NCBI GenBank assembly: GCA_050950285.1
Contig: JBMNHG010000008.1
Coordinates: 558,001 to 622,000 of the forward strand
Reading direction: 5' to 3'
Source: Kiritimatiellia bacterium
GTDB taxonomy: Bacteria; Verrucomicrobiota; Kiritimatiellia; RFP12; JBMNHG01
Length of the DNA: 64,000 bases
The notes beneath the pieces were generated by a model that saw only the letters and a program-made list of their open reading frames with translations, did no database searches and was not told the origin of the DNA. A program made the translations under genes and the position numbers. Below, piece after piece: positions 1 through 64,000 of the stretch; position 1 is the stretch's first letter, and each line of letters opens with the position of its first letter.

Positions 1-860
1 ATCCCGCGATGCTCCTCTACCTGCGCTACCTCGACAACATCGCCTGGCGCGGCATCGTCGATTTCGGCCTGGGCGACTGGTGCCCCGCGGATGAATCGCG
101 CGCCGCCCCCGGCCCCCTCCTCAACACCGGCTACTACTACCTCGACACCCTGCGCACCGCCGCGTTCGCCCGCTTGCTCGGGGAGGATGCCGAAAGCGCC
201 CGCCTCGCCCGCAACGCCGGAAAAATCCGCGACGCCTTCAACCGGACCTATCACAAGGGAGACGGCCACTACGCCAAGGACGAATGGACCTCGCTCGGCG
301 CCGCCCTCTTCTTCGGCCTGGCCGAGTCCGAATGGGCGCCGAAGACCGCGAAGCTCCTCGCCGAAGCCGTCCGCGCCAACGCCCACAAGGCCGATTTCGG
401 CATCCTCGGCGCCAAGTACGTGCCGCGCGTCCTCGCCGCGTACGGCTATGCGGACGACGCCTTCCGGCTGGTGACGCAGACCGACTACCCCGGCTGGGGC
501 CACTGGGTGGCCCGGGGCGCGACCACGCTGCACGAACAGTGGAACGATTCCGCCTCGCTCAACCACATCATGTTCGGAGACCCCTCCGCCTGGGCCTACG
601 AGTTCCTCGGCGGCATCCATCCCTCCTTCGAGCATCCCGGCTTCGCGCACGTCCTGCTGCAGCCGATCTTCCCGTCGGACCTCGACCACTTCAAAGCGAA
701 GCACGACACGCCGCATGGCACGATCCGCGTCTCGTGGAAGCGCGGCGCAAACGGGACGATCGTCTACACGGCGAACCTCCCGAAAGGCGTCACGGCCGAT
801 GTCCGCCTGCCCGGCACGAGGCAGGAGGGCGTCTCCGGCAAACTCTCGTTCGAAGTCTAG
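1..860 (+). CDS. alpha-L-rhamnosidase (GH78), C-terminal part; 5' end lies outside the window
   Basis: Frame open from window start; GLGDWC, GATTLHEQW and SLNHIMFG motifs plus a C-terminal beta-sandwich (HDTPHGTIRVSW) typical of GH78. Confidence 0.9.
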   Translation, partial: PAMLLYLRYLDNIAWRGIVDFGLGDWCPADESRAAPGPLLNTGYYYLDTLRTAAFARLLGEDAESARLARNAGKIRDAFNRTYHKGDGHYAKDEWTSLGAALFFGLAESEWAPKTAKLLAEAVRANAHKADFGILGAKYVPRVLAAYGYADDAFRLVTQTDYPGWGHWVARGATTLHEQWNDSASLNHIMFGDPSAWAYEFLGGIHPSFEHPGFAHVLLQPIFPSDLDHFKAKHDTPHGTIRVSWKRGANGTIVYTANLPKGVTADVRLPGTRQEGVSGKLSFEV

Positions 861-887
861 GCCTTCCCCAAAGAAAGAGACCCGCCG

Positions 888-2198
888 ATGCTCCGGTTGC
901 CCGTCGCCCTCCTTGTCTTCGCCGCCGCCGCGTCCGCCTTCGCCCTCGAAGGGGAGCTGTCGCTCGACCGCGCGCTCGACACCCCCTCCGTCTGGGCCGA
1001 CGGCGACGAGGTCTTCATGCACGACTTCGCGCCCCTGGGCTTCGCGTTCGCCTCCGGGCGCGACACCGCGCGCTCCACCGACGCCGCGCTGTCGTTCCTC
1101 GGCCATCCCGTGGCGGAGGCCTTCGCGGACTTCCGCGACGGCAAGGTCGTGCGGATGCGCTTCACGGTCTACAACCGCGGCGACGCGGCCGAGGAGCTCG
1201 ACGAGGCCGCCTTCGCCGCGCTCGCCCGGGATCTCGACGACAAGCTCCGGGCATGGGCGGGCCGGGCCGGCCGCCCCCTGTCGGAGGACAGCGGAAGGCA
1301 GCACAAGCGCAGTCGCCAGTGGGGCCGCCGCCCCGTCCACGTGCTGCTGGAGTGGGCCTACACGGCCCCCCCGCGCGGCAGGGACGCCTCCACGCCCTTC
1401 CGTGCCGAATACGTGCGCGTCACGCTGATCCCCTTCAAAGGTTCGAGCGCCGCCTCCTTCACCTCCGCGAAGCAGCAGATCACGGGCTATGGACTCAAGA
1501 AGAACGTGGTGCGCCATCCAAACGGCGATGTGCTGCTGTATGGCGTCCCGATGGTGGACCAGGGGCAGAAGGGCTATTGCGCCGCCGCCACCGCCGAACG
1601 GCTCCTGCGGTACTACGGGCGCCAGATGGACCAGCATGACGTCGCGCGGCTCGCGGATACCGCCCGCGCCAGCGGCACCTCGTCCGACGGCATGCTCCAG
1701 GCCTTCCACGAGATCGCCCGGCAGTACCAGCTCGACGTGAAGAAGCTCCGGGATCCGGACTGGAAGGATTACCAGCGCCTCATCTCCGACTACAACCGGC
1801 AGGCGAAGATGGAACGCCTCCCGCCGCTGCCCGACTACGGAAACGTGCTGGACATCAACCAGCTGTACGCCGACATGGATGCGCTGGCGCTGAAAGGGGC
1901 GCGCCTGCGCCGCAAGACGGATTTCCAGAAGTTCCAGCAGGACATCCGGACCTACATCGGAAACGGCGTGCCGCTCCTCTGGTCGTGCATCGTGGGCAAG
2001 TTCCCCGAAAATCCGCCTCTCGCCCTCCAGGGCTCCGGCGGGCACCTCCGGATGATCGTGGGATACAACCCGAAGACCTCCGAAATCCTCTACAGCGACT
2101 CGTGGGGGCCGGGCCACGAGCTCAAGCGGATCCCCGCCGACCAAGCCTGGGCCATCCTCACCGGCCTGTACGTCGTGAAACCCCGCGACATCCGGTAA
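888..2198 (+). CDS. secreted C39-like cysteine peptidase family protein
   Basis: Signal peptide; VPMVDQGQKGYCAAAT (Gln/Cys), GGHLRMIVGY (His), YSDSWG (Asp). Confidence 0.75.
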   Translation: MLRLPVALLVFAAAASAFALEGELSLDRALDTPSVWADGDEVFMHDFAPLGFAFASGRDTARSTDAALSFLGHPVAEAFADFRDGKVVRMRFTVYNRGDAAEELDEAAFAALARDLDDKLRAWAGRAGRPLSEDSGRQHKRSRQWGRRPVHVLLEWAYTAPPRGRDASTPFRAEYVRVTLIPFKGSSAASFTSAKQQITGYGLKKNVVRHPNGDVLLYGVPMVDQGQKGYCAAATAERLLRYYGRQMDQHDVARLADTARASGTSSDGMLQAFHEIARQYQLDVKKLRDPDWKDYQRLISDYNRQAKMERLPPLPDYGNVLDINQLYADMDALALKGARLRRKTDFQKFQQDIRTYIGNGVPLLWSCIVGKFPENPPLALQGSGGHLRMIVGYNPKTSEILYSDSWGPGHELKRIPADQAWAILTGLYVVKPRDIR

Positions 2199-2364
2199 GC
2201 CCGCCCTTGCCGCTTCACCAGGCGGATGGAAGACAGGCCAAACGGGATCGCGCTTTATCGCAGCGCAGGGCCAGGGGATTCGCGCTTCGAAGCAGCCCGT
2301 CGCGTATTCCCCCGTCGCGATTTTCTCCTGTGCAACGGCCGTTTCATGTCGTATTCTTTCCAAC

Positions 2365-5300
2365 ATGAAACTCCAGCATCTCCTCGCGGCCGCGATGTTG
2401 CTCGCGGCGCTCCCCTCGATCGCCACCGAGACGCAGAACACCTCGTTCCGCCTCCTTCCCGTCTCCCGGGCCGTTGCCATCGATGGCCGGATCGACGACT
2501 GGGATCTCCGCGCCGGCTTCTTCGCCTGTGGCGAACTGGAGCACCTGCGCGACCAGTACGCGGTGTGGATGCACGGCATGTACGATGCCGACAACCTCTA
2601 CCTTCTCGCCCGCTGGCGCGATCCCACCCCGCTCAACAACACCGAAACCGTCGGCGGCCACGGCTTCAACGGCGACTGCCTGCAGGTGCGCTTCATCCTC
2701 TTCCCCGACACCCCCGACGCGACCGCCTCGTGGTGGACGCTCTGGCAGGACTCGCTCGGCACGTCCGTCGCGGAAGGGGCCTCCCCCGGCGAGCGCAACG
2801 GATGGCGCCAGCAGAACCTCGCGCCCATGCCCCGCGCCGCCGAACTCGGCGTGAAGCAGGCCTTCCTCGTCGATGGCGACGGCAAAGGCTACGCCCAGGA
2901 GATCTCCATCCCGTGGAAGCTCCTCAGCGTGGCGGGCCGCGCGCCGGCCGCCGGCGACACCATCGGGTTCACCGTGGAGCCGAACTTCACCGCCGGCAGC
3001 TTCGGCCGCATCACCATCAAGGACCTCTTCAACGAACGGGTCGCCACCCCCGACCGAATCTTCACCTTCCGCGCCTTCCAGCACTGGGGAACCGCCACGC
3101 TCGTTCCCCCCGGAACGCCCGTCGAGCCGCAGCCGGTGCTGACGGCCGACGGCCGTTCGTTCCCCGTCTCGATGCAGGACGGCGCGCCCGTCGTCGACTG
3201 GACCGGCCTGATCCGCCGCTTCGAGTGGCCCGGGTTCGAGGAGATCGCCTTCGACATGCCCTTCGACGGCTATGTCTCGCTCGCCCTCTTCGACGGGCAG
3301 GGGCGCATCGTGCGCCACCTCCTCAACTGGGACAACCGCGAAAAAGGCTCGCACGTCACCCGCTGGGACGGCCTCGACGACGCCGTCTACCGCACGCCCG
3401 GCCATCCCGTCCCCGCAGGCGCCTACACGTGGAAGGCCATCGCCCACCCCGGCGCGAAACTCACCTTCCGCGGCTACGCCTGCTACGGCGGCGCCGCCCC
3501 CTGGCAGGGCCGGCCGAACGACACGTGGCTGGGCGATCACGGCGTGCCGTCGGACGTTGTCGCCGACGGCGAACGCGTCTACCTCGCCTGCAATGGCGCG
3601 GAAGGCGGGCGCCACCTTCTGGGCACCGACTTCGACGGCAACGTGGTCTGGTCCCTCCAGAACACCACCGGCATGGGAGACCCCGAACACATCGCGGCCG
3701 CGGACGGGTCGGTCTACATCCTCCATACCACCTGGCGGCCGGGCGAGAGCCACGCCGTCGCGAAGGCGGACGCCGCGACCGGCGCCTACGTCGCCTGGAA
3801 GGGCCGCTCCTCGCACCTGCTCACCGTGAAGGACGTCGAAGGCGCCGCCGGCCACGACCCCGCGCGCGTCGTCACCCTCTCCGGAGCGACTGCCGGCGGC
3901 GGACGCCTCTTCCTTTCCGCCAGCGACGGCGCCGCCGCCGGCGTGGCGATGCTCGACGGCGAAACCGGCGCCTACCTCCAAGGCTGGCCCGTGCCGGACC
4001 CCGGCGCCCTCCACTACGTCCACCCCGGGCGCGTGCTCGCCATCTCCGGCGACTCCATCCTCGCCCTCAATCCCGCCGACGGCTCGATGCAGGCGATCGT
4101 CTCCGGCGTCGCGAACCTCCGGCGCGTCACCGCCTCCGCCGACGGCGCCACCGTCTACGCCTCGCTTGGCGCCCCCGACATGCAGGTCGCGGCCTACGAC
4201 GCCGCCACCGGCCGCGAACTCCGCCGCTATGGCGTCCCCGGCGGCCACCCCCGCGTGGGCAAGTGGAACCCGGACGGCATGATCGATCCCGCCGGCATCG
4301 CCGTGGACCGGATGGGCCAGCTCTGGGTGATGGAGCACTACAACGTCCCGAAACGCGTGAGCGTGTGGAAGCTCGACGACGGCTCGCTCGTGCGCGACTT
4401 CTTCGGTCCCGCCCACTACGGCGCGTCCGGCGCCGCCATCAACCCGCGCGACAAGAACCTCATGGTGGGCGAAGGCTGCGAATGGCGCCTCGACCCCGCC
4501 ACCGGCAAGTCCGAGTGCCTCGGCGCCTTCGACACGGCCACCCACTCCTTCGCCACCTACCGCGAAGGCGCCAACGGCAAGCTCTACCTCGTCGTGAACC
4601 AGATGCACTACGGCACGGGCGTCATCAAGATCTTCGAACGCCGCGGCGACGCCGACTACGCGCTGCTTGCCACCCTCCGCAACGACCGCGTGATCGAAGA
4701 GAACGGCAGGAAGAGCGCCTTCACCGACCTCTGGATCGACCGCAACGGCGACGGCCTCGAACAGCCCGGCGAAGTGGAGTCCATCCCCGGCTTCTTCGGG
4801 TTCGCCGGCTCGAACAGCTGGTCGCTCAACCTCGGCCCCGACCTGGCCTTCTACGCCTATTCGCCCGAAAGCCACCTGCTCTACGCGCTCGTCCCGGACG
4901 GCTTCGCCCCGAACGGCGCCCCCGCCTACTCGCTCGCCGCCCTGCGCGCCCTGCCTCCCGCCGTCGCCGACGGCTACCAGAACAACTACAGCTGCGCCCT
5001 GCCCGATTGCGACAACCGCGTGCTGCTCGCGAACCTGCGCGTGAAGGACCATCCGGCCGGCTTCGTGTGGCACGCCTTCGACATGGAAACCTGGGAGCTG
5101 CTCTGGACCTACCCGAACCCCTTCTTCCAGGTGCATGGCTCGCACAGCGCCCCCGCGCCCGACCCAGGCCTCTTCCGCGGCGCGTACGGCCCCGTCGGCA
5201 CCCTCCGCACCGACGCCACCGGCCCCTTCTGGGTCATCAACGGCAACCTCGGAGAATGGTATTGCCTCACCTCCAGCGGCTTCTTCCTCGCCCGCCTCTT

Positions 5301-6270
5301 CAGCGGAAACGTCTTCGAATGGGTGTGGCCCGAGAAGCCCGTCCCCGGCGTCGACATGACCCGCCTTCCCCCCGGCAGCGGCGGCGAGGACTTCGGCGGC
5401 TCCGCCACGCTGGCCGCCGACGGCTCGCTGCTGGTGCAGGCCGGCAAGTCCGCCATCTGGAACCTCGCCCTCGAAGGACTCGACCAGACCGTCGAAATCG
5501 GCCGGGGCGAAGTCGTCCTCGACGAGGCGGACGTCGCACGGGCGCACGCGTTGCGCGAGGAGGCCCTCCAGGCCGGCGCGGGCGCGAAGCGCATGGACGT
5601 GCGCGCCGGCGCCGTCGCCTTCACCGGGAACTTCGGCAACGACTTCCGCAACGGCGACATCCTTTCCTTCCAGAAGTCCGACGACGCCCGCGTCCGCGCG
5701 TCGCTGGCCTACGACGACGAACTCCTCTACCTCGGATGGGAGGTCCGGGACGCCACCCCCTGGGTGAACGGCGCGGTCGATCCCGCCCAAATCTACGCCT
5801 GCGGCGACACGGTCGACTTCCAGATCGGCACGGATCGCTCCGCCCCCGCGGACCGCGGCAAGCCGGTCAAGGGCGACCTCCGCCTCTCCATCGGCAACCT
5901 CCAGGGCGAGCCCGTCGCCGTGCTCTACCGCTTCGTCGCCGACGACCAGGCCCGCGCGCGCACCTTCTCCTCCGGCGTCGTCCAGGGCTATCGGGTCGAT
6001 TCCGTCGAAGTGCTCCGCAACGCAACCGTCCAGGTGAAGGTGGGCGCCGGCCAGTACGTGGTCGAAGCCACCGTCCCGCTCGCGACCCTCGGCCTGAACC
6101 CGGTCGCCGGGGACGTCTACCGGGGCGACTTCGGCGCCACGCACGGAACGCCCTCCGGCGACGACACCCGCCTGCGCACCCACTGGGCGAACCAGCAGAC
6201 CGGCCTCGTCGACGACGTCGTCTTCGAACTGCAGATCACCCCCGCCAACTGGGGCGACCTGGCCTTCTAA
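2365..6270 (+). CDS. large secreted protein: CBM9/DOMON-like sugar-binding domains, FlgD-Ig domain, beta-propeller core
   Basis: Signal peptide; IDGRIDDW and YDADNLYL / YDDELLYLGWEV CBM9-like motifs; FlgD-like 'GYVSLALFDGQGRIVRHL...WDGLDD'; NHL-like PAGIAVD repeat; strong GC3 codon bias. Confidence 0.75.
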   Translation: MKLQHLLAAAMLLAALPSIATETQNTSFRLLPVSRAVAIDGRIDDWDLRAGFFACGELEHLRDQYAVWMHGMYDADNLYLLARWRDPTPLNNTETVGGHGFNGDCLQVRFILFPDTPDATASWWTLWQDSLGTSVAEGASPGERNGWRQQNLAPMPRAAELGVKQAFLVDGDGKGYAQEISIPWKLLSVAGRAPAAGDTIGFTVEPNFTAGSFGRITIKDLFNERVATPDRIFTFRAFQHWGTATLVPPGTPVEPQPVLTADGRSFPVSMQDGAPVVDWTGLIRRFEWPGFEEIAFDMPFDGYVSLALFDGQGRIVRHLLNWDNREKGSHVTRWDGLDDAVYRTPGHPVPAGAYTWKAIAHPGAKLTFRGYACYGGAAPWQGRPNDTWLGDHGVPSDVVADGERVYLACNGAEGGRHLLGTDFDGNVVWSLQNTTGMGDPEHIAAADGSVYILHTTWRPGESHAVAKADAATGAYVAWKGRSSHLLTVKDVEGAAGHDPARVVTLSGATAGGGRLFLSASDGAAAGVAMLDGETGAYLQGWPVPDPGALHYVHPGRVLAISGDSILALNPADGSMQAIVSGVANLRRVTASADGATVYASLGAPDMQVAAYDAATGRELRRYGVPGGHPRVGKWNPDGMIDPAGIAVDRMGQLWVMEHYNVPKRVSVWKLDDGSLVRDFFGPAHYGASGAAINPRDKNLMVGEGCEWRLDPATGKSECLGAFDTATHSFATYREGANGKLYLVVNQMHYGTGVIKIFERRGDADYALLATLRNDRVIEENGRKSAFTDLWIDRNGDGLEQPGEVESIPGFFGFAGSNSWSLNLGPDLAFYAYSPESHLLYALVPDGFAPNGAPAYSLAALRALPPAVADGYQNNYSCALPDCDNRVLLANLRVKDHPAGFVWHAFDMETWELLWTYPNPFFQVHGSHSAPAPDPGLFRGAYGPVGTLRTDATGPFWVINGNLGEWYCLTSSGFFLARLFSGNVFEWVWPEKPVPGVDMTRLPPGSGGEDFGGSATLAADGSLLVQAGKSAIWNLALEGLDQTVEIGRGEVVLDEADVARAHALREEALQAGAGAKRMDVRAGAVAFTGNFGNDFRNGDILSFQKSDDARVRASLAYDDELLYLGWEVRDATPWVNGAVDPAQIYACGDTVDFQIGTDRSAPADRGKPVKGDLRLSIGNLQGEPVAVLYRFVADDQARARTFSSGVVQGYRVDSVEVLRNATVQVKVGAGQYVVEATVPLATLGLNPVAGDVYRGDFGATHGTPSGDDTRLRTHWANQQTGLVDDVVFELQITPANWGDLAF

Positions 6271-6314
6271 CGCCAGATTCCATCCGGACGCCCCGCCGCC
6301 GGGGCGCCCAAGCC

Positions 6315-6355
6315 AAACAGCGGCACGCCGTTTTTCCCGCGGCGCGCCGCTGTTT
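6315..6355. terminator. GC-rich hairpin after 2365..6270; left copy of a 36-bp direct repeat
   Basis: AAACAGCGGCACGCCG-loop-CGGCGCGCCGCTGTTT; 6320-6355 matches 35577-35612 at 32/36. Confidence 0.55.
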
Positions 6356-6608
6356 CGCGGCAGCCGGCGCGGCGACTGCCGCCCCGCCATGTTTTCCTCA
6401 CGACACCACGCCCATGGTGCGTCGCCCCTCCGCGTCGGCCGCGAAACGGGCCGGGAGCGAGCCCGATAAAACGCTCGACAATCCGCAGCCTGGATACTAT
6501 GTTCACGGCAATCGTGCCGGAGACGCTTCCCCCGGAACCTCTTGGCTGAACCGGGCCGCCATCCGGCCCACGAGGAACTCCAAAACTCCAAAAGGTAGAG
6601 GTACAGAC

Positions 6609-8006
6609 ATGAAGAGATCCCTCATGAACAGGCAGGGCTGCCGCAAGGCGCTCGGCTTTCTTTCCGCCTGCCTGGTGGCCTTGGGCGCTTCGGCCATCGA
6701 CATCACAACCGACACGACCGTGACGGGCACGAACATTGCGGCCTACACCGCCGCCGACATCCACATCGCAGAGGGTGCGTCGCTGACGCTTTTGGATCCG
6801 GACATGGACTACACCTTTACGGGTGCGCTCTCGGGCGGCGGCAATTTCGTCTGCAGGGCGGCCTCCGCCGGGGAGAGGCGCATGACGCTTTCAGGGGATT
6901 CGCCCGCGTTCTCCGGCGGCTTCTTTTTCACGAACGTGGCCTTTTACGTGTCGTCGCCTGCGGCCATCGGCAACGCCCGGCAGTTTACGGCCGATTATGA
7001 TGCCGATCTCGATACGCCCATGTCGCAGTGCGTTTTCGACGGACAGGGCGCGTACGACTGCGCATGCGATTTCAAAGTGCAAACCACCTCGTGGCCCAAT
7101 CGCGGCCTCAAGCTCAACCATGTCGATACGGAACTGGCCGGCGCGGTTACGTGGCGCGGCGGCCGCGTTTTCGGTCCCGGCAAGATCACGGGGTATATAA
7201 CGTCCGATGCCTGGCTCTACGCCTCGGGGGACGTTCACATTGCGGGCGGGGCCAGCGTGCCGTCCTGGGCGAAGTTCACCAACGACGGTTCTCCCGTGTG
7301 GATTGACAGCGTCGTGACGGGTCCGATCTGGATCAACCAGAGCACGGTGCACTTCGGTTGCGCAAACGCCCTTCTCTGGGCCGTGGCCTTTTCGGGAGCC
7401 GCAGCAACGCTGGATCTCAACGGGTGGGATCAAAAGATCCTGCTGTATCCGGAATCCAATGTAACCATCACGAGCGAGAAGCCGGCGACGCTCACGCTTC
7501 AGGCGATGTATGAGAATCGGACGCTCGGCAATCTGGACGGAGCCGTTTCCCTCGCCTATCATCCGTGGGAAAGTCCGAACCGAAGCATGACGTTGGCGGG
7601 CGCCAACAATACGACGACCGGGTTTGTCCAGGTGGCGTATTGCGACTGCGAACTCACCTTGGCGAACGGCGTCCGATTTGTCAATGCGGCGACGTTGCGC
7701 GTGTCGTCGGAGGGTTGGCCGAAGCCCCGGCTTGTCGTCCCCGAGAATGCGACCGTCCAGTGCGCAAAGAGCACGCTCGAGATCACGGAGACCGGTCTCA
7801 CGACGGGCGACGCCCGCGTCAGCGTCGGGGCGAACGGACTGCTTGTCGTGAAGAATGCTTCCGTCACCGTCGACGGCGTGACGAGAAATGTCGCGCCGGG
7901 CGACTACAAGGCCGGGAACGGCACGGCGCTTGGCGCCCGCATGCTGGGCACGGGTACGATTCGCGTGTTGTCGGGAAGGGGAGGCACCGCCTTCATCCTC
8001 CGCTGA
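6609..8006 (+). CDS. secreted autotransporter-passenger-like beta-helix protein, no beta-barrel, C-terminal GTAFILR tail
   Basis: ATG 6609 in the 3' part of ORF 2226..8006; signal peptide; 'FTGALSGGGNF', 'TLDLNGWDQ', 'MTLAGANNTTTG' passenger-type repeats. Confidence 0.7.
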   Translation: MKRSLMNRQGCRKALGFLSACLVALGASAIDITTDTTVTGTNIAAYTAADIHIAEGASLTLLDPDMDYTFTGALSGGGNFVCRAASAGERRMTLSGDSPAFSGGFFFTNVAFYVSSPAAIGNARQFTADYDADLDTPMSQCVFDGQGAYDCACDFKVQTTSWPNRGLKLNHVDTELAGAVTWRGGRVFGPGKITGYITSDAWLYASGDVHIAGGASVPSWAKFTNDGSPVWIDSVVTGPIWINQSTVHFGCANALLWAVAFSGAAATLDLNGWDQKILLYPESNVTITSEKPATLTLQAMYENRTLGNLDGAVSLAYHPWESPNRSMTLAGANNTTTGFVQVAYCDCELTLANGVRFVNAATLRVSSEGWPKPRLVVPENATVQCAKSTLEITETGLTTGDARVSVGANGLLVVKNASVTVDGVTRNVAPGDYKAGNGTALGARMLGTGTIRVLSGRGGTAFILR

Positions 8007-8007
8007 T

Positions 8008-10578
8008 ATGAAAAGGCTGCTTCCTCGTTTGTGCGTGTCGCTTGTGGGAGTTGTGTCTGCCTTGTTGTCCCGCGGCGCCGATATCGCCGGCCGCAAGATG
8101 GTCTGGGCGCATTACGTGCCGTGGCATACGCCTGACAATGCGTCGCAGCTTTCCGACCGGTATTATTGTTTCCCGCAGTTTGAACCGGGGTCGGATCCGT
8201 TCCGCGCAGAGGTCCTGCGAGCCCTGGACATGGGCATTGACGGATTCTTCAACGACATGGTGGCGCAGACGGGCGGCGCGCCCGTCTTTTGGGACTTGCG
8301 CCCCTATCTGAAGGCGGCGGAGGGGACGCCGTTCCTGTTCGGCATCTGCCTGGATGCGAAGTCGACGGCCGACCAGCAGGCCAAGGACCTGGTGATGATG
8401 TTGTCGACGTATGGCGACCATCCGAATTACCCGAAGTGGAAGGGCCGCTATGTGGTCGCCACCTACTCGTTCTTCGCCTGGACGCCGGACGAGTGGCGCG
8501 CCATTCGCAAGGGGTGCGCCGATGCGGGATATCCGATAGGGGTGGTCGCCAACATCGAAAGCGGCTTTGACAACTATGACGACAGCCGGCTGGAACCGTA
8601 TCTCGGCACGTTCGAAAGCGCCTATTTCTTTGCCCTGACCGGATGCGCATGGAACGATACGAAGCCACTGGAGCAGGAACAGCGGGAGGCGGCCGACTTT
8701 TGCGCGCGGAACGGCGCGCTGTTCATGCCATGTCTCTGGCCGGGCTATTACGGCGGCTGGCTCTCCGGAAGGAACTGCTTCTATCAGCCGCTGTTGGGTT
8801 TCGACATGTTGCTCCGGCGGTATGGGTGTTCGCGCGCGATAGACACGCCGTGGCTGCATATTACGACGTGGAACGACCACGACGAGACGACGCTCCAGTC
8901 CCGGCGGCTGGCAACGGCCAATCCGGCTCTCATCCGCGCGATGTCTCGCGAGTTCAAGGGGCTGCCGCCGGCAGCGAAGGAAGAGATCGCGTTCGCCTAT
9001 CTGCGAGAGACAATGGCCGGCACGGTTTTGCGCATTGAAGGGATTCGCCTGCCGTCGGCCTCGGCGGAGACTGTGAGTGTCGAGGGGCGCCTGCTGGATG
9101 TGGACGGGAACGCCGTGGCGAGGCTGGCACCCCGAAAGTTGTCGGACAACTGGGAGCGGTGCGAATGGCTGGTGTCGACGACGGCGTTGGCAGCCTCGCC
9201 CGTCCTTGTCCCCGAAGTGACGATCACGCGCGGGAAGGAGGTCCGAACCCTGCAACTTCCAGCGGCATTTCTCGTGACGGGTTTCTTGAAATGCAACGAC
9301 ACCGTGAAAGTTTCCGAACGGGATCGCCGGACCGTCGACAATTCGTTCGCCTTGGATTGGAAGGACGGCATTCTTTCCGGCGAGTGCCAGTTCACGGGCG
9401 ATGCGATGCTGAAGCGGGCCGTCCTCTATCGGAACGAACGTCCGGTAACGGCGTTTGACCACAGGAAGAAGACCGTTCTTCCCGTGCATTTGGGCGGCGT
9501 GAACGACATCGCCCTCAGTGTCGAGAAGGGTCGGATCGAGTGCGCGGTCAAGAGCTTCGAGACGAACGGCGCGCCGCATTTCGCCTGGTCCGACAAGCGC
9601 ATCGAGTCGACCATGACGCCCGGCTGGATGCATCTGACGGCGCGGATCGAAGCGGACGCGTCATCCGTTTTGACGCTGGCCAACAACGATCGGAGCCGTT
9701 CTTTCGGCGTGCCCGAATTGCTGGAGGAAGAGCGGCTGGCCGTCGGGGAAAGCCATGTCCGGCTCGGGCCTGACGGCACGATTTACGATTTGCCGACCCT
9801 TGACCGGAAGAGCGGCCCCGTGTTTTTGTCGGTCTGGATGCCCGCGCCCGAACCGACGGATGCCTTTTGGATCGAATTCGAGTTCGCCGACGGCACGTTT
9901 GCCGAATCGTCGATCCAGTATCCGTTTGCGACGACGCGTGAAGCGATCAGAATGAATGTCGTCGAGACGGCCATCACCCTGGAACATACGACCGGCGCCT
10001 CCGGCACGCCCGACACGACGGTGTTCCTGACGGAGGAGGAAAAGTGGCCCGTTCGCGAGACGAAAGTGGTCGAAGCCCTGGTTTCACCGCTGGCGATCCG
10101 AAACGAACGCTTTGATTTTTCCGGCCAGCCGATGCTGCGTCCGGTGTTGCCGCACCGCCGTTGGCCGATGGGGCCTTTCGCCCTGACGTGCCATTTCACG
10201 CGGCTGGCTGACGATGGGGAAAGCCACCCGGTTTTGATTCGGGAGGGCTGGAACGAAGCTCCGGAACTCAGACTTCTTGCGGACGGACGAATTGAGGCGT
10301 CGTATGGTGGAGGCAGCGGCCGTGGAACCGGAGAATTCGGCTACAACGTCCAGTCGCTGGAGCCATTGGAGATGGGGCGCGAGGCGAGGATTGAGCTGGT
10401 CAACGACGGAAAAAGGTTCAGCCTGCACGTGGATGGCGAATTGCAAGGCGAGGCGATGCTTCCTCCGTTGCGGGCGTATGGCAATCTTACGCCCCGTTTG
10501 GGAGACGGGATCAATGGGAGCGACCCCCAAGTCGGGACTCTTCGCGACGTGAGTTTTTCCGGCCGCCCAGTGCCATGA
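8008..10578 (+). CDS. secreted GH71/GH99-like glycoside hydrolase with C-terminal LamG-like domain
   Basis: ATG 1 nt after upstream stop; signal peptide; VWAHYVPW, MGIDGFF and ITTWNDHDE motifs; C-terminal 'FSLHVDGELQGE...RLGDG'. Confidence 0.65.
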   Translation: MKRLLPRLCVSLVGVVSALLSRGADIAGRKMVWAHYVPWHTPDNASQLSDRYYCFPQFEPGSDPFRAEVLRALDMGIDGFFNDMVAQTGGAPVFWDLRPYLKAAEGTPFLFGICLDAKSTADQQAKDLVMMLSTYGDHPNYPKWKGRYVVATYSFFAWTPDEWRAIRKGCADAGYPIGVVANIESGFDNYDDSRLEPYLGTFESAYFFALTGCAWNDTKPLEQEQREAADFCARNGALFMPCLWPGYYGGWLSGRNCFYQPLLGFDMLLRRYGCSRAIDTPWLHITTWNDHDETTLQSRRLATANPALIRAMSREFKGLPPAAKEEIAFAYLRETMAGTVLRIEGIRLPSASAETVSVEGRLLDVDGNAVARLAPRKLSDNWERCEWLVSTTALAASPVLVPEVTITRGKEVRTLQLPAAFLVTGFLKCNDTVKVSERDRRTVDNSFALDWKDGILSGECQFTGDAMLKRAVLYRNERPVTAFDHRKKTVLPVHLGGVNDIALSVEKGRIECAVKSFETNGAPHFAWSDKRIESTMTPGWMHLTARIEADASSVLTLANNDRSRSFGVPELLEEERLAVGESHVRLGPDGTIYDLPTLDRKSGPVFLSVWMPAPEPTDAFWIEFEFADGTFAESSIQYPFATTREAIRMNVVETAITLEHTTGASGTPDTTVFLTEEEKWPVRETKVVEALVSPLAIRNERFDFSGQPMLRPVLPHRRWPMGPFALTCHFTRLADDGESHPVLIREGWNEAPELRLLADGRIEASYGGGSGRGTGEFGYNVQSLEPLEMGREARIELVNDGKRFSLHVDGELQGEAMLPPLRAYGNLTPRLGDGINGSDPQVGTLRDVSFSGRPVP

Positions 10579-10709
10579 CGCACGGAAAACGAACGACCTG
10601 TTCCCGTGCTTGATGCCAGTCCATCGGCATCCGCAGCGGACTGTCCCCGAGTTTCCCAGAATCCTTGACCGCTTCCGGGGCGATATCCCATAATCGGTTC
10701 CCGTCGCAT

Positions 10710-10742
10710 CTTCAGCATTCCTTAAGGTTGCTCCCGTATGAT
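10710..10742 (+). promoter_or_regulatory. PmrA/QseB-like tandem box plus -10 element upstream of the response regulator
   Basis: CTTCAG-N5-CTTAAG (10710-10726), then 10 nt, then TATGAT (10737-10742). Confidence 0.6.
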
Positions 10743-10771
10743 TCGGTTCCAACAAACGGGGATCGGCGGTC

Positions 10772-11458
10772 GTGAACATTCTGGTTGTCGAGGATTCAAG
10801 GGCGTTGCGCGAGACGCTGCATGACGGCCTCGCCAAGCTGGGCTACGGCGTGGATGCGGCGGGCGACGGCGCGGAGGGGCTGGCCTACGCCCTGGCCAGG
10901 GACTACGATGTGATCGTCCTGGACCTGAAGCTGCCCGGCAAGGACGGACTCTCCGTGCTGCGGGAGCTGCGCGCGGCCGGGAGGAAGACGCACGTCCTGA
11001 TCCTCTCGGCGAAGGACCAGGTCGAGGATCGCGTGCGGGGGCTCCATCTGGGGGCCGACGACTATATGATCAAACCGTTCTCGTTCGACGAGCTGTGCGC
11101 ACGGATCGGGACGCTGATCCGAAGAAGATATGACACCAAGAACCCGCAGGTCGAGATCGGCGGGCTGACCATCGACACGGCCATCCGCGAAGCCCGCCAC
11201 GGCGGTACGGTGATCCCGCTGACGCCCGGCGAGTACGCGATCCTGGAGTTCCTGGCGTTCAACCGGGGGCGGGTCATCAGCGCGGAGCAGCTGCTCGACA
11301 TGGCGCACAACAGCGACGCCGCGCCCGGCGAGAACGTGATACAGGTCATGGTGTGCAACCTGCGGAAGAAACTCGCCGCATCGGGCGCTGCCAACGTCAT
11401 CAAGACCCGCCGCGGCCATGGCTACTACATCGCCCATGAGGGGAACGCGCCAGCGTGA
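10772..11458 (+). CDS. OmpR-family response regulator (PmrA/QseB-like)
   Basis: ILVVED, VLDLKLPG, GADDYMIKPF, C-terminal wHTH (LRKKL...IKTRRGHGY). Confidence 0.95.
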   Translation: MNILVVEDSRALRETLHDGLAKLGYGVDAAGDGAEGLAYALARDYDVIVLDLKLPGKDGLSVLRELRAAGRKTHVLILSAKDQVEDRVRGLHLGADDYMIKPFSFDELCARIGTLIRRRYDTKNPQVEIGGLTIDTAIREARHGGTVIPLTPGEYAILEFLAFNRGRVISAEQLLDMAHNSDAAPGENVIQVMVCNLRKKLAASGAANVIKTRRGHGYYIAHEGNAPA

Positions 11459-12675
11459 AGACACGCACGCCGCTCGCGCGCATCCCGTCCGGCATCTGGG
11501 TGCTTGGCCTGGTCAGCCTGTTCATGGATGTCTCCTCCGAGATGATCCACAGTCTGCTTCCCCTGTTTCTGGTCGGGACACTGGGCGCAGGCACCGTCAT
11601 GGTCGGCCTGATCGAAGGGCTGGCCGAGTCAACCGCGCTCGTCGTGAAGGTGTTTTCCGGTGCACTGAGCGACTACCTGGGCAAGCGCAAGGCGCTGGCG
11701 GTGGCCGGGTATGCATTGGGCGCCCTGAGCAAGCCCTTGTTCGCTATCGCGCCGACAGCGGGGACCGTCCTTTCGGCGCGCCTGCTGGACCGGATTGGAA
11801 AGGGCATTCGGGGTGCCCCGCGCGATGCGCTGGTGGCGGACCTTGCGCCGGCCGAGATGCGGGGGGCGGCCTTTGGCTTGCGCCAGTCGCTCGACTCGGC
11901 AGGCGCGTTTCTCGGCCCCCTGCTGGCGGCCGGCCTGATGTTGCTCTGGGCCGACAATTTCCGGGCCGTGTTCTGGGTCGCCGTCCTCCCCGGCCTCCTG
12001 TCGGTGCTCCTGCTGCTGTCCGGCGTGCATGAACCGGAACGGCAGGTTTGCGGCAGGCGCACCAATCCGATCCGCCGCGAGAACCTCGAGCGCCTGGGCG
12101 GTGCCTACTGGTGGGTCGTCGGCATCGGCGCGGTATTCGCGCTGGCGCGCTTCAGCGAAGCCTTCCTGGTGCTCCGGGCCCGGGAGAATGGCGTGCCGAC
12201 CGCCTGTGTGCCGCTGGTGATGGTGATCATGAACACGGTCTACGCGGCATCCGCCTATCCATCCGGACGGCTGGCGGACAGCGTGAACCACGAAAGGCTT
12301 CTGTCCTGGGGGCTGCTGATGCTCGTGGTCGCCGATGTGGTATTGGGCTTGGCAAGCCGGTGGCCGCTCACGGTGGCTGGCGTGTCCCTGTGGGGCGTGC
12401 ACATGGGGATGACCCAGGGACTGTTCGCCAAGATGGTCGCCGATGCCGCCCCGGCCGATCTGCGCGGCACGGCCTACGGATTCTTCAACCTCGTCGGCGG
12501 GATCGCCGCGCTGGCGGCCAGCGTTGTCGCGGGAGGACTTTGGGCGCGGCTGGGGGCGTCTTCCACCTTCTATGCCGGAGCGGGTTTTGCCGCCCTTGCA
12601 CTGGCGGGGCTTGCGCTGAAAAACCGTTCCCCCGGGCGCATGACCGGACGCCCGCGGGGTTTGCGAACACCATGA
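11455..12675 (+). CDS. MFS transporter
   Basis: Multiple TM segments; GALSDYLGKRK motif A; DRIGKGIRGAPRDAL; GTGA overlap with the RR stop. Confidence 0.9.
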   Translation: MKTRTPLARIPSGIWVLGLVSLFMDVSSEMIHSLLPLFLVGTLGAGTVMVGLIEGLAESTALVVKVFSGALSDYLGKRKALAVAGYALGALSKPLFAIAPTAGTVLSARLLDRIGKGIRGAPRDALVADLAPAEMRGAAFGLRQSLDSAGAFLGPLLAAGLMLLWADNFRAVFWVAVLPGLLSVLLLLSGVHEPERQVCGRRTNPIRRENLERLGGAYWWVVGIGAVFALARFSEAFLVLRARENGVPTACVPLVMVIMNTVYAASAYPSGRLADSVNHERLLSWGLLMLVVADVVLGLASRWPLTVAGVSLWGVHMGMTQGLFAKMVADAAPADLRGTAYGFFNLVGGIAALAASVVAGGLWARLGASSTFYAGAGFAALALAGLALKNRSPGRMTGRPRGLRTP

Positions 12676-14156
12676 AATCCATCCGCGAATATCTCCGCAC
12701 GCGCGTGCTGCTGGGATCCGCCGTGATCCTGGCCGCGGGGTTCGCCGTGCTGGCGCTGGCCATACGCCGCCTGGACATCCATGAGTTTGACCAGCATCTG
12801 GAAGACAGGGCCCGGCTGCTGGCCTCGCAGATGAAACGCGAGGGCAACTCCCTCGTGTTCGTCCTGAACCGCGAGTACTGGCCGGAGTTCCAGACGGAAG
12901 CGGTGCTCGGCTATTTCCAGTTCCGGTTTACGGACGGCTCGGTCATCCTCCGTTCCGAAAGCCTCGGCGACGGAGACTTGCCGCTGCTGCCGTCCGTAGC
13001 CGGCAAGCCGTCCATCATCAACACCCGTCTGCCGGATGGCCGCCGCGGCCGCATGATCCAGTTTGCCCTGACACCGCAAACGTGCGAGACGCATGTGGAA
13101 ATCCATGGAGCCGGGAACCCGGATGCCTTCCATGTTCCCATCCCCGGCGCGCTGCAGGCGGAATCGTCCATTGCCGTCCTCGGCTTCGCCCACAGCCGCG
13201 AGAAGCTCGACGCCCTGCTGCTGACCGTCTATCTGACGCTTGCCGGCATGGTACTGCTCATCCTGGGCCTGATTGCCATCCTGTTGCGCCGGGTGCTGCG
13301 CCGCGGCTTCCTTTCCATCGAGGAGATGAACGCGCAGATCCGCGGGCTCGGGCCGGAGGACATGCGCCGACGCGTGACCCTGGCGACGGTTCCCGGCGAG
13401 CTCGAGGCCGTCGTCTCCTCGCTGAACCAGTTGCTCGACCGGCTCGATACCTCGCTGCAGCATGAGAGGCGCTTCATCAGCGACGTGGCGCACGAGCTGC
13501 GCACGCCCGTGGCGGAATTCCGGGCGGCATGCGAGGTGGGCGGGAAGTGGGCCGACGATCCGGCGCTGGTAGCGCGGCGCTTCGCGAATCTCCGCGAATC
13601 GGCCGCCAACATGGAACAGATGCTCAACGATCTTCTCGATCTCAGCCGGCTGGACAGGGGCGCGGTGCAGATATCCCCGGTGTCCACCGGCATGGCGGCG
13701 CTCGCGGATTCCTGCTGGGCGCGCGTCTGCAGCAGCGGCGCCGGCACGGGGCACCCGTTCGAGAACCGCATCGACCGCGCACTGCGCCTCGCCATCGATC
13801 CGCCCAAGCTGGAGCAGATTGTATTCAACCTTCTGGACAACGCGGCACAGTACAGTCCGCCCGGGGCGGCGGTTGTCTGCACCGGCGAACTGGACGGAGG
13901 ACTATGGGAGCTGTGCTTCAGCAATCCCGTGCAGGATCTCGAACAGAAGGATCTCGAGCACCTCTTCGAGCGCTTCTGGCGCAAGGATGCGGCCCGTACG
14001 GCGGGCGGGCATGCCGGGCTGGGGTTGTCCATCGTCGAGGCCCTCGCCGGGGCGCTGGGCATCCGGGTCGCAGCCGACCTCGCCGGCAACGGGGTTTTCA
14101 CCATCCGCCTCCGGTTCCCCGCCCGGGCATCCATGCAGGGGTGCGATTCAAAATAG
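12672..14156 (+). CDS. sensor histidine kinase (PmrB/QseC-like)
   Basis: ATGA overlap with MFS stop; two TM segments, HAMP, H-box AHELRTP, NLLDNA, GLGLSIV. Confidence 0.93.
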   Translation: MKSIREYLRTRVLLGSAVILAAGFAVLALAIRRLDIHEFDQHLEDRARLLASQMKREGNSLVFVLNREYWPEFQTEAVLGYFQFRFTDGSVILRSESLGDGDLPLLPSVAGKPSIINTRLPDGRRGRMIQFALTPQTCETHVEIHGAGNPDAFHVPIPGALQAESSIAVLGFAHSREKLDALLLTVYLTLAGMVLLILGLIAILLRRVLRRGFLSIEEMNAQIRGLGPEDMRRRVTLATVPGELEAVVSSLNQLLDRLDTSLQHERRFISDVAHELRTPVAEFRAACEVGGKWADDPALVARRFANLRESAANMEQMLNDLLDLSRLDRGAVQISPVSTGMAALADSCWARVCSSGAGTGHPFENRIDRALRLAIDPPKLEQIVFNLLDNAAQYSPPGAAVVCTGELDGGLWELCFSNPVQDLEQKDLEHLFERFWRKDAARTAGGHAGLGLSIVEALAGALGIRVAADLAGNGVFTIRLRFPARASMQGCDSK

Positions 14157-14174
14157 TTGAATCACAAAGGCGCG

Positions 14175-14317
14175 AGGGTTCAGGGTTCAATCCTAAACTT
14201 TGTCGCGAGCTTTGCCGGTAACTTTGTCGCCTTCGTCGAAAGCAACAGGGAAAGCCCACGCGAAGCCGCAAAGCCGCAAAGAGTTCTAAAGTTCGGGAGT
14301 TCTAAAGTTCTAAAGTT
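14175..14317. repeat. cluster of four different short tandem repeats
   Basis: AGGGTTC x2; AACTTTGTCGCG-like 12-mer x3; CGCAAAGC-like 8-mer x3; AGTTCTAA-like 8-mer x4. Confidence 0.8.
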
Positions 14318-14388
14318 AGAGGCCTGCGCCTGTACCGAACCACCCCGTCAGCCGCGCCAGCGCAAGCTCACGGTACAGCGAACCGGAA

Positions 14389-14648
14389 GGTAGGGCGAGC
14401 CGCCTGTCATACGTAGCCTTGGCGAAGTATGGTCCCCGTCACGCCGCTACGCGGTGTGACCGGCGAGCCGTGCACAAGGCATTGTAACGCCAACCCCGCC
14501 AATTCCGCCACCTATCCGCCCTTGCGGGAGCGGCCCCAGAGTGGCGCGGACATTCCTGTCTGCGCACGTCCACGAGGGCAGACAGGAATGTCTGCCCCAC
14601 ACTACCACGCTCCATCGCTGCGGCTAGCCGGGACGGCGTCGCCCCACC
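14389..14648. repeat. nested REP/REPIN-like inverted repeats
   Basis: Outer arms 14389-14470 (interrupted) and 14621-14648; inner pair GTGGCGCGGACATTCCTGTCTGCGC (14541-14565) / GGGCAGACAGGAATGTCTGCCCCAC (14576-14600). Confidence 0.75.
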
Positions 14649-14765
14649 TGTGCTGGCGCGCCTTTGCCGGAGCATTCCCGGCACTCGACGACAGCCGACG
14701 ACAATCAACGACAATCGTCAACGACGGGCAACCGGTAGATAAGCCCCCTTCCCCAAACTATGTCC

Positions 14766-14906
14766 CGCCCCTACAGGGCTAGTCGTCTTTGCCCCTTTCC
14801 CCAGGGCGTTGCCCTGGGCTGGTATGTTTCGCCCCTTCAGGGCTTGCATATGAGCATAGGCACGCGGCATGTCGAAAGTAACCGGGGACGAGCAGACGCT
14901 CGTCCC
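14766..14906. repeat. REP-like palindromic elements
   Basis: CGCCCCT(A/T)CAGGGCT x2 flanking the CCCAGGGCGTTGCCCTGGG hairpin; GGGACGAGC-AGAC-GCTCGTCCC hairpin (related copy at 25938-25957). Confidence 0.7.
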
Positions 14907-15112
14907 TCCCGACCGGACGCCCGGTACCGCCGCCTACACCTAAATTAGGCCACCCCGCGCGGCGCACTACGTGCGCAAGCGGTTTTGCGCGGCCTGGCCG
15001 CGCTTTCTTTCCCGCCCCCTGCGGCGGCAGATGCCGTCGCGGCCGTGTCGGCCGCGACGGATGTACCCCATACCCGCTCATGCCGCCTGCAAGAACGTCT
15101 GTCCCCCGGCCA

Positions 15113-15240
15113 GAGTACCGCCTTCAGGCGGAAGTGGTTCAGGGGCTTCAGCCCCGTTCCCATGCCCCCTTTTTTCATGGGAAAAAGGGCTTCGCGGGCC
15201 TGAAGGCCCTTGTTGACTTCCGGCTGAAGCCGGTACTCCG
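15113..15240. repeat. REPIN-like inverted repeat
   Basis: GAGTACCGCCTTCAGGCGGAAG (15113-15134) / CTTCCGGCTGAAGCCGGTACTC (15217-15238), with internal GGGGCTTCAGCCCC and GGGCCTGAAGGCCC hairpins. Confidence 0.75.
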
Positions 15241-15413
15241 ACCCGACTGCGAACCCCATGCAAGGAACAGTACGCATAGCCCATGCCTGCCGCCAAGCTG
15301 ACCCTATTGACGAGGTTTCCCGCTGCGCGGGCGCATAAATCGACCTTGCTGACCCTATTGACGGGCTGGTGCCTGGGCGTGAGCTACTGTCAATCTCGTC
15401 AATAAGGTCATCT

Positions 15414-16007
15414 TCAAGCGGTTTGCCCACCATCAGCCAGCGCCGCCGCGAACGGCGCCAGTTCAAACTCGCTGATATCCTTCGCGCCGCGGGCGAGAAT
15501 GGCGGCGTTGGCGGGGTGGTCGAAGGTGTAGACGGGCTTGCCCTCCGCGAGAAGCTCGAAGGTGAGCGCCTCGACCTTGCAGCCGGGCTCGGCGTGCGGC
15601 ACGAGGACGGCGGTGGCCAGATCGGCAATCACACGGTTGCGCACCATGGCGGTTCTGGTATTAGCCTGAGCGACCTCGGGCTTGAATGGCGAGATGACCA
15701 GCAAGCGCCTTTCGGCAATGGCGAGGCGGCAATAGGCCCGCTTGGCCGGAATGCGCTTGAAGAGTCCCCGGGCCAGGCACCAGACCACCGGATAAGGGGA
15801 GCGCAGCAGGATGCGCAGGCACTCCTCCTCCATCGCCGAATGGAAGCCGCTGATGACCGTCACGCCCAGTCTGCGGAACAACCCGACCAGATCGTAGGTG
15901 TCCAGAATGAGCCTGCCGGGGCACTTGCGCGAGCACAGCAGCCCCACCATGGGACGATCGGGGATGGGGGTGTCGCCCCTGCTGTAGATGTTCGGATACC
16001 CGGTCAT
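15414..16007 (-). CDS. DprA/Smf-like (SLOG-fold) standalone protein
   Basis: ATGA overlap with upstream gene; LLCSRKCPG, VISGFHSAMEEE, RNRVIADLA motifs of short DprA-like proteins. Confidence 0.75.
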   Translation of the reverse strand: MTGYPNIYSRGDTPIPDRPMVGLLCSRKCPGRLILDTYDLVGLFRRLGVTVISGFHSAMEEECLRILLRSPYPVVWCLARGLFKRIPAKRAYCRLAIAERRLLVISPFKPEVAQANTRTAMVRNRVIADLATAVLVPHAEPGCKVEALTFELLAEGKPVYTFDHPANAAILARGAKDISEFELAPFAAALADGGQTA

Positions 16008-16867
16008 GTGTTCACCGCCCCTTTGCACTGGGGATAGCCTGAGCAGCCCCAGAACTGCTGACCGGCGTTCCTGCCGCTCTTGGCCGTCCGCAACACCATG
16101 GGCTTGCCGCATTGCGGGCAGGCGGGAATGCGATCAGACAGATCAGACGGATCGGCCTGATCATGCCTGCGCCGCTCCCGCTCGGCCAGGCGCGCGGCGG
16201 CGAGCCGTTCGCTGTAGCCGCCGCCTTCGATGAACTGCTCTTCGACGGTTGCGATCTGCTGGTCGAGCAGGTAGTTCGCCTGGTTGATCAGGCAGATCAG
16301 CGCATTCGCGCGCACGGCGGGGTCGGCGTGTTCCAGCCACGGCTCATACAGCGCCCAGCGCTCTTGATCGGTCAGATCGGTCAGATCAGACGGATTAGAC
16401 GGATCAGTCTGATCTTCTCTGAAGCGTCGCGGGACCGCGCGTACAGTGTGCGCCTCTGCGCTGTCCCGTTTCCACTGCGGCAGGTGCCGGTGACGCAGGA
16501 AATCCTCGAAGTCGAGCAGCAGTTCCTCCAGGCTCGCGCGGGCGACATTGAGCAGGCGCAGTTCCGTTTGCGACGATGTGGCCGAAGCGCGGCTGCCCTC
16601 GGCGATGTTCTGGCGACCCGACCGCGCCGCCTGCACCATCTGGTCCGCCATCCGCGACCGCGGGTCGAGGAACTTTTCGCAGAACCAATAGGTGGCGTCG
16701 TAGATAATCGTAGTCGCTTGGAAGCTCGCCGTCTTGCGATAGCCGCCGCTCGGGCGCAACTTCCTGCGCCCTCTCATCGGCTGATTCGCCCGATCCGTCC
16801 GATCCGTCCGATCAGCCTGATCAGTCTGATCTGTTTGATCCGGCAACGCGCTCTGCCGCTCTTCCAT
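16004..16867 (-). CDS. four-helix-bundle protein with suffix domain and C-terminal topoisomerase-type Zn ribbon
   Basis: DQMVQAARSGRQNIAEG, ARASLEELLLDFEDFLR, FIEGGGYSERL; CPQCGKPMVLR...FWGCSGYPQC; start uncertain (16876/16867/16777). Confidence 0.85.
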   Translation of the reverse strand: MEERQSALPDQTDQTDQADRTDRTDRANQPMRGRRKLRPSGGYRKTASFQATTIIYDATYWFCEKFLDPRSRMADQMVQAARSGRQNIAEGSRASATSSQTELRLLNVARASLEELLLDFEDFLRHRHLPQWKRDSAEAHTVRAVPRRFREDQTDPSNPSDLTDLTDQERWALYEPWLEHADPAVRANALICLINQANYLLDQQIATVEEQFIEGGGYSERLAAARLAERERRRHDQADPSDLSDRIPACPQCGKPMVLRTAKSGRNAGQQFWGCSGYPQCKGAVNT

Positions 16868-16896
16868 CGCCCTCACTCCTCCTCCATCGCCGAATG

Positions 16897-17081
16897 GAAG
16901 CCGCTCAACACGTTGCCTGGGTTGTCCTCGTTCATGTCTTCATTACTCCCTTGCTCTGCTGATCAGTCCGATCCGTCCAATCAGACGGATCATGAGTTGT
17001 GTTCACTTGACCAGCCCTTTCTCGACGTTGCGGAAGGCGTTGTGAGCCGCGATCTTCACCTCATCGGAAACTAGCGGGAAG
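16897..17081. repeat. 185-bp direct repeat of 18855-19039 (MTase 3' end, spacer, Mrr-N 5' end)
   Basis: Near-identical copy at an offset of 1958 bp. Confidence 0.92.
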
Positions 17082-17239
17082 CCGCTGATGACTGTGACGC
17101 CCAGCCTGCGGAACAGCCCCACCAGATCATAGGTGCCCAGAATGAGCCTGCCGGGGCACTTGCGCGAGCACAGCAGCCCGACCATGGGATGATCGGGAAT
17201 TTCGGCACCGCCATAGACCTGAATGTCGAACTGTTTCAT
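17003..17239 (-). pseudogene. chimeric ORF: 5' part of a second DprA-like gene fused to the MTase C-terminal 24 codons
   Basis: MVGLLCSRKCPGRLILGTYDLVGLFRRLGVTVISGF followed by PLVSDEVKIAAHNAFRNVEKGLVK, identical to the end of 18961..22377. Confidence 0.85.
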
Positions 17240-18315
17240 GCCTTTCCACCTTTGCGCTTGCGTTTAGAAGAAGGCTTCTTTCTCGTCGCCTCCAATGCCT
17301 TGGTTGCAGACTTCAAATCCTCGATGTACTGCTTTTCAGCGGCCTCTTCCGCGTGCAGACGACGACGCTCGGCGAAGGCATCGTATTGGGACTCGGCCCA
17401 TATTCGGGCTTCTTCCTGGCCGACTGTTCCCGGGCCTCCTAAGACTGGCAGTTCGGTGTCGCGAAGGAACTTGTCAAGAAACGCGGTCCAGTCGCGCATC
17501 TTGATGTCGGTTCGGCGCTGGGCGCGGAACTCGGCCTGATCGAGGAACATGACCACAATGCGGTTAAGTATATCGATTTCTTGCTCGCCCAAATAATTCT
17601 TTGCTGTCAGAACGTCGCGCTTCAGGACTCTCCCGCCAGTCCATGTGGTTAGTCCCATGTTGGCCTGCGTGGCATCTGCACGCCGCCGTACGATTTCCGC
17701 TGCCGTCATGCCGGTGGCGGCGAAGTGCATCTTATTTTGCATGGTGGCAAAGAAGACCTGCGTCTCCCGCTCGCCTTCCCGGTAATCGGTGGCCAAGGCG
17801 AATATCTCGCGGACACGCTGATACACCCGCTTCTCGCTGGCGCGGATTTCACGAATGCGGGCAAGCAGTTCGTCGAAGTAGTCAACCATTCGATCCCTGC
17901 CCTTCAACCGTTCGTCGTCGAGCGTGAATCCTTTTACGATGTACTCGCGCAGACGCTCCGTCGCCCACTGCCGAAAACGGGTTGCTACAGCAGACCTCAC
18001 CCGGTAGCCGACGGAAATGATCATATCAAGGTTGTAATAGTCGAGCTTTCGCCGGACTTGGCGGGTGCCTTCTTGACGAACTGACAAGAAATCCTTGTGA
18101 GTTGCCTCGGGGTGGAGTTCCCCTTCCGCGTAGATGTTCTGGATATGAAGGCTTATGTTCTGTTGAGTCGTCTGAAACAACTCCGCCATAAGCTGTTGCG
18201 TCAGCCAGACGGTCTCGTTCTCCAGCCGGACCTCAATCCGGCTCCGCCCATCCTCAGTCTGGTAGAGGATAATGCTGGAATTGGGCATGTGGTTGTTATT
18301 TGGATCAGTGCTCAT
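17236..18315 (-). CDS. rhuM: RhuM-family DNA-binding protein
   Basis: IILYQTEDG, ETVWLTQQLMAELF, YYNLDMIISVGYRV, FRQWATERLREYIVKGF, IREIRASEKR; ATGA overlaps at both ends. Confidence 0.9.
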   Translation of the reverse strand: MSTDPNNNHMPNSSIILYQTEDGRSRIEVRLENETVWLTQQLMAELFQTTQQNISLHIQNIYAEGELHPEATHKDFLSVRQEGTRQVRRKLDYYNLDMIISVGYRVRSAVATRFRQWATERLREYIVKGFTLDDERLKGRDRMVDYFDELLARIREIRASEKRVYQRVREIFALATDYREGERETQVFFATMQNKMHFAATGMTAAEIVRRRADATQANMGLTTWTGGRVLKRDVLTAKNYLGEQEIDILNRIVVMFLDQAEFRAQRRTDIKMRDWTAFLDKFLRDTELPVLGGPGTVGQEEARIWAESQYDAFAERRRLHAEEAAEKQYIEDLKSATKALEATRKKPSSKRKRKGGKA

Positions 18316-18893
18316 GGTCGCTTGCCTTGCGCGAGTCGCAGTCTGCCGGCGTCCGAGATTTCCCAGGTGCCGTGCGGTGAGTCGTCCTTGAGCAACCCCT
18401 CCTGGCGCATGGTGTTGCGTGCCCACTGGGCCGTATTGCGCCAGCGCGGCATGTCGGGGTTGCTGGAAAGCGGCTCGTAATCCACGTCCTTGAGGACAGG
18501 CTTCATGGCCTTGTGAACCTTGTTAAGGACGCTCTGCATCTTGGCGCTGCCACCAAGCTCATCAAGCGCCTTGAGAATCGGCAGATAAAAATCGGTCTCC
18601 GTTGTGCGCAGCCCCCTGCGCAGACGGCCCAGATTCTGTCGCTCTACTTTGGCCTCCTCATCCTGATCGTCATCCGCGCCACCGATGGCATCCCACTGCT
18701 TGCGCAAGTCGGCCACCTTGTCACGAAACTCAGTGACCATCTTCGCCCGGGCGATGGCAGCTTCCGCCTTGCCAAAGTCCCGGTTCTCAAAGGCACGGGC
18801 ACCGCTGCGCGTGCAAATATCAATCTCGGCCTCGAGTTCCTCCAGAAGGATTTCGAAGCCACTCAACACGTTGCCTGGGGTGCTCTCGTTCAT
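18312..18893 (-). CDS. Mrr N-terminal-like winged-helix protein, no nuclease domain
   Basis: N-terminal coiled coil, then FYLPILKAL..LGGSA...PRWRNTAQWARNTM..EGLL...HGTWEIS. Confidence 0.75.
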   Translation of the reverse strand: MNESTPGNVLSGFEILLEELEAEIDICTRSGARAFENRDFGKAEAAIARAKMVTEFRDKVADLRKQWDAIGGADDDQDEEAKVERQNLGRLRRGLRTTETDFYLPILKALDELGGSAKMQSVLNKVHKAMKPVLKDVDYEPLSSNPDMPRWRNTAQWARNTMRQEGLLKDDSPHGTWEISDAGRLRLAQGKRP

Positions 18894-18960
18894 GTCTTCA
18901 TTACTCCCTTGCTCTGCTGATCAGTCCGATCCGTCTGATCAGACGGATCATGAGTTGTGT

Positions 18961-21900
18961 TCACTTGACCAGCCCTTTCTCGACGTTGCGGAAGGCGTTG
19001 TGAGCCGCGATCTTCACCTCATCGGAAACCAGCGGGAAGGTGGTGAGAATGTGGGCGAACTCTTCCTCGTCCAGACCATAGAGGTTGGCGACAAGGCCGT
19101 CAAGCTCGGCGCGGAGCCTCGCGCGCTCGGCGGGAGCGGTCGCCCCGACGCTCGCGGCACTCGCCCGCCTGCCGAAGATTTCCTGCGCCAAATCATCGAA
19201 CTCCGGCGTGGTGCAGATCAGCCGCGCCGCCCGCTCCACAATCAGGCGGAATGCCGCATCCTTTTCCGTCAGGCGGGGAATGGGAAGTTGCTTCATATAA
19301 AAGAAGCTGCAATGATTCGTGATACGCTGCCGCATGAACCAGTCCGCAACAAATGAGTCGAACAACGCAACAACGGCGGCCATTGTTTTTGGTTCCGTCG
19401 GTTCAACCAACGTGGGCATCGTGTTTCCAGCAAAGAAATACGGCGGTATCACTGTGGCTATCAACGTCCGCTCGTTGGTGCTTGCGGCGACATCACGGAA
19501 CCCTATGCGGTAGTATTCGTAATCGTATCGCCCGTTTTCGCGGGGCTTCAAAGTTGCACGTCCTTCAGCCTCGCTAACCCACCATTGATTCTTTGCAAAC
19601 TGGTGGTCGAAGTGCCAGATCATTTTGCCCTCATACAGCGGAAGGCGTCCCTTGCCAGGTGCCGTCTTGAACAGGTAGCTGTCGTTGGTCATGTCAAACT
19701 CGCGCGTGAAAGAGATATTCCACGCGCCTTCAATCAGTTCGCCGAGCAGCGGGAACTTCGCCATCTTCTCGGCAATCCGGACATCCATCTGGTTCTTGAA
19801 CTCCATAATGGAGAGGGAGTCGGGGGCGAGACGGCGCATAAGCGGCACGGAAATCTCGATGACCCCCTCGTGCGAGAAGCGTTCGAGCTCGGCCACGTCA
19901 TGCCGCATGAAGGCGGCGGGGAAGCTCTCGGTCGAGCCGCCCTTCCTGAAGGACATGACAACGAACTTAAAACTGCGGTGCACCCCTTCAAAGACCTCCT
20001 TGCGGTTCTCAATGCAGAAAAGGCCGGTGACGGTAGTCTGCCCGAACAGCATCTCGCGCAGTTGCTTTGTGCCGAGATCGGTGTAGATGCCGCTGGGGAT
20101 GACGATGCCGCAGTAGCCGCCGGAGCGCAACAGGTTGAAGCACTGCTCGGTGAAGAGTTTGTAGAGGTTGATGTCCGATCCGGCCTTCCTGCCGTTAACG
20201 ATGCTGATCTGGTTTTCGTACTGCGCGGCGGAACGGTAGAAGGCGCTTACATGCGGGTACCCGCTGAGGTATTCCAGCCAGGCGGCACGGATATCGGGAT
20301 CCTTGAGGAGCTTGGCCTGCTCCTTCTCGAACTCCTTGATCGTCATCTTCTTCTTGGTGACCAGATCGGAAAAGTCCTCGAAGAACTCCTTGGAGTTGGG
20401 CTTGAAGATTTCCCATGGCGGATTGGTGATGATGGCGTCAAAGCCGCCCCGGGCAAGAATCTGGTCGAATTCATAGCCCCAGTGGAATGGCTTGAGAGCC
20501 TCGATATCCCCGATTTCCAGGGTGCGTCTCTTAGGCCTGCCTGCAGCGTTCTTCCTGTCGTTCCATGTGGCCTCCTCGTACCGGATGCCGAGCTGGTGAA
20601 ACTCGGAGAGTAGGATGCTGTTCAGCGTGGCGATCGCGAAGTCCTTGCGCCTCTGAATCTCATCCCGCATCTCAACGAGCTCGTCGGCCCTGCCGCCGCT
20701 GACGCGGCGATAGACGTCTATAAGCTCGTTCTTCTCTTCCAGCAGATCCCGGTAGCTCTTGCGGAAAAGATCCGGCGGATGGCGCCGGTCAAAGTCGTCG
20801 TCGTTGACGTGCATCAGGCCGATGAGCGAGTTGCCGGCCATGATGTTGAACTCGATGTTCGGCAGGGGCTCCAGATCCTCGGCCTTGCGCACGGATGCGA
20901 TGAGAGCGAGAAAGAGGCGCAGCTTGGCGATCTCGACGGCCTCCTCCATGATGTCCACGCCGAAGAGGTTGTTGGTGATGATGCTGCGCTTGATGTAGTA
21001 GGCGATGCTCTTGTGCTCCGCCTGCGTCCTCTTGAGCCATTCCTGCAGCTCGCGGTTGCCCAGGAACTCGATCTTGCCGATCACGGCGGCATAGACGTTG
21101 ATCAGCGTCTTCATGGCCGAGACCAGGAAGGCGGCGGAACCGCAGGCCGGGTCGAGAAGACGGAGATTGGGCAGCACATCGGACAGCAGCTTGCGGCAGA
21201 GCGGCGCATCAAGGGCCAGCAGGAGATCCCCGACCGAGTCGAAAGTGCGGGCGGCCTTGCCCTCGCCCTTGGCCACACCGTCCAGAATCAGGCGATGGAT
21301 GGTGCTTTCGCAGAGGTACTCGGTGATCTCGGGGCAAGTATAGTAGGCGCCGAACGCCTTCTGGTTGATGTACTTCTCAAAGATGTAGCCCAGGACGTCG
21401 GGGTTGATCTCATCGTCCTTGCCGCCGGGCGTATCGTCGAGATTCCATGAGTAATCCCCGAACAGCTTCAGGAGGTTTTCAAATGCCTCGTCGGGAATGG
21501 CTATCCTGCCGCGCCACCGCTGTTCGATGGGGTGCTCCAGAAAGAGGCCGCCGTTGAGGTAGCGAATCCTGCCCAGCAAGGCGTTGGTCGCTGCCGAGCG
21601 CTTGTCCTCCGGCTTGGCAAACCCCTCGAAGAAGAGCGCCTGCAGGAACTGGCTATAGAAGAGATCCGCCCCGCGCTTGCGGCTCTCGGCGTGCTTGTGC
21701 TGGAGATAGAGTTCGTCTCCGTCATCGAGAAAGAACTTCTTCTGAAGGAAATAGATGAACATGAGACGGTTGAGCAGAACCGAGGCATACCAGCGCCGGT
21801 CGCGTTCGTCATCAATGCCCTCGATCAGGTTGAGAAACGCGAGGTGCTGCTCCTGGAACTGGCCATAGAACCTCCTCGTGACCCGCTCGATGTCGAGAGC

Positions 21901-22377
21901 CTGCCTGAGCCGGTCGGTCACCTCCAGCAGCGGAACCTCGCCGCTGGCGTCGAAATCCTCAAAATCTACCGCAAGGGTCGCCAACTTGCTAAAGATGAGG
22001 TCGCCGGACTGTCCCCGTACATATACATGCGACCGTGGAACTGGTCTCCCGTCTTCGCGTTTCACCCAGTACCAGAGGCTCTGCGAGCGTTGTGCATCCA
22101 CGAAGATGAGAATGTTCTCGTGGTGCCTTTTCGTGATTTCCCTGTGAATCGCTGCGCGGCAAGCGGCATTCGGCACCGTGCCGTCATCAGTCTCGATTTC
22201 CAGCACCGCGACACCGGAAAGCTCGGCCACGGCGCGGCTGCGGGCGTCAATGCCCCTGGCCGTGACGGCGGATGGCGCGGCAAAGGATGGATTCGACCAG
22301 CCGAGTTCCTCGACGAAGAGGCGGCTAAAATCGAAGTCCTGAAGACACGTGCGCGCGTTTTCGAGATTCAGGTGCAT
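18961..22377 (-). CDS. Eco57I/type IIG-like N6-adenine DNA methyltransferase with C-terminal target-recognition region
   Basis: YLNGGLF, LGYIFE, GAYYT, LDPACGSAAFL (motif I), FGVDI, IITNPPW (motif IV), LPLYEGKMI, RDVAASTNERT. Confidence 0.9.
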   Translation of the reverse strand: MHLNLENARTCLQDFDFSRLFVEELGWSNPSFAAPSAVTARGIDARSRAVAELSGVAVLEIETDDGTVPNAACRAAIHREITKRHHENILIFVDAQRSQSLWYWVKREDGRPVPRSHVYVRGQSGDLIFSKLATLAVDFEDFDASGEVPLLEVTDRLRQALDIERVTRRFYGQFQEQHLAFLNLIEGIDDERDRRWYASVLLNRLMFIYFLQKKFFLDDGDELYLQHKHAESRKRGADLFYSQFLQALFFEGFAKPEDKRSAATNALLGRIRYLNGGLFLEHPIEQRWRGRIAIPDEAFENLLKLFGDYSWNLDDTPGGKDDEINPDVLGYIFEKYINQKAFGAYYTCPEITEYLCESTIHRLILDGVAKGEGKAARTFDSVGDLLLALDAPLCRKLLSDVLPNLRLLDPACGSAAFLVSAMKTLINVYAAVIGKIEFLGNRELQEWLKRTQAEHKSIAYYIKRSIITNNLFGVDIMEEAVEIAKLRLFLALIASVRKAEDLEPLPNIEFNIMAGNSLIGLMHVNDDDFDRRHPPDLFRKSYRDLLEEKNELIDVYRRVSGGRADELVEMRDEIQRRKDFAIATLNSILLSEFHQLGIRYEEATWNDRKNAAGRPKRRTLEIGDIEALKPFHWGYEFDQILARGGFDAIITNPPWEIFKPNSKEFFEDFSDLVTKKKMTIKEFEKEQAKLLKDPDIRAAWLEYLSGYPHVSAFYRSAAQYENQISIVNGRKAGSDINLYKLFTEQCFNLLRSGGYCGIVIPSGIYTDLGTKQLREMLFGQTTVTGLFCIENRKEVFEGVHRSFKFVVMSFRKGGSTESFPAAFMRHDVAELERFSHEGVIEISVPLMRRLAPDSLSIMEFKNQMDVRIAEKMAKFPLLGELIEGAWNISFTREFDMTNDSYLFKTAPGKGRLPLYEGKMIWHFDHQFAKNQWWVSEAEGRATLKPRENGRYDYEYYRIGFRDVAASTNERTLIATVIPPYFFAGNTMPTLVEPTEPKTMAAVVALFDSFVADWFMRQRITNHCSFFYMKQLPIPRLTEKDAAFRLIVERAARLICTTPEFDDLAQEIFGRRASAASVGATAPAERARLRAELDGLVANLYGLDEEEFAHILTTFPLVSDEVKIAAHNAFRNVEKGLVK

Positions 22378-22378
22378 G

Positions 22379-25300
22379 TCAGATGTCCTTATCCACGGCG
22401 ACCAATCCCATGGAACAGATGATCAGCGGCTCGCGGCTTTGTTCCTTTTCCTGGACGATGCAGAGCCGATCCTCCTCGTAGAGGCTGATCACGAGGTCGG
22501 CAAGCGCCTCGTTGGTGATGCCGGCGCGGAGCTGACGGTTCAGCGTGTCAACGGCGGACTGGCGCAGCGGGTGGCGGTAAATCTGCTCGATGGCGCGGTT
22601 CAGCAGCGGCGACTCGAAGAGCGTCCCCTTGTTATCGGCCGCATGCTGCTTAAGGCGCTCGTAGGTGCGGTAGCGCGCGCCCGACGGGCGACCGAGCTGG
22701 CCACCGATGGAGCGCTCCTCCCTCACAATCAGCCTGGCCCCCTCCTGCACCAGGTAGTGATGGTCGGCGAGGCGGGGAACGCTGGGTGTATCGGGCTCGC
22801 ATTCGGCCGCGCGCAGGATGGCATACTGCGACTCCGTGACGCTCTCCCCGGCCTTGTCCATCCATGCCAGGGCGTCGTTGCCGTCGGCAGTCTTGAGATA
22901 GACCAGCACGCCCTCGGGCTTGTCGGGGGTGGGACTCCAGGGGCGTGAGCTATAGATGATCGGCGGCAGGCCGGGGATGATCTTCTCCAGCGCGGGGTCG
23001 GCATCAATGGCATTCTTCCATATCTGGTAGGCGTAGGAGGAGAGGTCAACCTCGTTGTCGGTCTCGCCGTCGAGGATGCCGGCCTTCTCGGTGTAGAGAT
23101 CGTACAGCACCCTGACCTCGTCGCGCTGATCCTCGAAGAAGAGCTCGTCGGCCCCGACCACCTCCTGGTTCTCCTTGAGGCGCTGACGGACGCGGCCGCG
23201 GAGATTGATGAGCTTCTCGACCCCATCGGCCGGCAGGAAGGAGTAGCAGGTGATGGTGTCGGACTGCTGACCGATGCGGTCCACGCGGCCGGCGCGCTGG
23301 ATGAGCCGGATAATGGCCCAGGGAAGGTCGTAGTTGATGACGATATGGCAATCCTGGAGGTTCTGGCCCTCGCTCAGCACGTCGGTGGCCACGACCACGC
23401 GCAACTCATCGCGCGGCTTGATCTCGTCGCGCTTGCCATTGCTGACGGGGCTGAAGCGCCAGGCGATGAGGGTCGGGTCGCTGGAGTCGCCGGTCACCCC
23501 CGCGACACGGCTCACGCCCATCGCGGTGAGCTGGCGCTCCAGATAGCGGGCGGTGTCGGCGAACTGGGTGAAGATGATGACCTTCTCGTCGGGATGGTCT
23601 CGCGTGAGTGTGGCGGCCAGCGTCCGGAGCTTCTCATCCGCCGCCGGATCCCACTGTCCGGCGCTCTTCAAGATTTTCAGCAGGCGCCTGGCGTCGGCCT
23701 CGAGGTCGGTGCGCAGTTCGGGAATGAAGAGATCGGCACGCAGCCACTTGAAGCGCCGCTTGCCGGCCGTTTCATAGAACTCATAGACCTCCCGGGCCCT
23801 GGCGCGGAACTCCCCGGGAGTGCGCAGCGTCTGCCATTCGTCGCCGGGCGCTTCCTCGGGCGCATCCTCGTCGAAGTCGAGGCGTGCCCTGATGCCGTCG
23901 GCGTCCTCGTCGTTGACGCGGGAGTCGAGCATCTCCACCTCCTGCGGGCCGATGGGAATGGGCAGGCCGTTCTCGATGGCGTGAATATAGACGTAGTTGC
24001 GCAGGATATGGCGCCCGACGGACTGGAGAAACACCACACCGCTGCTCTCCAGGCGCTTGAAGAGACCGGTACGGCAGAAGCCCATGAGGCGCTTGCCGGC
24101 GCGCGAGAGATTCTCGATCTGCTTGGCCTCGGCCGGCGAGGGCTCCACGGCCGGGGAGGGCGTGATGTAATTTCCCAGCCCGTAGCGCGGCAGATCAAGC
24201 TTGTTGATGGTGGTGACGACATCCTTGCAGTAGAGGCGGCCGTACTGGTCGTTCCTGTCGTTCTCGTTCGCGCTGAACTTGAGGGTTCTGGGGACGCGTG
24301 TCGGGAAGTAGGAGCGGCGTCCATCCTCGAAGGTCAGGTACTTCTGCTTCCGCACGGGGTCGTACTCCGCATAGTTGTCCTGGATGAAGCTGCGTGTGCG
24401 CCGCACGAGGAAAAGGCGCATGAGCTCACGCCAGTCGTCCGGGTATTCGCTTTGCTCGAAGGCGGCGAGCGTGCGCACAGGACGCTGGTGCCGCTTGAGG
24501 AATTCGCTCTCCGAGATGTTCCGCAGCATCCGCTCCGGGCGGATGCCGAGGTCGCGGTCCTCGGGGACGAAGAGGCGGAGCTGGTTGGACAGATCGAGGT
24601 AGCTCTTGTTGTAGGGGGTGGCCGACAGCAGGATGACGCGACTCTCGTTCGCCTCGATATAGTTGCGGATGGCCTGGTAGCGCCTGCCCTCGCGGTTGCG
24701 GAGGTTGTGGCTCTCATCCACGATGACGAGGCGGTAGCGGCGGCATCCGGGCAACTCGCTGATGACCCGGGTGACGGAGAGCACCCTGGCGCGCAGGCGG
24801 TACTGATCCCGGTAGTCCTCCCACATGCGGACGAGGTTCTTCGGGCAGATGATGAGGGTCTCCAGCCCGTGGTCATCCTCGAAGATGCGCGCCACGGCGG
24901 TTGCCATGAGGGTCTTGCCCAGTCCGACCACATCGCCGATCATGACACCCTGGCGCTTGTTCAGATGGTGGGCGGCGATCTTGACCGCCGCGATCTGGAA
25001 ATCGAAGAGCTTGTTGCCGAAATCCTTGGGAATGCGGAACTCGGTGAGGCCGGTGCGGGCCTCCTGGGCCAGGCAATAGGCGATCTTCAGGTAGATATGG
25101 TACGGGGGAACAGGCGTCTCGCGCGCCCAGCTATTCTCGATGATCTCGACCAGTTCCCTGGAGATGTCGAGGCACCAGCGATCATTCCAGCGGTCCTCGA
25201 ACCACTGCGCCAGTTTCCCGGTGGCGTCATGGTCGAGGACGTCCACATTCAGCTCGCCCTGCTTGACGAGTCCGGCCAGGGTGAGGTTGCTGCTGCCGAG

Positions 25301-25774
25301 AAAGGCGGTGACGGGGTTGATGGGGTCGGGGCGGAAGAGCAGGTAGAGCTTGGCGTGCAAGGGGTACCTGACGAACAGTTTGACCACGACCTTCCCGGCC
25401 CTGATCTGCCTGGCCAGGCGTTGCAGCCCCTGTTCATCCGCATCGGTCGGCGCGCCGAAGCAGAGCTGGTCGCGGAACTCCTGTGCCAGCGTCTTCCTAA
25501 GCCGCAGGGCCGTGGCATTGTCCATGCGGGCTTCGTCGGGAGCGGCGAGGCTGAGGGCCTCCCGGAGGTCGTCGGCGGGGAGCGTCTGCATGCCGACCAG
25601 CAACCGGCAGCAGTGGCCCTCGCCACCGGGCCACCTCTCGACATAGTCATGGAGCTGCCGCCACCCGCGCAGGTTGAAATAGCCGACGCAGAAGTCCGCG
25701 CGGTTGCAGCGCTCCAGCGTCTCCCGCAAGGCCGGCAGCAGGGACTCGGTGATGTTGTCGAAGATACGTGGCAT
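22379..25774 (-). CDS. PLD-nuclease / SNF2-type helicase fusion
   Basis: VGYF, HAKLYL and GSSNLT (PLD); [32 protein letters not shown] (SF2 motifs); 1 nt from the MTase start. Confidence 0.9.
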
Positions 25775-26017
25775 TAGTCCGGCGTCCTGTTACTGGTGAG
25801 GATAATGTAGCAAGCTGCACTCCCGGATGCCAGAGGAAATCCGGCGCATTTGACGGGCTTCTGACGGGGTGTTTCCCATAATTTACCCCAAGAATCTGTG
25901 CAGCTCGCGGCGGGAGCGCCGCGTCTTCACCCACCTTGGGCAAGCAGACGCTTGCCCCTCCCGGAACAGTAATGGCCGTACCGAGGGTATGCATGGGCGG
26001 GGATGGCGGTACAAATG

Positions 26018-26177
26018 GGAGACAGGGGACAGGAGAGTAGCAGTAAGCAGTGGCAGTAGGCAGTAGGCAGTAGGAAAGGGGACAGGGGACAGGGGGCAGG
26101 AGACAGGAGACAGGAGCATGTAGAATGAACGAGCGAATCGACTCAATCGAATCTATCGATTCTATCGATTCTATCGA
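26018..26177. repeat. heptamer arrays (GGAGACA/GGGGACA, GGCAGTA) and 9-mer array (ATCGATTCT)
   Basis: Directly visible at 26018-26116 and 26137-26177. Confidence 0.85.
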
Positions 26178-27065
26178 AAAACACCTCTTGCGACCCGCCA
26201 GGAACGGCAGGCATTCCCGGTGTGCGGCTCGCTCAGAAAGTAAAACCCGCCAAATTCTGCCACAGCTTGCGGCAAAATTGCTCCGCCTGCCAATTCACGG
26301 TGGGTATTTTCAATCATCATGCCCGCGCTTTGGGCGCAGCCGCTTAGTCGAGGGGGTGTCGCTTCGGAGAAACAGCACATATTCGTTCTGCACGTCGAGG
26401 GCGAGGGTCTGGCCGGACTTGATGGCCGCAAGGTGGGCCGGGGTGAGGGTGGCGATCTCACCGCCCCAGCGGTGGCCGAAGGGCGTGTCGGCCCCATCAG
26501 TGGCATCAGGACGACATGGTGGAACCACGGAATATTCCAGAACGGATTGTTGTCGAATTGTGCAGCGTCGACTTGCCTAGTCTCTGCTTCTCCTAATTTT
26601 GCCACAGCTTGTGGCAAAAATTGATTTTGAGCTAATTCTGTCACCGGCTGTTGCAAAAATGCGCCCTTCGGTAATTTTGCAGCAGGCTGCTGCAAAATTG
26701 TATTTCGTTGATTATCAACAGGTTGCGTTGATAATGCGGCGTTAGACTCTAATTTTGCCGCAGCTTGCGGCAAAATTGCCGCCGGGTCGGGATAGTCCCG
26801 ATAAAAGGCGATCATCCGGCCAATATTTCGTTCGGAGAAGCCTTTCAATTCGGGCAGTTCGTTCTTGAGTTCGGCGGCGAGACGGGGGATGACGCCTGCG
26901 CCCCAGCCTTCGAGTTTCTGGCGGGCGTCAATCATGCGCCCGATGTCCCAGTAGAGCCGGATCAGTTCCGCATTGGCAGCCAGCACGGCGCGGGTCTGCG
27001 CGGTTTGTATGCGCAGTTTCACGTCGGCCAGCAATGCGGCAAAGCCCTTGCGGTCTGGCTGTTCC

Positions 27066-27076
<11 letters not shown>
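26171..27076 (-). pseudogene. yhcG: YhcG/DUF1016 N-terminal domain, truncated at ~26505 (no PD-(D/E)XK C-terminal domain)
   Basis: AANAELIRLYWDIG, GWGAGVIPRLA.EL, KGFSERN...M, IPWFHHVVLM, then unrelated sequence to a stop inside a tandem repeat. Confidence 0.8.
26556..26777. repeat. in-frame array of ~27-bp palindromes with ~39-bp period inside yhcG
   Basis: Units at 26556, 26595, 26634, 26673, 26709, 26751; an extra copy at 26253-26279. Confidence 0.85.
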
Positions 27077-28616
<1,540 letters not shown>

Positions 28617-29016
28617 AGAAAAAACTCCTTAGGGGCGATTGCCGGGATTTCAGAAAAAGCTGCTCAAAAGCCGCCCCGTCCGGACGGCGGCCCCGTCAAC
28701 CCGCACCTTGAGAACCGACTCTTTGATGTTCACGTCTGGAGTCCCTATTCAACCGCGATGCCCTGTGTCGCTCCGCAACCTGAACGCGTCCATGCGCACC
28801 GACTTGACAGACAATCGCTTTGGGAATTGGATATTACATCTAACACAGACTAATAACGGCTGCCAGAGCAAACCTTGGAATAGCAACACCTCATCCATCC
28901 CCACGCCCGATGCATTGGCGGACTAGCGGTACACTCGCATCCCGAAACGGCAATCGCTGTACCGTGCGGATAGGTTGCAGATAATGGGACTGGTGATTTA
29001 TTCCCCGCGCGTATTA

Positions 29017-29096
29017 ATCAGGAACTCAAGAACTCAAGAAGAATGCAAGAATGCGCGGTATCCACAAACAAATTCCTGATTTCATGAGTTCCTGAT
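29017..29096. repeat. inverted pair of 8-mer tandem arrays
   Basis: ATCAGGAACTCAAGAACTCAAGAA / TTCCTGATTTCATGAGTTCCTGAT. Confidence 0.7.
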
Positions 29097-29173
29097 AAAA
29101 AATAGCAGCAGGGATGTGCAATAAGCCAACACTCCCCGAAGGCGGTACTCCGGCGCGGAATTTATCGCCATCC

Positions 29174-29206
29174 GCTAATACAATCTTAAGGTTTGCCGCT
29201 TATCAT
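29174..29206 (+). promoter_or_regulatory. PmrA-like tandem box plus -10 element upstream of the ArnT-like operon
   Basis: GCTAAT-N5-CTTAAG (29174-29190), then 10 nt, then TATCAT (29201-29206); same geometry as 10710-10742. Confidence 0.6.
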
Positions 29207-29270
29207 CGCCTTGTTTCTTCCGGATAGATCCAGCTTAACAAGCCCTTGAATCACAACCGAAGGCCGAACC

Positions 29271-31022
29271 ATGAACATATGCGGAGAGCCGCCAAACGCC
29301 CGGATGGTGCCGCAGGCCGTGCCTGACATGCCTGCATCCCCGCCCGTTGCGGGGGAGCAAGACATGCGGTGCCATGGCTGGCTCAGTCCTGTCCCTTCCA
29401 TATGGCTGCTTCTGCTGCTGTCGCTTGCGTTGTGGGGCGGCGAATGCCTCCGCCGCGATCTCTGGGAGCCGGACGAGGCGCGCGTCGGGTACGTCGCCCG
29501 TGAAATGGCGCAGGACGGCCACTGGCTGGTGCCCCATCGCCATGGCGAATACTATGCCCACAAGCCGCCGCTGCTCTACTGGCTGATCAACCTGTCCTCG
29601 CACGCGATCGACCTGCCCTGCCGCGCGATCAGCGTGCCTTCTTACATGATCGCCCGACCGGCAGGCCGCCTGGCCGTGCGCCTGCCGGGATTCCTCGCCG
29701 GCCTGCTCGTCCTGTGGGCCACCGCCCGCCTCGCGGAACGCTGGGCCGGCGCCAGGGCCGCCTGGCCCGCCGTGCTGACGCTCTTCACCACCTGTCTGTT
29801 CTGGCATGAAACCGGGTTCGGTCGGCCCGACGCCCTGCTGCTGGGCTGGACCACCGGCGCACTGGCCCTGCTGTTCTGGAACGACGACCAGCCGGCGTTC
29901 TGGAAGCCCGCGCTGGCATGGACCTTCATGGGGCTGGGAATCCTGACCAAAGGACCCGTGGGACTCATCGTGCCGGTCGGCGCGTATGCCGCCGCGCGCC
30001 TCTCCGCCGGCGAGGGCGCGATGCTGCGCAAAAGCCATTGGATCTGGGGACCCGCGCTGGCGCTCGCGTGGCCGGCGGCGTGGCTGGGGCTGGTCTGCCT
30101 GACGGGAGCGCCCGCGGGTTATCTGCATGAGCTGCTGATCGGCCAGAACCTGGAGCGCGCCGTCGGCGGATTCGGCCATGTCCGGCCCTTCTACTACTAC
30201 CTGACGAGCATGGCGGCCGACTGGATGCCTTGGATGCTCTGCCTGCCGGCCGCCGTGATGGCCCTCTTCCGCGATCCGAAGCGTCGCCGCCTGCTGTGTC
30301 GCCTGGGTGGCTGGATCGGCTTCATCCTGCTCTTCTTCTCGCTGCTTCCCACCAAGCGCAACGTCTATATCCTGGGCGCCACGCCGGCCTTCGCCATCCT
30401 GATCGGGGCGGCCTGGCCCGACCTTGATGCGGGAACCTCCCGTTGGGCCCGGTTCGCGCGCGGCGCGGTCACGGTCCTGCTGCTCGGCATTGGCATCGTT
30501 TGCATGGCCTTGAGTTTCTGGCCGAGACTGTCCCTGCATGTCAAATCGCTCTGGCACATCGGTCTTGTCGCCCTGGTGGGCGGAGTCGCGCTCTGGCGCG
30601 AAGTCCGCTGGGGCCATCCGCCGTCGTTCTGCCTGCTGACCGCCGTCGTCCTGCTGTTCGCGGAATGGTCTGTCGGGCTGTTCGTCCTTCCCGCCCTCAA
30701 TCCCCTCAAGACGCCCGTGGCGCTCGCCCGGGCCGTGCAGGAACGCCTGCCTGCCGAACGCCCATTGCTGCTCTACGCCATGAACGACGAGCTCCCCGCC
30801 TACCATTCCAACCGCCGCGGCGAAGTGGTGCGCACGCCGGAGGAACTGGACGACGCCATGCGGCGCGAACAGCGCGGATTCGTCGTTTTCAGAGAACACG
30901 ATTACGAGAACTGGCCCACCCATGCACCGCCCCTGGCGGACTCCGTCCATGCGTTCCGTTCCGGCAGCAAGCGTTATGTCTGGCTGGAGTTCAACCGCTG
31001 CAAGACCATGAACCATGAATGA
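29271..31022 (+). CDS. ArnT-like GT-C glycosyltransferase (lipid A modification type)
   Basis: LWEPDEARVGYVAREM, HKPPLLYWL, LTKGPVG, HVRPFYYY, KRNVYIL; many TM segments; start may be further downstream. Confidence 0.85.
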   Translation: MNICGEPPNARMVPQAVPDMPASPPVAGEQDMRCHGWLSPVPSIWLLLLLSLALWGGECLRRDLWEPDEARVGYVAREMAQDGHWLVPHRHGEYYAHKPPLLYWLINLSSHAIDLPCRAISVPSYMIARPAGRLAVRLPGFLAGLLVLWATARLAERWAGARAAWPAVLTLFTTCLFWHETGFGRPDALLLGWTTGALALLFWNDDQPAFWKPALAWTFMGLGILTKGPVGLIVPVGAYAAARLSAGEGAMLRKSHWIWGPALALAWPAAWLGLVCLTGAPAGYLHELLIGQNLERAVGGFGHVRPFYYYLTSMAADWMPWMLCLPAAVMALFRDPKRRRLLCRLGGWIGFILLFFSLLPTKRNVYILGATPAFAILIGAAWPDLDAGTSRWARFARGAVTVLLLGIGIVCMALSFWPRLSLHVKSLWHIGLVALVGGVALWREVRWGHPPSFCLLTAVVLLFAEWSVGLFVLPALNPLKTPVALARAVQERLPAERPLLLYAMNDELPAYHSNRRGEVVRTPEELDDAMRREQRGFVVFREHDYENWPTHAPPLADSVHAFRSGSKRYVWLEFNRCKTMNHE

Positions 31023-31785
31023 ACACCGAGAGGCGGCAACCGACAAGCAGTCTCCGCAGACAGTGCCCGACGTGTCGGTGATCCTTCCCGCATACAACGA
31101 GGAGACCACTATCGGGCCGGTGCTGGACGAGGTGGCCGGAGTTCTCGCCGGACTGCCCTTGCCGCATGAGATCATCGTGGTTAACGACGGCTCGACCGAC
31201 AATACCGCCGATGTCCTCGCACAGGCCGCCCGCCGCCATCCCTCCATCCGTATCCTGACCCTTGTGCCCAACTCCGGCCAGAGCGCGGCCTTCGGGGCGG
31301 GCTTTGCCGCCTGCCGCGGACGCACAGCCGTCCTGATGGACGGCGACGGCCAGAACGACCCCCACGACATTCCCGCGCTGCTGGAGGCGCTGGAGAACTG
31401 CGACGCCTGCTGCGGCTACCGGCAGGTGCGGCGCGACAGCTTGAGCAGGCGGCTGGGGAGCCGCATCGCCAACCGCATTCGGCAATCCGTGCTGCACGAC
31501 GGCATCCGTGACACGGGCTGCAGTCTCAAGGCGGTGAAGTCGGAGTTCATCCGCGGCTTGCCCATGTGCTTCCGCGGCATGCACCGCTTCCTGCCGGCCC
31601 TGTGGCTGATGCGGGGTGCCAAAGTCCGCCAGATAGCCGTCAACCATCGTCCGCGCGCCGGCGGTCGGAGCAAGTACACCAACTGGGGACGTCTGAAGGA
31701 AACCTGCTGGGATCTCTGGGCGGTGCGGTGGATGCAGAAGCGGCACCGCCGCTTCCGCGTGACGACGAACGGAGAAGAGCCATGA
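31015..31785 (+). CDS. GT2 polyprenol-phosphate glycosyltransferase (ArnC/DPM1-like)
   Basis: SVILPAYNE, VNDGSTD, MDGDGQNDP, DTGCSLK, HRFLP. Confidence 0.9.
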   Translation: MNEHREAATDKQSPQTVPDVSVILPAYNEETTIGPVLDEVAGVLAGLPLPHEIIVVNDGSTDNTADVLAQAARRHPSIRILTLVPNSGQSAAFGAGFAACRGRTAVLMDGDGQNDPHDIPALLEALENCDACCGYRQVRRDSLSRRLGSRIANRIRQSVLHDGIRDTGCSLKAVKSEFIRGLPMCFRGMHRFLPALWLMRGAKVRQIAVNHRPRAGGRSKYTNWGRLKETCWDLWAVRWMQKRHRRFRVTTNGEEP

Positions 31786-32075
31786 AGGAACTCCTCGATT
31801 TTCTGGCCAGTCCGATGGCCATCCTGGGCCTGCTTGGGCAGGCCTGCTTCTTCTCGCGCTTTCTCGTGCAATGGGTGGTGTCCGAGAAGAAGAAATACTC
31901 CGTCGTGCCGACCTCCTTCTGGTACCTCTCGATCATCGGCAGCCTGCTGGTTTTGATTTATGCCGTCTGGCGGCGGGATCCGATCTTTGTCCTGGGCCAG
32001 TCGGTCGGCCTGTTCGTCTACGTCCGCAACCTCATCCTGATCCACGCCGGGAAGGGACGGCAGGCCAAGGCGTAG
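31782..32075 (+). CDS. lipid-A-disaccharide synthase N-terminal (LAB_N) domain membrane protein
   Basis: GQACFFSRFLVQW..SE, SVVPTSFWYLS, DPIFVLGQ, YVRNL; ATGA overlap. Confidence 0.88.
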   Translation: MKELLDFLASPMAILGLLGQACFFSRFLVQWVVSEKKKYSVVPTSFWYLSIIGSLLVLIYAVWRRDPIFVLGQSVGLFVYVRNLILIHAGKGRQAKA

Positions 32076-32133
32076 CTGCGGCGCTGTCCGCAGCAGACGC
32101 ACCCGTAGTAGACGCGGCGTCTACCAGGCGGCA

Positions 32134-32356
32134 CCGCCTACCGCCTACTGCCACTGCCTACTGCCCCCCCGCGTGATATGCGGCTGCCATGGTGAGGAGA
32201 ACCGGACAGCGCAAGCAAAATCGCCATGCCAACGCGCGCGCGGCGCGCGACCGCATGGCGATTTTTCCCGCATCGGTCAGATTCGCCCCGCCGGAGCCAG
32301 ATAACAACACCCGCCAGCCAGTAGCCAGTGCGTTGCGCTGGCTACTGGCTGGCGGG
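32134..32356. repeat. heptamer array (reverse complement of GGCAGTA) and two hairpins
   Basis: CCGCCTACCGCCTACTGCCACTGCCTACTGCC (32134-32165); hairpin 32217-32265; perfect 19-bp stem 32310-32328/32338-32356. Confidence 0.75.
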
Positions 32357-32420
32357 CAAAGTGCGAAGGCAAAGGGTTGAGACAAAGTGTATTGTTGCTC
32401 CCCTGTCACTAACCCATTAC

Positions 32421-32469
32421 CTTACCGGTTGCATCGATCCGGGCTTTGTGCTACAGTCTTACCGGTAAG
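32421..32469 (+). promoter_or_regulatory. sigma70-like promoter with palindromic operator for the TA operon
   Basis: TTGCAT-N17-TACAGT (32429-32457); CTTACCGGTAAG palindrome at 32458-32469, partial copy at 32421-32429. Confidence 0.6.
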
Positions 32470-32493
32470 ACAAGCAGGAAGGATCAAGGCGCC

Positions 32494-32757
32494 ATGAGCA
32501 ACATTGCAACCACACGGATGTCATCCAAGGGACAGGTAGTGATCCCTGAAGAGATACGCACTCGACTGGGGCTTGAACCCGGCACACAGTTCATTGTGAT
32601 GGGTGAGAACGATGTCGTGATCTTGAAGTCCATCACACCGCCATCGATGGCGGAGTTCGACACCATTGTGACCCGCGCCCGCAGGCAGGCCAGGCAGGCC
32701 GGCATGAAGCCCTCCGACATCGCTCGTGCCGTTGCCAAGGTACGGGATCGCACATGA
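32494..32757 (+). CDS. AbrB/MazE/SpoVT-family antitoxin
   Basis: MSSKGQVVIPEEIRTRLGLEPG. Confidence 0.9.
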   Translation: MSNIATTRMSSKGQVVIPEEIRTRLGLEPGTQFIVMGENDVVILKSITPPSMAEFDTIVTRARRQARQAGMKPSDIARAVAKVRDRT

Positions 32758-33152
32758 AGGTCGTTCTGGACACAAACGTCCTCGTTGCAGGCATCTTCTT
32801 CTCGGGGCCGCCCGCCGCGATCCTGCGTGCCTGGCGCGAGGGACGCTTCACGCTAATGGTGTCACCGCCCATCATGGAGGAGTACCGACGCGTGATGCAT
32901 GAACTGGCATCTGACTTTCCCTCTGTCGATCCGGCCCCGCCTCTGGAACTTCTGGCCATCCATGCACGCATGGTTTACGCTCCACCGCTGCCAGAGACAG
33001 TCTGCACAGACCCGACAGACGATATGTTTCTGGCTTGTGCAATCGCCTGCAACAGTCAGGTCGTTGTAAGCGGCGACAAAGCGCTATTGCGCATATCCGG
33101 CTACCGGGGTGTAAACGTTATCACGCCTCGTGCTTTCTTGAGTAGCTTGTAG
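32754..33152 (+). CDS. PIN-domain (VapC-like) toxin
   Basis: VVLDTNVLV, DPTDDMFLACA, VSGDKALL; ATGA overlap with the antitoxin. Confidence 0.9.
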   Translation: MKVVLDTNVLVAGIFFSGPPAAILRAWREGRFTLMVSPPIMEEYRRVMHELASDFPSVDPAPPLELLAIHARMVYAPPLPETVCTDPTDDMFLACAIACNSQVVVSGDKALLRISGYRGVNVITPRAFLSSL

Positions 33153-33194
33153 TTTAAACTGCATTTTACTGATGGAGAGCCGGCCGTGTAGGAT

Positions 33195-34568
33195 TCATGC
33201 GCCATGATCCGGGGTGGATCCGGTCCGGGCAATATAGCGGGGCAGCAGCCCTGTTGCGTAATACGGCACATTGACCAGGCGGCAGGTCTTCTCGCCAACT
33301 TGAACCGGGTGTTCCTCATACATCCCGGCATAGACGCGCACCGCCAGCGGCGCGGGGTAGCGCGACAGATACTCATGCAGCGAACGGAGCTTGCCGGCCG
33401 TGCCGGACTTGGCCTCGACCGGCACCACTCCTGCGGACGTTTGCAGCAGGAAATCCACCTCGGCCTGCGATTGCGCCTTGTCGCGCACCCAGAAGATCAG
33501 CGGCAGATCGGCACGGGCATCGATGGCCTTGAGCTCCTGGCCGACGATCTGCTCGATCAGGCGTCCCCGGTACACATCCGACAGGTCGCGGATGCCGATC
33601 AGGTGCCGCTGCAATCCGGCCATGTGGCAGACAAGACCAGCGTCGAGGAACTGCAACCGGGGGGCCTTCCGGCGGTCCGGCATCAGCGGCGGCACCCCCT
33701 GGACTGTCGGATAGATGAGTTCCAGTAGGCGGGCACGCTCAAGCGTACGCAAGGCCTCGCCCATTTCGCGGGAGCGGTAGTCCGAGCCGCCGAACCCCTG
33801 GAACGTCACCCGTGATCCCGCCACAAAGGGCGCGCTTTCCAAGGCGTGCAGCAGCAGGCGCCGTTGCGTCGCCGTGCGGCCGTACTTGGGAATGTCGTCG
33901 CGGAAGGCCGAGAGGAGATCGGCATAGACCCGGTTAACCGCCTGCAGGTCGCGGCCGCTCTCGCGGTAGCACAGGACGGCCTCGGGCATGCCGCCGACAA
34001 GCGCATAGGAGTGGAACAGGTTCAGCAGGCGGGCGTGGGCAAACGCGGGTACCGGCACGGTGAACAACGCCTCTCTGGCGGCATCCTCTCCCATGACCGC
34101 CAGAAACTCGGCAAAGGTGAGGGGCCTGACGTACAAATACTGCACCCGTCCCACCGGAAAGGAGATCGCCGCAGCCTCGAGCGCCGTCTCAAGCAATGAT
34201 CCGGCGGCAATGACATGCAGATCCGGGCGTTCCTCCTGGAAAAAGCGCAACATGGCCACGGCCTCGGGCACCTCCTGGATCTCATCGAGGAACAGGAGCA
34301 GCGGCGAGGAGCCTGCCGGTACCCGGCACTCCAGCATAATCGCCTGGATCAGTTCGGACAGCGTCAGCCCGCGCCGGAACAGGGCGGCGTGCGAGGGCTT
34401 TTCGAGATTCAGCTCCGCATAGCGCGGATACTCCCCGGCAAAGAGCCGCACGAGGCAGCTCTTGCCGACCTGGCGCGCACCGCGGACAACCAGGGGCTTG
34501 CGGTTCGGATCGTCCCGCCAGCGCCGCAAATCCTCTATCAGAGGCCGGTAAAAAAGCGTGCTTGTCAC
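33195..34568 (-). CDS. AAA_14 ATPase with DUF4143 C-terminal domain
   Basis: GARQVGKS Walker A, FLDEIQ Walker B, AAGSLL, GGMPEAV, EVDFLL...PVEAKSG; GTG start inferred from promoter position. Confidence 0.88.
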   Translation of the reverse strand: MTSTLFYRPLIEDLRRWRDDPNRKPLVVRGARQVGKSCLVRLFAGEYPRYAELNLEKPSHAALFRRGLTLSELIQAIMLECRVPAGSSPLLLFLDEIQEVPEAVAMLRFFQEERPDLHVIAAGSLLETALEAAAISFPVGRVQYLYVRPLTFAEFLAVMGEDAAREALFTVPVPAFAHARLLNLFHSYALVGGMPEAVLCYRESGRDLQAVNRVYADLLSAFRDDIPKYGRTATQRRLLLHALESAPFVAGSRVTFQGFGGSDYRSREMGEALRTLERARLLELIYPTVQGVPPLMPDRRKAPRLQFLDAGLVCHMAGLQRHLIGIRDLSDVYRGRLIEQIVGQELKAIDARADLPLIFWVRDKAQSQAEVDFLLQTSAGVVPVEAKSGTAGKLRSLHEYLSRYPAPLAVRVYAGMYEEHPVQVGEKTCRLVNVPYYATGLLPRYIARTGSTPDHGA

Positions 34569-34630
34569 AAAGTAAACCCTTTTTGCTCTCTTTGATGTCA
34601 CAAAATAAGGGCATTTGGGCAAAATGTCAA
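34563..34630 (-). promoter_or_regulatory. promoter TTGACA-N17-TATTTT with 13-bp direct repeat
   Basis: -35 at 34625-34630, -10 at 34602-34607; TGTCACAAA(G/A)TAA at 34563-34575 and 34596-34608. Confidence 0.55.
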
Positions 34631-34676
34631 GAGACAGGAGACAGGGGGCAGGAGAGTAGCAGTAGGCAGTGGCAGG
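34631..34676. repeat. heptamer array of the same family as 26018-26116
   Basis: GAGACAGGAGACAGGGGGCAGGAGAGTAGCAGTAGGCAGTGGCAGG. Confidence 0.8.
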
Positions 34677-34824
34677 TTGCCCGCCCTATTATCGCGACAT
34701 CTCGTCCGCATTGCGAACAACAGGATCGAAATGCTCCTTCTGCCAGAAGTTGCCCTTGCGTCCAAAGGTTTGTTGATTCCCTGCGCTGTGCAGGACTTCC
34801 ACCCCTGCACGCCAGCCCCCGCCG

Positions 34825-35397
34825 TCAGGCCAGTTTCTTGAGCAGCCAGGCCATGTTCTCGCCCAGCACGTCCATGGTGCGGAGCCCCTCCGCGTCGCCT
34901 TCGACCGTGCCCGGCTCGAGCCCGATGCCCATGTTCCAGTAGCAGGACCCCGGCACGATCATCTCGTTGATCAGGAAGAAGTGGTTGATGGAGTCGAAGG
35001 CATGGATCGCCCCGGCGCGCCGCACGGCGATCACCGCCGCGCCGACTTTGCGCCTGAGGAAGTTGCCGTTGGCTCCGGACACAAAACCCGCCCGGTCGAT
35101 CAGGGCCTTCATCTCGGGCGTGATGTCGGCATAGTAGGTGGGCGATCCGAGCAGGATGCCGTCCGCCTCGCGCATTTTGGCAATCCACTCGTTCGCCGGA
35201 TCCGAATCCAGAATGCAGCGCCCATCCTTGTTGGCGAAGCATTGGAAACACGCCGTGCAGCCGCGAAACAGCCTGCCGCCGACCTGCACGATCTCGGTTT
35301 CGATGCCCGCAGCTTCGAGCGGCTTGAGCGCCTGACGGATCAGGAGGCTCGTATTTCCGTCCACGCGCGGACTCCCGTTGAATGCGACAACCTTCAT
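34825..35397 (-). CDS. iron-sulfur flavoprotein / NADPH-dependent FMN reductase (flavodoxin family)
   Basis: [30 protein letters not shown]. Confidence 0.9.
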
Positions 35398-35576
35398 GGC
35401 TACACCTTTCCGTTTCGTTTTCGTTTGAATCGGTTTGCTTTCCCCCAACCTCGTGTGCCTTTGATGGTAGCACCCGGGCGGCGGATTGTCGAGCCCGCGC
35501 CCGGCTTGGGCCAGGGTTCATCCGCCCCATCGGAGGACGGGACGGGTACGGTTCCCGGGGTTTGCGGGACAAAAAG

Positions 35577-35612
35577 GCGGCGCGCCGTTTTTGGGGCGGC
35601 GCGCCGCTGTTT
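35577..35612. repeat. right copy of the 36-bp direct repeat (see 6320-6355)
   Basis: GCGGCGCGCCGTTTTTGGGGCGGCGCGCCGCTGTTT. Confidence 0.6.
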
Positions 35613-35632
35613 GCAGGGGTTTTGGGAACGGG

Positions 35633-38626
35633 CTATTCGAAGCTGGATTCGACGGGGAGGGCGAAGGGGGTGAGCGGGTCGAGTCCGGTGGCGAGGGTGA
35701 AGAGGGTGCCGATGGCTTCGTCCAGGCCGTCTTCGTCGCCGGCGATGCAGGCGATGGCTTCGACGTCGTGGCCGAGGGTCATCAGGTTCCATGCGATCAT
35801 GCCGCGGCCGGGGCCGGGCATGTCCCGGGCGAGCGCGAAGGGGAGGACCTTGGCGTCCGCGAGGCGCCGGATGATGGGGTTGTCGTCCGGATTGCCGAGG
35901 AGGATGGTGGGCAGCGGCAGGTTGTAGCCTACGGCGGCGGCGTTCTGGCGGGCTTGCTCGTCGAGCTGGCCGGCGAGGGAGGCCCCGCACCAGGTTTCGG
36001 CCTCGAGGTCGGTGAGCGGGCGGGGTTTGACGGCTTCGGCGAGGGGACGGATTTCGACGTTGACGTTGTAGGGGAGGAAGATTTCCCGCACGCGCTTCGC
36101 GGCGGCCTGGGAGACGGGGTCGTCGGGGGCCACGACGGAGACGCTGCGGTGGTCGCGGAAGAAGCGGAAGACGTTTTCCTTGTCGGGCGCGAAGTAGAGG
36201 GCGCGGCGGTCGACTCCGGCGAGGGCGCCGCACTGCGCGGCGGGCGCGTAGGAGAAGGCGGCGGTGTCGGAGGTGCCGGTGAGGAGTTCCTTCACGGTCA
36301 CGGTCCATTTGCCCGGGGCGTCGTTGGCGGCGAGGGGGAGTTCGACGGCGAGGTGTCCGCCGTCGGTGGCGCGGAAGAGGTCGAAGCGGGTCGCGCCGGA
36401 GGGATCGGCGACGGTCACCTGCATGGGCGCGGTGCCGGCGAGGAGGCCGTTGGCGTCGTCCATCAGCATGGCGGAGACGCGCAGCACGATGGGGGTTCCG
36501 GTTTCGCGGGTGAAGTCGCGTTCGACGACGGGTGCGCCGACGGAGACGCCGCCGACGGGGCGTGCCGGGCGTGCGATGGCGATCATCTGGCCGGCGGGGA
36601 AGTCGACGGTCGCCTGGAGTTCGCCGCCCTTCTTCGCGAATGCGGCGGCGACGTTGCCGGTGATTTCGTAGGCGGGCCGTCCGTCGTCCGGGATGCCGAG
36701 GGTGGCGGTGGCGGCGACGGGGGCGCCGTAGCCGTGGCCTTCGGGATTGTAGCCGTCGACGGGCGTGAAGTTCACGGCGAAGAGGTATTCGATTTCGCCT
36801 CGGACCTGTCGTCCGGGGGCGATGGTGGCGAGGTCGGAGGAGAAGGCGGGGGCGATGCCGGCCCGTGCGAGGACGGGGCGCAGGGCGTCGGCCACGGGCG
36901 TGGCGATCTCCATCATGTTGCGGAAGGAGTTGGCCTTGAGGTTCGCCTCGCGCCGGGCGTCGCCTTCGAGGGCCTTGGCGGCCTCGAGCTGGGCCTCCCA
37001 CAGGGGGGCGGTGGAGGCGGCGATGGCCACGGCGCCGGGGACCGCGACCTTGCAGTCTTCCGACACGATCACGGTTCCGCCGGCGGCGGCGAAGGCCGCG
37101 AGGGCGTCGATGGCGGCGGGGTCGAGGTAGGTGAGGCCGGTGAGCAGGATGGCCTTGTGGTTGGCGGCCACCGTGCCGTCGAGGATGTCCTCGTCCAGCA
37201 CGGCGGTGATCGGCTGCTGCAGGAGCTTGGTGGCCATGTAGGCGAAGACGAGCGGATTCAGCTGCGTGTTGTTCCCGCCGCGGAGGTATTCGACGTTGGA
37301 CCGCGAGTAGAGCAGGGCGAGGGGCTGGCGCGTGTAGGCGGGGCGCGTGAAGATGGTGCCGAGCCAGGCGTAGAGCCGGTTGCATTCGACGATGCCGGGG
37401 GCGGCTTCGCTCTGCGCGTCCAGGTGGGGCGGCGTGGAGATCCCCTGGATGCCGGTGACGAACGAGAGGTGGTGCTCTTCGCGGAAGGCCTCGGCGCTCA
37501 TCGCGTACCATTCGGGCAGATACCAGGTGGGCTTGTCGGTCTGGCGAGGCAGGGCGAACTCCAGGAAGAACGAGGGGTTGAAGTTGCGGAGCCAGAAGTC
37601 GTTGTAGCCGCCGTGGCCGCTGATGACGGGCATGGACCGGGCGACGTTGAAGTAGTAGCCGTCGTGGAGCGCCGTCCAGCCGTATTGCGACTGCGTGACG
37701 CCGAGGAAGCCGGGCTTGAGGCGTTCGACGGCGAATCGCGTGGTCTTCCAAAGGGCGTCCATGAAGCCGAGCTTGAACTGGCAGACCTTCGCCCAGGCCT
37801 CGAGGTCTTCGGGGTTTTCGGCGGGATGGAGGTCGGTGATGTACGGCTGTTCCTCGTTGAAGGCGCGGGCGTAGGCGTTGCGCTGGTAGACGATGTCGTG
37901 CGCGGTCCACTTCGGGGTGCCGTCCTCGTTCTTGAGGTAGGGGTGGGGAAGCCAGGTGAGGCCCGGCTCGTCGTGGAGGTGGGCGCCGATGGCGTTGGGC
38001 ATGGTGCGGAAGCTCTGGGCGCGGTCGAGGCCGAGCTGGATGGCGCCGATGGTCACGTAGGGATCCGACCAGTCGTTCGACTGGCGAAGCCAGTGCTGGT
38101 GGCCGCCGCCCATGAGGCAGCAGCCCATCACGTCCTGGCCGGAGGGGATGGATTCCTCGCCGAATTCGCCCAGGGCGAGGTTGAAGCCCATGCCGTCCTT
38201 GCCCTCGACCAGCATCTGGTCGTTCTTCGACCCGCCCCAGTGGATGAGCTTGTAGTCGCTCTGGCGGACGTTGGAGAAGAGCTGGAAGGAGAGGGAGGCG
38301 GAGGAGCCGTCCGCCGTGGCGGCGAGGGTGTAGGCGCCGGGCTTGAGGAAGCGGGCGTCCAGGCTCACGTGCTCGACGCGCGTCGCGGCGCCGCCGGCCA
38401 CGTTGAAGGCGCACCGGAAGTCGGGGGCGCCTTCGCAGGAAAGCGCGAGTTCGAGGCGTCCGGGCGCGAGGCCCGCCTCCGCGCTGCGGGTGACGGCCAC
38501 GGGGATGCGCTCGTTCGTCTGGTAGTACATGCGCCCCGCGGGGAGCCGCACGGCGGTCCCGGCGAAGACGCCGCCGCCGGCGAACGTCGTCAGGAGAAGC
38601 ATTCGGTGGAGCGTCGTGGATTTCAT
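35633..38626 (-). CDS. large secreted hypothetical protein, possible glycoside hydrolase (TIM barrel plus GH42-trimerisation-like region)
   Basis: GAGG RBS, signal peptide, HLHDEPGL, WYLPEWY, ALLYSRS...LDEDIL; function uncertain. Confidence 0.55.
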   Translation of the reverse strand: MKSTTLHRMLLLTTFAGGGVFAGTAVRLPAGRMYYQTNERIPVAVTRSAEAGLAPGRLELALSCEGAPDFRCAFNVAGGAATRVEHVSLDARFLKPGAYTLAATADGSSASLSFQLFSNVRQSDYKLIHWGGSKNDQMLVEGKDGMGFNLALGEFGEESIPSGQDVMGCCLMGGGHQHWLRQSNDWSDPYVTIGAIQLGLDRAQSFRTMPNAIGAHLHDEPGLTWLPHPYLKNEDGTPKWTAHDIVYQRNAYARAFNEEQPYITDLHPAENPEDLEAWAKVCQFKLGFMDALWKTTRFAVERLKPGFLGVTQSQYGWTALHDGYYFNVARSMPVISGHGGYNDFWLRNFNPSFFLEFALPRQTDKPTWYLPEWYAMSAEAFREEHHLSFVTGIQGISTPPHLDAQSEAAPGIVECNRLYAWLGTIFTRPAYTRQPLALLYSRSNVEYLRGGNNTQLNPLVFAYMATKLLQQPITAVLDEDILDGTVAANHKAILLTGLTYLDPAAIDALAAFAAAGGTVIVSEDCKVAVPGAVAIAASTAPLWEAQLEAAKALEGDARREANLKANSFRNMMEIATPVADALRPVLARAGIAPAFSSDLATIAPGRQVRGEIEYLFAVNFTPVDGYNPEGHGYGAPVAATATLGIPDDGRPAYEITGNVAAAFAKKGGELQATVDFPAGQMIAIARPARPVGGVSVGAPVVERDFTRETGTPIVLRVSAMLMDDANGLLAGTAPMQVTVADPSGATRFDLFRATDGGHLAVELPLAANDAPGKWTVTVKELLTGTSDTAAFSYAPAAQCGALAGVDRRALYFAPDKENVFRFFRDHRSVSVVAPDDPVSQAAAKRVREIFLPYNVNVEIRPLAEAVKPRPLTDLEAETWCGASLAGQLDEQARQNAAAVGYNLPLPTILLGNPDDNPIIRRLADAKVLPFALARDMPGPGRGMIAWNLMTLGHDVEAIACIAGDEDGLDEAIGTLFTLATGLDPLTPFALPVESSFE

Positions 38627-38717
38627 GGCGACCTCGTTTGGGGGTTTGGCGAGTGGCGGAAATCGGGAACGCACCGGCCTCCGCCGCCGCGTAAAAGGGA
38701 TGGGGAGGGTTCGATTC

Positions 38718-39368
38718 CTACAGCACTTTCAGGGCCAAAACACAGCGGCCGACCGTCTCGCCTTTTTTCGCGAGGACGCGACGGGCGGTCACGGACGAGG
38801 ATTTCCGGGGGCCGGACCGGGCGGCGTTCTTTTCGACGGCCTCGTTGGCGACGAGCGGGAGTTCGAGGCAGTACGTGTCGCCGGGGGCGGGGAGCGCCGC
38901 GGCGTCGAAGTCGCCGGTGGCGCCGTACACGGCGGCGGGCGGGCTGTCCTTGGCCGCCGTCTTCGCCCCCGCGGAGAAGGGCAGCCCGAAAAAATCGCCG
39001 AGGAGGCCGCCGCCCGCCGCATCGTCCGCGAATCCGGCCATGAGCCTCACGGCGCCGCTGGCCAGGGCGCGCCCGAACGAGGCGGCGACGGAATCGGGGA
39101 CCCTGCCCGTGACGCCCAGAACCACGCCGAAGCGGCCTTGCAGGCTGTCCTTGCACAGCAGCGTCTCCGTCCACGGATGGTCGGCCGCGCTCCAGGTGCC
39201 GTCCTTGGCGAGCGTGATGGGGATCGAAACCGCTCGGGCGGCGGCGCCGATGCGCGGCCAGAGGAAGGTGCATTGGAACAGGCGCGGGCCCGTCGGGCTC
39301 TTCAACGCCTTCGGGGCGATCTGCACGGATTCGAGGGTGACTTCGACATCGATCTTCTTTTCCGCCAT
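38718..39368 (-). CDS. hypothetical protein
   Basis: 3' part of ORF 38718..41267 with normal composition from MAEKKIDV. Confidence 0.65.
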   Translation of the reverse strand: MAEKKIDVEVTLESVQIAPKALKSPTGPRLFQCTFLWPRIGAAARAVSIPITLAKDGTWSAADHPWTETLLCKDSLQGRFGVVLGVTGRVPDSVAASFGRALASGAVRLMAGFADDAAGGGLLGDFFGLPFSAGAKTAAKDSPPAAVYGATGDFDAAALPAPGDTYCLELPLVANEAVEKNAARSGPRKSSSVTARRVLAKKGETVGRCVLALKVL

Positions 39369-39481
39369 GGCGATTCTCCCGCAGAACGCGAACGTCCGCG
39401 TCCGCCGCGCTCCCCTACTGGCGGGGGGCGGCTGATGCGAAGGTAGCAAAGGCCGGACGGGAATGCCAACAGGAAATGCTT

Positions 39482-41146
39482 CTACAGTTCGGAAGGGGCG
39501 GCGGCGGGGGGCGCGGGGAGGTCCTGCCGCAGTTCCCAGATGCCGAGGGTCGTATGGCCCTGGCCGAAGTCGGGGATCGTGGCGACGGGGCGGTAGCGCG
39601 TCTCGAGAAGGGCGCGCAGTTCCCGCTGTTCCTCGATGGGGAGCTCGGCCATCGAGGGTGCGCCGATGGCGAGTCCGTAGCCGGAGAAGACGGCGAGGCG
39701 GGAGGGGCTTTCCAGGAGAAGCGTCTCCAGGCCGGCGCGGTTCAGCACATGGAGCGCGGCGGCGTCTTCGTCGGACAATGCCGGGAAGTAGCCGAAGGGT
39801 CCCATCTCGAATCCGGAGGGCAGGAGGCGGTCCGCCTCCACGGCGATGTAGGCGTCCTGGGTGAGCAGGGGGACGTCGGGCGGGGTCTCCTTGCGGATGC
39901 GGGCGCCCACTTCGCGGAGGAGGGCGAGGTCCGAGGTCTTTTTGGTGACCGACCAGAAGCGGTCCTGCCGCAGCAGCACCCAGTCCTGGCAGATGGGGGA
40001 CGCGGCGGCGGCGATGCAGGCCCAGAGCCACAGGGCGCCCAGCGCGGCGGGAAGGGCGCGGCCGTCCCTCTCCGCGCCGGGGACGGCGCGGGGGAGGAGC
40101 TTCCAGAAGAGCACGGACACGGCGGCGGCGAAAACCGGCATGACCGGCGTCTGGTAGTCGTCGTACGGGAACGGGCTCGACAGGTGCACCGCGAAGATCG
40201 CGGCGAAGCAGGCGAGCCAGAGCGCGGGGCCGCCGCCTCCGGCGCTCGCGAAAGCGGCGCGCCGCTCGTTTCGCGGCGCGCCGCAGAGGAGCGTCGCGGC
40301 GGCAACGGCCAGGGCCGCCAGCGCGAGGTGTCCGCGGGCGAGGCGGGCGAGCGATCCGGCGGCGAAGACGAGGCCTCCCGCCGCACGCCCCGTGTGGAAG
40401 GAGTTGGCGAAGCGGAAGGCCTCGAACGACTGCGCGACGGGCTGGCAGAAGAAGAGGAGCAGGCCCGCGATTCCGCCGATCCCGTAGGCGAGCCACAGCC
40501 AAGGGCGGGTGCGCGAACCGGCGCCCCGCGCGCGCCAGCCGACGACGGCCAGCCACACGCCGGCCACGGGAAGCGCGGCGCCCAGGGAGAGGCGCGCCGC
40601 CGCGGCGCAGGCCAGCAGGAAGCCGCCCAGCGCGGCGGCGGAAAGGCGATCGCGGCGGAGCGCGGCGTCCAGGGCCATGAGCCCGCCCGCGAGGCAGCAG
40701 GCCGCGAGCGCGTAGGTTTTGGGGATCGTGGTGAAATAGACGTGGTAGGGGCTCAACGCGAGCATCAGGAAGGCGGAGGCTCCGGCGGCGAAGGCGGCGA
40801 AGGGAGCCCGGTTTCCGCCGTCGCGCGGGAATGCGCCGGACGCGAGGCGGGCGGCGAGCAGGGACGACAGGAGCCCGAGGACGGCGGTGAAGAGGCGGCC
40901 CCCCGCGATGCCGAAGGGCGACCAGAGCGGCGAAAGCAGCCCGTAGACCCACGGCAGAAGCGGTCCCTGGGTGAAGAAGAAGTCGCGGTAGGGGCGGAAG
41001 CCGCGCGCCACCTGCCGGGCGGCGTAGAGGTACCAGCCTTCGTCCTGGTTCAACGCGCCGAACCAGACGGTTGCGGCGGAAAGCAGAAGCACCGGGAGGA
41101 TGGCGGGGAGCAGCATCCAGTCGCGTCGCGGAGAGTGGGTCCTCAT
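39482..41146 (-). CDS. GT-C/ArnT-like membrane glycosyltransferase
   Basis: NQDEGWYLYAAR, PYRDFFFTQGPLLP; many TM segments; ATGA overlap with lpxB. Confidence 0.7.
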   Translation of the reverse strand: MRTHSPRRDWMLLPAILPVLLLSAATVWFGALNQDEGWYLYAARQVARGFRPYRDFFFTQGPLLPWVYGLLSPLWSPFGIAGGRLFTAVLGLLSSLLAARLASGAFPRDGGNRAPFAAFAAGASAFLMLALSPYHVYFTTIPKTYALAACCLAGGLMALDAALRRDRLSAAALGGFLLACAAAARLSLGAALPVAGVWLAVVGWRARGAGSRTRPWLWLAYGIGGIAGLLLFFCQPVAQSFEAFRFANSFHTGRAAGGLVFAAGSLARLARGHLALAALAVAAATLLCGAPRNERRAAFASAGGGGPALWLACFAAIFAVHLSSPFPYDDYQTPVMPVFAAAVSVLFWKLLPRAVPGAERDGRALPAALGALWLWACIAAAASPICQDWVLLRQDRFWSVTKKTSDLALLREVGARIRKETPPDVPLLTQDAYIAVEADRLLPSGFEMGPFGYFPALSDEDAAALHVLNRAGLETLLLESPSRLAVFSGYGLAIGAPSMAELPIEEQRELRALLETRYRPVATIPDFGQGHTTLGIWELRQDLPAPPAAAPSEL

Positions 41147-42381
41147 GGCGTGTCGCCTCCGGGCGGGGGGACCGGGGCGGCGGCGGCCTTGTCCCGCAGG
41201 GTTTCGAGAATCGCGTCCGCGGCGCGTCCGGAGGCGTTGCCGTCGCCCAGGGCGTGCGCGACGGCATCGAACTCGGCCAGCATCGCGGCGCGCCGCGTTT
41301 CGTCGGCGAGAAGCGGACGGAGGGCGGCCGCCACGTTGGCGGGGTTGCAGTCGCCGTGCAGGAGTTCCGGCATGACCGCGCGGCCCGCCACGATGTTGAC
41401 GAGGCCGACGAAGGGGGTCGCGAGGATCCGGCGCGCCGCCCGCCCGACGAGCCAGTTCATGCCCATGCGATAGACGAGGATGGACGGGCACCGCATCAGG
41501 CAGGCCTCGAGCGTTGCGGTGCCGGAGGCGATGGCGGCGGCATGCGCCTGGCGCAGCGCCTGGCGCGCCTGGCCATCGACGATGCGCCAGGAGCGCGGCG
41601 CCTCCGGCGTACGGGCGACGATCGCTTCGGCCAGCGCCCGCATGGCGGGGGTGGATGCGGGGATCAGGAAGGTGCATCCGCCGGGGTCGCGGTCGAGTTC
41701 CGCGGCGGCGGCGAGCAGGATGGGCAGGATGCGTTCGATTTCGCCGCGGCGGCTTCCCGGGAGGAGCGCCACGCGGCGCGGGGCATCGCCCCACGGGAGG
41801 TCCGCCAGGGGCTCGGCGAAGGACTCGCGGGCGCGATCCACCAGCGGATGGCCCGCGAAGGTCACGGCGAGGCCGGTCTCGCGGAAGCAGGCGGGCTCGA
41901 AGGGGAAGAGGGTGATCAGGCGGTCGAGGGAGCGGGCGATTTTCGGGATGCGCCCGCGATGCCAGGCCCAGACTTGCGGGCAGATGTAGTGGACGGTGGT
42001 GAAGCCCTTCGCACGGGCGCGGGCGGCGACGCGGAGGTTGAAGCCGGGATAGTCGATGGTCAGCACGAGGTGGGGGCGCCAGCGGGCGATTTCGTCCCGG
42101 ACCGTCCGGAGCAGGCGCAGGAAGAAGCGGGCGCGGCCGAGCACGGCGAAGAGGCCGATGACGGCCATCTGGTCGGCATGGCCGAGGAGGGCGACGCCTT
42201 CCGCGCGCAGGGCCTCCCCGCCGGTGCCGCGGAATTCGACGGGGCCGTCCCAGCGTTCGCGGAGGGCGCGGACCAAGGCGGCGGCGTGCATGTCGCCGGA
42301 CGCTTCGCCCGCGAGGACCATGCAGCGCAGGGGCTCTCCAGGGCGGGGCGGGGGAGGGGCGATCGGGGGTTTTGCGGACAT
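41143..42381 (-). CDS. lpxB: lipid-A-disaccharide synthase
   Basis: AGEASGD, IDYPGFN, YICPQVWAW, GHPL, LLPGSR, ASGTATLE. Confidence 0.96.
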   Translation of the reverse strand: MSAKPPIAPPPPRPGEPLRCMVLAGEASGDMHAAALVRALRERWDGPVEFRGTGGEALRAEGVALLGHADQMAVIGLFAVLGRARFFLRLLRTVRDEIARWRPHLVLTIDYPGFNLRVAARARAKGFTTVHYICPQVWAWHRGRIPKIARSLDRLITLFPFEPACFRETGLAVTFAGHPLVDRARESFAEPLADLPWGDAPRRVALLPGSRRGEIERILPILLAAAAELDRDPGGCTFLIPASTPAMRALAEAIVARTPEAPRSWRIVDGQARQALRQAHAAAIASGTATLEACLMRCPSILVYRMGMNWLVGRAARRILATPFVGLVNIVAGRAVMPELLHGDCNPANVAAALRPLLADETRRAAMLAEFDAVAHALGDGNASGRAADAILETLRDKAAAAPVPPPGGDTP

Positions 42382-42427
42382 CGTGGACGGCGTAAGGCGG
42401 GGTGGACGCGACGGGTGCGGTCCGGCG

Positions 42428-43714
42428 TCAGGCGGGGGGGAGGGGCGGGAACCGTTTGTCGATCTCCTGGCGGGCGAGATCCACGGCGCGGCGGGCCTTG
42501 GCGAGGTTGCCGTGCAGGGAGTAGACGTCGCGCACGACGAACGAAGTGTTCACGTCGCGGCCGGCCACGGCGTCGAGGGTGCCGTTGATTTCGGCGGTCC
42601 AGGCGGCTTCGTCGAAGTCGCGGGACACGCCCAGGAGGTTGGGGTCCGGCTTGCGCGAGAAGAGAATCCGGCGGCCGTCGAGGTATTCCGCCATCTTGCG
42701 CTGGTCGGCCCAGCGGGAGATGGAGACGGCGGCCAGGTTGGGGAGTTTCGAGAGGGAGGTTTCCCAGAGGGGGTCGGCGGGTTCGCAGCAGCCCCAGTAG
42801 ACGAGGCCGAACATCGCCGCGAGGTCGCGGTAGTACGGGAAACAGAATTCGTGGAAGAGTTCGGGCGAGACGCCCACGGTCTCCTGGCTGTCCATGCCGG
42901 CCCACATGTCGGAGAGGCGGACGCGTCCGGGCTGGACGGGGGCGCGTGGCAGGCGCGTGGTGAAGTTCATGCAGGTGCCGCAGGTGCACTGGTTCCCGTT
43001 GTTGAGTTCGAGCAGGCCCTCGGACTCGGCCCAGCGCGCCGCCCGCGCCGCGTTGTCGCGCAGCAGGGCCATCAGCGCGTGCAACTGGCCGGGGGCGTCG
43101 TACATGGCCATGAAGAAGGTCTCCATGGACATGAGGCGGAGCAGGCGCTGGGTGAGGCAGCAGTTGCCGTACACGCCGGAGCGGAGCGTCACGGGGAGGA
43201 GGTCGCCGAGCAGTTCCTCGAGGAAGGCCTTTTCGGCGAGGGTGCCTTCGCGGTCCACGCCGAAGGTCGCGGGCTTCACGCGATCGAAGCCCTCGGAGAG
43301 GTCGGTGATGGGGCACTCCACGTGGTAGCCGAGTTCGAAGCCCTCGGCGTCTTTCACGCGGCTCGTGGGGATTTCGATGCCGAACTCGTCGCACCAGAAG
43401 TGCCAGCCGATGTCGAAGGTGTCGGGGCAGACGTGGTCGTCGCCGAGGATTTCGTGGTGTCGGATGTTGCGGAGGAGCGGCCCCTCGTAGCGGCGGCCGA
43501 GTTCGCTTTCGCACTGGAAGATCGCGGCGGGCATGAAGTCGCGGTCGAAGGTCCAGCTCTCGATGGCGAACGGCGGGCGGGCGCCGGGCACGCCGTCGTT
43601 CGCGTCGGTCCAGACCTTGCGGCGCGCCGCCTGGACGGGCAGCGCGGCGATTTCGGCCTGCCGGCGGGCCAGTTCGCGAATGCGGGCGCGGTCCTGGAGG
43701 GGGAGTGCATCCAT
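42428..43714 (-). CDS. uroporphyrinogen-decarboxylase/methyltransferase-like fold hypothetical protein
   Basis: SQETVGVSPELFHEF, YWGCCEP, SISRWAD, SRKPDP; 3' part of ORF 42428..48415. Confidence 0.6.
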   Translation of the reverse strand: MDALPLQDRARIRELARRQAEIAALPVQAARRKVWTDANDGVPGARPPFAIESWTFDRDFMPAAIFQCESELGRRYEGPLLRNIRHHEILGDDHVCPDTFDIGWHFWCDEFGIEIPTSRVKDAEGFELGYHVECPITDLSEGFDRVKPATFGVDREGTLAEKAFLEELLGDLLPVTLRSGVYGNCCLTQRLLRLMSMETFFMAMYDAPGQLHALMALLRDNAARAARWAESEGLLELNNGNQCTCGTCMNFTTRLPRAPVQPGRVRLSDMWAGMDSQETVGVSPELFHEFCFPYYRDLAAMFGLVYWGCCEPADPLWETSLSKLPNLAAVSISRWADQRKMAEYLDGRRILFSRKPDPNLLGVSRDFDEAAWTAEINGTLDAVAGRDVNTSFVVRDVYSLHGNLAKARRAVDLARQEIDKRFPPLPPA

Positions 43715-43731
43715 GGTGTTTCTGCCGGGGG

Positions 43732-46620
43732 CTAGGGTGCTTCCTTCGCCTCGGGCGAGTCGGGATATCGGGCGCGGAGCTGGGAGAGGTATTGGGCGGC
43801 CTTCCCTTCTTCGCCGGCACGGGCCCAGGCGCGGGAGAGCATGAGCAGGGCGCGGGGCTTGAACTCCTCGTACCCGTAGAGGATGTCGACCTTGAGATAG
43901 GCCTTGGCGGCGTCGGTCCAGCGTTCGGCCTCGAAGTGGAGGTCGCCCTGGCCGAGGATGGCCTGCGCGGCTTCGGCGGATTCGTGATCGGTGGCGACCG
44001 CGGCGGCGTAGGCGTCCATGGCGTCGGCGGCGGCGCCGGAGGCGCGCAGGCTGTGTCCCTTGCCGAGGAGCGCGGCGGCATACCGTCCTCCCTCGGCCGG
44101 GTTTTCGAGGATCTTCGAATAGGCGGCGATGGCGTCGGCGTGCCGTCCTGCGGCGCGGAGGGATTCGGCGCGGAGGAAGAGGGCGCGTCCGGCGAAGGCT
44201 TCGTCGGCCACGCCTTCCAGCGCGGCCGCGGCCTCGTCGGGACGCCCGAGTTCCGCAAGGAGCTTCCCTTGGAGGTAGCGCGCCTCGCCGGCGAGCTCGC
44301 TGTCCGGGAAATCGCGGGAAAGGCGGCGGAAGGCCTCCAGCGCGGCCTCTTTTTCGTCGAGGTGCGTTCGGGCCCAGCCGAGCTTGTAGAGGAGCTTGTC
44401 GGCAAAGGGCAGGTCCGGGATGGCGAGGGCGGCCTCGTAGTCCTTGGCGGCGTCGGCATGGCGTCCGGCGTCGAAGGCGATTTCGCCCAGGCGGAAGCCG
44501 GCGTCCGCCTCGAGTTCCCCGCCCGGATGGCGTCCGACCAGGTCGCGGAAGCGGGCTTCGCCGGCTTCGGTCTCGCCGCGTTCGAGGGCGATCCACGCCC
44601 AGTCGTAGCGGGCCTGCGGTGCGAGCGGGTGGTCCGGATGCGCCTTCAGGAAGGCATCGTAGAGGGGATCGGCGGCGTCCCAGTCCTGCAGGCGGTAGAG
44701 GCAGGAGGCGTGGCGGAAGGCGGAGTCCGCGGCGCGGGGCGAGCCGGGGAAGCGCCGGGCGAAAGCGGCCTGCCGCCGGGCGGCCTCGTCGAACTTGCCG
44801 GCGTCTTCCAGCGAACAGGCGGCCCACCACAAGGCTTCTTCCGAGCGCCCGGGCACGTCGTCGTCCGCGACGGGCGCGAAGGCCGCCGCGGCTTCGTCGA
44901 AACGCTCCAGCGCCCGCAGCGCGAAGCCGGCGCCCAGCGCGGCGTCCCGGGCGGTTCCGTCGGCCTCGCCGGCCTGGCGATAGGCTTCCAGCGCCTCCTC
45001 GAAGCGTTCCAGCGCCATCAGGGCGTCCGCGGCGTAGAGGCGGGCGAAGGGGGCGAGGTCGCTCTGCGGGAACTCCGTGGCGGCGCGGTTCGCGAAGGCG
45101 AGCGCCTCGTCGAAGCGTCCCGCTTCCAGCGAACGCCGCGCAAGCTCGGCCAGGGCGCGGGGCGCGAAGTCGCTTTTCGGGGCGACGTCGAGGAGGCGGC
45201 GGTAGGCGGCTTCCGCGGCGTCGCGCTCCCCTGCGGCGTCCGAAGCGGCGGCCGTACGGAAGATGGCTTCGGCGGCGAGCGGGCTGTCGGGATGGAGTTC
45301 CGCCAGTTTCGCGAACGCGTCGCGCACGGCGGCGGGGTCGGACGGCTCGCGGCGGAGTTCGCAGGTCCCGAGGCTGTACAGCAGGTCGGCGGGAGGCTTC
45401 TCCTCCGGCGGAAGCGCGGCGAGGTGGGCGCGGAAGGCGTCGGCGGCCTCGGCGGGGCGATCCAGTTCCAGGAGGCTGTAGGCGAGGATCTGCCGGATTT
45501 GCGGTGCGCGGGAGTCGTCCGGGAAGTCCTTCAGGAAGGCGGCGGCGCTTTCGGCGGCTCCGGCGTGGTCGTTCTCGTTCCAGCGGGCGAAGACCGGGTC
45601 GCCGGCCGAACGGGCGCGGAAGAGGTCGCGCCAGCGTTCGGCCTCGGCGCGGGTCCCGGCATCGGCCGCTTCCGTCTTCGCCACGGTGTCGAAGGCGTCG
45701 GCGGCCTTGACGGGCTCCCCTGCCGCGGCGAAGGCGTGGCCGGCGTTCATGCGGCAGACCACCGTGCGCGCATCGTCCGGGTCCAGCTGCGCGGCTGCGG
45801 CGAGGAAGGTTTCGGCCGCCTCGGCCGAACGCCCGAGGGCGTGGAGCGAGAAGGCCCGGCCGATGCGGGCCTCGCCGCCCAGCGGGGGCGGGGCATCGAG
45901 CAGGCCGGCGTAGGCTTCGGCCGCGGCTTCGTGGCGTTCCAGTTCGCGGAGGCCGTCCGCGGTCCGGAGGCGGCAGCGGGGCGTCTGCGGGTCGTCGGGG
46001 AAGCGTGCGGCGAAATCCTGGTAGGCCTCGACGGCCGCGGCGGTGTCGCCGGTCTTCGAGAGCGCCTCGGCGCGCAGGAAGCGGAGGTGCGAAGCGTACT
46101 GCCCCTCCGGTTCGGCGGCGAGGAGCTCGTCGGCGGCCTTTGCGCACTCCGCCCATTGTTCGGACTGGAAGAGCGAATCGGCCCAGCCGATGCGGGCGGC
46201 CGCCGCGAGGGGGCTCTCGGGCGCTTCGCGGAAAACGGCCGCGTAGTGCCCGGCCGCTTCTCGGGGAGCCTCTTTCGAGGAAAGACGGGCCAGCCAATAG
46301 TGGGCCTCGGGAACGCGCGGGGAATCGGCCCGCTCGCGAAGCAGGCGCTCGAAGATGGGTCCGGCCTCCGCAGGACGATCGGCCTGGGCGAGCGATTCGC
46401 CCCAGCGGTACAGGGCGGTGTCCAGCTCGGCGAAATCCGGATGATCCCGCACGAGCTTCTGGAACTCGTCCGCCGCGAGAGACGGCTCGCCGCGAATCAG
46501 GAGCCCCGTCGCGAAGTTGAATTGCTCCACGGCATCGGTCGCCGCCGCCAGCGGAAGCGCGGCAAGCAGCATGCCGCCAAAGAGCCAGGAACGCATGCGG
46601 GAAGGAAAGGGAAAGGACAT
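43732..46620 (-). CDS. secreted tetratricopeptide-repeat protein
   Basis: Signal peptide; many TPRs ending in 'P.SP.A.EA.Y' motifs. Confidence 0.88.
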   Translation of the reverse strand: MSFPFPSRMRSWLFGGMLLAALPLAAATDAVEQFNFATGLLIRGEPSLAADEFQKLVRDHPDFAELDTALYRWGESLAQADRPAEAGPIFERLLRERADSPRVPEAHYWLARLSSKEAPREAAGHYAAVFREAPESPLAAAARIGWADSLFQSEQWAECAKAADELLAAEPEGQYASHLRFLRAEALSKTGDTAAAVEAYQDFAARFPDDPQTPRCRLRTADGLRELERHEAAAEAYAGLLDAPPPLGGEARIGRAFSLHALGRSAEAAETFLAAAAQLDPDDARTVVCRMNAGHAFAAAGEPVKAADAFDTVAKTEAADAGTRAEAERWRDLFRARSAGDPVFARWNENDHAGAAESAAAFLKDFPDDSRAPQIRQILAYSLLELDRPAEAADAFRAHLAALPPEEKPPADLLYSLGTCELRREPSDPAAVRDAFAKLAELHPDSPLAAEAIFRTAAASDAAGERDAAEAAYRRLLDVAPKSDFAPRALAELARRSLEAGRFDEALAFANRAATEFPQSDLAPFARLYAADALMALERFEEALEAYRQAGEADGTARDAALGAGFALRALERFDEAAAAFAPVADDDVPGRSEEALWWAACSLEDAGKFDEAARRQAAFARRFPGSPRAADSAFRHASCLYRLQDWDAADPLYDAFLKAHPDHPLAPQARYDWAWIALERGETEAGEARFRDLVGRHPGGELEADAGFRLGEIAFDAGRHADAAKDYEAALAIPDLPFADKLLYKLGWARTHLDEKEAALEAFRRLSRDFPDSELAGEARYLQGKLLAELGRPDEAAAALEGVADEAFAGRALFLRAESLRAAGRHADAIAAYSKILENPAEGGRYAAALLGKGHSLRASGAAADAMDAYAAAVATDHESAEAAQAILGQGDLHFEAERWTDAAKAYLKVDILYGYEEFKPRALLMLSRAWARAGEEGKAAQYLSQLRARYPDSPEAKEAP

Positions 46621-46837
46621 GGGTTGTCTCCGTCGAAAGATAGCGGAAGTATGCCATAGTCCCACGCGCCTTTGCGAGACGAAAGGGCGCCGGGAACGAC
46701 GCTCCCATCCGTTTCGCGGCAGGGACGGCACAGCCGCCCGGCGCCTGCCTTTCCGTTTGCAGGCTCCAGCGTCTTGGAATATGATGAAGCCAATGGACGT
46801 TCAGATGTCGTGAAACGTTGATGAGGAGGTCTTGACC

Positions 46838-47854
46838 ATGAACCGGAAAAATGTCGTGGGTGCGCTGGTGCTTCTCGCCCTCTCCGCTGCGGCGAACGTC
46901 CGCGCGGAAACCCTCTCGGGCTCCGCGAATCCCGTCCGCTACGAGAATCCCTTCCAGGGGAACTACGCCGCCGAGGTGGACCCGAGGGTTCACTTCCGCT
47001 TCCCCACATGGCTGAACAATGCGGTCTCCTACCATTCCGGTTCCAGCGATTCCATCGTCACGGAGAACGGCGATTTGGAGACGAACGACGCCTGGATTTC
47101 CCTTTCCACCGCCGACGGCTCGCGTTTCAAGGCAGGCACCCTCCTCCACTCCAATGTCTCCAATGCCGGATACGACCGAAGCCTTGCCTACGAAATCTTC
47201 GTCGGGAACTTGTTCGTGGGCTCCTTCGAGATGGACATCGGTTCGCCCCGCGCCTATTTCCTGGACGAACTGGAGTATGCAACGACAACCACGAACCTCT
47301 TCGTCCAGTTCACGTCCATGCCCGCATGGCAGTCCGAAACCTTCCGGCAAGGCACCCTCACGCTGGTCCACCCCATCCCGGACCGCCTGCGGAAACTGGA
47401 CATGACCGTGGCAAGCTCTTCGTTCGATGCCGCAACCGACTGGTACGATGGCCTTCCAAGCCACATGCTGAACCTGTTCCCGGATAAAACCTGGCAGGAT
47501 GACGGACGAGAGCCCGCAGGCGAGTACTGGACCGTCCTGGACATCGCGGACGGCCCCAAAACCATCGATGCCATGCTCGTACAGAACCGCAACATGGCAT
47601 ATCAGTCCGAGGATATCGAAATCTTCGCGCCGGACGGGAACGGCGGCTGGACATCGATCGTCAAGATCGACGACCTCGGCGACAGCCGGTACACCATCTT
47701 CCGGCTGACGTCTCCCGTCACCGTCTCGCAACTTCGCATCGAAATCCCCGACACGGATCCCCTGGATGCCTACGGACGGCGATACGTCGCCACGTTCATG
47801 GTCTTCGAGGTCCTGCCCGACAAGACCCGCGGAACGCAGCTGATGCTCTTCTGA
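46838..47854 (+). CDS. secreted hypothetical protein (possible discoidin-like C-terminal domain), C-terminal GTQLMLF tail
   Basis: GAGGAGG RBS; signal peptide ending AANVRA; 'PVTVSQLRIEI'. Confidence 0.7.
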   Translation: MNRKNVVGALVLLALSAAANVRAETLSGSANPVRYENPFQGNYAAEVDPRVHFRFPTWLNNAVSYHSGSSDSIVTENGDLETNDAWISLSTADGSRFKAGTLLHSNVSNAGYDRSLAYEIFVGNLFVGSFEMDIGSPRAYFLDELEYATTTTNLFVQFTSMPAWQSETFRQGTLTLVHPIPDRLRKLDMTVASSSFDAATDWYDGLPSHMLNLFPDKTWQDDGREPAGEYWTVLDIADGPKTIDAMLVQNRNMAYQSEDIEIFAPDGNGGWTSIVKIDDLGDSRYTIFRLTSPVTVSQLRIEIPDTDPLDAYGRRYVATFMVFEVLPDKTRGTQLMLF

Positions 47855-47952
47855 CGGCCGCCGGAAGCCGTCGTCGGCACGCTTCGCCATGTTTTCGCGG
47901 GCGTCGCGCGGGGCTGCACGCGCAGGTCTCCCATGGCGACGGGGATTGCGGT

Positions 47953-50900
47953 TTATGGGACGATGGCGATCTGCAGATGTTCCACGGGGGAGCGGAGGGT
48001 CTGCTTGCGCTCGCCCCAATCGTCGTCGGCGACGAGGAAGGAGACGTCGGGTTTCCCCGAGGCGGGGACGCGGAATTCGTAGCGGGTTTTCTCGCGATGG
48101 CGCGCGATGCGAATCGGAGAAACGGGCTTGTCGTCCAGGACCATCCATGCGGCATCGCCGGGGGAGGCGCCGTCGATGGCGGGCCCGGAATCGGCGCCGG
48201 TCGGACGGTGCGTGTCGTCGGTCACCTCGAGAATCGCGATCAGCTCGCGGTTGTCGGTCCTGAACCACGCTCCGGCGGAAAGGTCGGATGGTCCGCTCCA
48301 CCAGCGCGTGGCGTCCGGCTGCCCGACGAAGCGGTTTTCCACATCGTCCGCGAAGACCAGATCGGGCGTGGTCCCTTCCCAGGCGATGGATGCGTCCGCG
48401 ACGGGGCGACGCCACGAGAGGACGGCATGTTCGGAGGCGAGCACCCTTCCGTCGGGGTCAAGGAGGCGGACGAGAAGGGTCGATCCGGGGTTGTCGCCAC
48501 GGTCGTATCGAGCGAGTTCGGCGGGGCCGCCACTCAGCAGTTTCCAGCCTTGCGACCCACTCCGCACCCGTACCGCGACGATGTTGAGTCCGTGCCGGAG
48601 CGTCACGGGGAAGACATGGTCTGCAAGGGTGAAGCGGCCGCCTTGGTTCCCGTTTTCAAGCGTGTCGTAGACGCGGATGCCGTTGACGAACCATTCCATC
48701 CACCAGTCTGCCGCGGCGCCGACGTTCACGGCGAGGTCTTCCGCGGCGGTGATGGCGGCGACGAGCAGAACCGGCGCGTGCTCGCGCACGCCGCCGCCCG
48801 CTTCCGCGAGGTCGAGAAGCCCTTCGGCGTTGGCTTCCATTTCGATGCCGCGTACGCCTTCCACGATTTCGGGCACATGGTCCAGCGTCGTGGGATCGGC
48901 GTTTTCCGGGAGATTGAAGAAGGCGCGCCAGCGTCGTGGCCAGCGGATGTCCGGCGCATGCGCCTTCGTCCGGACCGTGGCGTCGAGGCGCGCGCTTCCG
49001 CCTGCGGGGACGGTGAACGGCGCAGGGGCATCGACGGAGGCGATGCCGCTTTCGGTTCCGGGGACGAAATCGAGACGGAGCTCCATGGACTTGTCCGAGG
49101 GGTTTTCGACGGTGATGGGGAAGGTGTCCGTCGCATCCGAGGCAAGGCACAACGGGAGGGGCAGGTGCAGCGGCGTCGGGGCGAACGACGGGGGTGCGGC
49201 ATCGGCAGGCGCATTCCAGCGGACGAAGACCGGATCGGGGGAAAGCGGCACGGCGACAGTGCCGGGGGAGAGGAAGCCGAGGGGCGCGATATTGCCGAAG
49301 AGATCGCAACGCGTTGGATGGGATGCGCCTTCGCCCAGATGCAGCGGCCGAAGGGTGGTCTCGTTGTCGGACCATGCAACGACGATGTGGCGGCGCGCGT
49401 CGGCATCGGCGAACCAGTGCGCTTCCGCGCCGGCGGGGAGTGCGTTGGAGAGCGAGGCGCGATGGGTCGCATGGCGAAGGTTCCGGACGGTCGTGCGGTA
49501 GGCAAGAATGACGGGGCGTGGCTCCTCGAGAGAGCCGTTGAGGGAGCTGTAGTTGGCATCGCCTCCGCCGATGAGAAGGCGGAACCAGTGGAACAGCTTC
49601 AGTCCGGCGGACTGGGCATACACGAGCTTCTGGACGGCAGTACGCGCCTGGATGCGCTGCTGCATGGGCGTGAAGGCGGCAAATCCCGATTCTGTCCCGG
49701 CGCAGGGCCGCTCCGGGCGATCGGCGGCGCGGGCCGCCTCGAGAAGCCTGTTGTGCGCGGCGCGTTCGGCGGCGGCGCCGGGCCCGTGCCCGTGGTATGC
49801 CCAGACATCGAGAAGGTCGAGCGGAAGGATTTCGACGAGCCGCCGGGCGCGGCGCGCGCCTTCTTCCCCGGCAAAGCACAAGCCGCCGTTCATGACGATG
49901 GCGGACGGCGTTGCCTCCTTGATGGCGCGGGCGATGGTTGCGAAACCATCGGCGTATGCCTCGGGGGGGCCGGGGTAGAAGAACGTGAGATCCGGCTCGT
50001 TGCCCAGTTCCCAGAAGGCGCGCCCGTCGGGATCGTAGCGGCGCGCCTGGGCGGCGGCGAGGGCTGCGCGGCGGAGGTTTTCGGCATGGCGCGCGTCGGG
50101 GTCGTCATGCCAGGCGATATCCATGAAAAAATAGGGGCGGAAGCCGTAGCGTCCATGCAGGGCGGTTGCGCGGGCCATTGCGTCCTCGTCGTCCTGGTCG
50201 CACCCGAAACCCCTGAGGATGTCGGCGCCCATGAAATCGGCCCACTTCCAGAAGCGCTCGTCGGAGAATCCGTTGCAGGGGTCGACGCCGTAGAAGAATT
50301 CGCCGTCGCGCGCGCGCGGGAGGGGGTCGCGGTCGCTGGCCATGAGCATCACGGCGCGCGAAAGGATCGGGGCGGCATCGCCGTCGGTATCAGGGCGCAC
50401 TTCGATGGCGAGCCGGTAGACGCCCTGGGGAAGGCGCGTGGCGTCGAAGGCGATGGCGATTTCGTCGTCGGCACCGGCGGCGAGAGTGCGGCGGATCTCG
50501 AAGGTTTCGACGGGGTTGTCCAGGTCGTCGGAAAGAACACCCGAACAACGCGCGGGGAAATCGACGCGGGCGAGATTCCGGAAGGCCAGGCGGATGGGAT
50601 GGGAAACGCCTGTTTCAAAGACGAACATGTCGCGGTCGGCGCGCAGGCCGTCGAAGCGGATCAGGCGATGGAAGTCCGGATCGGAGTCCAGGGGATATCC
50701 GCGCACCCATGCGGCGCGAATCTGCGCAGGGCCGGAACAGGCTCCATAGCGCAGGTCGACCCCGTTGGCGGGCAGTTCCTTCGGGTCGATGTCCGATGGC
50801 GAGCGGGCGAAGCGCGCGGTGTCGGTCCAGGCGTAGAAGAGGTCCCACTCCGGGAAGTTCCCCCACCCCGATCCGATGCGGACGGAGCCTTCGGCGGTGT

Positions 50901-52020
50901 CGGCGGAGAGCCAGATCGGGGCGTTAGGCTCGTGGCGTTTGTAGATCCGGATGTCGGCGACAGGGCGGCCCCCATGCTGGAAGCGTTTGGACGTGACATC
51001 CAGCAGCACGCTGTTCCACCAGGGGTCCGATCCGAAATGTGCGCCGTTGGCCTCCCAGTAGTGGACCGTTGCGCCGTTGGAGGACATTTCCTTGGGCTGG
51101 ATCGCCTCGCGCCGGAAATCGAGGCCATGCAGGACGGGATCGCGGTTGAAGAGGACGAAGGCGTCCTCCTCGGTGGCGACGGCGACAAGGGTTTCGTCGG
51201 CGGGCCCCTCGCGCTCCGCGGCCTCGAAGGCAAGCCGGACGCGGTAAGGGTCGGCGGGGAGGCCGTGCAGGGGCAGCGTAACGGGGATGCCGGAATCGGC
51301 GGAGGCCGGGAGAGAGGCCTCGACGGCGCCCGATCCTCGCTCTTTGCCCATGAGGGTGAGAAGCGTCCAGCGGAGGTTTCCCTGGACCTCGACGGGATTG
51401 GCGTTGCGCAGGGTCGCAACGAGCGCAAGCGACGCCTCCGGCCCCGGTTCGGCGACGAGCCCGGACGGCCCCCCGTCTACGGACGCAACGGAAACCGACT
51501 TCGCCCAGTTGGCGGGATTCGCGGGCGAAGCGTCGCTCACGACCACGCTATGGACGGCGAAATCGGCGGCCCATGCCTTCACGAAGAGGTCCGGATTCTC
51601 CCCGCCTTCGCCGAAGCGCGGCGATTCGATGCGCGCGTGGAGGGGTTTCCAGTCGCGCGAATTGCCCCAGGAGGAGGCGACCTTTTCGAAGCCGTCCGCA
51701 GTGTTGGCCCAGAGTTCGACCGCCGTATTGCCGGGATGGTGGAAAAGCACGTCGACTTCTACCGCAGGGGCGTCCCCGCCGCGAAGCGCAGGATCGGTTA
51801 CGTCGAGGAAAAAGCCACGCAGCCAGGGGTCTCCCGGGACGGAGTCGTGCGCGGAAATCCAGGCGTCGCGCCCATCCACGGAACCGGCGGGGCCGCATGT
51901 GCGCCGCGCCAGCTCCATGCCGTGGAACTCCGGTTCGGCACGAAAGACGACCGATGCGGCCGGAAGGGATGCGGCGATCGGGAGGAGCGCAAGCAGGATG
52001 GAGCGGAAGGGGCGTGTCAT
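47953..52020 (-). CDS. large secreted clan GH-A (GH39-like) glycoside hydrolase
   Basis: Signal peptide; WELGNEPD acid/base, AYHGH, GTESG nucleophile region; additional beta-sandwich domains. Confidence 0.65.
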   Translation of the reverse strand: MTRPFRSILLALLPIAASLPAASVVFRAEPEFHGMELARRTCGPAGSVDGRDAWISAHDSVPGDPWLRGFFLDVTDPALRGGDAPAVEVDVLFHHPGNTAVELWANTADGFEKVASSWGNSRDWKPLHARIESPRFGEGGENPDLFVKAWAADFAVHSVVVSDASPANPANWAKSVSVASVDGGPSGLVAEPGPEASLALVATLRNANPVEVQGNLRWTLLTLMGKERGSGAVEASLPASADSGIPVTLPLHGLPADPYRVRLAFEAAEREGPADETLVAVATEEDAFVLFNRDPVLHGLDFRREAIQPKEMSSNGATVHYWEANGAHFGSDPWWNSVLLDVTSKRFQHGGRPVADIRIYKRHEPNAPIWLSADTAEGSVRIGSGWGNFPEWDLFYAWTDTARFARSPSDIDPKELPANGVDLRYGACSGPAQIRAAWVRGYPLDSDPDFHRLIRFDGLRADRDMFVFETGVSHPIRLAFRNLARVDFPARCSGVLSDDLDNPVETFEIRRTLAAGADDEIAIAFDATRLPQGVYRLAIEVRPDTDGDAAPILSRAVMLMASDRDPLPRARDGEFFYGVDPCNGFSDERFWKWADFMGADILRGFGCDQDDEDAMARATALHGRYGFRPYFFMDIAWHDDPDARHAENLRRAALAAAQARRYDPDGRAFWELGNEPDLTFFYPGPPEAYADGFATIARAIKEATPSAIVMNGGLCFAGEEGARRARRLVEILPLDLLDVWAYHGHGPGAAAERAAHNRLLEAARAADRPERPCAGTESGFAAFTPMQQRIQARTAVQKLVYAQSAGLKLFHWFRLLIGGGDANYSSLNGSLEEPRPVILAYRTTVRNLRHATHRASLSNALPAGAEAHWFADADARRHIVVAWSDNETTLRPLHLGEGASHPTRCDLFGNIAPLGFLSPGTVAVPLSPDPVFVRWNAPADAAPPSFAPTPLHLPLPLCLASDATDTFPITVENPSDKSMELRLDFVPGTESGIASVDAPAPFTVPAGGSARLDATVRTKAHAPDIRWPRRWRAFFNLPENADPTTLDHVPEIVEGVRGIEMEANAEGLLDLAEAGGGVREHAPVLLVAAITAAEDLAVNVGAAADWWMEWFVNGIRVYDTLENGNQGGRFTLADHVFPVTLRHGLNIVAVRVRSGSQGWKLLSGGPAELARYDRGDNPGSTLLVRLLDPDGRVLASEHAVLSWRRPVADASIAWEGTTPDLVFADDVENRFVGQPDATRWWSGPSDLSAGAWFRTDNRELIAILEVTDDTHRPTGADSGPAIDGASPGDAAWMVLDDKPVSPIRIARHREKTRYEFRVPASGKPDVSFLVADDDWGERKQTLRSPVEHLQIAIVP

Positions 52021-52096
52021 GCGCAGGGGCGTCAAGGGGAACGGCCGCCGGGACGGCCAGGAGCATTCCGGTGCGGAGCCGGCCGTGGCGGCGCGT

Positions 52097-52900
52097 CTAG
52101 CGGAGGATGAACACGGTGCCCGCCGGGGGCTGGTAGTAGGGGACGACATCCTCGGCGGCGGTTCCGAGGCGGATGTCGTCATAGCGCGCCTCGGTGTCTT
52201 GCCCGTTCTGCACGAAGACGAAGTTGCGGAAGGTCAGGTTGCCTTGGACGGTCGATGCCGGCGCATCCGTGGGCTGCCAGCACGAGAGGTCCGGGTTGTA
52301 CCAGAAATGGATGGCGTCTGCGTCGTTCCCGCCGAAGTCGATGCGGAAGACGACGAGCGCGATGGCGCCGACGGATCCGAGGTTGGGGAGTTGGAGTTCG
52401 GTCGAGCGCGTGCTGGAGGCGCCGTCCTGCTCCTGAAGCCAGAGGTGTGCGCAGTTGGAGGCGCTTTGCAGGAGGAAGCTTCCCCAGAGCGTGGCGCCGT
52501 CGGCACCCACGCAGGCGTATCCGGCGGAGTTGACGACCCGAAGCCCGGCCTGATCGAACACGCCGCCCTCGACGAGGTCGAGCGTACGCTGCGCGTAATT
52601 GAAGTTGGGGCCGCCGTAGCCCGCAGCGAGGTTGAGGTAGTTGCCGCCGGAAAGGGCTGGCTCGGTTTCCGGGGTGTATCCCGCGTAGGAGAAGGAGTAG
52701 ATATTGTCGCGGACCTGGTTCATGTAGCCCTGGCCGGGGCAGCCTGCGGACCAGGCTCCGAGCCATCCCGATGCACCGTTCTGTCCATGGAGGTTGCAGT
52801 CGGTAGGGTAGTCGAAGTTCTCGTATGCGAGAAGATCGGCATGGGCCGCGCCGGAGGCGGCGAGGACGATGGCCGCGGATAGCAGCAGCGTTTGTTTCAT
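52097..52900 (-). CDS. secreted protein resembling PEP-CTERM-type cargo, C-terminal GTVFILR tail
   Basis: Signal peptide, ADLLAYENFDY, ends YDDIRLGTAAEDVVPYYQPPAGTVFILR. Confidence 0.75.
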   Translation of the reverse strand: MKQTLLLSAAIVLAASGAAHADLLAYENFDYPTDCNLHGQNGASGWLGAWSAGCPGQGYMNQVRDNIYSFSYAGYTPETEPALSGGNYLNLAAGYGGPNFNYAQRTLDLVEGGVFDQAGLRVVNSAGYACVGADGATLWGSFLLQSASNCAHLWLQEQDGASSTRSTELQLPNLGSVGAIALVVFRIDFGGNDADAIHFWYNPDLSCWQPTDAPASTVQGNLTFRNFVFVQNGQDTEARYDDIRLGTAAEDVVPYYQPPAGTVFILR

Positions 52901-52938
52901 GGAGGCAGCTCCGGGTTATGGTCGAACAGGGGGAAGGC

Positions 52939-54090
52939 TCAGGGGAGACTGGGAAGACTGGGGATGATGCGATGGATGGGGTCGGAGCCCGGCGGAAGCA
53001 GCCCGTTTCGATCGGCAAGAAGTCGCACGATCTCCCGTCCCGCGAGATGGTTCTGCTTGTCGACGGTCGCCAGGTTGTCCAGCGGTTCGATGGACCGCTC
53101 CCAGCACTCGGCCCAGAAATCGTCGAATCCTGAAACGCGGATGCCGCCAGGGCCGACGCGCCATCCGGCGATACGGCAGGCGCCGAGGAAGGGATAGACG
53201 GAGCCGTCCTCGAGAAGCATCACGGCATCGGCACCGTCCGGGCGCGCGAGTTCCTCGTAGAGATAGCCCAGCACATGGCGCGTGCGATGCCAATGGGCCG
53301 AACCATCGCCCTCGGCGCCCCTGGCGGGAAGGTCGCAGCGGATGGGCTCGAGAGGGGCAAGCCCCGCCTCGAGAACGGCGTTCCGGCAACCGCGCTCGCG
53401 GTCTTCCAGCCAGGCGACACCCCGCTCCGTCGTGCTCCAGAAGGGAAGGATGCGGCGACAGCCTTGGGCGACAAACCAGCGCACCAGCGCGGCGGCGCCA
53501 CCGGCGTGGTCGAACAGCACCTGGTCGCAGGCATCCAGCCCCGGCGCCGCTTCGTTGCTGACCACGGGGATTCCCGCCGCAAGCAGTGTCGAGGCCAGTC
53601 CGGCGATCACGGGGAGATAGGCGACCTGCGCCGTCAACACGAGACCCGCAGGGCGGTTCTCGCGCAACCAGGTGCAGGTTTCAGGGGTCAGCCTGTCGCG
53701 ATGAAGACGCAGGATGCTCAATCCTCGCGCGCTGGCTTCATCGAGCATCCCGGACTCGATGGCATCGATGGTGCCGCCATGGTCTCCGGGCTTTGCATCG
53801 AGCGAGCGGTGTGTCGCGACAACGACGGTTCCGGACATGACGCCGTTGTCCGCCCTTTGCGCGCTGCGGGCGACCACTCGGCCGCGACGTCCGCGATTCT
53901 CCAGCAGGCCTTCGTCTTCGAGCCTTGCCAGTGCGGCGCGGAGCGTGGGGCGCGAGACACCAAGCGCCTCGGAAAGGGTCATTTCCGTGGGGATGCGCTC
54001 GCCGCAGGTCCAGACGCCGTTCGCCAATTGCTCGCGCAGGGCGCGCGCTACACGCTCCTGGGATGTCGTATGGGAACCAATCCGATGCAT
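52939..54090 (-). CDS. GntR-family regulator with LacI-type sugar-binding domain (AraR-like)
   Basis: IPTEMTLSEALGVSRPTLRAAL..L.DEG, then a periplasmic-binding-like domain with VSGFDD. Confidence 0.85.
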   Translation of the reverse strand: MHRIGSHTTSQERVARALREQLANGVWTCGERIPTEMTLSEALGVSRPTLRAALARLEDEGLLENRGRRGRVVARSAQRADNGVMSGTVVVATHRSLDAKPGDHGGTIDAIESGMLDEASARGLSILRLHRDRLTPETCTWLRENRPAGLVLTAQVAYLPVIAGLASTLLAAGIPVVSNEAAPGLDACDQVLFDHAGGAAALVRWFVAQGCRRILPFWSTTERGVAWLEDRERGCRNAVLEAGLAPLEPIRCDLPARGAEGDGSAHWHRTRHVLGYLYEELARPDGADAVMLLEDGSVYPFLGACRIAGWRVGPGGIRVSGFDDFWAECWERSIEPLDNLATVDKQNHLAGREIVRLLADRNGLLPPGSDPIHRIIPSLPSLP

Positions 54091-54111
54091 GGCTTCAAAG
54101 AAATTACAAGC

Positions 54112-54140
54112 AATTTACATTTAGGTGCGCGAATTGTCAA
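54112..54140 (-). promoter_or_regulatory. sigma70-like promoter of the GntR gene
   Basis: TTGACA (54135-54140), N17, TAAATT (54112-54117) in an AT-rich patch. Confidence 0.55.
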
Positions 54141-54311
54141 ATCACAATACAGCATCCCTAAACCGCCTCACTTTGCCAAGTGAGGCGATCGACACCGCTG
54201 GCGGAAATCGTTTGGCGTCGTTCCGGTGATGTGGTATTGTCCCCTGCGTTCTCCGCAGGCGGGGCGAATCGCGCCATCCGCCGAGGATTTTCCCGCAAAA
54301 CGCCCCTATGC

Positions 54312-54388
54312 GGACGATTAGCTCAGTTGGTCAGAGCAGTTGCCTTACACGCAACGGGCCGGGGGTTCGAGTCCCTCATCGTCCACCA
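54312..54388 (+). tRNA. tRNA-Val(TAC)
   Basis: Acceptor GGACGAT/ATCGTCC, D arm AGCTCAGTTGGTCAGAGC, anticodon stem GTTGC-CTTACAC-GCAAC, TTCGA T loop, encoded CCA. Confidence 0.96.
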
Positions 54389-54390
54389 TC

Positions 54391-55470
54391 ATGCCTCCCG
54401 CCATCCATCAGCTGGTCGCCGGTTATCGCCAGGGCGACGCCATCAGCAACGAGGCCCGCGCGCTCCGGAAGATCTTCCGGGCCTGGGGCCACCCTTCGGA
54501 GATTGTCTGCGAGGCGCAGCGCGCCGCCCCGCAGGTGCGCGCCGAAATCCGCACCCCCTCCGACATCCTTCCCGCCCTGCGCCCCGGCGATGTCGCCCTC
54601 CTCCACCTCTCCATCGGCACGGCCATCAACCGTTTCTTCGCGACACTGCCCTGCCGGAAGGTCATCCTCTACCACAACGTGACTCCGGCGGAGTACTTCC
54701 GCCTCTACAACCCCGCGCTCCACGACGATCTCGCGGCAGGCCGCCGCGACGCCGCCGCCCTCGCCGGCGTGGCCGAGTTGAACCTTGCGGACAGCCGCTT
54801 CAACGCGCGCGAGCTGGAGGCCATGGGCTACCGCGACACGAAGGTGCTCCCGCTGGTCTTCAACCTCGACGAGTTCCCGTCCAACGCACGGGACCCGGCC
54901 ACCCTCCGGCGTCTCGGCGAAGGCCATGCCAACATCCTCTTCGTGGGCCGTTGCGTGCCGAACAAGCGGCTGGAGGATATCCTGGTTGCCGTGCATTACC
55001 TCCAGAAGAACCTCGGTGCCTCCGCGCGGTTCGTCCATGTGGGGTCGTACGCCGGCGTCGAGGCCTACTACACCCTCCTGCTGGCCCAGAACCGCGAGCT
55101 GGGCCTTCGCGACACCCTCTTCCTCGGGCCGGTCACCCAGGATGCCCTGAACACCTGCTACGCCTCCGCGGGGCTCTTCCTCTGCCTGAGCGAACACGAA
55201 GGCTTCTGCGCCCCGCTGCTCGAGGCGATGCTCCACGGCGTGCCCGTCCTCGCCCGCGACGCCGGGGCCGTGGCCGAGACGCTCGACGGCGTCGGCGTGC
55301 TCTTCCACGATCCCGATCCGCGCCTGGTTGCCGAAACCGCCTTCGAAGTGCTGGCCGATCCCGTCTTGCGCGCTTCGATCGTCGGGCGGCAGAACCGCCG
55401 CATCGACGCCTTCCGCCGCCGCGATGTGGACGCGGAGCTTCGCGCCCTCTTCGCCCCCCTGGGCCTCTAG
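54391..55470 (+). CDS. GT4 glycosyltransferase
   Basis: GDAISNE, YHNVTP, LFVGR..PNKR, SEHEGFCAPLLEAM. Confidence 0.9.
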   Translation: MPPAIHQLVAGYRQGDAISNEARALRKIFRAWGHPSEIVCEAQRAAPQVRAEIRTPSDILPALRPGDVALLHLSIGTAINRFFATLPCRKVILYHNVTPAEYFRLYNPALHDDLAAGRRDAAALAGVAELNLADSRFNARELEAMGYRDTKVLPLVFNLDEFPSNARDPATLRRLGEGHANILFVGRCVPNKRLEDILVAVHYLQKNLGASARFVHVGSYAGVEAYYTLLLAQNRELGLRDTLFLGPVTQDALNTCYASAGLFLCLSEHEGFCAPLLEAMLHGVPVLARDAGAVAETLDGVGVLFHDPDPRLVAETAFEVLADPVLRASIVGRQNRRIDAFRRRDVDAELRALFAPLGL

Positions 55471-55531
55471 CCGGCCCTCCCGCGATCTTTCGCGTTGAAC
55501 CCCGGCCGCGCAGCGGGGTACCCTTGTCCCC

Positions 55532-56941
55532 ATGAACACCCCCGCCGTCCCGCCTCCCGCCTTCACCTTCCGCGACATCAACCTGGGCTGCTTCGCCATC
55601 GACGGCCAGGGCCGCACCGTCGCGACGGTCACCCCGCAAGGCTACATCGACTGGGTGCTCGTCTCCCCGGCGGACGACGGCCCGCTCATCCGCGAGGTCC
55701 CGTGCGAGACCCATCTCTGCTACGTGATGGGCCTCAAGATGCTCCTGAACCTGCCATCCCCTTGCGGCGAGCAGGTCGCGCTGGAGCGCGAGCTCCTCGA
55801 CAACGGGCGTTCCGTGCGGCTCTCCGGCGTCTCCCGCGACCCCGGGGACCTCTGGCGGGGCCACACGGCGGCGACCCTCTCCCCCAACCCCGCGACCGGC
55901 CGCCTGGAATGGGCCTTCGAGACGTCGCTGGAGTACCTGGGCGACCGCGCCATCGACGTGGAGAGCCTCGAGTACAACAACGTCTATCCCGGCACCGTGG
56001 GCCGCTGCATGCTCTTCGCCCCGCAGAAGACCCACTCCAGCACCATCCTGGTCGACCGCGACGGCGTGCCCTGGAAGTTCCCCCACCAGCATTCGATGCA
56101 CTACTCGCGCAAGATCCGGACGCTCCGCTTCGCCGCCGGCTCGATGGCCGGCTTCTTCGGCGAGAAGCTCAATCCGGTGGTCGTGGTGGAGGAGTCGTCC
56201 TTCGAGCCGGACTGGGCCATCTGCGACATGTACTACGACCTCCACTGCATGTGCCGCGTGCCGCGCCCCATCCAGCCCGGCGAGACGCTCTTCTGGCGCT
56301 ACCGGGTGAAGTACCTCGACGAAGCGGAATCCGCCCCCGTCACCGGCCGCGCGCGCCACATCCCCGTCGCGGCCGACGACTACCGCGCCTTTTTCTACCC
56401 GCGCCTCTCCCTCGGGCGCAACGACCTGAAGAACCCCATCGCGATCGACGCCCCCGAAGAGGGCGACTGCTTCCGCCCCGCGCCCCCGGTGAAGGTCTGG
56501 GATCGCGAGACGGGCCCCGCCGGCTCCGGCTCGCTCCGCCTCTCCAACGACTCCCCGCGCGAGACCGCATGGGCCGCCGAACCGCCCAACCAGGTCCCCC
56601 CTTCCACGCGCCTGCAACTTTCCGCGCTGGCGAAGGCCGATGGCGTAACGGGCAAGGGGATATTCCTCCGCCTCCGCCCCCATCGCTTCGTGTGGCGTCC
56701 CGCCCCGCACGTGGAGTACGGCCCGGCGCTCGAGTCCGAACCCGTCCGGGGCACGACGGACTGGGTGCGCGTGGCCACGCCGGCGCTCGAGGTCCCGGCC
56801 GACTCGCAGGACCTGCTCGTGTGGATCGAGGTGGTGCTCGACGGCGAAGGCACCGCCTGGCTCGCGGATGTGGACGTCGATCTCCAGGGCGTCTTCGAGG
56901 ATGCGCCCCTGTCGCCCGTCCGCACCCCCGTGAAAGGGTAG
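55532..56941 (+). CDS. hypothetical protein with possible C-terminal carbohydrate-binding module
   Basis: Strong codon bias; C-terminal 'GTTDWVRV...GTAWLADV'. Confidence 0.6.
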   Translation: MNTPAVPPPAFTFRDINLGCFAIDGQGRTVATVTPQGYIDWVLVSPADDGPLIREVPCETHLCYVMGLKMLLNLPSPCGEQVALERELLDNGRSVRLSGVSRDPGDLWRGHTAATLSPNPATGRLEWAFETSLEYLGDRAIDVESLEYNNVYPGTVGRCMLFAPQKTHSSTILVDRDGVPWKFPHQHSMHYSRKIRTLRFAAGSMAGFFGEKLNPVVVVEESSFEPDWAICDMYYDLHCMCRVPRPIQPGETLFWRYRVKYLDEAESAPVTGRARHIPVAADDYRAFFYPRLSLGRNDLKNPIAIDAPEEGDCFRPAPPVKVWDRETGPAGSGSLRLSNDSPRETAWAAEPPNQVPPSTRLQLSALAKADGVTGKGIFLRLRPHRFVWRPAPHVEYGPALESEPVRGTTDWVRVATPALEVPADSQDLLVWIEVVLDGEGTAWLADVDVDLQGVFEDAPLSPVRTPVKG

Positions 56942-56958
56942 GGCGGAGGATGCCGACC

Positions 56959-58116
56959 ATGGAAAGCCTGCGGACAAACGCCTTCCGTTGCGGGTTGGAC
57001 GTGCTGCTGGACGACCATCCCGACTGGCTTGCCGGGCGGCGCGCCGCGTTGCTGAGCCACCCCGCCGCCCTCGACCGCTTCGGCGCAACCTCCGCCGAAC
57101 GCCTTCACGCCGAACTGGGGGAGGGGCTCGTCGCGCTCTTCGGCCCCGAACATGGCTTCTGGGGGCTGGCCGGCGCGGGCGAGGAAACGGCGTCCGGCGT
57201 CCATCCCGCCTGGGGCATCCCCATCCATTCGCTCTACGGCGCCACCCGCAAGCCCACGCCGGAGATGCTTCGCGGCATCGACGTGCTGGTCTGCGACCTG
57301 CAGGATCTCGGCGCCCGCTGCTACACCTACCTCGCCACCCTCGACCTTGCGCTCCAGGCGTGCGCCGGCGCGGGCGTGGAAGTGGTGGTGGCGGATCGCC
57401 CGATCCCGCTTCCGGGCGTCGAGGACGGCCCCATCGCCGAGGAGCGCTTCTTCAGCTTCGTCGCGCCGCTCCCCCTGCCGATGTGCACCGGCATGACGCC
57501 CGGACAGGCCGCCCGGTGGATTTGCCGCCACCGCGACCTGTCGCTTCCCTTGCGCGTCGCGCCGATGGACGGATGGGACGGCCAGGGGCGGCGCGCCGCG
57601 GATTGGCCCGACTTCATCCCGCCTTCGCCGGGCATCCGCAGCTGGGAGGCGGGCGCCACCTACCTCGCCACGGTCTCCACCGAGGCCATCCCCGTCCTGG
57701 ATGTCGGCCGAGGGACCAGCCTCGCCTTCCGCCTGGTGGGCGCGCCGTGGATTGACGCCGGAGCCCTCCGGGAACGCCTGGAGGACGCCGCCCTCCCCGG
57801 CGTGCGCTTCCATCCGCACGCCTACGTGGCGGGGACGAAACCCTACGGCGGCACGACGATCCACGGGCTGCGCATCGGCGTTGTCGATCCTGCCGCCTTC
57901 CGCCCCGTGCGCACGGGCGTCGCCATCCTCGCCGCCCTGCGCGACCTCTACGGGGGCGACCGCCTCTGGCGTTCCGAAGGCGCCCGCCCCGGATGGTTCG
58001 ACCGGCTCTTCGGCACCGACGCCACGCGCCTCGCCTTGCAGGACGGCGCCCCGGCCGACGCCATCGCCTCGGCCTGGGCCACGGGCTCACCGGGGCCTGC
58101 CGCCGTCTCGGGCTAG
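56959..58116 (+). CDS. namZ: exo-beta-N-acetylmuramidase NamZ / DUF1343 family
   Basis: LFGPEHG, SLYG, DLQDLGARCYTY, DRPIP, GRGT; GGAGG RBS. Confidence 0.85.
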   Translation: MESLRTNAFRCGLDVLLDDHPDWLAGRRAALLSHPAALDRFGATSAERLHAELGEGLVALFGPEHGFWGLAGAGEETASGVHPAWGIPIHSLYGATRKPTPEMLRGIDVLVCDLQDLGARCYTYLATLDLALQACAGAGVEVVVADRPIPLPGVEDGPIAEERFFSFVAPLPLPMCTGMTPGQAARWICRHRDLSLPLRVAPMDGWDGQGRRAADWPDFIPPSPGIRSWEAGATYLATVSTEAIPVLDVGRGTSLAFRLVGAPWIDAGALRERLEDAALPGVRFHPHAYVAGTKPYGGTTIHGLRIGVVDPAAFRPVRTGVAILAALRDLYGGDRLWRSEGARPGWFDRLFGTDATRLALQDGAPADAIASAWATGSPGPAAVSG

Positions 58117-60404
58117 CGGCATTCGATGCGGACGGAGCGGAGGAAGATCCCCATGTCGGACGGCCAGCCCGGCTCGCCGAATCGCGCGGGGTCGTAGGGG
58201 CGCGGGGAAAAGAAGCGATAGACGCCGGCGGGATGCGGCGCGCCGCCGGGGGCCAGGAGCTCGGCGACGAGGTTGGTGCGGCCTCCGGCGACGTGGAAGG
58301 TCGCGCCTTCGCCGCCCCAGGGCGGGAGGACGGTCACGGTTTGGACGGCCCATCCGGGGTCGTCGGAGGGCGGGAACCATTCCGCGTCGAGGGAAAGGGC
58401 GACGCGTCCGTCCGCAGGGACGGGGCCGATCACGCCCGAGCCTTCGCGCGTCCAGCGGCCGCCCTTCCGGGAGGCGCCCCAGGGGCCGCGCAGGCCGATG
58501 GGGCCGTTGTCGAGCTGCTTCTCCTGGAAAAGCGGCGCGCCGTTTTTCGCGGCGTCCGCCAGGGGGATGACGCGCAGGAGGGTGTTTTCCACCACGCGTT
58601 CGCCGGGGAAGACGGGCAGATAGCCGCGTGTGGCCACGGTGGGGAAGCGTCCGGAACGGGAAGCGGCCGGTTCCAGCGCGAACCCTTCCTCCAGCGTCGC
58701 GGGCGCGTAGGAAGTCACGACGCAGACGTTCCCGGTGGAGGCCACGGATGCGAGCCATTCCGCGACGTCGGGCCAGCGGTCCCGCTGGTGTTCGCCGAGG
58801 CCGAGGACGGGGAGTTCGAGCGTGGCGGCGTGGGGCACGGAGTGCGCGTGGTAGTCGAAGACCGTGAGGGGGCGCCCCATGCCGCGCAGCGTCCGGCGGA
58901 AATCCTCGCACCAGGCGCGTGCGCCCTCTTCGTTCACGGCGAAGTAGGCGGCCGGCCACCGCACCGGGTTGGCGAGCCCGAGCGCGGCCGCGAGCGCGCA
59001 GGCCGCCACGCCGCTTCCGGAGCGGAGGCGTTCGAAGACCTCCGAGAGGGACGGGACGGACAGCGCCGCGAAGGCGATGGCCACGGGGAGGAGGCGCCGC
59101 TGGCTCCACACGCCGGCGGGGGTTTCGGCGGCTTTGACGAAGAGGAAGAGCACCGTCGCCCAGCACAGTCCGCAGAAGGCGATCCGGCGTCCGGGCGGCG
59201 CGCCGCTCCGCAGCGTGGCGGCGGTTGCGAGCGCGCCCAGCAGCAAGCCGGGGAGGCGGATGCCGGCGAGCGTCGTGAAGACCGATGCCGCCGCCCGCGG
59301 GGGCAGGGGAGGGAGGGAAAAACGGCATGCCGCGAAAAAGAGGAGGAGCGGGAGCAGCGCGATCGCGAGCCACCCCCACGGCTGGAGGCGCGCGTCGCAA
59401 CGGGCGCAGAAGGCGCGTCCGCGGCGGGTGGTTGCCATGGCCAGGGCGGCGAGCCCCAGCGCGGCGAGGGCGAGGGCGGCGGTTGCGAGCGCGCGGTGTT
59501 CGGGAGTGGCGCCGAAGAGGCGGGCCAGGCTCTCCCGGCGCGTCCAGTCGCCGTAGGGCTGGCAGACGTAGCGCGTCATCGCCCATGCGGGGAGCACGCC
59601 CGTGATGCCGCCCGCGACCAGGGCGGTCGGGTGGGCGCGGGAGGTCGCGCCGGGGAGGAGGGCCAGCGCCAGCGGTGCGGAGAGGACGAGAAGGGTGGGG
59701 TGGACGCTTGCGGCGAAGCCGAGCGCGAAGCCGGCGACGGCGAACGCGGCGGCATGGCGGTAGGGGCGCGCCATGGCGGAGACGAAGGCGGCGGTGGCGA
59801 GGAACGCCCCTGCGCCTTCCGCGTAAAAGCCGCGCGAGAACCAGCAGATCCAGGGCGTGCACAGGATCAGGGAGAGCGCCAGCGCCCATCCGCGGAAGCC
59901 CGCCTTGCCGATGGCGGTCGCGAGCAGCGTGGCGAACCAGAGGAAGGCGGGGATCGCGGGGAAGACGGGCGGCATGCCGCTTCCGGCGGCGGCGAGCGAC
60001 AGGAAGGGGGTGAAGAAGGGGACGGTCTGCGAGGTTTCGCCCCGCTTCAGCTGGAAGGCGAGGTCGCGGGTGGGGCGGCTGGGTTTCGCCGTCCGATACC
60101 AGAAGGCCTTCTGGAGGGGGGCGGGGACGGCGGCCAGCACGGGGTCCGGGCCGACGATGGGGCGGCCTGCGGCGAAGGCTTCGGCCAGGTCGCGCGTGGC
60201 CGAGCAATCGAGCCCGGCGAAGGAATCGTCCTGCGGCCGCAGGAAGAGGAAGGCGGCGGCCAGCGCCAGCGCCAGCGCGGCAGCGGCGGCGAGAGGCCGC
60301 GAGGAGCGGCACCTCGCCGCGGCGTCCGGCAGGGCGCGCGCGAGGAAGAAGAGCATCGGCGCCACGAAGGCGAGGCAGGAGAGGATGGCGAGGAGACGGG
60401 TCAT
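58113..60404 (-). CDS. polytopic membrane protein, possible GT-C glycosyltransferase
   Basis: Many TM segments with a soluble C-terminal domain; ATGA overlap with the GT2 gene. Confidence 0.6.
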   Translation of the reverse strand: MTRLLAILSCLAFVAPMLFFLARALPDAAARCRSSRPLAAAAALALALAAAFLFLRPQDDSFAGLDCSATRDLAEAFAAGRPIVGPDPVLAAVPAPLQKAFWYRTAKPSRPTRDLAFQLKRGETSQTVPFFTPFLSLAAAGSGMPPVFPAIPAFLWFATLLATAIGKAGFRGWALALSLILCTPWICWFSRGFYAEGAGAFLATAAFVSAMARPYRHAAAFAVAGFALGFAASVHPTLLVLSAPLALALLPGATSRAHPTALVAGGITGVLPAWAMTRYVCQPYGDWTRRESLARLFGATPEHRALATAALALAALGLAALAMATTRRGRAFCARCDARLQPWGWLAIALLPLLLFFAACRFSLPPLPPRAAASVFTTLAGIRLPGLLLGALATAATLRSGAPPGRRIAFCGLCWATVLFLFVKAAETPAGVWSQRRLLPVAIAFAALSVPSLSEVFERLRSGSGVAACALAAALGLANPVRWPAAYFAVNEEGARAWCEDFRRTLRGMGRPLTVFDYHAHSVPHAATLELPVLGLGEHQRDRWPDVAEWLASVASTGNVCVVTSYAPATLEEGFALEPAASRSGRFPTVATRGYLPVFPGERVVENTLLRVIPLADAAKNGAPLFQEKQLDNGPIGLRGPWGASRKGGRWTREGSGVIGPVPADGRVALSLDAEWFPPSDDPGWAVQTVTVLPPWGGEGATFHVAGGRTNLVAELLAPGGAPHPAGVYRFFSPRPYDPARFGEPGWPSDMGIFLRSVRIECR

Positions 60405-61300
60405 GGGGCGGGATTTCCGGGCGGCGGGCGTGCGGGGTCGAGGACGCCCCGGATGGAGAGGTCGCCGCGCCAGCCGCCGCGCCAGCCGTCGATGGAGCCG
60501 CGGAGGGCGTCCCGGCGGAGGGTGGCGGCCTGGACGAGGATCCGCCAGAGGAAGGCGCCCAGGGCGGGGGGAAGCGGCCGGCGCGCGTGGCGGCGGAGGA
60601 AGCGCACGTGGCCTTCGCGGTAGCAGGCGGCCTGGCGGCGGCCCAGCAGGGCGATGGACGCCGAACCGGCGTGGACGACGGCGGCGCGGGCGGTTTCGGC
60701 GAGGCGCCATCCGGCGGCGCGCGCGCGGAACGACCAGTCGGCGTCCTCGAAGAAGAAGGGGAAGCCTTCGTCCAGCGGGCCGACCTCGCGCAGGGCGGCG
60801 GCGCGGACGAGGAGCGAGGTGCCGCACAGGTAGTCGCCCGCTTCGCCGGGGCGGGTTTCGCGCGGGATCCAGAGGGGGGGGCGCAATCGCAGCAGGCCGC
60901 CCGACGGCGGGGCGGAGGGCGGCGCGCCCGCCTGGCGGAGGCGCGAGGAGACGGCGCCGGTGCGGGGGTCGGCCGCCATCGGGGCGAGAAGCTCCTCCAG
61001 CGCGCCGGGCTCGCAGAGGGTGTCGTTGTTGAGGAGCCAGACGAAGTCCGCGCCTGCGGCGAGGGCGGCGCGCATGCCGGCGTTCATGCCGCCGGCGAAG
61101 CCGAGGTTGCCGTCGAGGCGGAGGATGTCCGCGCCGGGGCAGGCCGCGCGGAGCGCCGGGGCGTCGTGGGCGGTCGATCCGTTGTCCACCACCAGGAGGC
61201 GGAGCGCGCCCGGCGCGCGGATGCGCCGCAGCGACTCGCAGCAGGGGGCGGTAACCTCCAGTTTGTTCCAGTGAAGGACGATGGCGGCGACGGAGTTCAC
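60401..61300 (-). CDS. GT2 glycosyltransferase (rhamnosyltransferase-like)
   Basis: VVDNGS, NLGFAGGMNAG, LLNNDT, FFFEDADW. Confidence 0.9.
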   Translation of the reverse strand: MNSVAAIVLHWNKLEVTAPCCESLRRIRAPGALRLLVVDNGSTAHDAPALRAACPGADILRLDGNLGFAGGMNAGMRAALAAGADFVWLLNNDTLCEPGALEELLAPMAADPRTGAVSSRLRQAGAPPSAPPSGGLLRLRPPLWIPRETRPGEAGDYLCGTSLLVRAAALREVGPLDEGFPFFFEDADWSFRARAAGWRLAETARAAVVHAGSASIALLGRRQAACYREGHVRFLRRHARRPLPPALGAFLWRILVQAATLRRDALRGSIDGWRGGWRGDLSIRGVLDPARPPPGNPAP

Positions 61301-61313
61301 GGGACGGGGCGGG

Positions 61314-62111
61314 CTACAGCGACAGGGGGTCGGACGGTTTGTCCCGGAAGGCCGTGCGGACGATGACGTCGTCGCGGCCGATCCGGTGGAGGCGGCCGCG
61401 GACGGTTTGCAGGGCGAGTTCGTAGGAGTTGCATTCGCAGCTGACGTGGGCGAGGTAGACGGCTTTCAGGCGTGGCCCCGCGACGTGTTCGAGGACGTCC
61501 GCGCACTGTTCGTTCGAGAGGTGGCCCTGGCGGCCGGCGATCCGCTGCTTGAGCGACCAGGGGCGCTTCGAGTCGCGGAGCAGGCCGGGGTCGTGGTTCG
61601 CCTCGAGCACGAGGGCGTCGCAATCGCGCAGGTGGCGGAGGAAGGCCTGGGTGGCGACGCCGGTGTCCGTGGCGAAGGCGATGCGCGCGTCGCCGTCCGA
61701 GACGGCGAATGCCACGGGGTCGGCGGCGTCGTGCGAGGTGGCGAAGCTCTCCACGTCCATTCCGGCGGCCTGGAACGACTGTCCGGCCTCGAAGATGTCC
61801 CAGAGGAATCCGGCGGGCGCGATGCGGGCGCGGTTGCGGACGACGGCTTCCACGGCGGTTGCGGTTCCTTCGGTGAGGAAGCAGCGGAGGGAGGTCTTGC
61901 GGAGAAGCGGGGCGATGCCGGAGATGTGGTCGGCGTGCTCGTGGGTGACGAGGAGGGCGGAAAGCGTGTCGAGCGGGCACCTCGCCGCTTTCGCGCGGGC
62001 CTGGAGTTCGCGGAAGGAGAGCCCCTGGTCGATGAGCAGGGACTCTCCGCGGGAGGAGGTGACGACGATGGCGTTGCCGGAGCTTCCGCTGGCTAGGATG
62101 TTGAGGCGCAT
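61314..62111 (-). CDS. MBL-fold metallo-hydrolase (YycJ/WalJ-like)
   Basis: ASGSSGN, THEHADH, SHDA, TDTG, LEANHD, GHLSN. Confidence 0.9.
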   Translation of the reverse strand: MRLNILASGSSGNAIVVTSSRGESLLIDQGLSFRELQARAKAARCPLDTLSALLVTHEHADHISGIAPLLRKTSLRCFLTEGTATAVEAVVRNRARIAPAGFLWDIFEAGQSFQAAGMDVESFATSHDAADPVAFAVSDGDARIAFATDTGVATQAFLRHLRDCDALVLEANHDPGLLRDSKRPWSLKQRIAGRQGHLSNEQCADVLEHVAGPRLKAVYLAHVSCECNSYELALQTVRGRLHRIGRDDVIVRTAFRDKPSDPLSL

Positions 62112-62117
62112 GGGGAG

Positions 62118-62690
62118 TTATCGTGTGCCCTGGAAGGGGGGCGGGGTTTCCGCGGCGGCCGTTGCGACGCCCCGCCGGGCGAGTACGTTCCAGACGGTCC
62201 GGAAAAGGATCCGGAGGTCGAGCCAGAGGCTGCGGTGATCCACGTACCAGGTGTCGAGGGCGAACTTCTCCTCCCACGAGACGGCGTTCCGTCCGTTCAC
62301 CTGCGCCCATCCGGTGATGCCGGGCCGGACCTCGTGGCGGCGCGCCTGTTCGGGCGAGTAGAGGGGGAGGTAGTCCACGAGCAGGGGGCGGGGGCCCACG
62401 AGCGACATGTCGCCGCGGAGCACGTTGAGCAGCTGGGGGAGTTCATCCAGGCTGGTGTGGCGCAGGGTTCGGCCGAAGGGGGTGATGCGTTCGGCGTCCG
62501 GCGCGTCGCCGGCGAGCATGGTGCGGAACTTGAGGATGGTGAAGACGCGGCCGTGGAGGCCTGCGCGGGGCTGGCGGAAGAGGACAGGTTCCCCCATGCG
62601 CCGGCGCACCGCGAGCGCCACGATGGCGAGCGCCGGGAGCCAGAGCGGGGCGGTCGCGATCACGGTGGCGAGGTCGAAGAAGCGTTTCAT
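62118..62690 (-). CDS. polyprenyl-phosphate sugar phosphotransferase (bacterial sugar transferase)
   Basis: KRFFD, KFRTM, SLDELPQL.NVL.GDMSLVGPRP, PGITGWAQVNGR. Confidence 0.93.
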   Translation of the reverse strand: MKRFFDLATVIATAPLWLPALAIVALAVRRRMGEPVLFRQPRAGLHGRVFTILKFRTMLAGDAPDAERITPFGRTLRHTSLDELPQLLNVLRGDMSLVGPRPLLVDYLPLYSPEQARRHEVRPGITGWAQVNGRNAVSWEEKFALDTWYVDHRSLWLDLRILFRTVWNVLARRGVATAAAETPPPFQGTR

Positions 62691-63283
62691 GGGGGCGGGC
62701 GCCTGACGATGCGGGAGGAGAAGCCGAGCATGCCCTTCGCCGCCGGCTTGCGGGGCGGCTTCGGGGGCGCGCCGCGCGGCGCGCCGCCGGGGAGGCGCGC
62801 CACCGCCGGTTGCGGGGTGCGGCGGCGCGGGTCGAAGGGGAGGGCGTTCCGGATGCGGCGGACTTCGGGCGGGGCATCGGGGGTGCCGGGGTCGGCCACC
62901 ACCTCGACCACGTCGAAGCGGTAGAAGCATTTGGGGAAGCCGGCCTGGCGCAGGTAGGCGGATGCGGCGCGGTTGAGGGCGCGGCGCTTGTCGTGGCGGA
63001 TGGCCGCGGCGGGCCTGCCGAAGGCCTCGCTGCGGCGGCTTTTCACCTCGACGAAGACGATGGAGTCGCCGTCGCGCGCGACGATGTCGATTTCGTCGTG
63101 GCGGTTGGGGCGCACGCGCCGGCCGAGGATGCGGCATCCCTCGCGCTCCAGGAACGCGGCGGCAACGTCCTCCCCCCAGCGTCCGAAGGCGGCGCTGTCG
63201 CCGACGGGCGCAGGTCCTGGGCGTCCGGCGGGGCGGAAGACGCCCGCGACGCGGCGGAGGAAGGTGGAGACGGAATCGAACAT
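62687..63283 (-). CDS. yraN: YraN family nuclease-like protein
   Basis: GRWGEDVAAAFL, EIDIVA, FVEVKSR, RFDVV. Confidence 0.88.
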   Translation of the reverse strand: MFDSVSTFLRRVAGVFRPAGRPGPAPVGDSAAFGRWGEDVAAAFLEREGCRILGRRVRPNRHDEIDIVARDGDSIVFVEVKSRRSEAFGRPAAAIRHDKRRALNRAASAYLRQAGFPKCFYRFDVVEVVADPGTPDAPPEVRRIRNALPFDPRRRTPQPAVARLPGGAPRGAPPKPPRKPAAKGMLGFSSRIVRRPPP

Positions 63284-63301
63284 TCGGTACGCGCCGGCCG
63301 G

Positions 63302-64000
63302 TCAGTCGAAGCCGATCCAGACCACCCAGTGGCGGGTGTCGGTGTATTCGTCGTCTTCTTCGATGGGGATGGCGTAGTCGAAGCGGATGGGGAAGCCGGG
63401 GAGGTCGATGCGGATGCCGACGCCATAGGAGGCGGCGTATTCGCCGAAGTCGGCGTCGAAGGGGTCGGACCAGACGTTGCCGATGTCGAAGAAGCCGACC
63501 AGGCGGAACCACTTGCCCAGGGGGATGCCGTACTCCGCGGAGGCCATCGCGAGGGTCTGGCCGCCGACGGAGCGGTAGTAGCCGGAGTCTTCGAAGCCGG
63601 GTTCGGCGTAGAGGGCCTTGGGGCCCACGCCGCGGTAGTCGAAGCCGCGCAGGGTGCGCCCGCCGCCGAGGTAGAGGCGGTCGGCCACGTGGAGGACGTC
63701 GCCGTCGTCGTAGGTGTCGACGGTTTCGGCGCGCAGTTTCACGCTGAGCACGTGGTCGAACCAGAGGGGGAACCAGTTGTTGAAGGTGATGCCGGTCCTG
63801 TAGAGCTCGTTGTCCGAGCCCAGCCAGGCGTTCCGCGTCTCGAAGAAGATCGAGGTCTGCATGCCGCGGGTGGGGACGAAGGCCCTGTTGCGGGTGTCGA
63901 ACGACCATGCGAGGCGCAGCCTGCCGTTGAGCTGGCGGTCTTCGATGTCCGTGAAGAAGAAGGGCGTGGAGGGGTCTTCGGAGAGCACGTAGGCGCCTTT
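63302..64000 (-). CDS. bamA: outer membrane protein assembly factor BamA, C-terminal part
   Basis: LGGGRTLRGF (L6 loop RGF motif), FFDIGNVW, GVGIRI..PGFPIRFDYA; 5' end outside the window. Confidence 0.88.
   Translation of the reverse strand, partial: KGAYVLSEDPSTPFFFTDIEDRQLNGRLRLAWSFDTRNRAFVPTRGMQTSIFFETRNAWLGSDNELYRTGITFNNWFPLWFDHVLSVKLRAETVDTYDDGDVLHVADRLYLGGGRTLRGFDYRGVGPKALYAEPGFEDSGYYRSVGGQTLAMASAEYGIPLGKWFRLVGFFDIGNVWSDPFDADFGEYAASYGVGIRIDLPGFPIRFDYAIPIEEDDEYTDTRHWVVWIGFD

Follow-up and report, generated by a model that had tools for sequence, protein, structure and literature searches.

The window analysed here, a stretch of 64,000 nucleotides from a Kiritimatiellia genome (G000), raises the question why three predicted secreted proteins with different bodies end in almost the same seven residues, and what such an ending might do. 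The initial annotation had interpreted this tail as a lineage-specific terminal beta-strand that is recognised by an outer-membrane export or attachment machine. The matter bears on an open question in the Verrucomicrobiota, namely how large glycan-binding proteins pass the outer membrane.

The tails of the window and their enrichment at protein ends

The three heptapeptides, each directly followed by a stop codon, are read from the sequence exactly where the initial annotation had placed them (Table 1). Their carriers of 460, 338 and 267 aa exhibit no BLAST similarity to each other, such that the bodies are indeed unrelated, and each begins with a signal-peptide-like stretch, in agreement with the secreted nature claimed for them. 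The passenger-like repeats supposed in the 460-aa protein, however, are not supported by any match to the PATR model, and a 1,926-aa open reading frame over the first tail proved to be a wrong-frame extension, the called gene encoding 460 aa. The tail GTQLMLF is atypical, Arg being terminal in 72 of the 79 curated tails described below. Gene calling on G000 yielded 2,431 genes (83% coding), with some genes missed.

Table 1. Tails, carrier genes and neighbouring genes in the window (position 1 is its first letter), and loci of a repeated tagged protein in G000
Feature	Position	Strand	Basis
Tag GTAFILR and stop	7983..8006	+	read off sequence
460-aa predicted secreted protein, tag carrier	6624..8006	+	gene call; no family match
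Tag variant GTQLMLF and stop	47831..47854	+	read off sequence
338-aa predicted secreted protein, carrier of the tag variant	46838..47854	+	gene call; no significant family match
Tag GTVFILR and stop	52097..52120	-	read off sequence
267-aa predicted secreted protein, ConA-like lectin/glucanase jelly-roll, tagged	52097..52900	-	gene call, model, homologs
Context: 1,301-aa secreted CBM9-like / FlgD-Ig / propeller protein, directly upstream of the 460-aa tagged gene	2365..6270	+	
Context: GH71/GH99-like protein, untagged, directly downstream of the 460-aa tagged gene	8011..10578	+	weak sub-cut-off Pfam
Context: 1,355-aa secreted protein, untagged, directly downstream of the 267-aa tagged gene	47953..52020	-	
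Loci of the 212-217-aa tagged protein, G000	C2:213195-221427, C3:258268-265655, C3:405121-411050, C2:801547-805352, C8:548189-550686		

Concerning its frequency, the motif as formulated in the initial annotation coincides with the protein end in 58 of the 2,431 proteins of G000, whereas offsets of 1-10 positions give only 0-1 matches; the tail is thus commoner than expected by chance. A looser expression matches 69 protein ends, compared to 0-3 at offsets 1-15 and to 0.9 expected from the internal rate, with four near-identical repeat copies and one membrane protein among the 69. Leaving these out and adding 15 proteins hand-picked from a profile ranking resulted in the curated set of 79. In a genome of another order (G266), 22 of 1,166 genes end in the motif vs. 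0-2 at the offsets, a count that covers 1.57 of about 3.1 Mb and includes one protein resembling a ribosomal protein. When the codon pattern was scanned over 301 genomes of the phylum against a reversed control, a clear excess, judged by inspection, was confined to the class Kiritimatiellia, as the initial annotation had supposed in calling the tail lineage-specific. Within the class, it is strong in the families f4, f5, f25, f7 (genus g41) and, in part, f20, whereas the counts in f9, f12, f13 and f15 equal those of the control.

The 79 curated proteins fall into 40 clusters without BLAST connection among them. Signal peptides, scored by a heuristic of our own that is also positive for 25% of the other proteins, are found in 68 of the 79 tagged proteins vs. 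577 of the 2,352 remaining proteins of G000 (odds ratio 19), such that the enrichment proposed initially as a check is indeed present. A later membrane helix occurs in none of the 79, and their median length is 995 aa as opposed to 358 aa. The domains of the cargo are of surface types (choice-of-anchor Q, beta-helix, LamG, F5/8, PKD, PATR); in G000, PATR is carried by one tagged protein and a T5SS/PEP-CTERM-associated repeat by another. Two gingipain-like (C25-type) peptidases of G000 are tagged as well (C8:383152-385809 and C8:755155-758766), the former exhibiting below-cut-off similarity to the T9SS sortase PorU.

That the tail arose by chance, or is a repeated DNA element translated as protein, has a practically negligible probability. 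A few tail copies do stem from a duplicated cassette, and two gene pairs have identical ends; however, the positional controls in G000 and G266 refute this reading, and the tail recurs in unrelated clusters and in other families. Furthermore, the 24-mers of DNA encoding the tail are distinct in 77 of 79 cases, synonymous third codon positions vary, and the downstream DNA is unconserved, so that the constraint lies on the peptide and not on the DNA.

A secreted protein of 212-217 aa, with the tag or a remnant of it at its end, occurs repeatedly in G000 directly upstream of large proteins of a repeated family (Table 1). These large proteins are untagged, and some of them possess YD/RHS-like repeats; the small tagged protein may be an export adaptor acting in trans.

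Form of the tail and its predicted structure

The curated tails follow the consensus G-T-[LIV]-[LFI]-[LIF]-[LVI]-R, often preceded by Pro, with Arg or Lys terminal in 76 of the 79. Other families exhibit the form G-[TS]-[VI]-F-x-I-R, in which positions -4 and -2 are predetermined by the search expression; 11 of 20 such tails have a polar residue at -3, with -5 remaining hydrophobic, a pattern that would fit a short two-faced strand, not a helix. The best 15-residue hydropathy of the tagged proteins (median 1.07) lies far below that of the PEP-CTERM proteins of G000 (2.2-2.5), and the initial judgement that the tail is too short for a membrane helix was correct. A structural model of the 267-aa protein based on 50 sequences (pLDDT 91.9) consists of a ConA-like jelly-roll ending near residue 252, followed by an unstructured last block (pLDDT 56), and the tag appears to lie outside the predicted folded domain. 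An earlier model from four sequences was of low confidence.

A terminal, strand-like heptapeptide with Gly is reminiscent of the beta-signal of outer-membrane proteins, the consensus of which, as read by BamA/BamD, ends in an aromatic residue. The tail might be a minimal version of it, directing passengers without a barrel of their own to the housekeeping BamA. Some cargo does carry passenger-type repeats, no autotransporter barrel (PF03797, controls positive) was detected in G000, and the BamA of Kiritimatiellae has an atypical end: that of the window (63302-64000, the gene running past the window) ends in ...WIGFD, without a terminal aromatic, as do three of four relatives checked; its closest BamA relatives (55% and 48%) are labelled Kiritimatiellae. 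This explanation is nevertheless very unlikely, since the tag ends in Arg, with 77 of the 79 tails lacking a terminal aromatic, and is situated on soluble domains without a barrel, many of them not beta-helical; the same BamA ending is found in relatives lying outside the tail counts, and the presence of the second Omp85 does not track the tail, by which it is also rejected as reader.

Position shared with PEP-CTERM and comparison with known systems

The 267-aa protein has two homologs (46% and 42% identity) in which a PEP-CTERM module occupies exactly the position of the tag. Among the ends of 154 homologs, classified by regular expression, 85 are PEP-CTERM, 7 the tag, 6 an Ig-like F-[FY]-R module and 56 other, although the search profile contained two PEP-CTERM rows and may favour PEP-CTERM matches. 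The 56 other ends include, by eye, T9SS-CTD-like, dockerin-like and MYXO-CTERM-like ones and two further variants of the tag. These ends support the view that the tag would be interchangeable with known export or anchor modules at one C-terminal position. About 29 further secreted proteins of G000 possess, by eye, an Ig-like C-terminal module whose last strand closes with F-[FY]-R and resembles the core of the tag; this module is a second candidate for export.

The counts of tail and PEP-CTERM are anticorrelated over 60 Kiritimatiellia genomes (rho -0.55) and over 20 family medians (-0.50), values inflated by kinship and by selection, the panel having been hand-picked from earlier tail counts. 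PEP-CTERM matches range from 0 to 7 (median 2) in 19 tail-rich genomes and from 0 to 46 (median 8) in 34 tail-poor ones; some genomes of the panel are poor in both. In the tail-rich genomes G218, G324 and G373 (92-95% complete), neither exosortase nor PEP-CTERM was found, and exosortase can thus be dismissed as the general reader. G000 itself possesses exosortase, and TIGR02595 has five matches elsewhere in this genome.

The same data bear on the possibility that the tail is a processing signal, i.e., that the protein is cleaved close to Gly-Thr by a protease or transpeptidase and thereby joined to a lipid or a component of the wall, the tail being a helix-free relative of PEP-CTERM or GlyGly-CTERM and a CPBP/Rce1-type membrane protease the candidate enzyme. 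The Pro-rich linker with the following G-T-hydrophobic stretch resembles, and aligns with, the first half of PEP-CTERM, and the anticorrelation of the two modules would be expected; Rce1-like proteases are present in five of five tail-rich genomes, and one of those in G000, with weak myxosortase-like matches, adjoins pilC and pilin genes. However, these proteases also occur in 11 of 14 control genomes and are thus near-universal, and the sortase-type signals known so far have a membrane helix, which the tail lacks. Besides exosortase in the three genomes mentioned, a rhombosortase over the cut-off (TIGR03902) was not found in any of five tail-rich genomes, nor a C25/PorU-like peptidase in the tail-rich G065, G071, G149, G161 and G203, such that both drop out as readers; the latter peptidase is tagged in G000 and common in tail-poor families. 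Altogether we regard processing as unlikely, although it is, together with the retention discussed below, the chief alternative to the preferred reading.

Comparison of 12 tails with the models of Pfam and NCBIfam gave no useful match, and no sorting domain of these collections was matched on 33 whole tagged proteins; the search for a known sorting signal, recommended in the initial annotation, was thus negative, and no description of the tail was found in the literature searched, which lay outside subscription journals and supplements. The tail is real, lineage-specific and unmatched to any described family.

Despite general similarities to several known systems, there are clear differences. 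PEP-CTERM/exosortase (TIGR02595, TIGR04178; PMC1569441) likewise involves a module at the extreme C-terminus of many unrelated signal-peptide proteins; position on homologous domains and Pro-rich lead-in are shared, whereas the tag lacks the PEP motif, the membrane helix and the basic cluster (no match of TIGR02595 or the PEP motif on the 12 tails or 33 proteins) and is abundant in the three genomes in which exosortase and PEP-CTERM were not found. In GlyGly-CTERM/rhombosortase and MYXO-CTERM/CPBP, small C-terminal sorting domains are related many-to-one to a processing enzyme; these domains possess a membrane helix (10.1101/2023.06.07.544157), unlike the tag, which also lacks an invariant Cys and comes without a rhombosortase over the cut-off in the genomes searched.

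The CTD of T9SS shares with the tag Sec-exported cargo, a terminal hydrophobic strand (the motif of strand beta7) and a basic residue (PMC11285876), and some homologs of the 267-aa protein bear CTD-like ends. In the predicted structure, however, the tag would follow directly after the cargo fold, with no Ig domain of 70-90 residues before it; no T9SS CTD model matched the tails or the 33 whole proteins, the sole PorV-like match, below cut-off, is an ordinary FadL porin, and the distribution of the PorU-like peptidase does not follow that of the tag. A search for SprA gave no match, but its control was silent too.

A precedent for strand pairing is the PilC/PilY1 plug: a stretch of 12 residues at the C-terminus of PilC, unstructured alone and carried by large surface proteins exported via Sec, is bound by PilK through strand augmentation (10.64898/2026.09.18.752573). 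The plug is confined to a single adhesin family, which possesses a beta-propeller, whereas the tag is spread over about 40 unrelated clusters, and PF05567 (PilY1 propeller) matched none of the 33 tagged proteins; in a genome-wide PilY1 search the controls were silent. Furthermore, the PilX-like pilins of these genomes end, on sequence inspection, in three predicted strands like GspK and thus appear to supply their own last strand, filling the PilK plug position themselves.

Candidate readers and a possible route

Concerning the machine that reads the tail, the profiling against peptidases and outer-membrane proteins that the initial annotation had suggested did not succeed, as none of six candidate readers tracks tail presence. 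Besides those treated above, small Ig-fold lipoproteins occur in 2 of 12 genomes of family f4 and also in tail-poor families, and the CBM9-FlgD-propeller family, queried with one sequence, is found in 10 of 74 genomes and was not found in nine tail-rich genomes of g5, g41 and g16, so that it is no universal reader. In G000, proteins of this family (about 1,300 aa) comprise the copy of the window and 21 paralogs; 9 of these 22 genes lie next to a tagged one, compared to 16% for other large secreted proteins, and close homologs exist in Planctomycetes, Verrucomicrobia and Lentisphaeria. The neighbourhoods of low-copy tails (20 loci in eight genomes, five of the loci not being protein ends) contained no shared dedicated gene, and inspection by eye of the G000 orthologs in about half of G266 (591 reciprocal matches, 108 of them hydrophobic in an N-terminal stretch) did not bring out a clear reader. 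A GspK search (PF03934) had many matches in frames of 700-870 aa; 10 controls were positive as well, and the search is uninformative.

The envelope inventory of G000 comprises six secretins, several pilin cassettes, two BamA-like Omp85 and one TpsB; an Amuc_1102-like gene is indicative of the Verrucomicrobiota. What tail-rich genomes share are class-wide items: BamA, a secretin of Amuc_1098-like type, matched in all of 30 genomes, and a large PilX-like pilin, present in 52 of 60 (among them 18 of the 19 tail-rich ones). In three genomes of genus g41, secretin and pilin are separated by no more than about 7 kb. As secretin and pilin are also present in tail-poor genomes, their presence does not single them out.

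The tail might also act only after export, as a retention handle docking on a surface receptor or scaffold, or on the outer leaflet by an Arg-phosphate contact, and thereby holding lectin-like proteins. It stands in for an anchor (PEP-CTERM) and, by eye, for dockerin-like ends in homologs; moreover, G000, G071 and G373 yielded no TonB-dependent receptor, so that surface glycan capture must differ there. Against this, conserved Gly-Thr and the occurrence of Lys, Glu or Ser at -3 favour a protein reader over lipid insertion, and the receptor candidates (small Ig lipoproteins and the CBM9-FlgD-propeller family) do not track the tail. Retention is in our opinion rather improbable. G000 lacks a detected TonB-dependent receptor despite many gene clusters for glycan use.

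From the initial interpretation, the restriction to a lineage, the enrichment on secreted proteins, the lack of a helix and of model matches, the predicted location outside the fold and the interchangeability with known modules have stood. The tail very probably serves for sorting or docking in one way or another, and it is likely an undescribed address label of the cell surface. Directly supported are the tag itself and its statistics, its alternation with PEP-CTERM in homologs and its occurrence in genomes where no exosortase was found; the anticorrelation with PEP-CTERM, the exosortase-free tail-rich genomes and the list of excluded readers are added here. Quite possibly, and this is the reading that we tentatively prefer, export or display is brought about by strand pairing between the tag and an envelope protein, the likely partner being part of a class-wide secretin/pilin machine. 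Tagged proteins would be exported by Sec and then remain soluble in the periplasm without a membrane anchor, where the tag would pair as a beta-strand with an envelope component; a route via the Amuc_1098-like secretin and the large PilX-like pilin cassette would then export or display the cargo.

It is doubtful, though conceivable, that this extends to a plug-and-play system of the Kiritimatiellia, in which any folded lectin, adhesin or enzyme would become pilus-like secretin cargo via a seven-residue strand. PEP-CTERM/exosortase would have been displaced in several lineages, and the system may replace SusC/SusD glycan capture without TonB-dependent receptors. If true, few portable signals for export or display in two-membrane bacteria would be as small as this helix-free heptapeptide, with which about 3% of the proteome ends. 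By sequence alone, the tag would make the surface proteome of this class, most of which is uncultured, predictable; it constitutes a peptide bait for finding the machine and could serve as a minimal display tag.

Tagged proteins adjoin, by eye, untagged FGE-sulfatase-like (lectin-fold) genes at C2:726087-729406 and C3:844011-847441 of G000 and at locus L049. The cluster at C3:844011-847441 also contains, by eye, reverse-transcriptase-like and HRDC-like genes, as in a diversity-generating retroelement.

Follow-up and report, generated by a model that had tools for sequence, protein, structure and literature searches.

What is kept in a coding sequence whose palindromic units differ from one another while each stays symmetric? 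The question arises from a yhcG (DUF1016) locus in the window, which is the whole 64,000-nucleotide stretch analyzed here (positions 558,001 to 622,000 of contig JBMNHG010000008.1 of a Kiritimatiellia bacterium). The initial annotation described palindromes of about 27 bp with a period of about 39 bp in a low-GC stretch, and both the repeat search and the GC count agreed. Three 29-nt direct copies were found at 26593, 26632, and 26671, spaced 39 nt apart, and the GC content is 0.44–0.45 over 26550–26749 compared to 0.66 in the genome.

Palindromic units in the window

Within the array at 26595–26777, a 39-nt lattice carries three near-perfect palindromes of 27 nt each, and there are decayed units and an off-register palindrome as well. 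The window in total has three near-perfect units, two decayed units, one off-register palindrome, and one detached copy, listed here without strand (bits refer to model R1):

26751..26777: unit 1, perfect 12+3+12 palindrome (26751–26762/26766–26777), peptide ILPQAAAKL, 42.8 bits
26711..26735: off-register palindrome, 9+7+9 (26711–26719/26727–26735), peptide LSTQPVDNQ
26673..26699: unit 3, perfect 13+1+13 palindrome (26673–26685/26687–26699), peptide ILQQPAAKL, 43.2 bits
26634..26660: unit 4, decayed, peptide FLQQPVTEL, 13 bits
26595..26621: unit 5, 11/12 pairs with a perfect 10+3+10 core (26597–26606/26610–26619), peptide FLPQAVAKL, 38.6 bits
26556..26582: half-unit with one recognizable arm, 5/12 pairs by hand, peptide QVDAAQF, no R1 match
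26253..26279: detached solitary unit, 10/12 pairs, 31.5 bits (E 8e-7)

The peptides quoted in the initial annotation agree with the 301-aa ORF 27076..26171 on the minus strand. The center of the off-register palindrome is one base off the family phase (phase 2), and the related locus L004 has it too. The detached unit is not part of the yhcG reading frame proper, and a rearrangement junction lies about 20 nt away from it. The unit alone matches L004, and homology to genome G223 on the helicase side stops at window position 26232. For the surroundings of this copy, tblastx against the collected loci returned nothing, and blastn returned only the unit itself and the helicase-side G223 DNA.

A strict palindrome pattern matched three sites in the 4.05-Mb genome, all in this array, and the reversed control matched none. 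With 11/12 pairs and a 3-nt loop there were 45 sites genome-wide, six of them with GC below 0.5, and three of these six are array units. A chance origin of the window palindromes is excluded. A genome-wide repeat family (Rickettsia-type element, REP, or MITE) was rejected because there are no dispersed copies elsewhere in the 4.05 Mb. An Rfam scan of 25800–27300 with E up to 1 gave nothing above the gathering score; two matches to miRNA models were far below threshold (24 and 19 bits versus gathering scores of 140 and 94).

The host gene

The features of the host locus are as follows:

26171..27076, minus strand: yhcG/DUF1016 pseudogene (301-aa ORF comprising the N-terminal domain, the palindromic linker, and an out-of-frame remnant)
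26503..26508, no strand: deletion junction, the 6 nt on which the blast pieces against L004 overlap; the frame is shifted
26310..26528, minus strand: remnant of the C-terminal extension of the yhcG subfamily (72-aa ORF, now in another frame)
27066..28616, minus strand: hsdM, type I methyltransferase (PF02384, E 3.8e-112, and PF12161), directly upstream in the same operon

The assignment of the array to yhcG holds for the N-terminal domain, as the 301-aa ORF matches PF17761 (DUF1016_N) over residues 19–110 (E 2.8e-23), but the gene is not intact. PF17761 was the sole match in the Pfam scan, and PF06250 (YhcG_C, the PD-(D/E)XK nuclease domain) was not found in this ORF. The nuclease domain was lost by deletion of 778 nt, which encode it in L004, a locus 94–98% identical to the window. 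Contigs of runs X1–X3 span the junction with zero differences, and the 72-aa ORF beyond it matches the C-termini of P0002, P0007, and P0008. At the other end, the start of the yhcG ORF overlaps the hsdM stop. The window ORF matched 22 of the PADLOC PDC-S02 profile HMMs (best E 9.2e-36), and full-length P0002 matched this phage-defense candidate with E 7.2e-141. The window yhcG is a dead gene, a deletion pseudogene, and its array, which is still intact, is a fossil of the module. In the three runs on record as RNA, 0.07–0.08 of the sampled words were present, and run X17, although labelled RNA-Seq, is probably DNA.

Palindromes across the YhcG family

The initial annotation treated the palindromes as a local array. 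They are present in the window, yet the trait belongs to the family. In the linkers of 59 genes there are 91 phase-0 centers with at least 9/12 pairs, compared to 1.7 ± 1.4 (maximum 8) in 200 synonymous-codon resamplings that kept the peptide, and 46 centers with at least 11/12 pairs compared to 0.04. All of their own resamplings were beaten by 47 of the 59 genes, whereas outside the linker the same genes have no center with at least 11 pairs among approximately 60,500. The codon phase is fixed, with 91 of 97 high-scoring centers in phase 0. The initial annotation had named homologous linkers no more palindromic than codon shuffling predicts as the outcome that would speak against it; the linkers proved palindromic far above the codon-resampled expectation, and its proposal was not overturned by this test.

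Most family members carry one palindrome just upstream of a conserved (I/L)(P/S)W.H motif, and the subfamily of the window has amplified it in tandem in steps of 39 nt (13 codons). A palindrome of at least 10 bp occurs at the same site in 22 of 30 sampled Pseudomonadota DUF1016_N genes and is absent in the other 8; the sample contains 25 palindromes in total compared to 0.92 ± 0.92 after resampling. The palindrome is spread over many bacterial phyla, from Lentisphaerota to Escherichia coli K-12, while the inner stems differ completely from subfamily to subfamily. In E. coli K-12, a general palindrome scan found three palindromes in yhcG (b3220), 39 nt apart, at gene positions 303–329, 338–372, and 375–413, and model R1 had no match in the gene because the E. 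coli branch has a different stem sequence. A literature search found no published description of a coding hairpin array in yhcG.

Analogous single coding palindromes were found in RhuM (20 of 25 ORFs) and ORF6N (28 of 30). These two constitute PADLOC PDC-S05 and YhcG constitutes PDC-S02, all of them defense candidates. The gp17 gene of Wolbachia phage WO (locus L186) has no palindrome of at least 8 bp. L070 and L071 contain a non-coding copy, with a bulge and an extra mismatch, in the gap separating a zinc-ribbon ORF from pglZ, and from its sequence the L070 copy appears to be what remains of a former yhcG as far as the IPW codons.

Covariation and type of pairing

Compensatory changes on both sides were found at all 12 of the 12 stem pairs. 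Double-change cells numbered 160 compared to 60.2 ± 5.2 in shuffled data (reached in 0 of 500 shuffles), a significance that is overstated since the units were picked at 8/12 pairs or more and the shuffles ignore sequence relatedness. In slid-register controls pairing collapses to 28–41%. Among 145 distinct motifs, residues x2 and x8 covary (L-K 44 and V-Q 39 versus L-Q 3 and V-K 9), and third codon positions are set by the second positions of their pairing partners. Within single genes, 33 of 46 unit pairs (15 of 26 genes) differ by a compensated base pair. Together with the codon-resampling null, these compensated stem changes bear out the earlier claim that symmetry is kept at the nucleotide level while the peptide changes. 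The amino acids at the palindrome follow the nucleotides; conservation concerns the pairing of the arms rather than the peptide or any fixed recognition sequence.

Pairing is strictly Watson-Crick, and G:U accounts for just 14 of 1188 stem cells (1.2%). Mismatches of the G:T type were never commoner than those of the A:C type in any tallied set (17 versus 41, 3 versus 7, and 4 versus 9). Loops are 1–3 nt long, and T-G-C / G-C-A at d = 6–8 is nearly invariant. A peptide repeat, a protein operator, and a typical mRNA structure are all disfavored by the strict Watson-Crick pairing and by units that differ within one gene and yet remain symmetric.

Linker length, unit gain and loss, and breakage

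The linker varies in length and separates the N-terminal domain from the nuclease domain; among 117 homologous proteins, 95 have linker lengths that conform to a 13-aa lattice. Of 60 gaps between units, 32 measure 39 nt and 7 measure 78 nt. A metagenome contig of run X17 lacks exactly one 39-nt unit (26633–26671, with a joint 26632->26672). The suggestion that the array can expand is supported by this one-unit, read-derived difference and by the lattice. L004 carries an extra 78 nt compared to the window. In the model of P0002, residues 100–175 have a pLDDT of 35–42 and no secondary structure, although the model is poor overall (mean pLDDT 55.2) and serves for the contrast between linker and flanks alone.

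The E. coli linker is hypervariable, with breakpoints in or beside palindromes. The yhcG of E. coli O157:H7 lacks 78 nt. Truncated genes end inside palindrome 3 in NEBExpress, a derivative of E. coli B (gene position 406), and in strain LR-48 (gene position 385); this breakpoint evidence is anecdotal, with two events that possibly share an ancestor. Between the alleles L088 and L089, 34 of 1113 sites differ (3%); five of these lie close together in a single palindrome, among them the compensated pair 344/360, a pattern that gene conversion from another unit would give identically. An apparent enrichment of breakpoints from truncated DUF1016_N matches (model positions 85–110) was dropped, as variable linkers bring HMM alignments to an end too, and contig breaks of runs X1–X3 at palindromes are an effect of de Bruijn assembly rather than biology. 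A role of the array as a recombination substrate or diversification device, as the initial annotation proposed, is possible, while unit gain and loss, breakpoints, and a hypervariable linker are also the passive side effects expected of any short inverted repeat.

Origin and upkeep of the palindromes

The explanation that we prefer, and to which we give an even chance, is that the units are hairpin-forming DNA palindromes native to the yhcG family, tandemly amplified, with arms homogenized mainly by template switching and possibly also by selection. Pairing would act on DNA, where both strands are alike. Intrastrand template switching at replication (quasi-palindrome correction) would be the main process that keeps the arms alike, and selection through a putative reader of the structure may reinforce their symmetry. 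As side effects, the array would gain or lose units, and deletions, truncations, and mosaic alleles may arise there preferentially. In non-coding DNA of Proteobacteria, template switching is described as conserving perfect inverted repeats (PMC5941160).

Template switching alone is doubtful because coding palindromes should then be common, yet the rest of these genes has none; according to a report cited by PMC6060812, the ORFs of E. coli contain fewer inverted repeats than expected. YhcG, RhuM, and ORF6N share a genomic niche and each carry a coding palindrome, a coincidence that points to function. Moreover, the non-coding or relic copies are imperfect (10/12 pairs at 26253; a bulge and a mismatch in L070 and L071), which hints that upkeep needs a gene in use.

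A tentative proposal, with a rather low chance of being right, is that coding hairpins serve as a functional cis-element shared by single-gene defense cassettes (YhcG, RhuM, and ORF6N) found in restriction-modification and BREX loci. Such an element would be a structure-specific DNA site whose inner stem is variable and which is read by a putative host factor or cassette protein (for YhcG, its resolvase-like nuclease), and it may control expression or drive recombinational exchange and linker-length diversification. Slightly more doubtful is the reading that selection maintains the hairpin or cruciform as a cis-element recognized by a structure-specific factor, possibly the YhcG nuclease domain, for autoregulation or as a trigger of recombination or allele exchange in defense cassettes. 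The fixed-site coding palindrome in three PADLOC candidate families and the decay of the relic copies fit such selection. Strict Watson-Crick stems with 1–3 nt loops would suit cruciform extrusion, although arms of 7–13 bp are short for extrusion in vivo. The nuclease domain of YhcG is placed by PMC1189080 in a group with archaeal Holliday-junction resolvases and YraN-like proteins, a resemblance that favors this reading, but RhuM and ORF6N have no nuclease domain and the reader is only putative. It is also weakened by the genes with no palindrome (L186 at 8 bp or more, and the 8 of 30 Pseudomonadota genes at 10 bp or more).

In bacteria, it is rare for nucleic-acid structure to override the choice of amino acids, and here it does so at a constant position in one protein family, with members ranging from Lentisphaerota to E. 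coli K-12. If the upkeep of this structure is purely mutational, these linkers would rank among the clearest natural examples of a coding sequence shaped by template switching over deep time, and alignment-based inference of selection on them would call for caution. If the structure is read, it would represent an unrecognized control or recombination element, shared by several candidate anti-phage genes inside restriction-modification operons that are among the most widespread of their kind. The three palindromes in yhcG of E. coli K-12 make the question directly testable.

Hairpins in the mRNA, which would slow ribosomes between the two domains or stabilize or process the operon transcript, are unlikely. 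The YhcG array is indeed located between two domains, the 261-nt linker folds as RNA with z = -4.67 and a centroid of individual hairpins, and the mean MFE of a unit is -13.0 kcal/mol as RNA. However, the fold as DNA is stronger (z = -6.61), and a G:U share of 1.2% with A:C mismatches at least as frequent is unlike known RNA structures. Val at x6 is accompanied by partner A in 59 cases and G in 4 (d = 4), though RNA pairing would tolerate G as well. No Rfam family exists for the array, and the Term-seq table of PMC7815308 (supplement file 2) lists yhcG 3′ ends at gene position 80 and, antisense, at 755 and none at the palindromes, which is weak evidence as the gene is weakly expressed.

We consider it quite improbable that a small selfish element, similar to Rickettsia palindromic elements or PARCELs, invaded the linker and multiplies there and nearby. 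The solitary copies off the array (26253–26279, and the gap between the zinc-ribbon ORF and pglZ in L070 and L071) would suit such an insert, as would a tandem, copy-variable, dyad-symmetric array, features that PMC2996958 describes for PARCELs. The fixed family position and codon phase (91/97), the 4.05-Mb genome without further copies, and the apparent yhcG relic in L070 are better explained by descent and local duplication than by transposition.

An array of operators, i.e., predicted sites for a dimeric DNA-binding protein such as the YhcG N-domain or a restriction-modification controller, has very little probability. The perfect dyad symmetry, the near-invariant T-G-C / G-C-A, and the restriction-modification operon would accord with it, but the peptide also demands the conserved T-G-C / G-C-A and the inner stems differ completely between subfamilies. 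The operator-like binding-site collection of the initial annotation is not supported, as 33 of 46 within-gene unit pairs (15/26 genes) differ at fully compensated stem positions, each unit symmetric, which a fixed-sequence reader would not need. Selection of a P/Q/A-rich peptide motif with palindromes as a by-product, although the 9-residue motif recurs in homologs, can be dismissed as it is refuted by codon resampling with peptides kept (1.7 versus 91 centers) and by residues that covary as base pairing requires.

Comparison with known repeats

In hsdS of EcoR124I/EcoR124II, the number of 12-bp TAEL repeats, which are in frame, sets the length of a protein spacer, and their function is known. 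The yhcG units are likewise short, in-frame, copy-variable repeats that alter a spacer length in a type I restriction-modification locus, but TAEL repeats are not palindromic. Integron attC sites are hairpins of 57–141 nt with conserved structure, variable sequence, R and L boxes, and extrahelical bases, whereas the yhcG units are 27-nt near-perfect palindromes without bulges, and an attC likeness was rejected. A CRISPR array was also rejected, since the yhcG spacers are 12 nt (compared to ~26–72 nt), the array is in frame inside a protein-conserved ORF rather than non-coding, and Rfam gave no match above the gathering score.

PARCELs, as described in PMC2996958, are also tandem, variable-number intragenic repeats of dyad-symmetric coding DNA, and are spread by horizontal transfer. 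Their units have 25 residues (75 nt), imperfect symmetry, and varying phase, and are located in membrane or surface proteins (DUF285/TIGR02167). The yhcG units, in contrast, have 13 codons, a fixed phase, and near-perfect compensated stems in the linker of a nuclease. The array shares the tandem, variable, dyad-symmetric repeats, but its 13-residue unit and a Pfam scan with PF17761 only set it apart from PARCELs. Rickettsia palindromic elements are in-frame palindromes in unstructured protein segments, as in yhcG (Ogata et al., 2000, 2002; Claverie and Ogata, 2003; as related in PMC4316617 and PMC2996958). In these accounts they are 100–150 nt long and scattered over many unrelated genes of one genome, whereas the yhcG units are 27 nt long and confined to one gene family.

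Quasi-palindrome template switching (the Ripley model; PMC5941160 for Proteobacteria; PMC7202029) resembles the yhcG case in short inverted repeats conserved beyond expectation and possibly also in mutually corrected arms and clustered changes. Descriptions of it concern non-coding repeats and mutational hotspots, while the yhcG palindromes are in frame, hold a fixed position in a single protein family that spans phyla, are tandemly amplified, and dictate amino acids. Inverted repeats in mitochondrial coding sequence are similar in that stringent repeats are preserved within functional coding sequence as a compromise between protein and nucleic-acid structure. Their arms reach 284 bp and encode conserved protein regions, whereas in yhcG short stems lie in the linker of a defense candidate and the peptide is a passenger.

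The palindrome array in yhcG

The yhcG (DUF1016) gene begins 11 nt inside the upstream hsdM, overlapping the hsdM stop, and the locus carries the following palindromes.

27076..26171, minus strand: yhcG/DUF1016, ORF call of 301 aa (PF17761 at residues 19-110, E 2.8e-23)
27066-28616: hsdM (PF02384, E 3.8e-112)
26751-26777: perfect inverted repeat, 12+3+12 (repeat search)
26711-26735: perfect inverted repeat, 9+7+9 (repeat search)
26673-26699: perfect inverted repeat, 13+1+13 (repeat search)
inside 26595-26621: perfect inverted repeat, 10+3+10 (repeat search)
26253-26279: detached copy, pairing at 10/12 positions

The repeat search, which also returned three 29-nt direct copies spaced by 39 nt, confirmed the palindrome array that the initial annotation had reported, and the array proved far broader than was recognized there, extending across the gene family. 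Two further units, at 26634 and 26556, have decayed. The palindrome stretch has a GC content of 44-45% vs 66% for the genome, and the strict palindrome pattern has no further occurrence in the whole 4.05-Mb genome. Sites with at least 11/12 pairs and a 3-nt loop number 45 genome-wide; GC is below 0.5 in six, three of which are the yhcG units.

Palindromes across the yhcG family

The family is large, with 3666 homologous proteins at E up to 0.001, and a 9-residue motif of the ILPQAAAKL or KVPQPAAQL type is present in their linkers at 1 to about 8 copies each. Among 80 loci from many phyla, the 59 with an intact stretch from the N-domain to PW.H by a simple motif rule were scored for Watson-Crick pairs at offsets 2-13 around every possible centre. 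In codon phase 0 of the linkers, 91 of 2923 centres had at least 9/12 pairs (compared with 1 and 5 in the remaining phases) and 46 had at least 11/12, while none of the ~60,500 centres outside the linkers of these genes reached 11 pairs. When the peptide was kept and synonymous codons were redrawn from the usage of the same gene (200 resamplings), 1.7 ± 1.4 centres (maximum 8) were expected at 9 or more pairs and 0.04 at 11 or more, and 47/59 genes surpassed all 200 resamplings. The linkers are thus palindromic beyond codon-shuffled expectation, which the initial annotation had named as the decisive test, and a peptide repeat as the sole constraint is ruled out by the same resampling. Within a unit, first codon positions pair with first and second with third, which leaves roughly eight synonymous positions in each unit fixed by their partners.

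By manual count, a covariance model of the unit matched 75 of the 80 loci, with almost all matches in the yhcG linker. A further 30 DUF1016_N genes were sampled independently from 151 Pseudomonadota genomes. Among these, a palindrome of at least 10 bp lies at the same spot in 22 genes and is absent from that spot in 8; the total is 25 palindromes vs 0.92 ± 0.92 after resampling. Both the IPWGHN and the LSWSHY branch carry them, with unrelated inner stems. No palindrome of at least 8 bp was found in gp17 of Wolbachia phage WO. As far as the sampled genes indicate, the linker palindrome is characteristic of the yhcG family without being universal. The yhcG of E. coli K-12 has three palindromes (gene positions 303-329, 338-372, and 375-413) with centres 39 nt apart, and the phenomenon is accessible to testing in this strain.

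The gene has hsdM upstream in 20/63 loci and hsdS downstream in 18/59, and further copies are flanked by housekeeping genes or belong to a BREX-like locus. One copy (L056) is inserted between GcpE/ispG and proS. In Zoogloea and Propionivibrio (L070, 382-8710, and L071), yhcG has a PglX-like methyltransferase on one side and a PglZ-like gene on the other (ORF reading), and a zinc-ribbon ORF is also present. In another locus (L037, 3866-6234), hsdM and hsdS flank a tandem pair of different yhcG paralogs, both with a palindrome at the equivalent place.

Covariation and the nature of the constraint

Covariation was examined in 99 distinct units (gap-free alignment of 33 columns) chosen at 8/12 pairs or more. 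All 12 stem pairs have changes on both sides, with 160 double-change cells vs 60.2 ± 5.2 in shuffles (0 of 500 as high); since the units were preselected for pairing and the sequences are related, the results of the shuffles should not be read as probabilities. When the partner was shifted by 1-3 columns, pairing fell from 83% to 28-41%. Interchangeable stems include GCCGCA/TGCGGC, GCAACA/TGTTGC, GGGCAACC/GGTTGCCC, and GGTCAACA/TGTTGACC. At the protein level, motif residues 2 and 8 covary (L-K 44 and V-Q 39 vs L-Q 3 and V-K 9; 145 distinct motifs from 120 proteins), and the encoded residues follow the bases. The linker peptide looks like a passenger in the predicted structure of the homolog P0002, a poor model overall (mean pLDDT 55.2), in which residues 100-175 have a pLDDT of 35-42 and no secondary structure, vs 67-83 for the N-domain and 80-88 for the helices after PW.H.

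The stem core at offsets 3-9 is 89-98% paired and offsets 1-2 only ~55-61%, as predicted for a hairpin with a small loop. A typical mRNA structure is probably not the constraint, to judge from the pair types. G:U makes up 14 of 1188 stem cells, and G:T-type mismatches are in excess over A:C-type in none of the tallied sets (17 vs 41, 3 vs 7, and 4 vs 9). Where Val is encoded at x6, 59 units have A and 4 have G as the third base of the partner (pair types at d=4), and the palindromic stretch has a fold z of -4.67 as RNA and -6.61 as DNA. The E. coli Term-seq table (PMC7815308, supplement file 2) has no 3′ end at the yhcG palindromes. Two 3′ ends within the gene are recorded in the same file, a Rho-dependent one only 80 nt from the yhcG start and an antisense one (K-12 coordinates 3367906 and 3368581). 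The operator-like reading of the initial annotation is not supported. An operator for a sequence-reading dimer is contradicted by 33/46 within-gene unit pairs in which one or more core base pairs differ with full compensation, such differences occurring in 15 of 26 multi-unit genes.

Expansion, contraction, and possible breakage

In 117 homologs, YW.IG and PW.H are separated by 76, 89 (40 proteins), 102 (31), 115 (13), 128, 141, or 154 residues, and successive units are spaced by 39 nt in 32/60 gaps and by 78 nt in 7/60. The expandable array of hairpins proposed initially is supported by the fit of 95/117 linker lengths to a 13-residue lattice and by a contig of metagenome run X17 with a full-length gene that lacks exactly the 39 nt at 26633-26671. 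Moreover, the linker of a Lentisphaerae MAG (L004) is 78 nt longer than that of the window, the E. coli O157:H7 allele lacks 78 nt, and the homologs P0002 and P0007, which are 95% identical, differ in length by 39 residues.

The palindromes may also be break-prone sites, although the cases are few and perhaps not independent. The yhcG of the E. coli B derivative NEBExpress breaks off at gene position 406, inside palindrome 3, and is followed by a small transposase ORF, and in E. coli LR-48 an IS1 abuts position 385, inside the same palindrome. One E. coli allele class is identical to K-12 over ~40 N-terminal residues, is ~72% identical in the linker, and regains similarity after it. The detached unit of the window lies ~20 nt from the start of homology to helicase-side DNA of a genome of the same order (G223), where L004 has hsdS. 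In L070 and L071, a non-coding unit immediately precedes the PglZ-like gene and can be read as what is left of a lost yhcG.

The yhcG locus of the window

The yhcG locus is part of a defense island that includes the following features.

26528..26310, minus strand: remnant of the C-terminal extension of the subfamily, separate 72-aa ORF (homology to relatives)
22382-25774, minus strand: SNF2/PLD helicase, downstream of yhcG
18964-22377, minus strand: Eco57I/MmeI-like methyltransferase, downstream of yhcG
17239-18426, minus strand: RhuM gene, downstream of yhcG and the methyltransferase (PF13310, E 3.5e-105)

The Pfam scan found no YhcG_C nuclease domain in the 301-aa ORF. Comparison with L004, which is 94-98% identical on both sides, shows that the yhcG of the window has lost 778 nt for the nuclease domain after the IPWFHHVVLM codons and that the frame is shifted. 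The junction is crossed with 0 differences by contigs of three further metagenome runs, from three studies, and the deletion is therefore real rather than an assembly error. The C-terminal extension of ~70 aa is conserved in this subfamily (P0002, P0007, P0008, P0011, and P0013) as DATDG..TPFG.RWGG...LALDVQNEYVLFLR; its remnant at 26310-26528 (minus strand) has no Pfam match. Low-complexity tandem repeats at 26014-26184, with units like GCAGTAGG, GGACAGG, and TCTATCGAT, form a dispersed repeat that has 25 matches in G223 and several more in the genome of the window itself; contigs of the metagenome runs break or have rearranged joints there.

The methyltransferase and the HKD(PLD)+SNF2 helicase at 18964-25774 (minus strand) may be a separate defense system beside a decayed type I locus, here without hsdS. 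In PADLOC, the helicase scores best against C3a139 'HKD+Snf2' and has further matches to DrmD-like and BrxH-like models.

Palindromes in RhuM and ORF6N

Palindromes of 9-13 bp occur at one fixed site in 20/25 RhuM ORFs, with a constant outer AACT...AGTT, a freely variable inner stem, and peptides including TIRKFRIV, TVKKFLTV, TIGKFPIV, and TVAKSATV. The RhuM gene of the window has one of this type at about 18079-18103 (10/12 pairs). In ORF6N, 28/30 domains have a palindrome of 10-17 bp at one fixed site, encoding peptides of the LRSQFVTSS type. Among the PADLOC phage-defense candidates, YhcG is PDC-S02 and RhuM with ORF6N is PDC-S05.

Related elements and maintenance

The yhcG array is a form of coding palindromic repeats for which no description was found in openly searchable full text, including PMC4316617, PMC1189080, and PMC7967276. 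In the literature covered, it comes nearest to PARCELs, Rickettsia palindromic elements, the coding palindromes of Nematomorpha mitochondria, and the template-switch conservation of inverted repeats. The last has been proposed for non-coding DNA of Proteobacteria, as a process that conserves perfect inverted repeats (PMC5941160).

In quasi-palindrome template switching, one arm is corrected from the other, and the odds that this is the main force maintaining the yhcG palindromes are about even. Strict Watson-Crick pairing and two-strand symmetry fit such a process, as does the outward extension of some stems into the codons for the conserved IPW (L157). A cluster of changes that separates two E. 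coli alleles (L088 and L089) fits as well: 5 of the 34 differences among 1113 sites fall in one palindrome and include a compensated pair (344/360). Purely neutral upkeep is harder to reconcile with three observations: other parts of these genes have no such palindromes, relic copies decay, and, above all, palindromes of this kind recur in other gene families.
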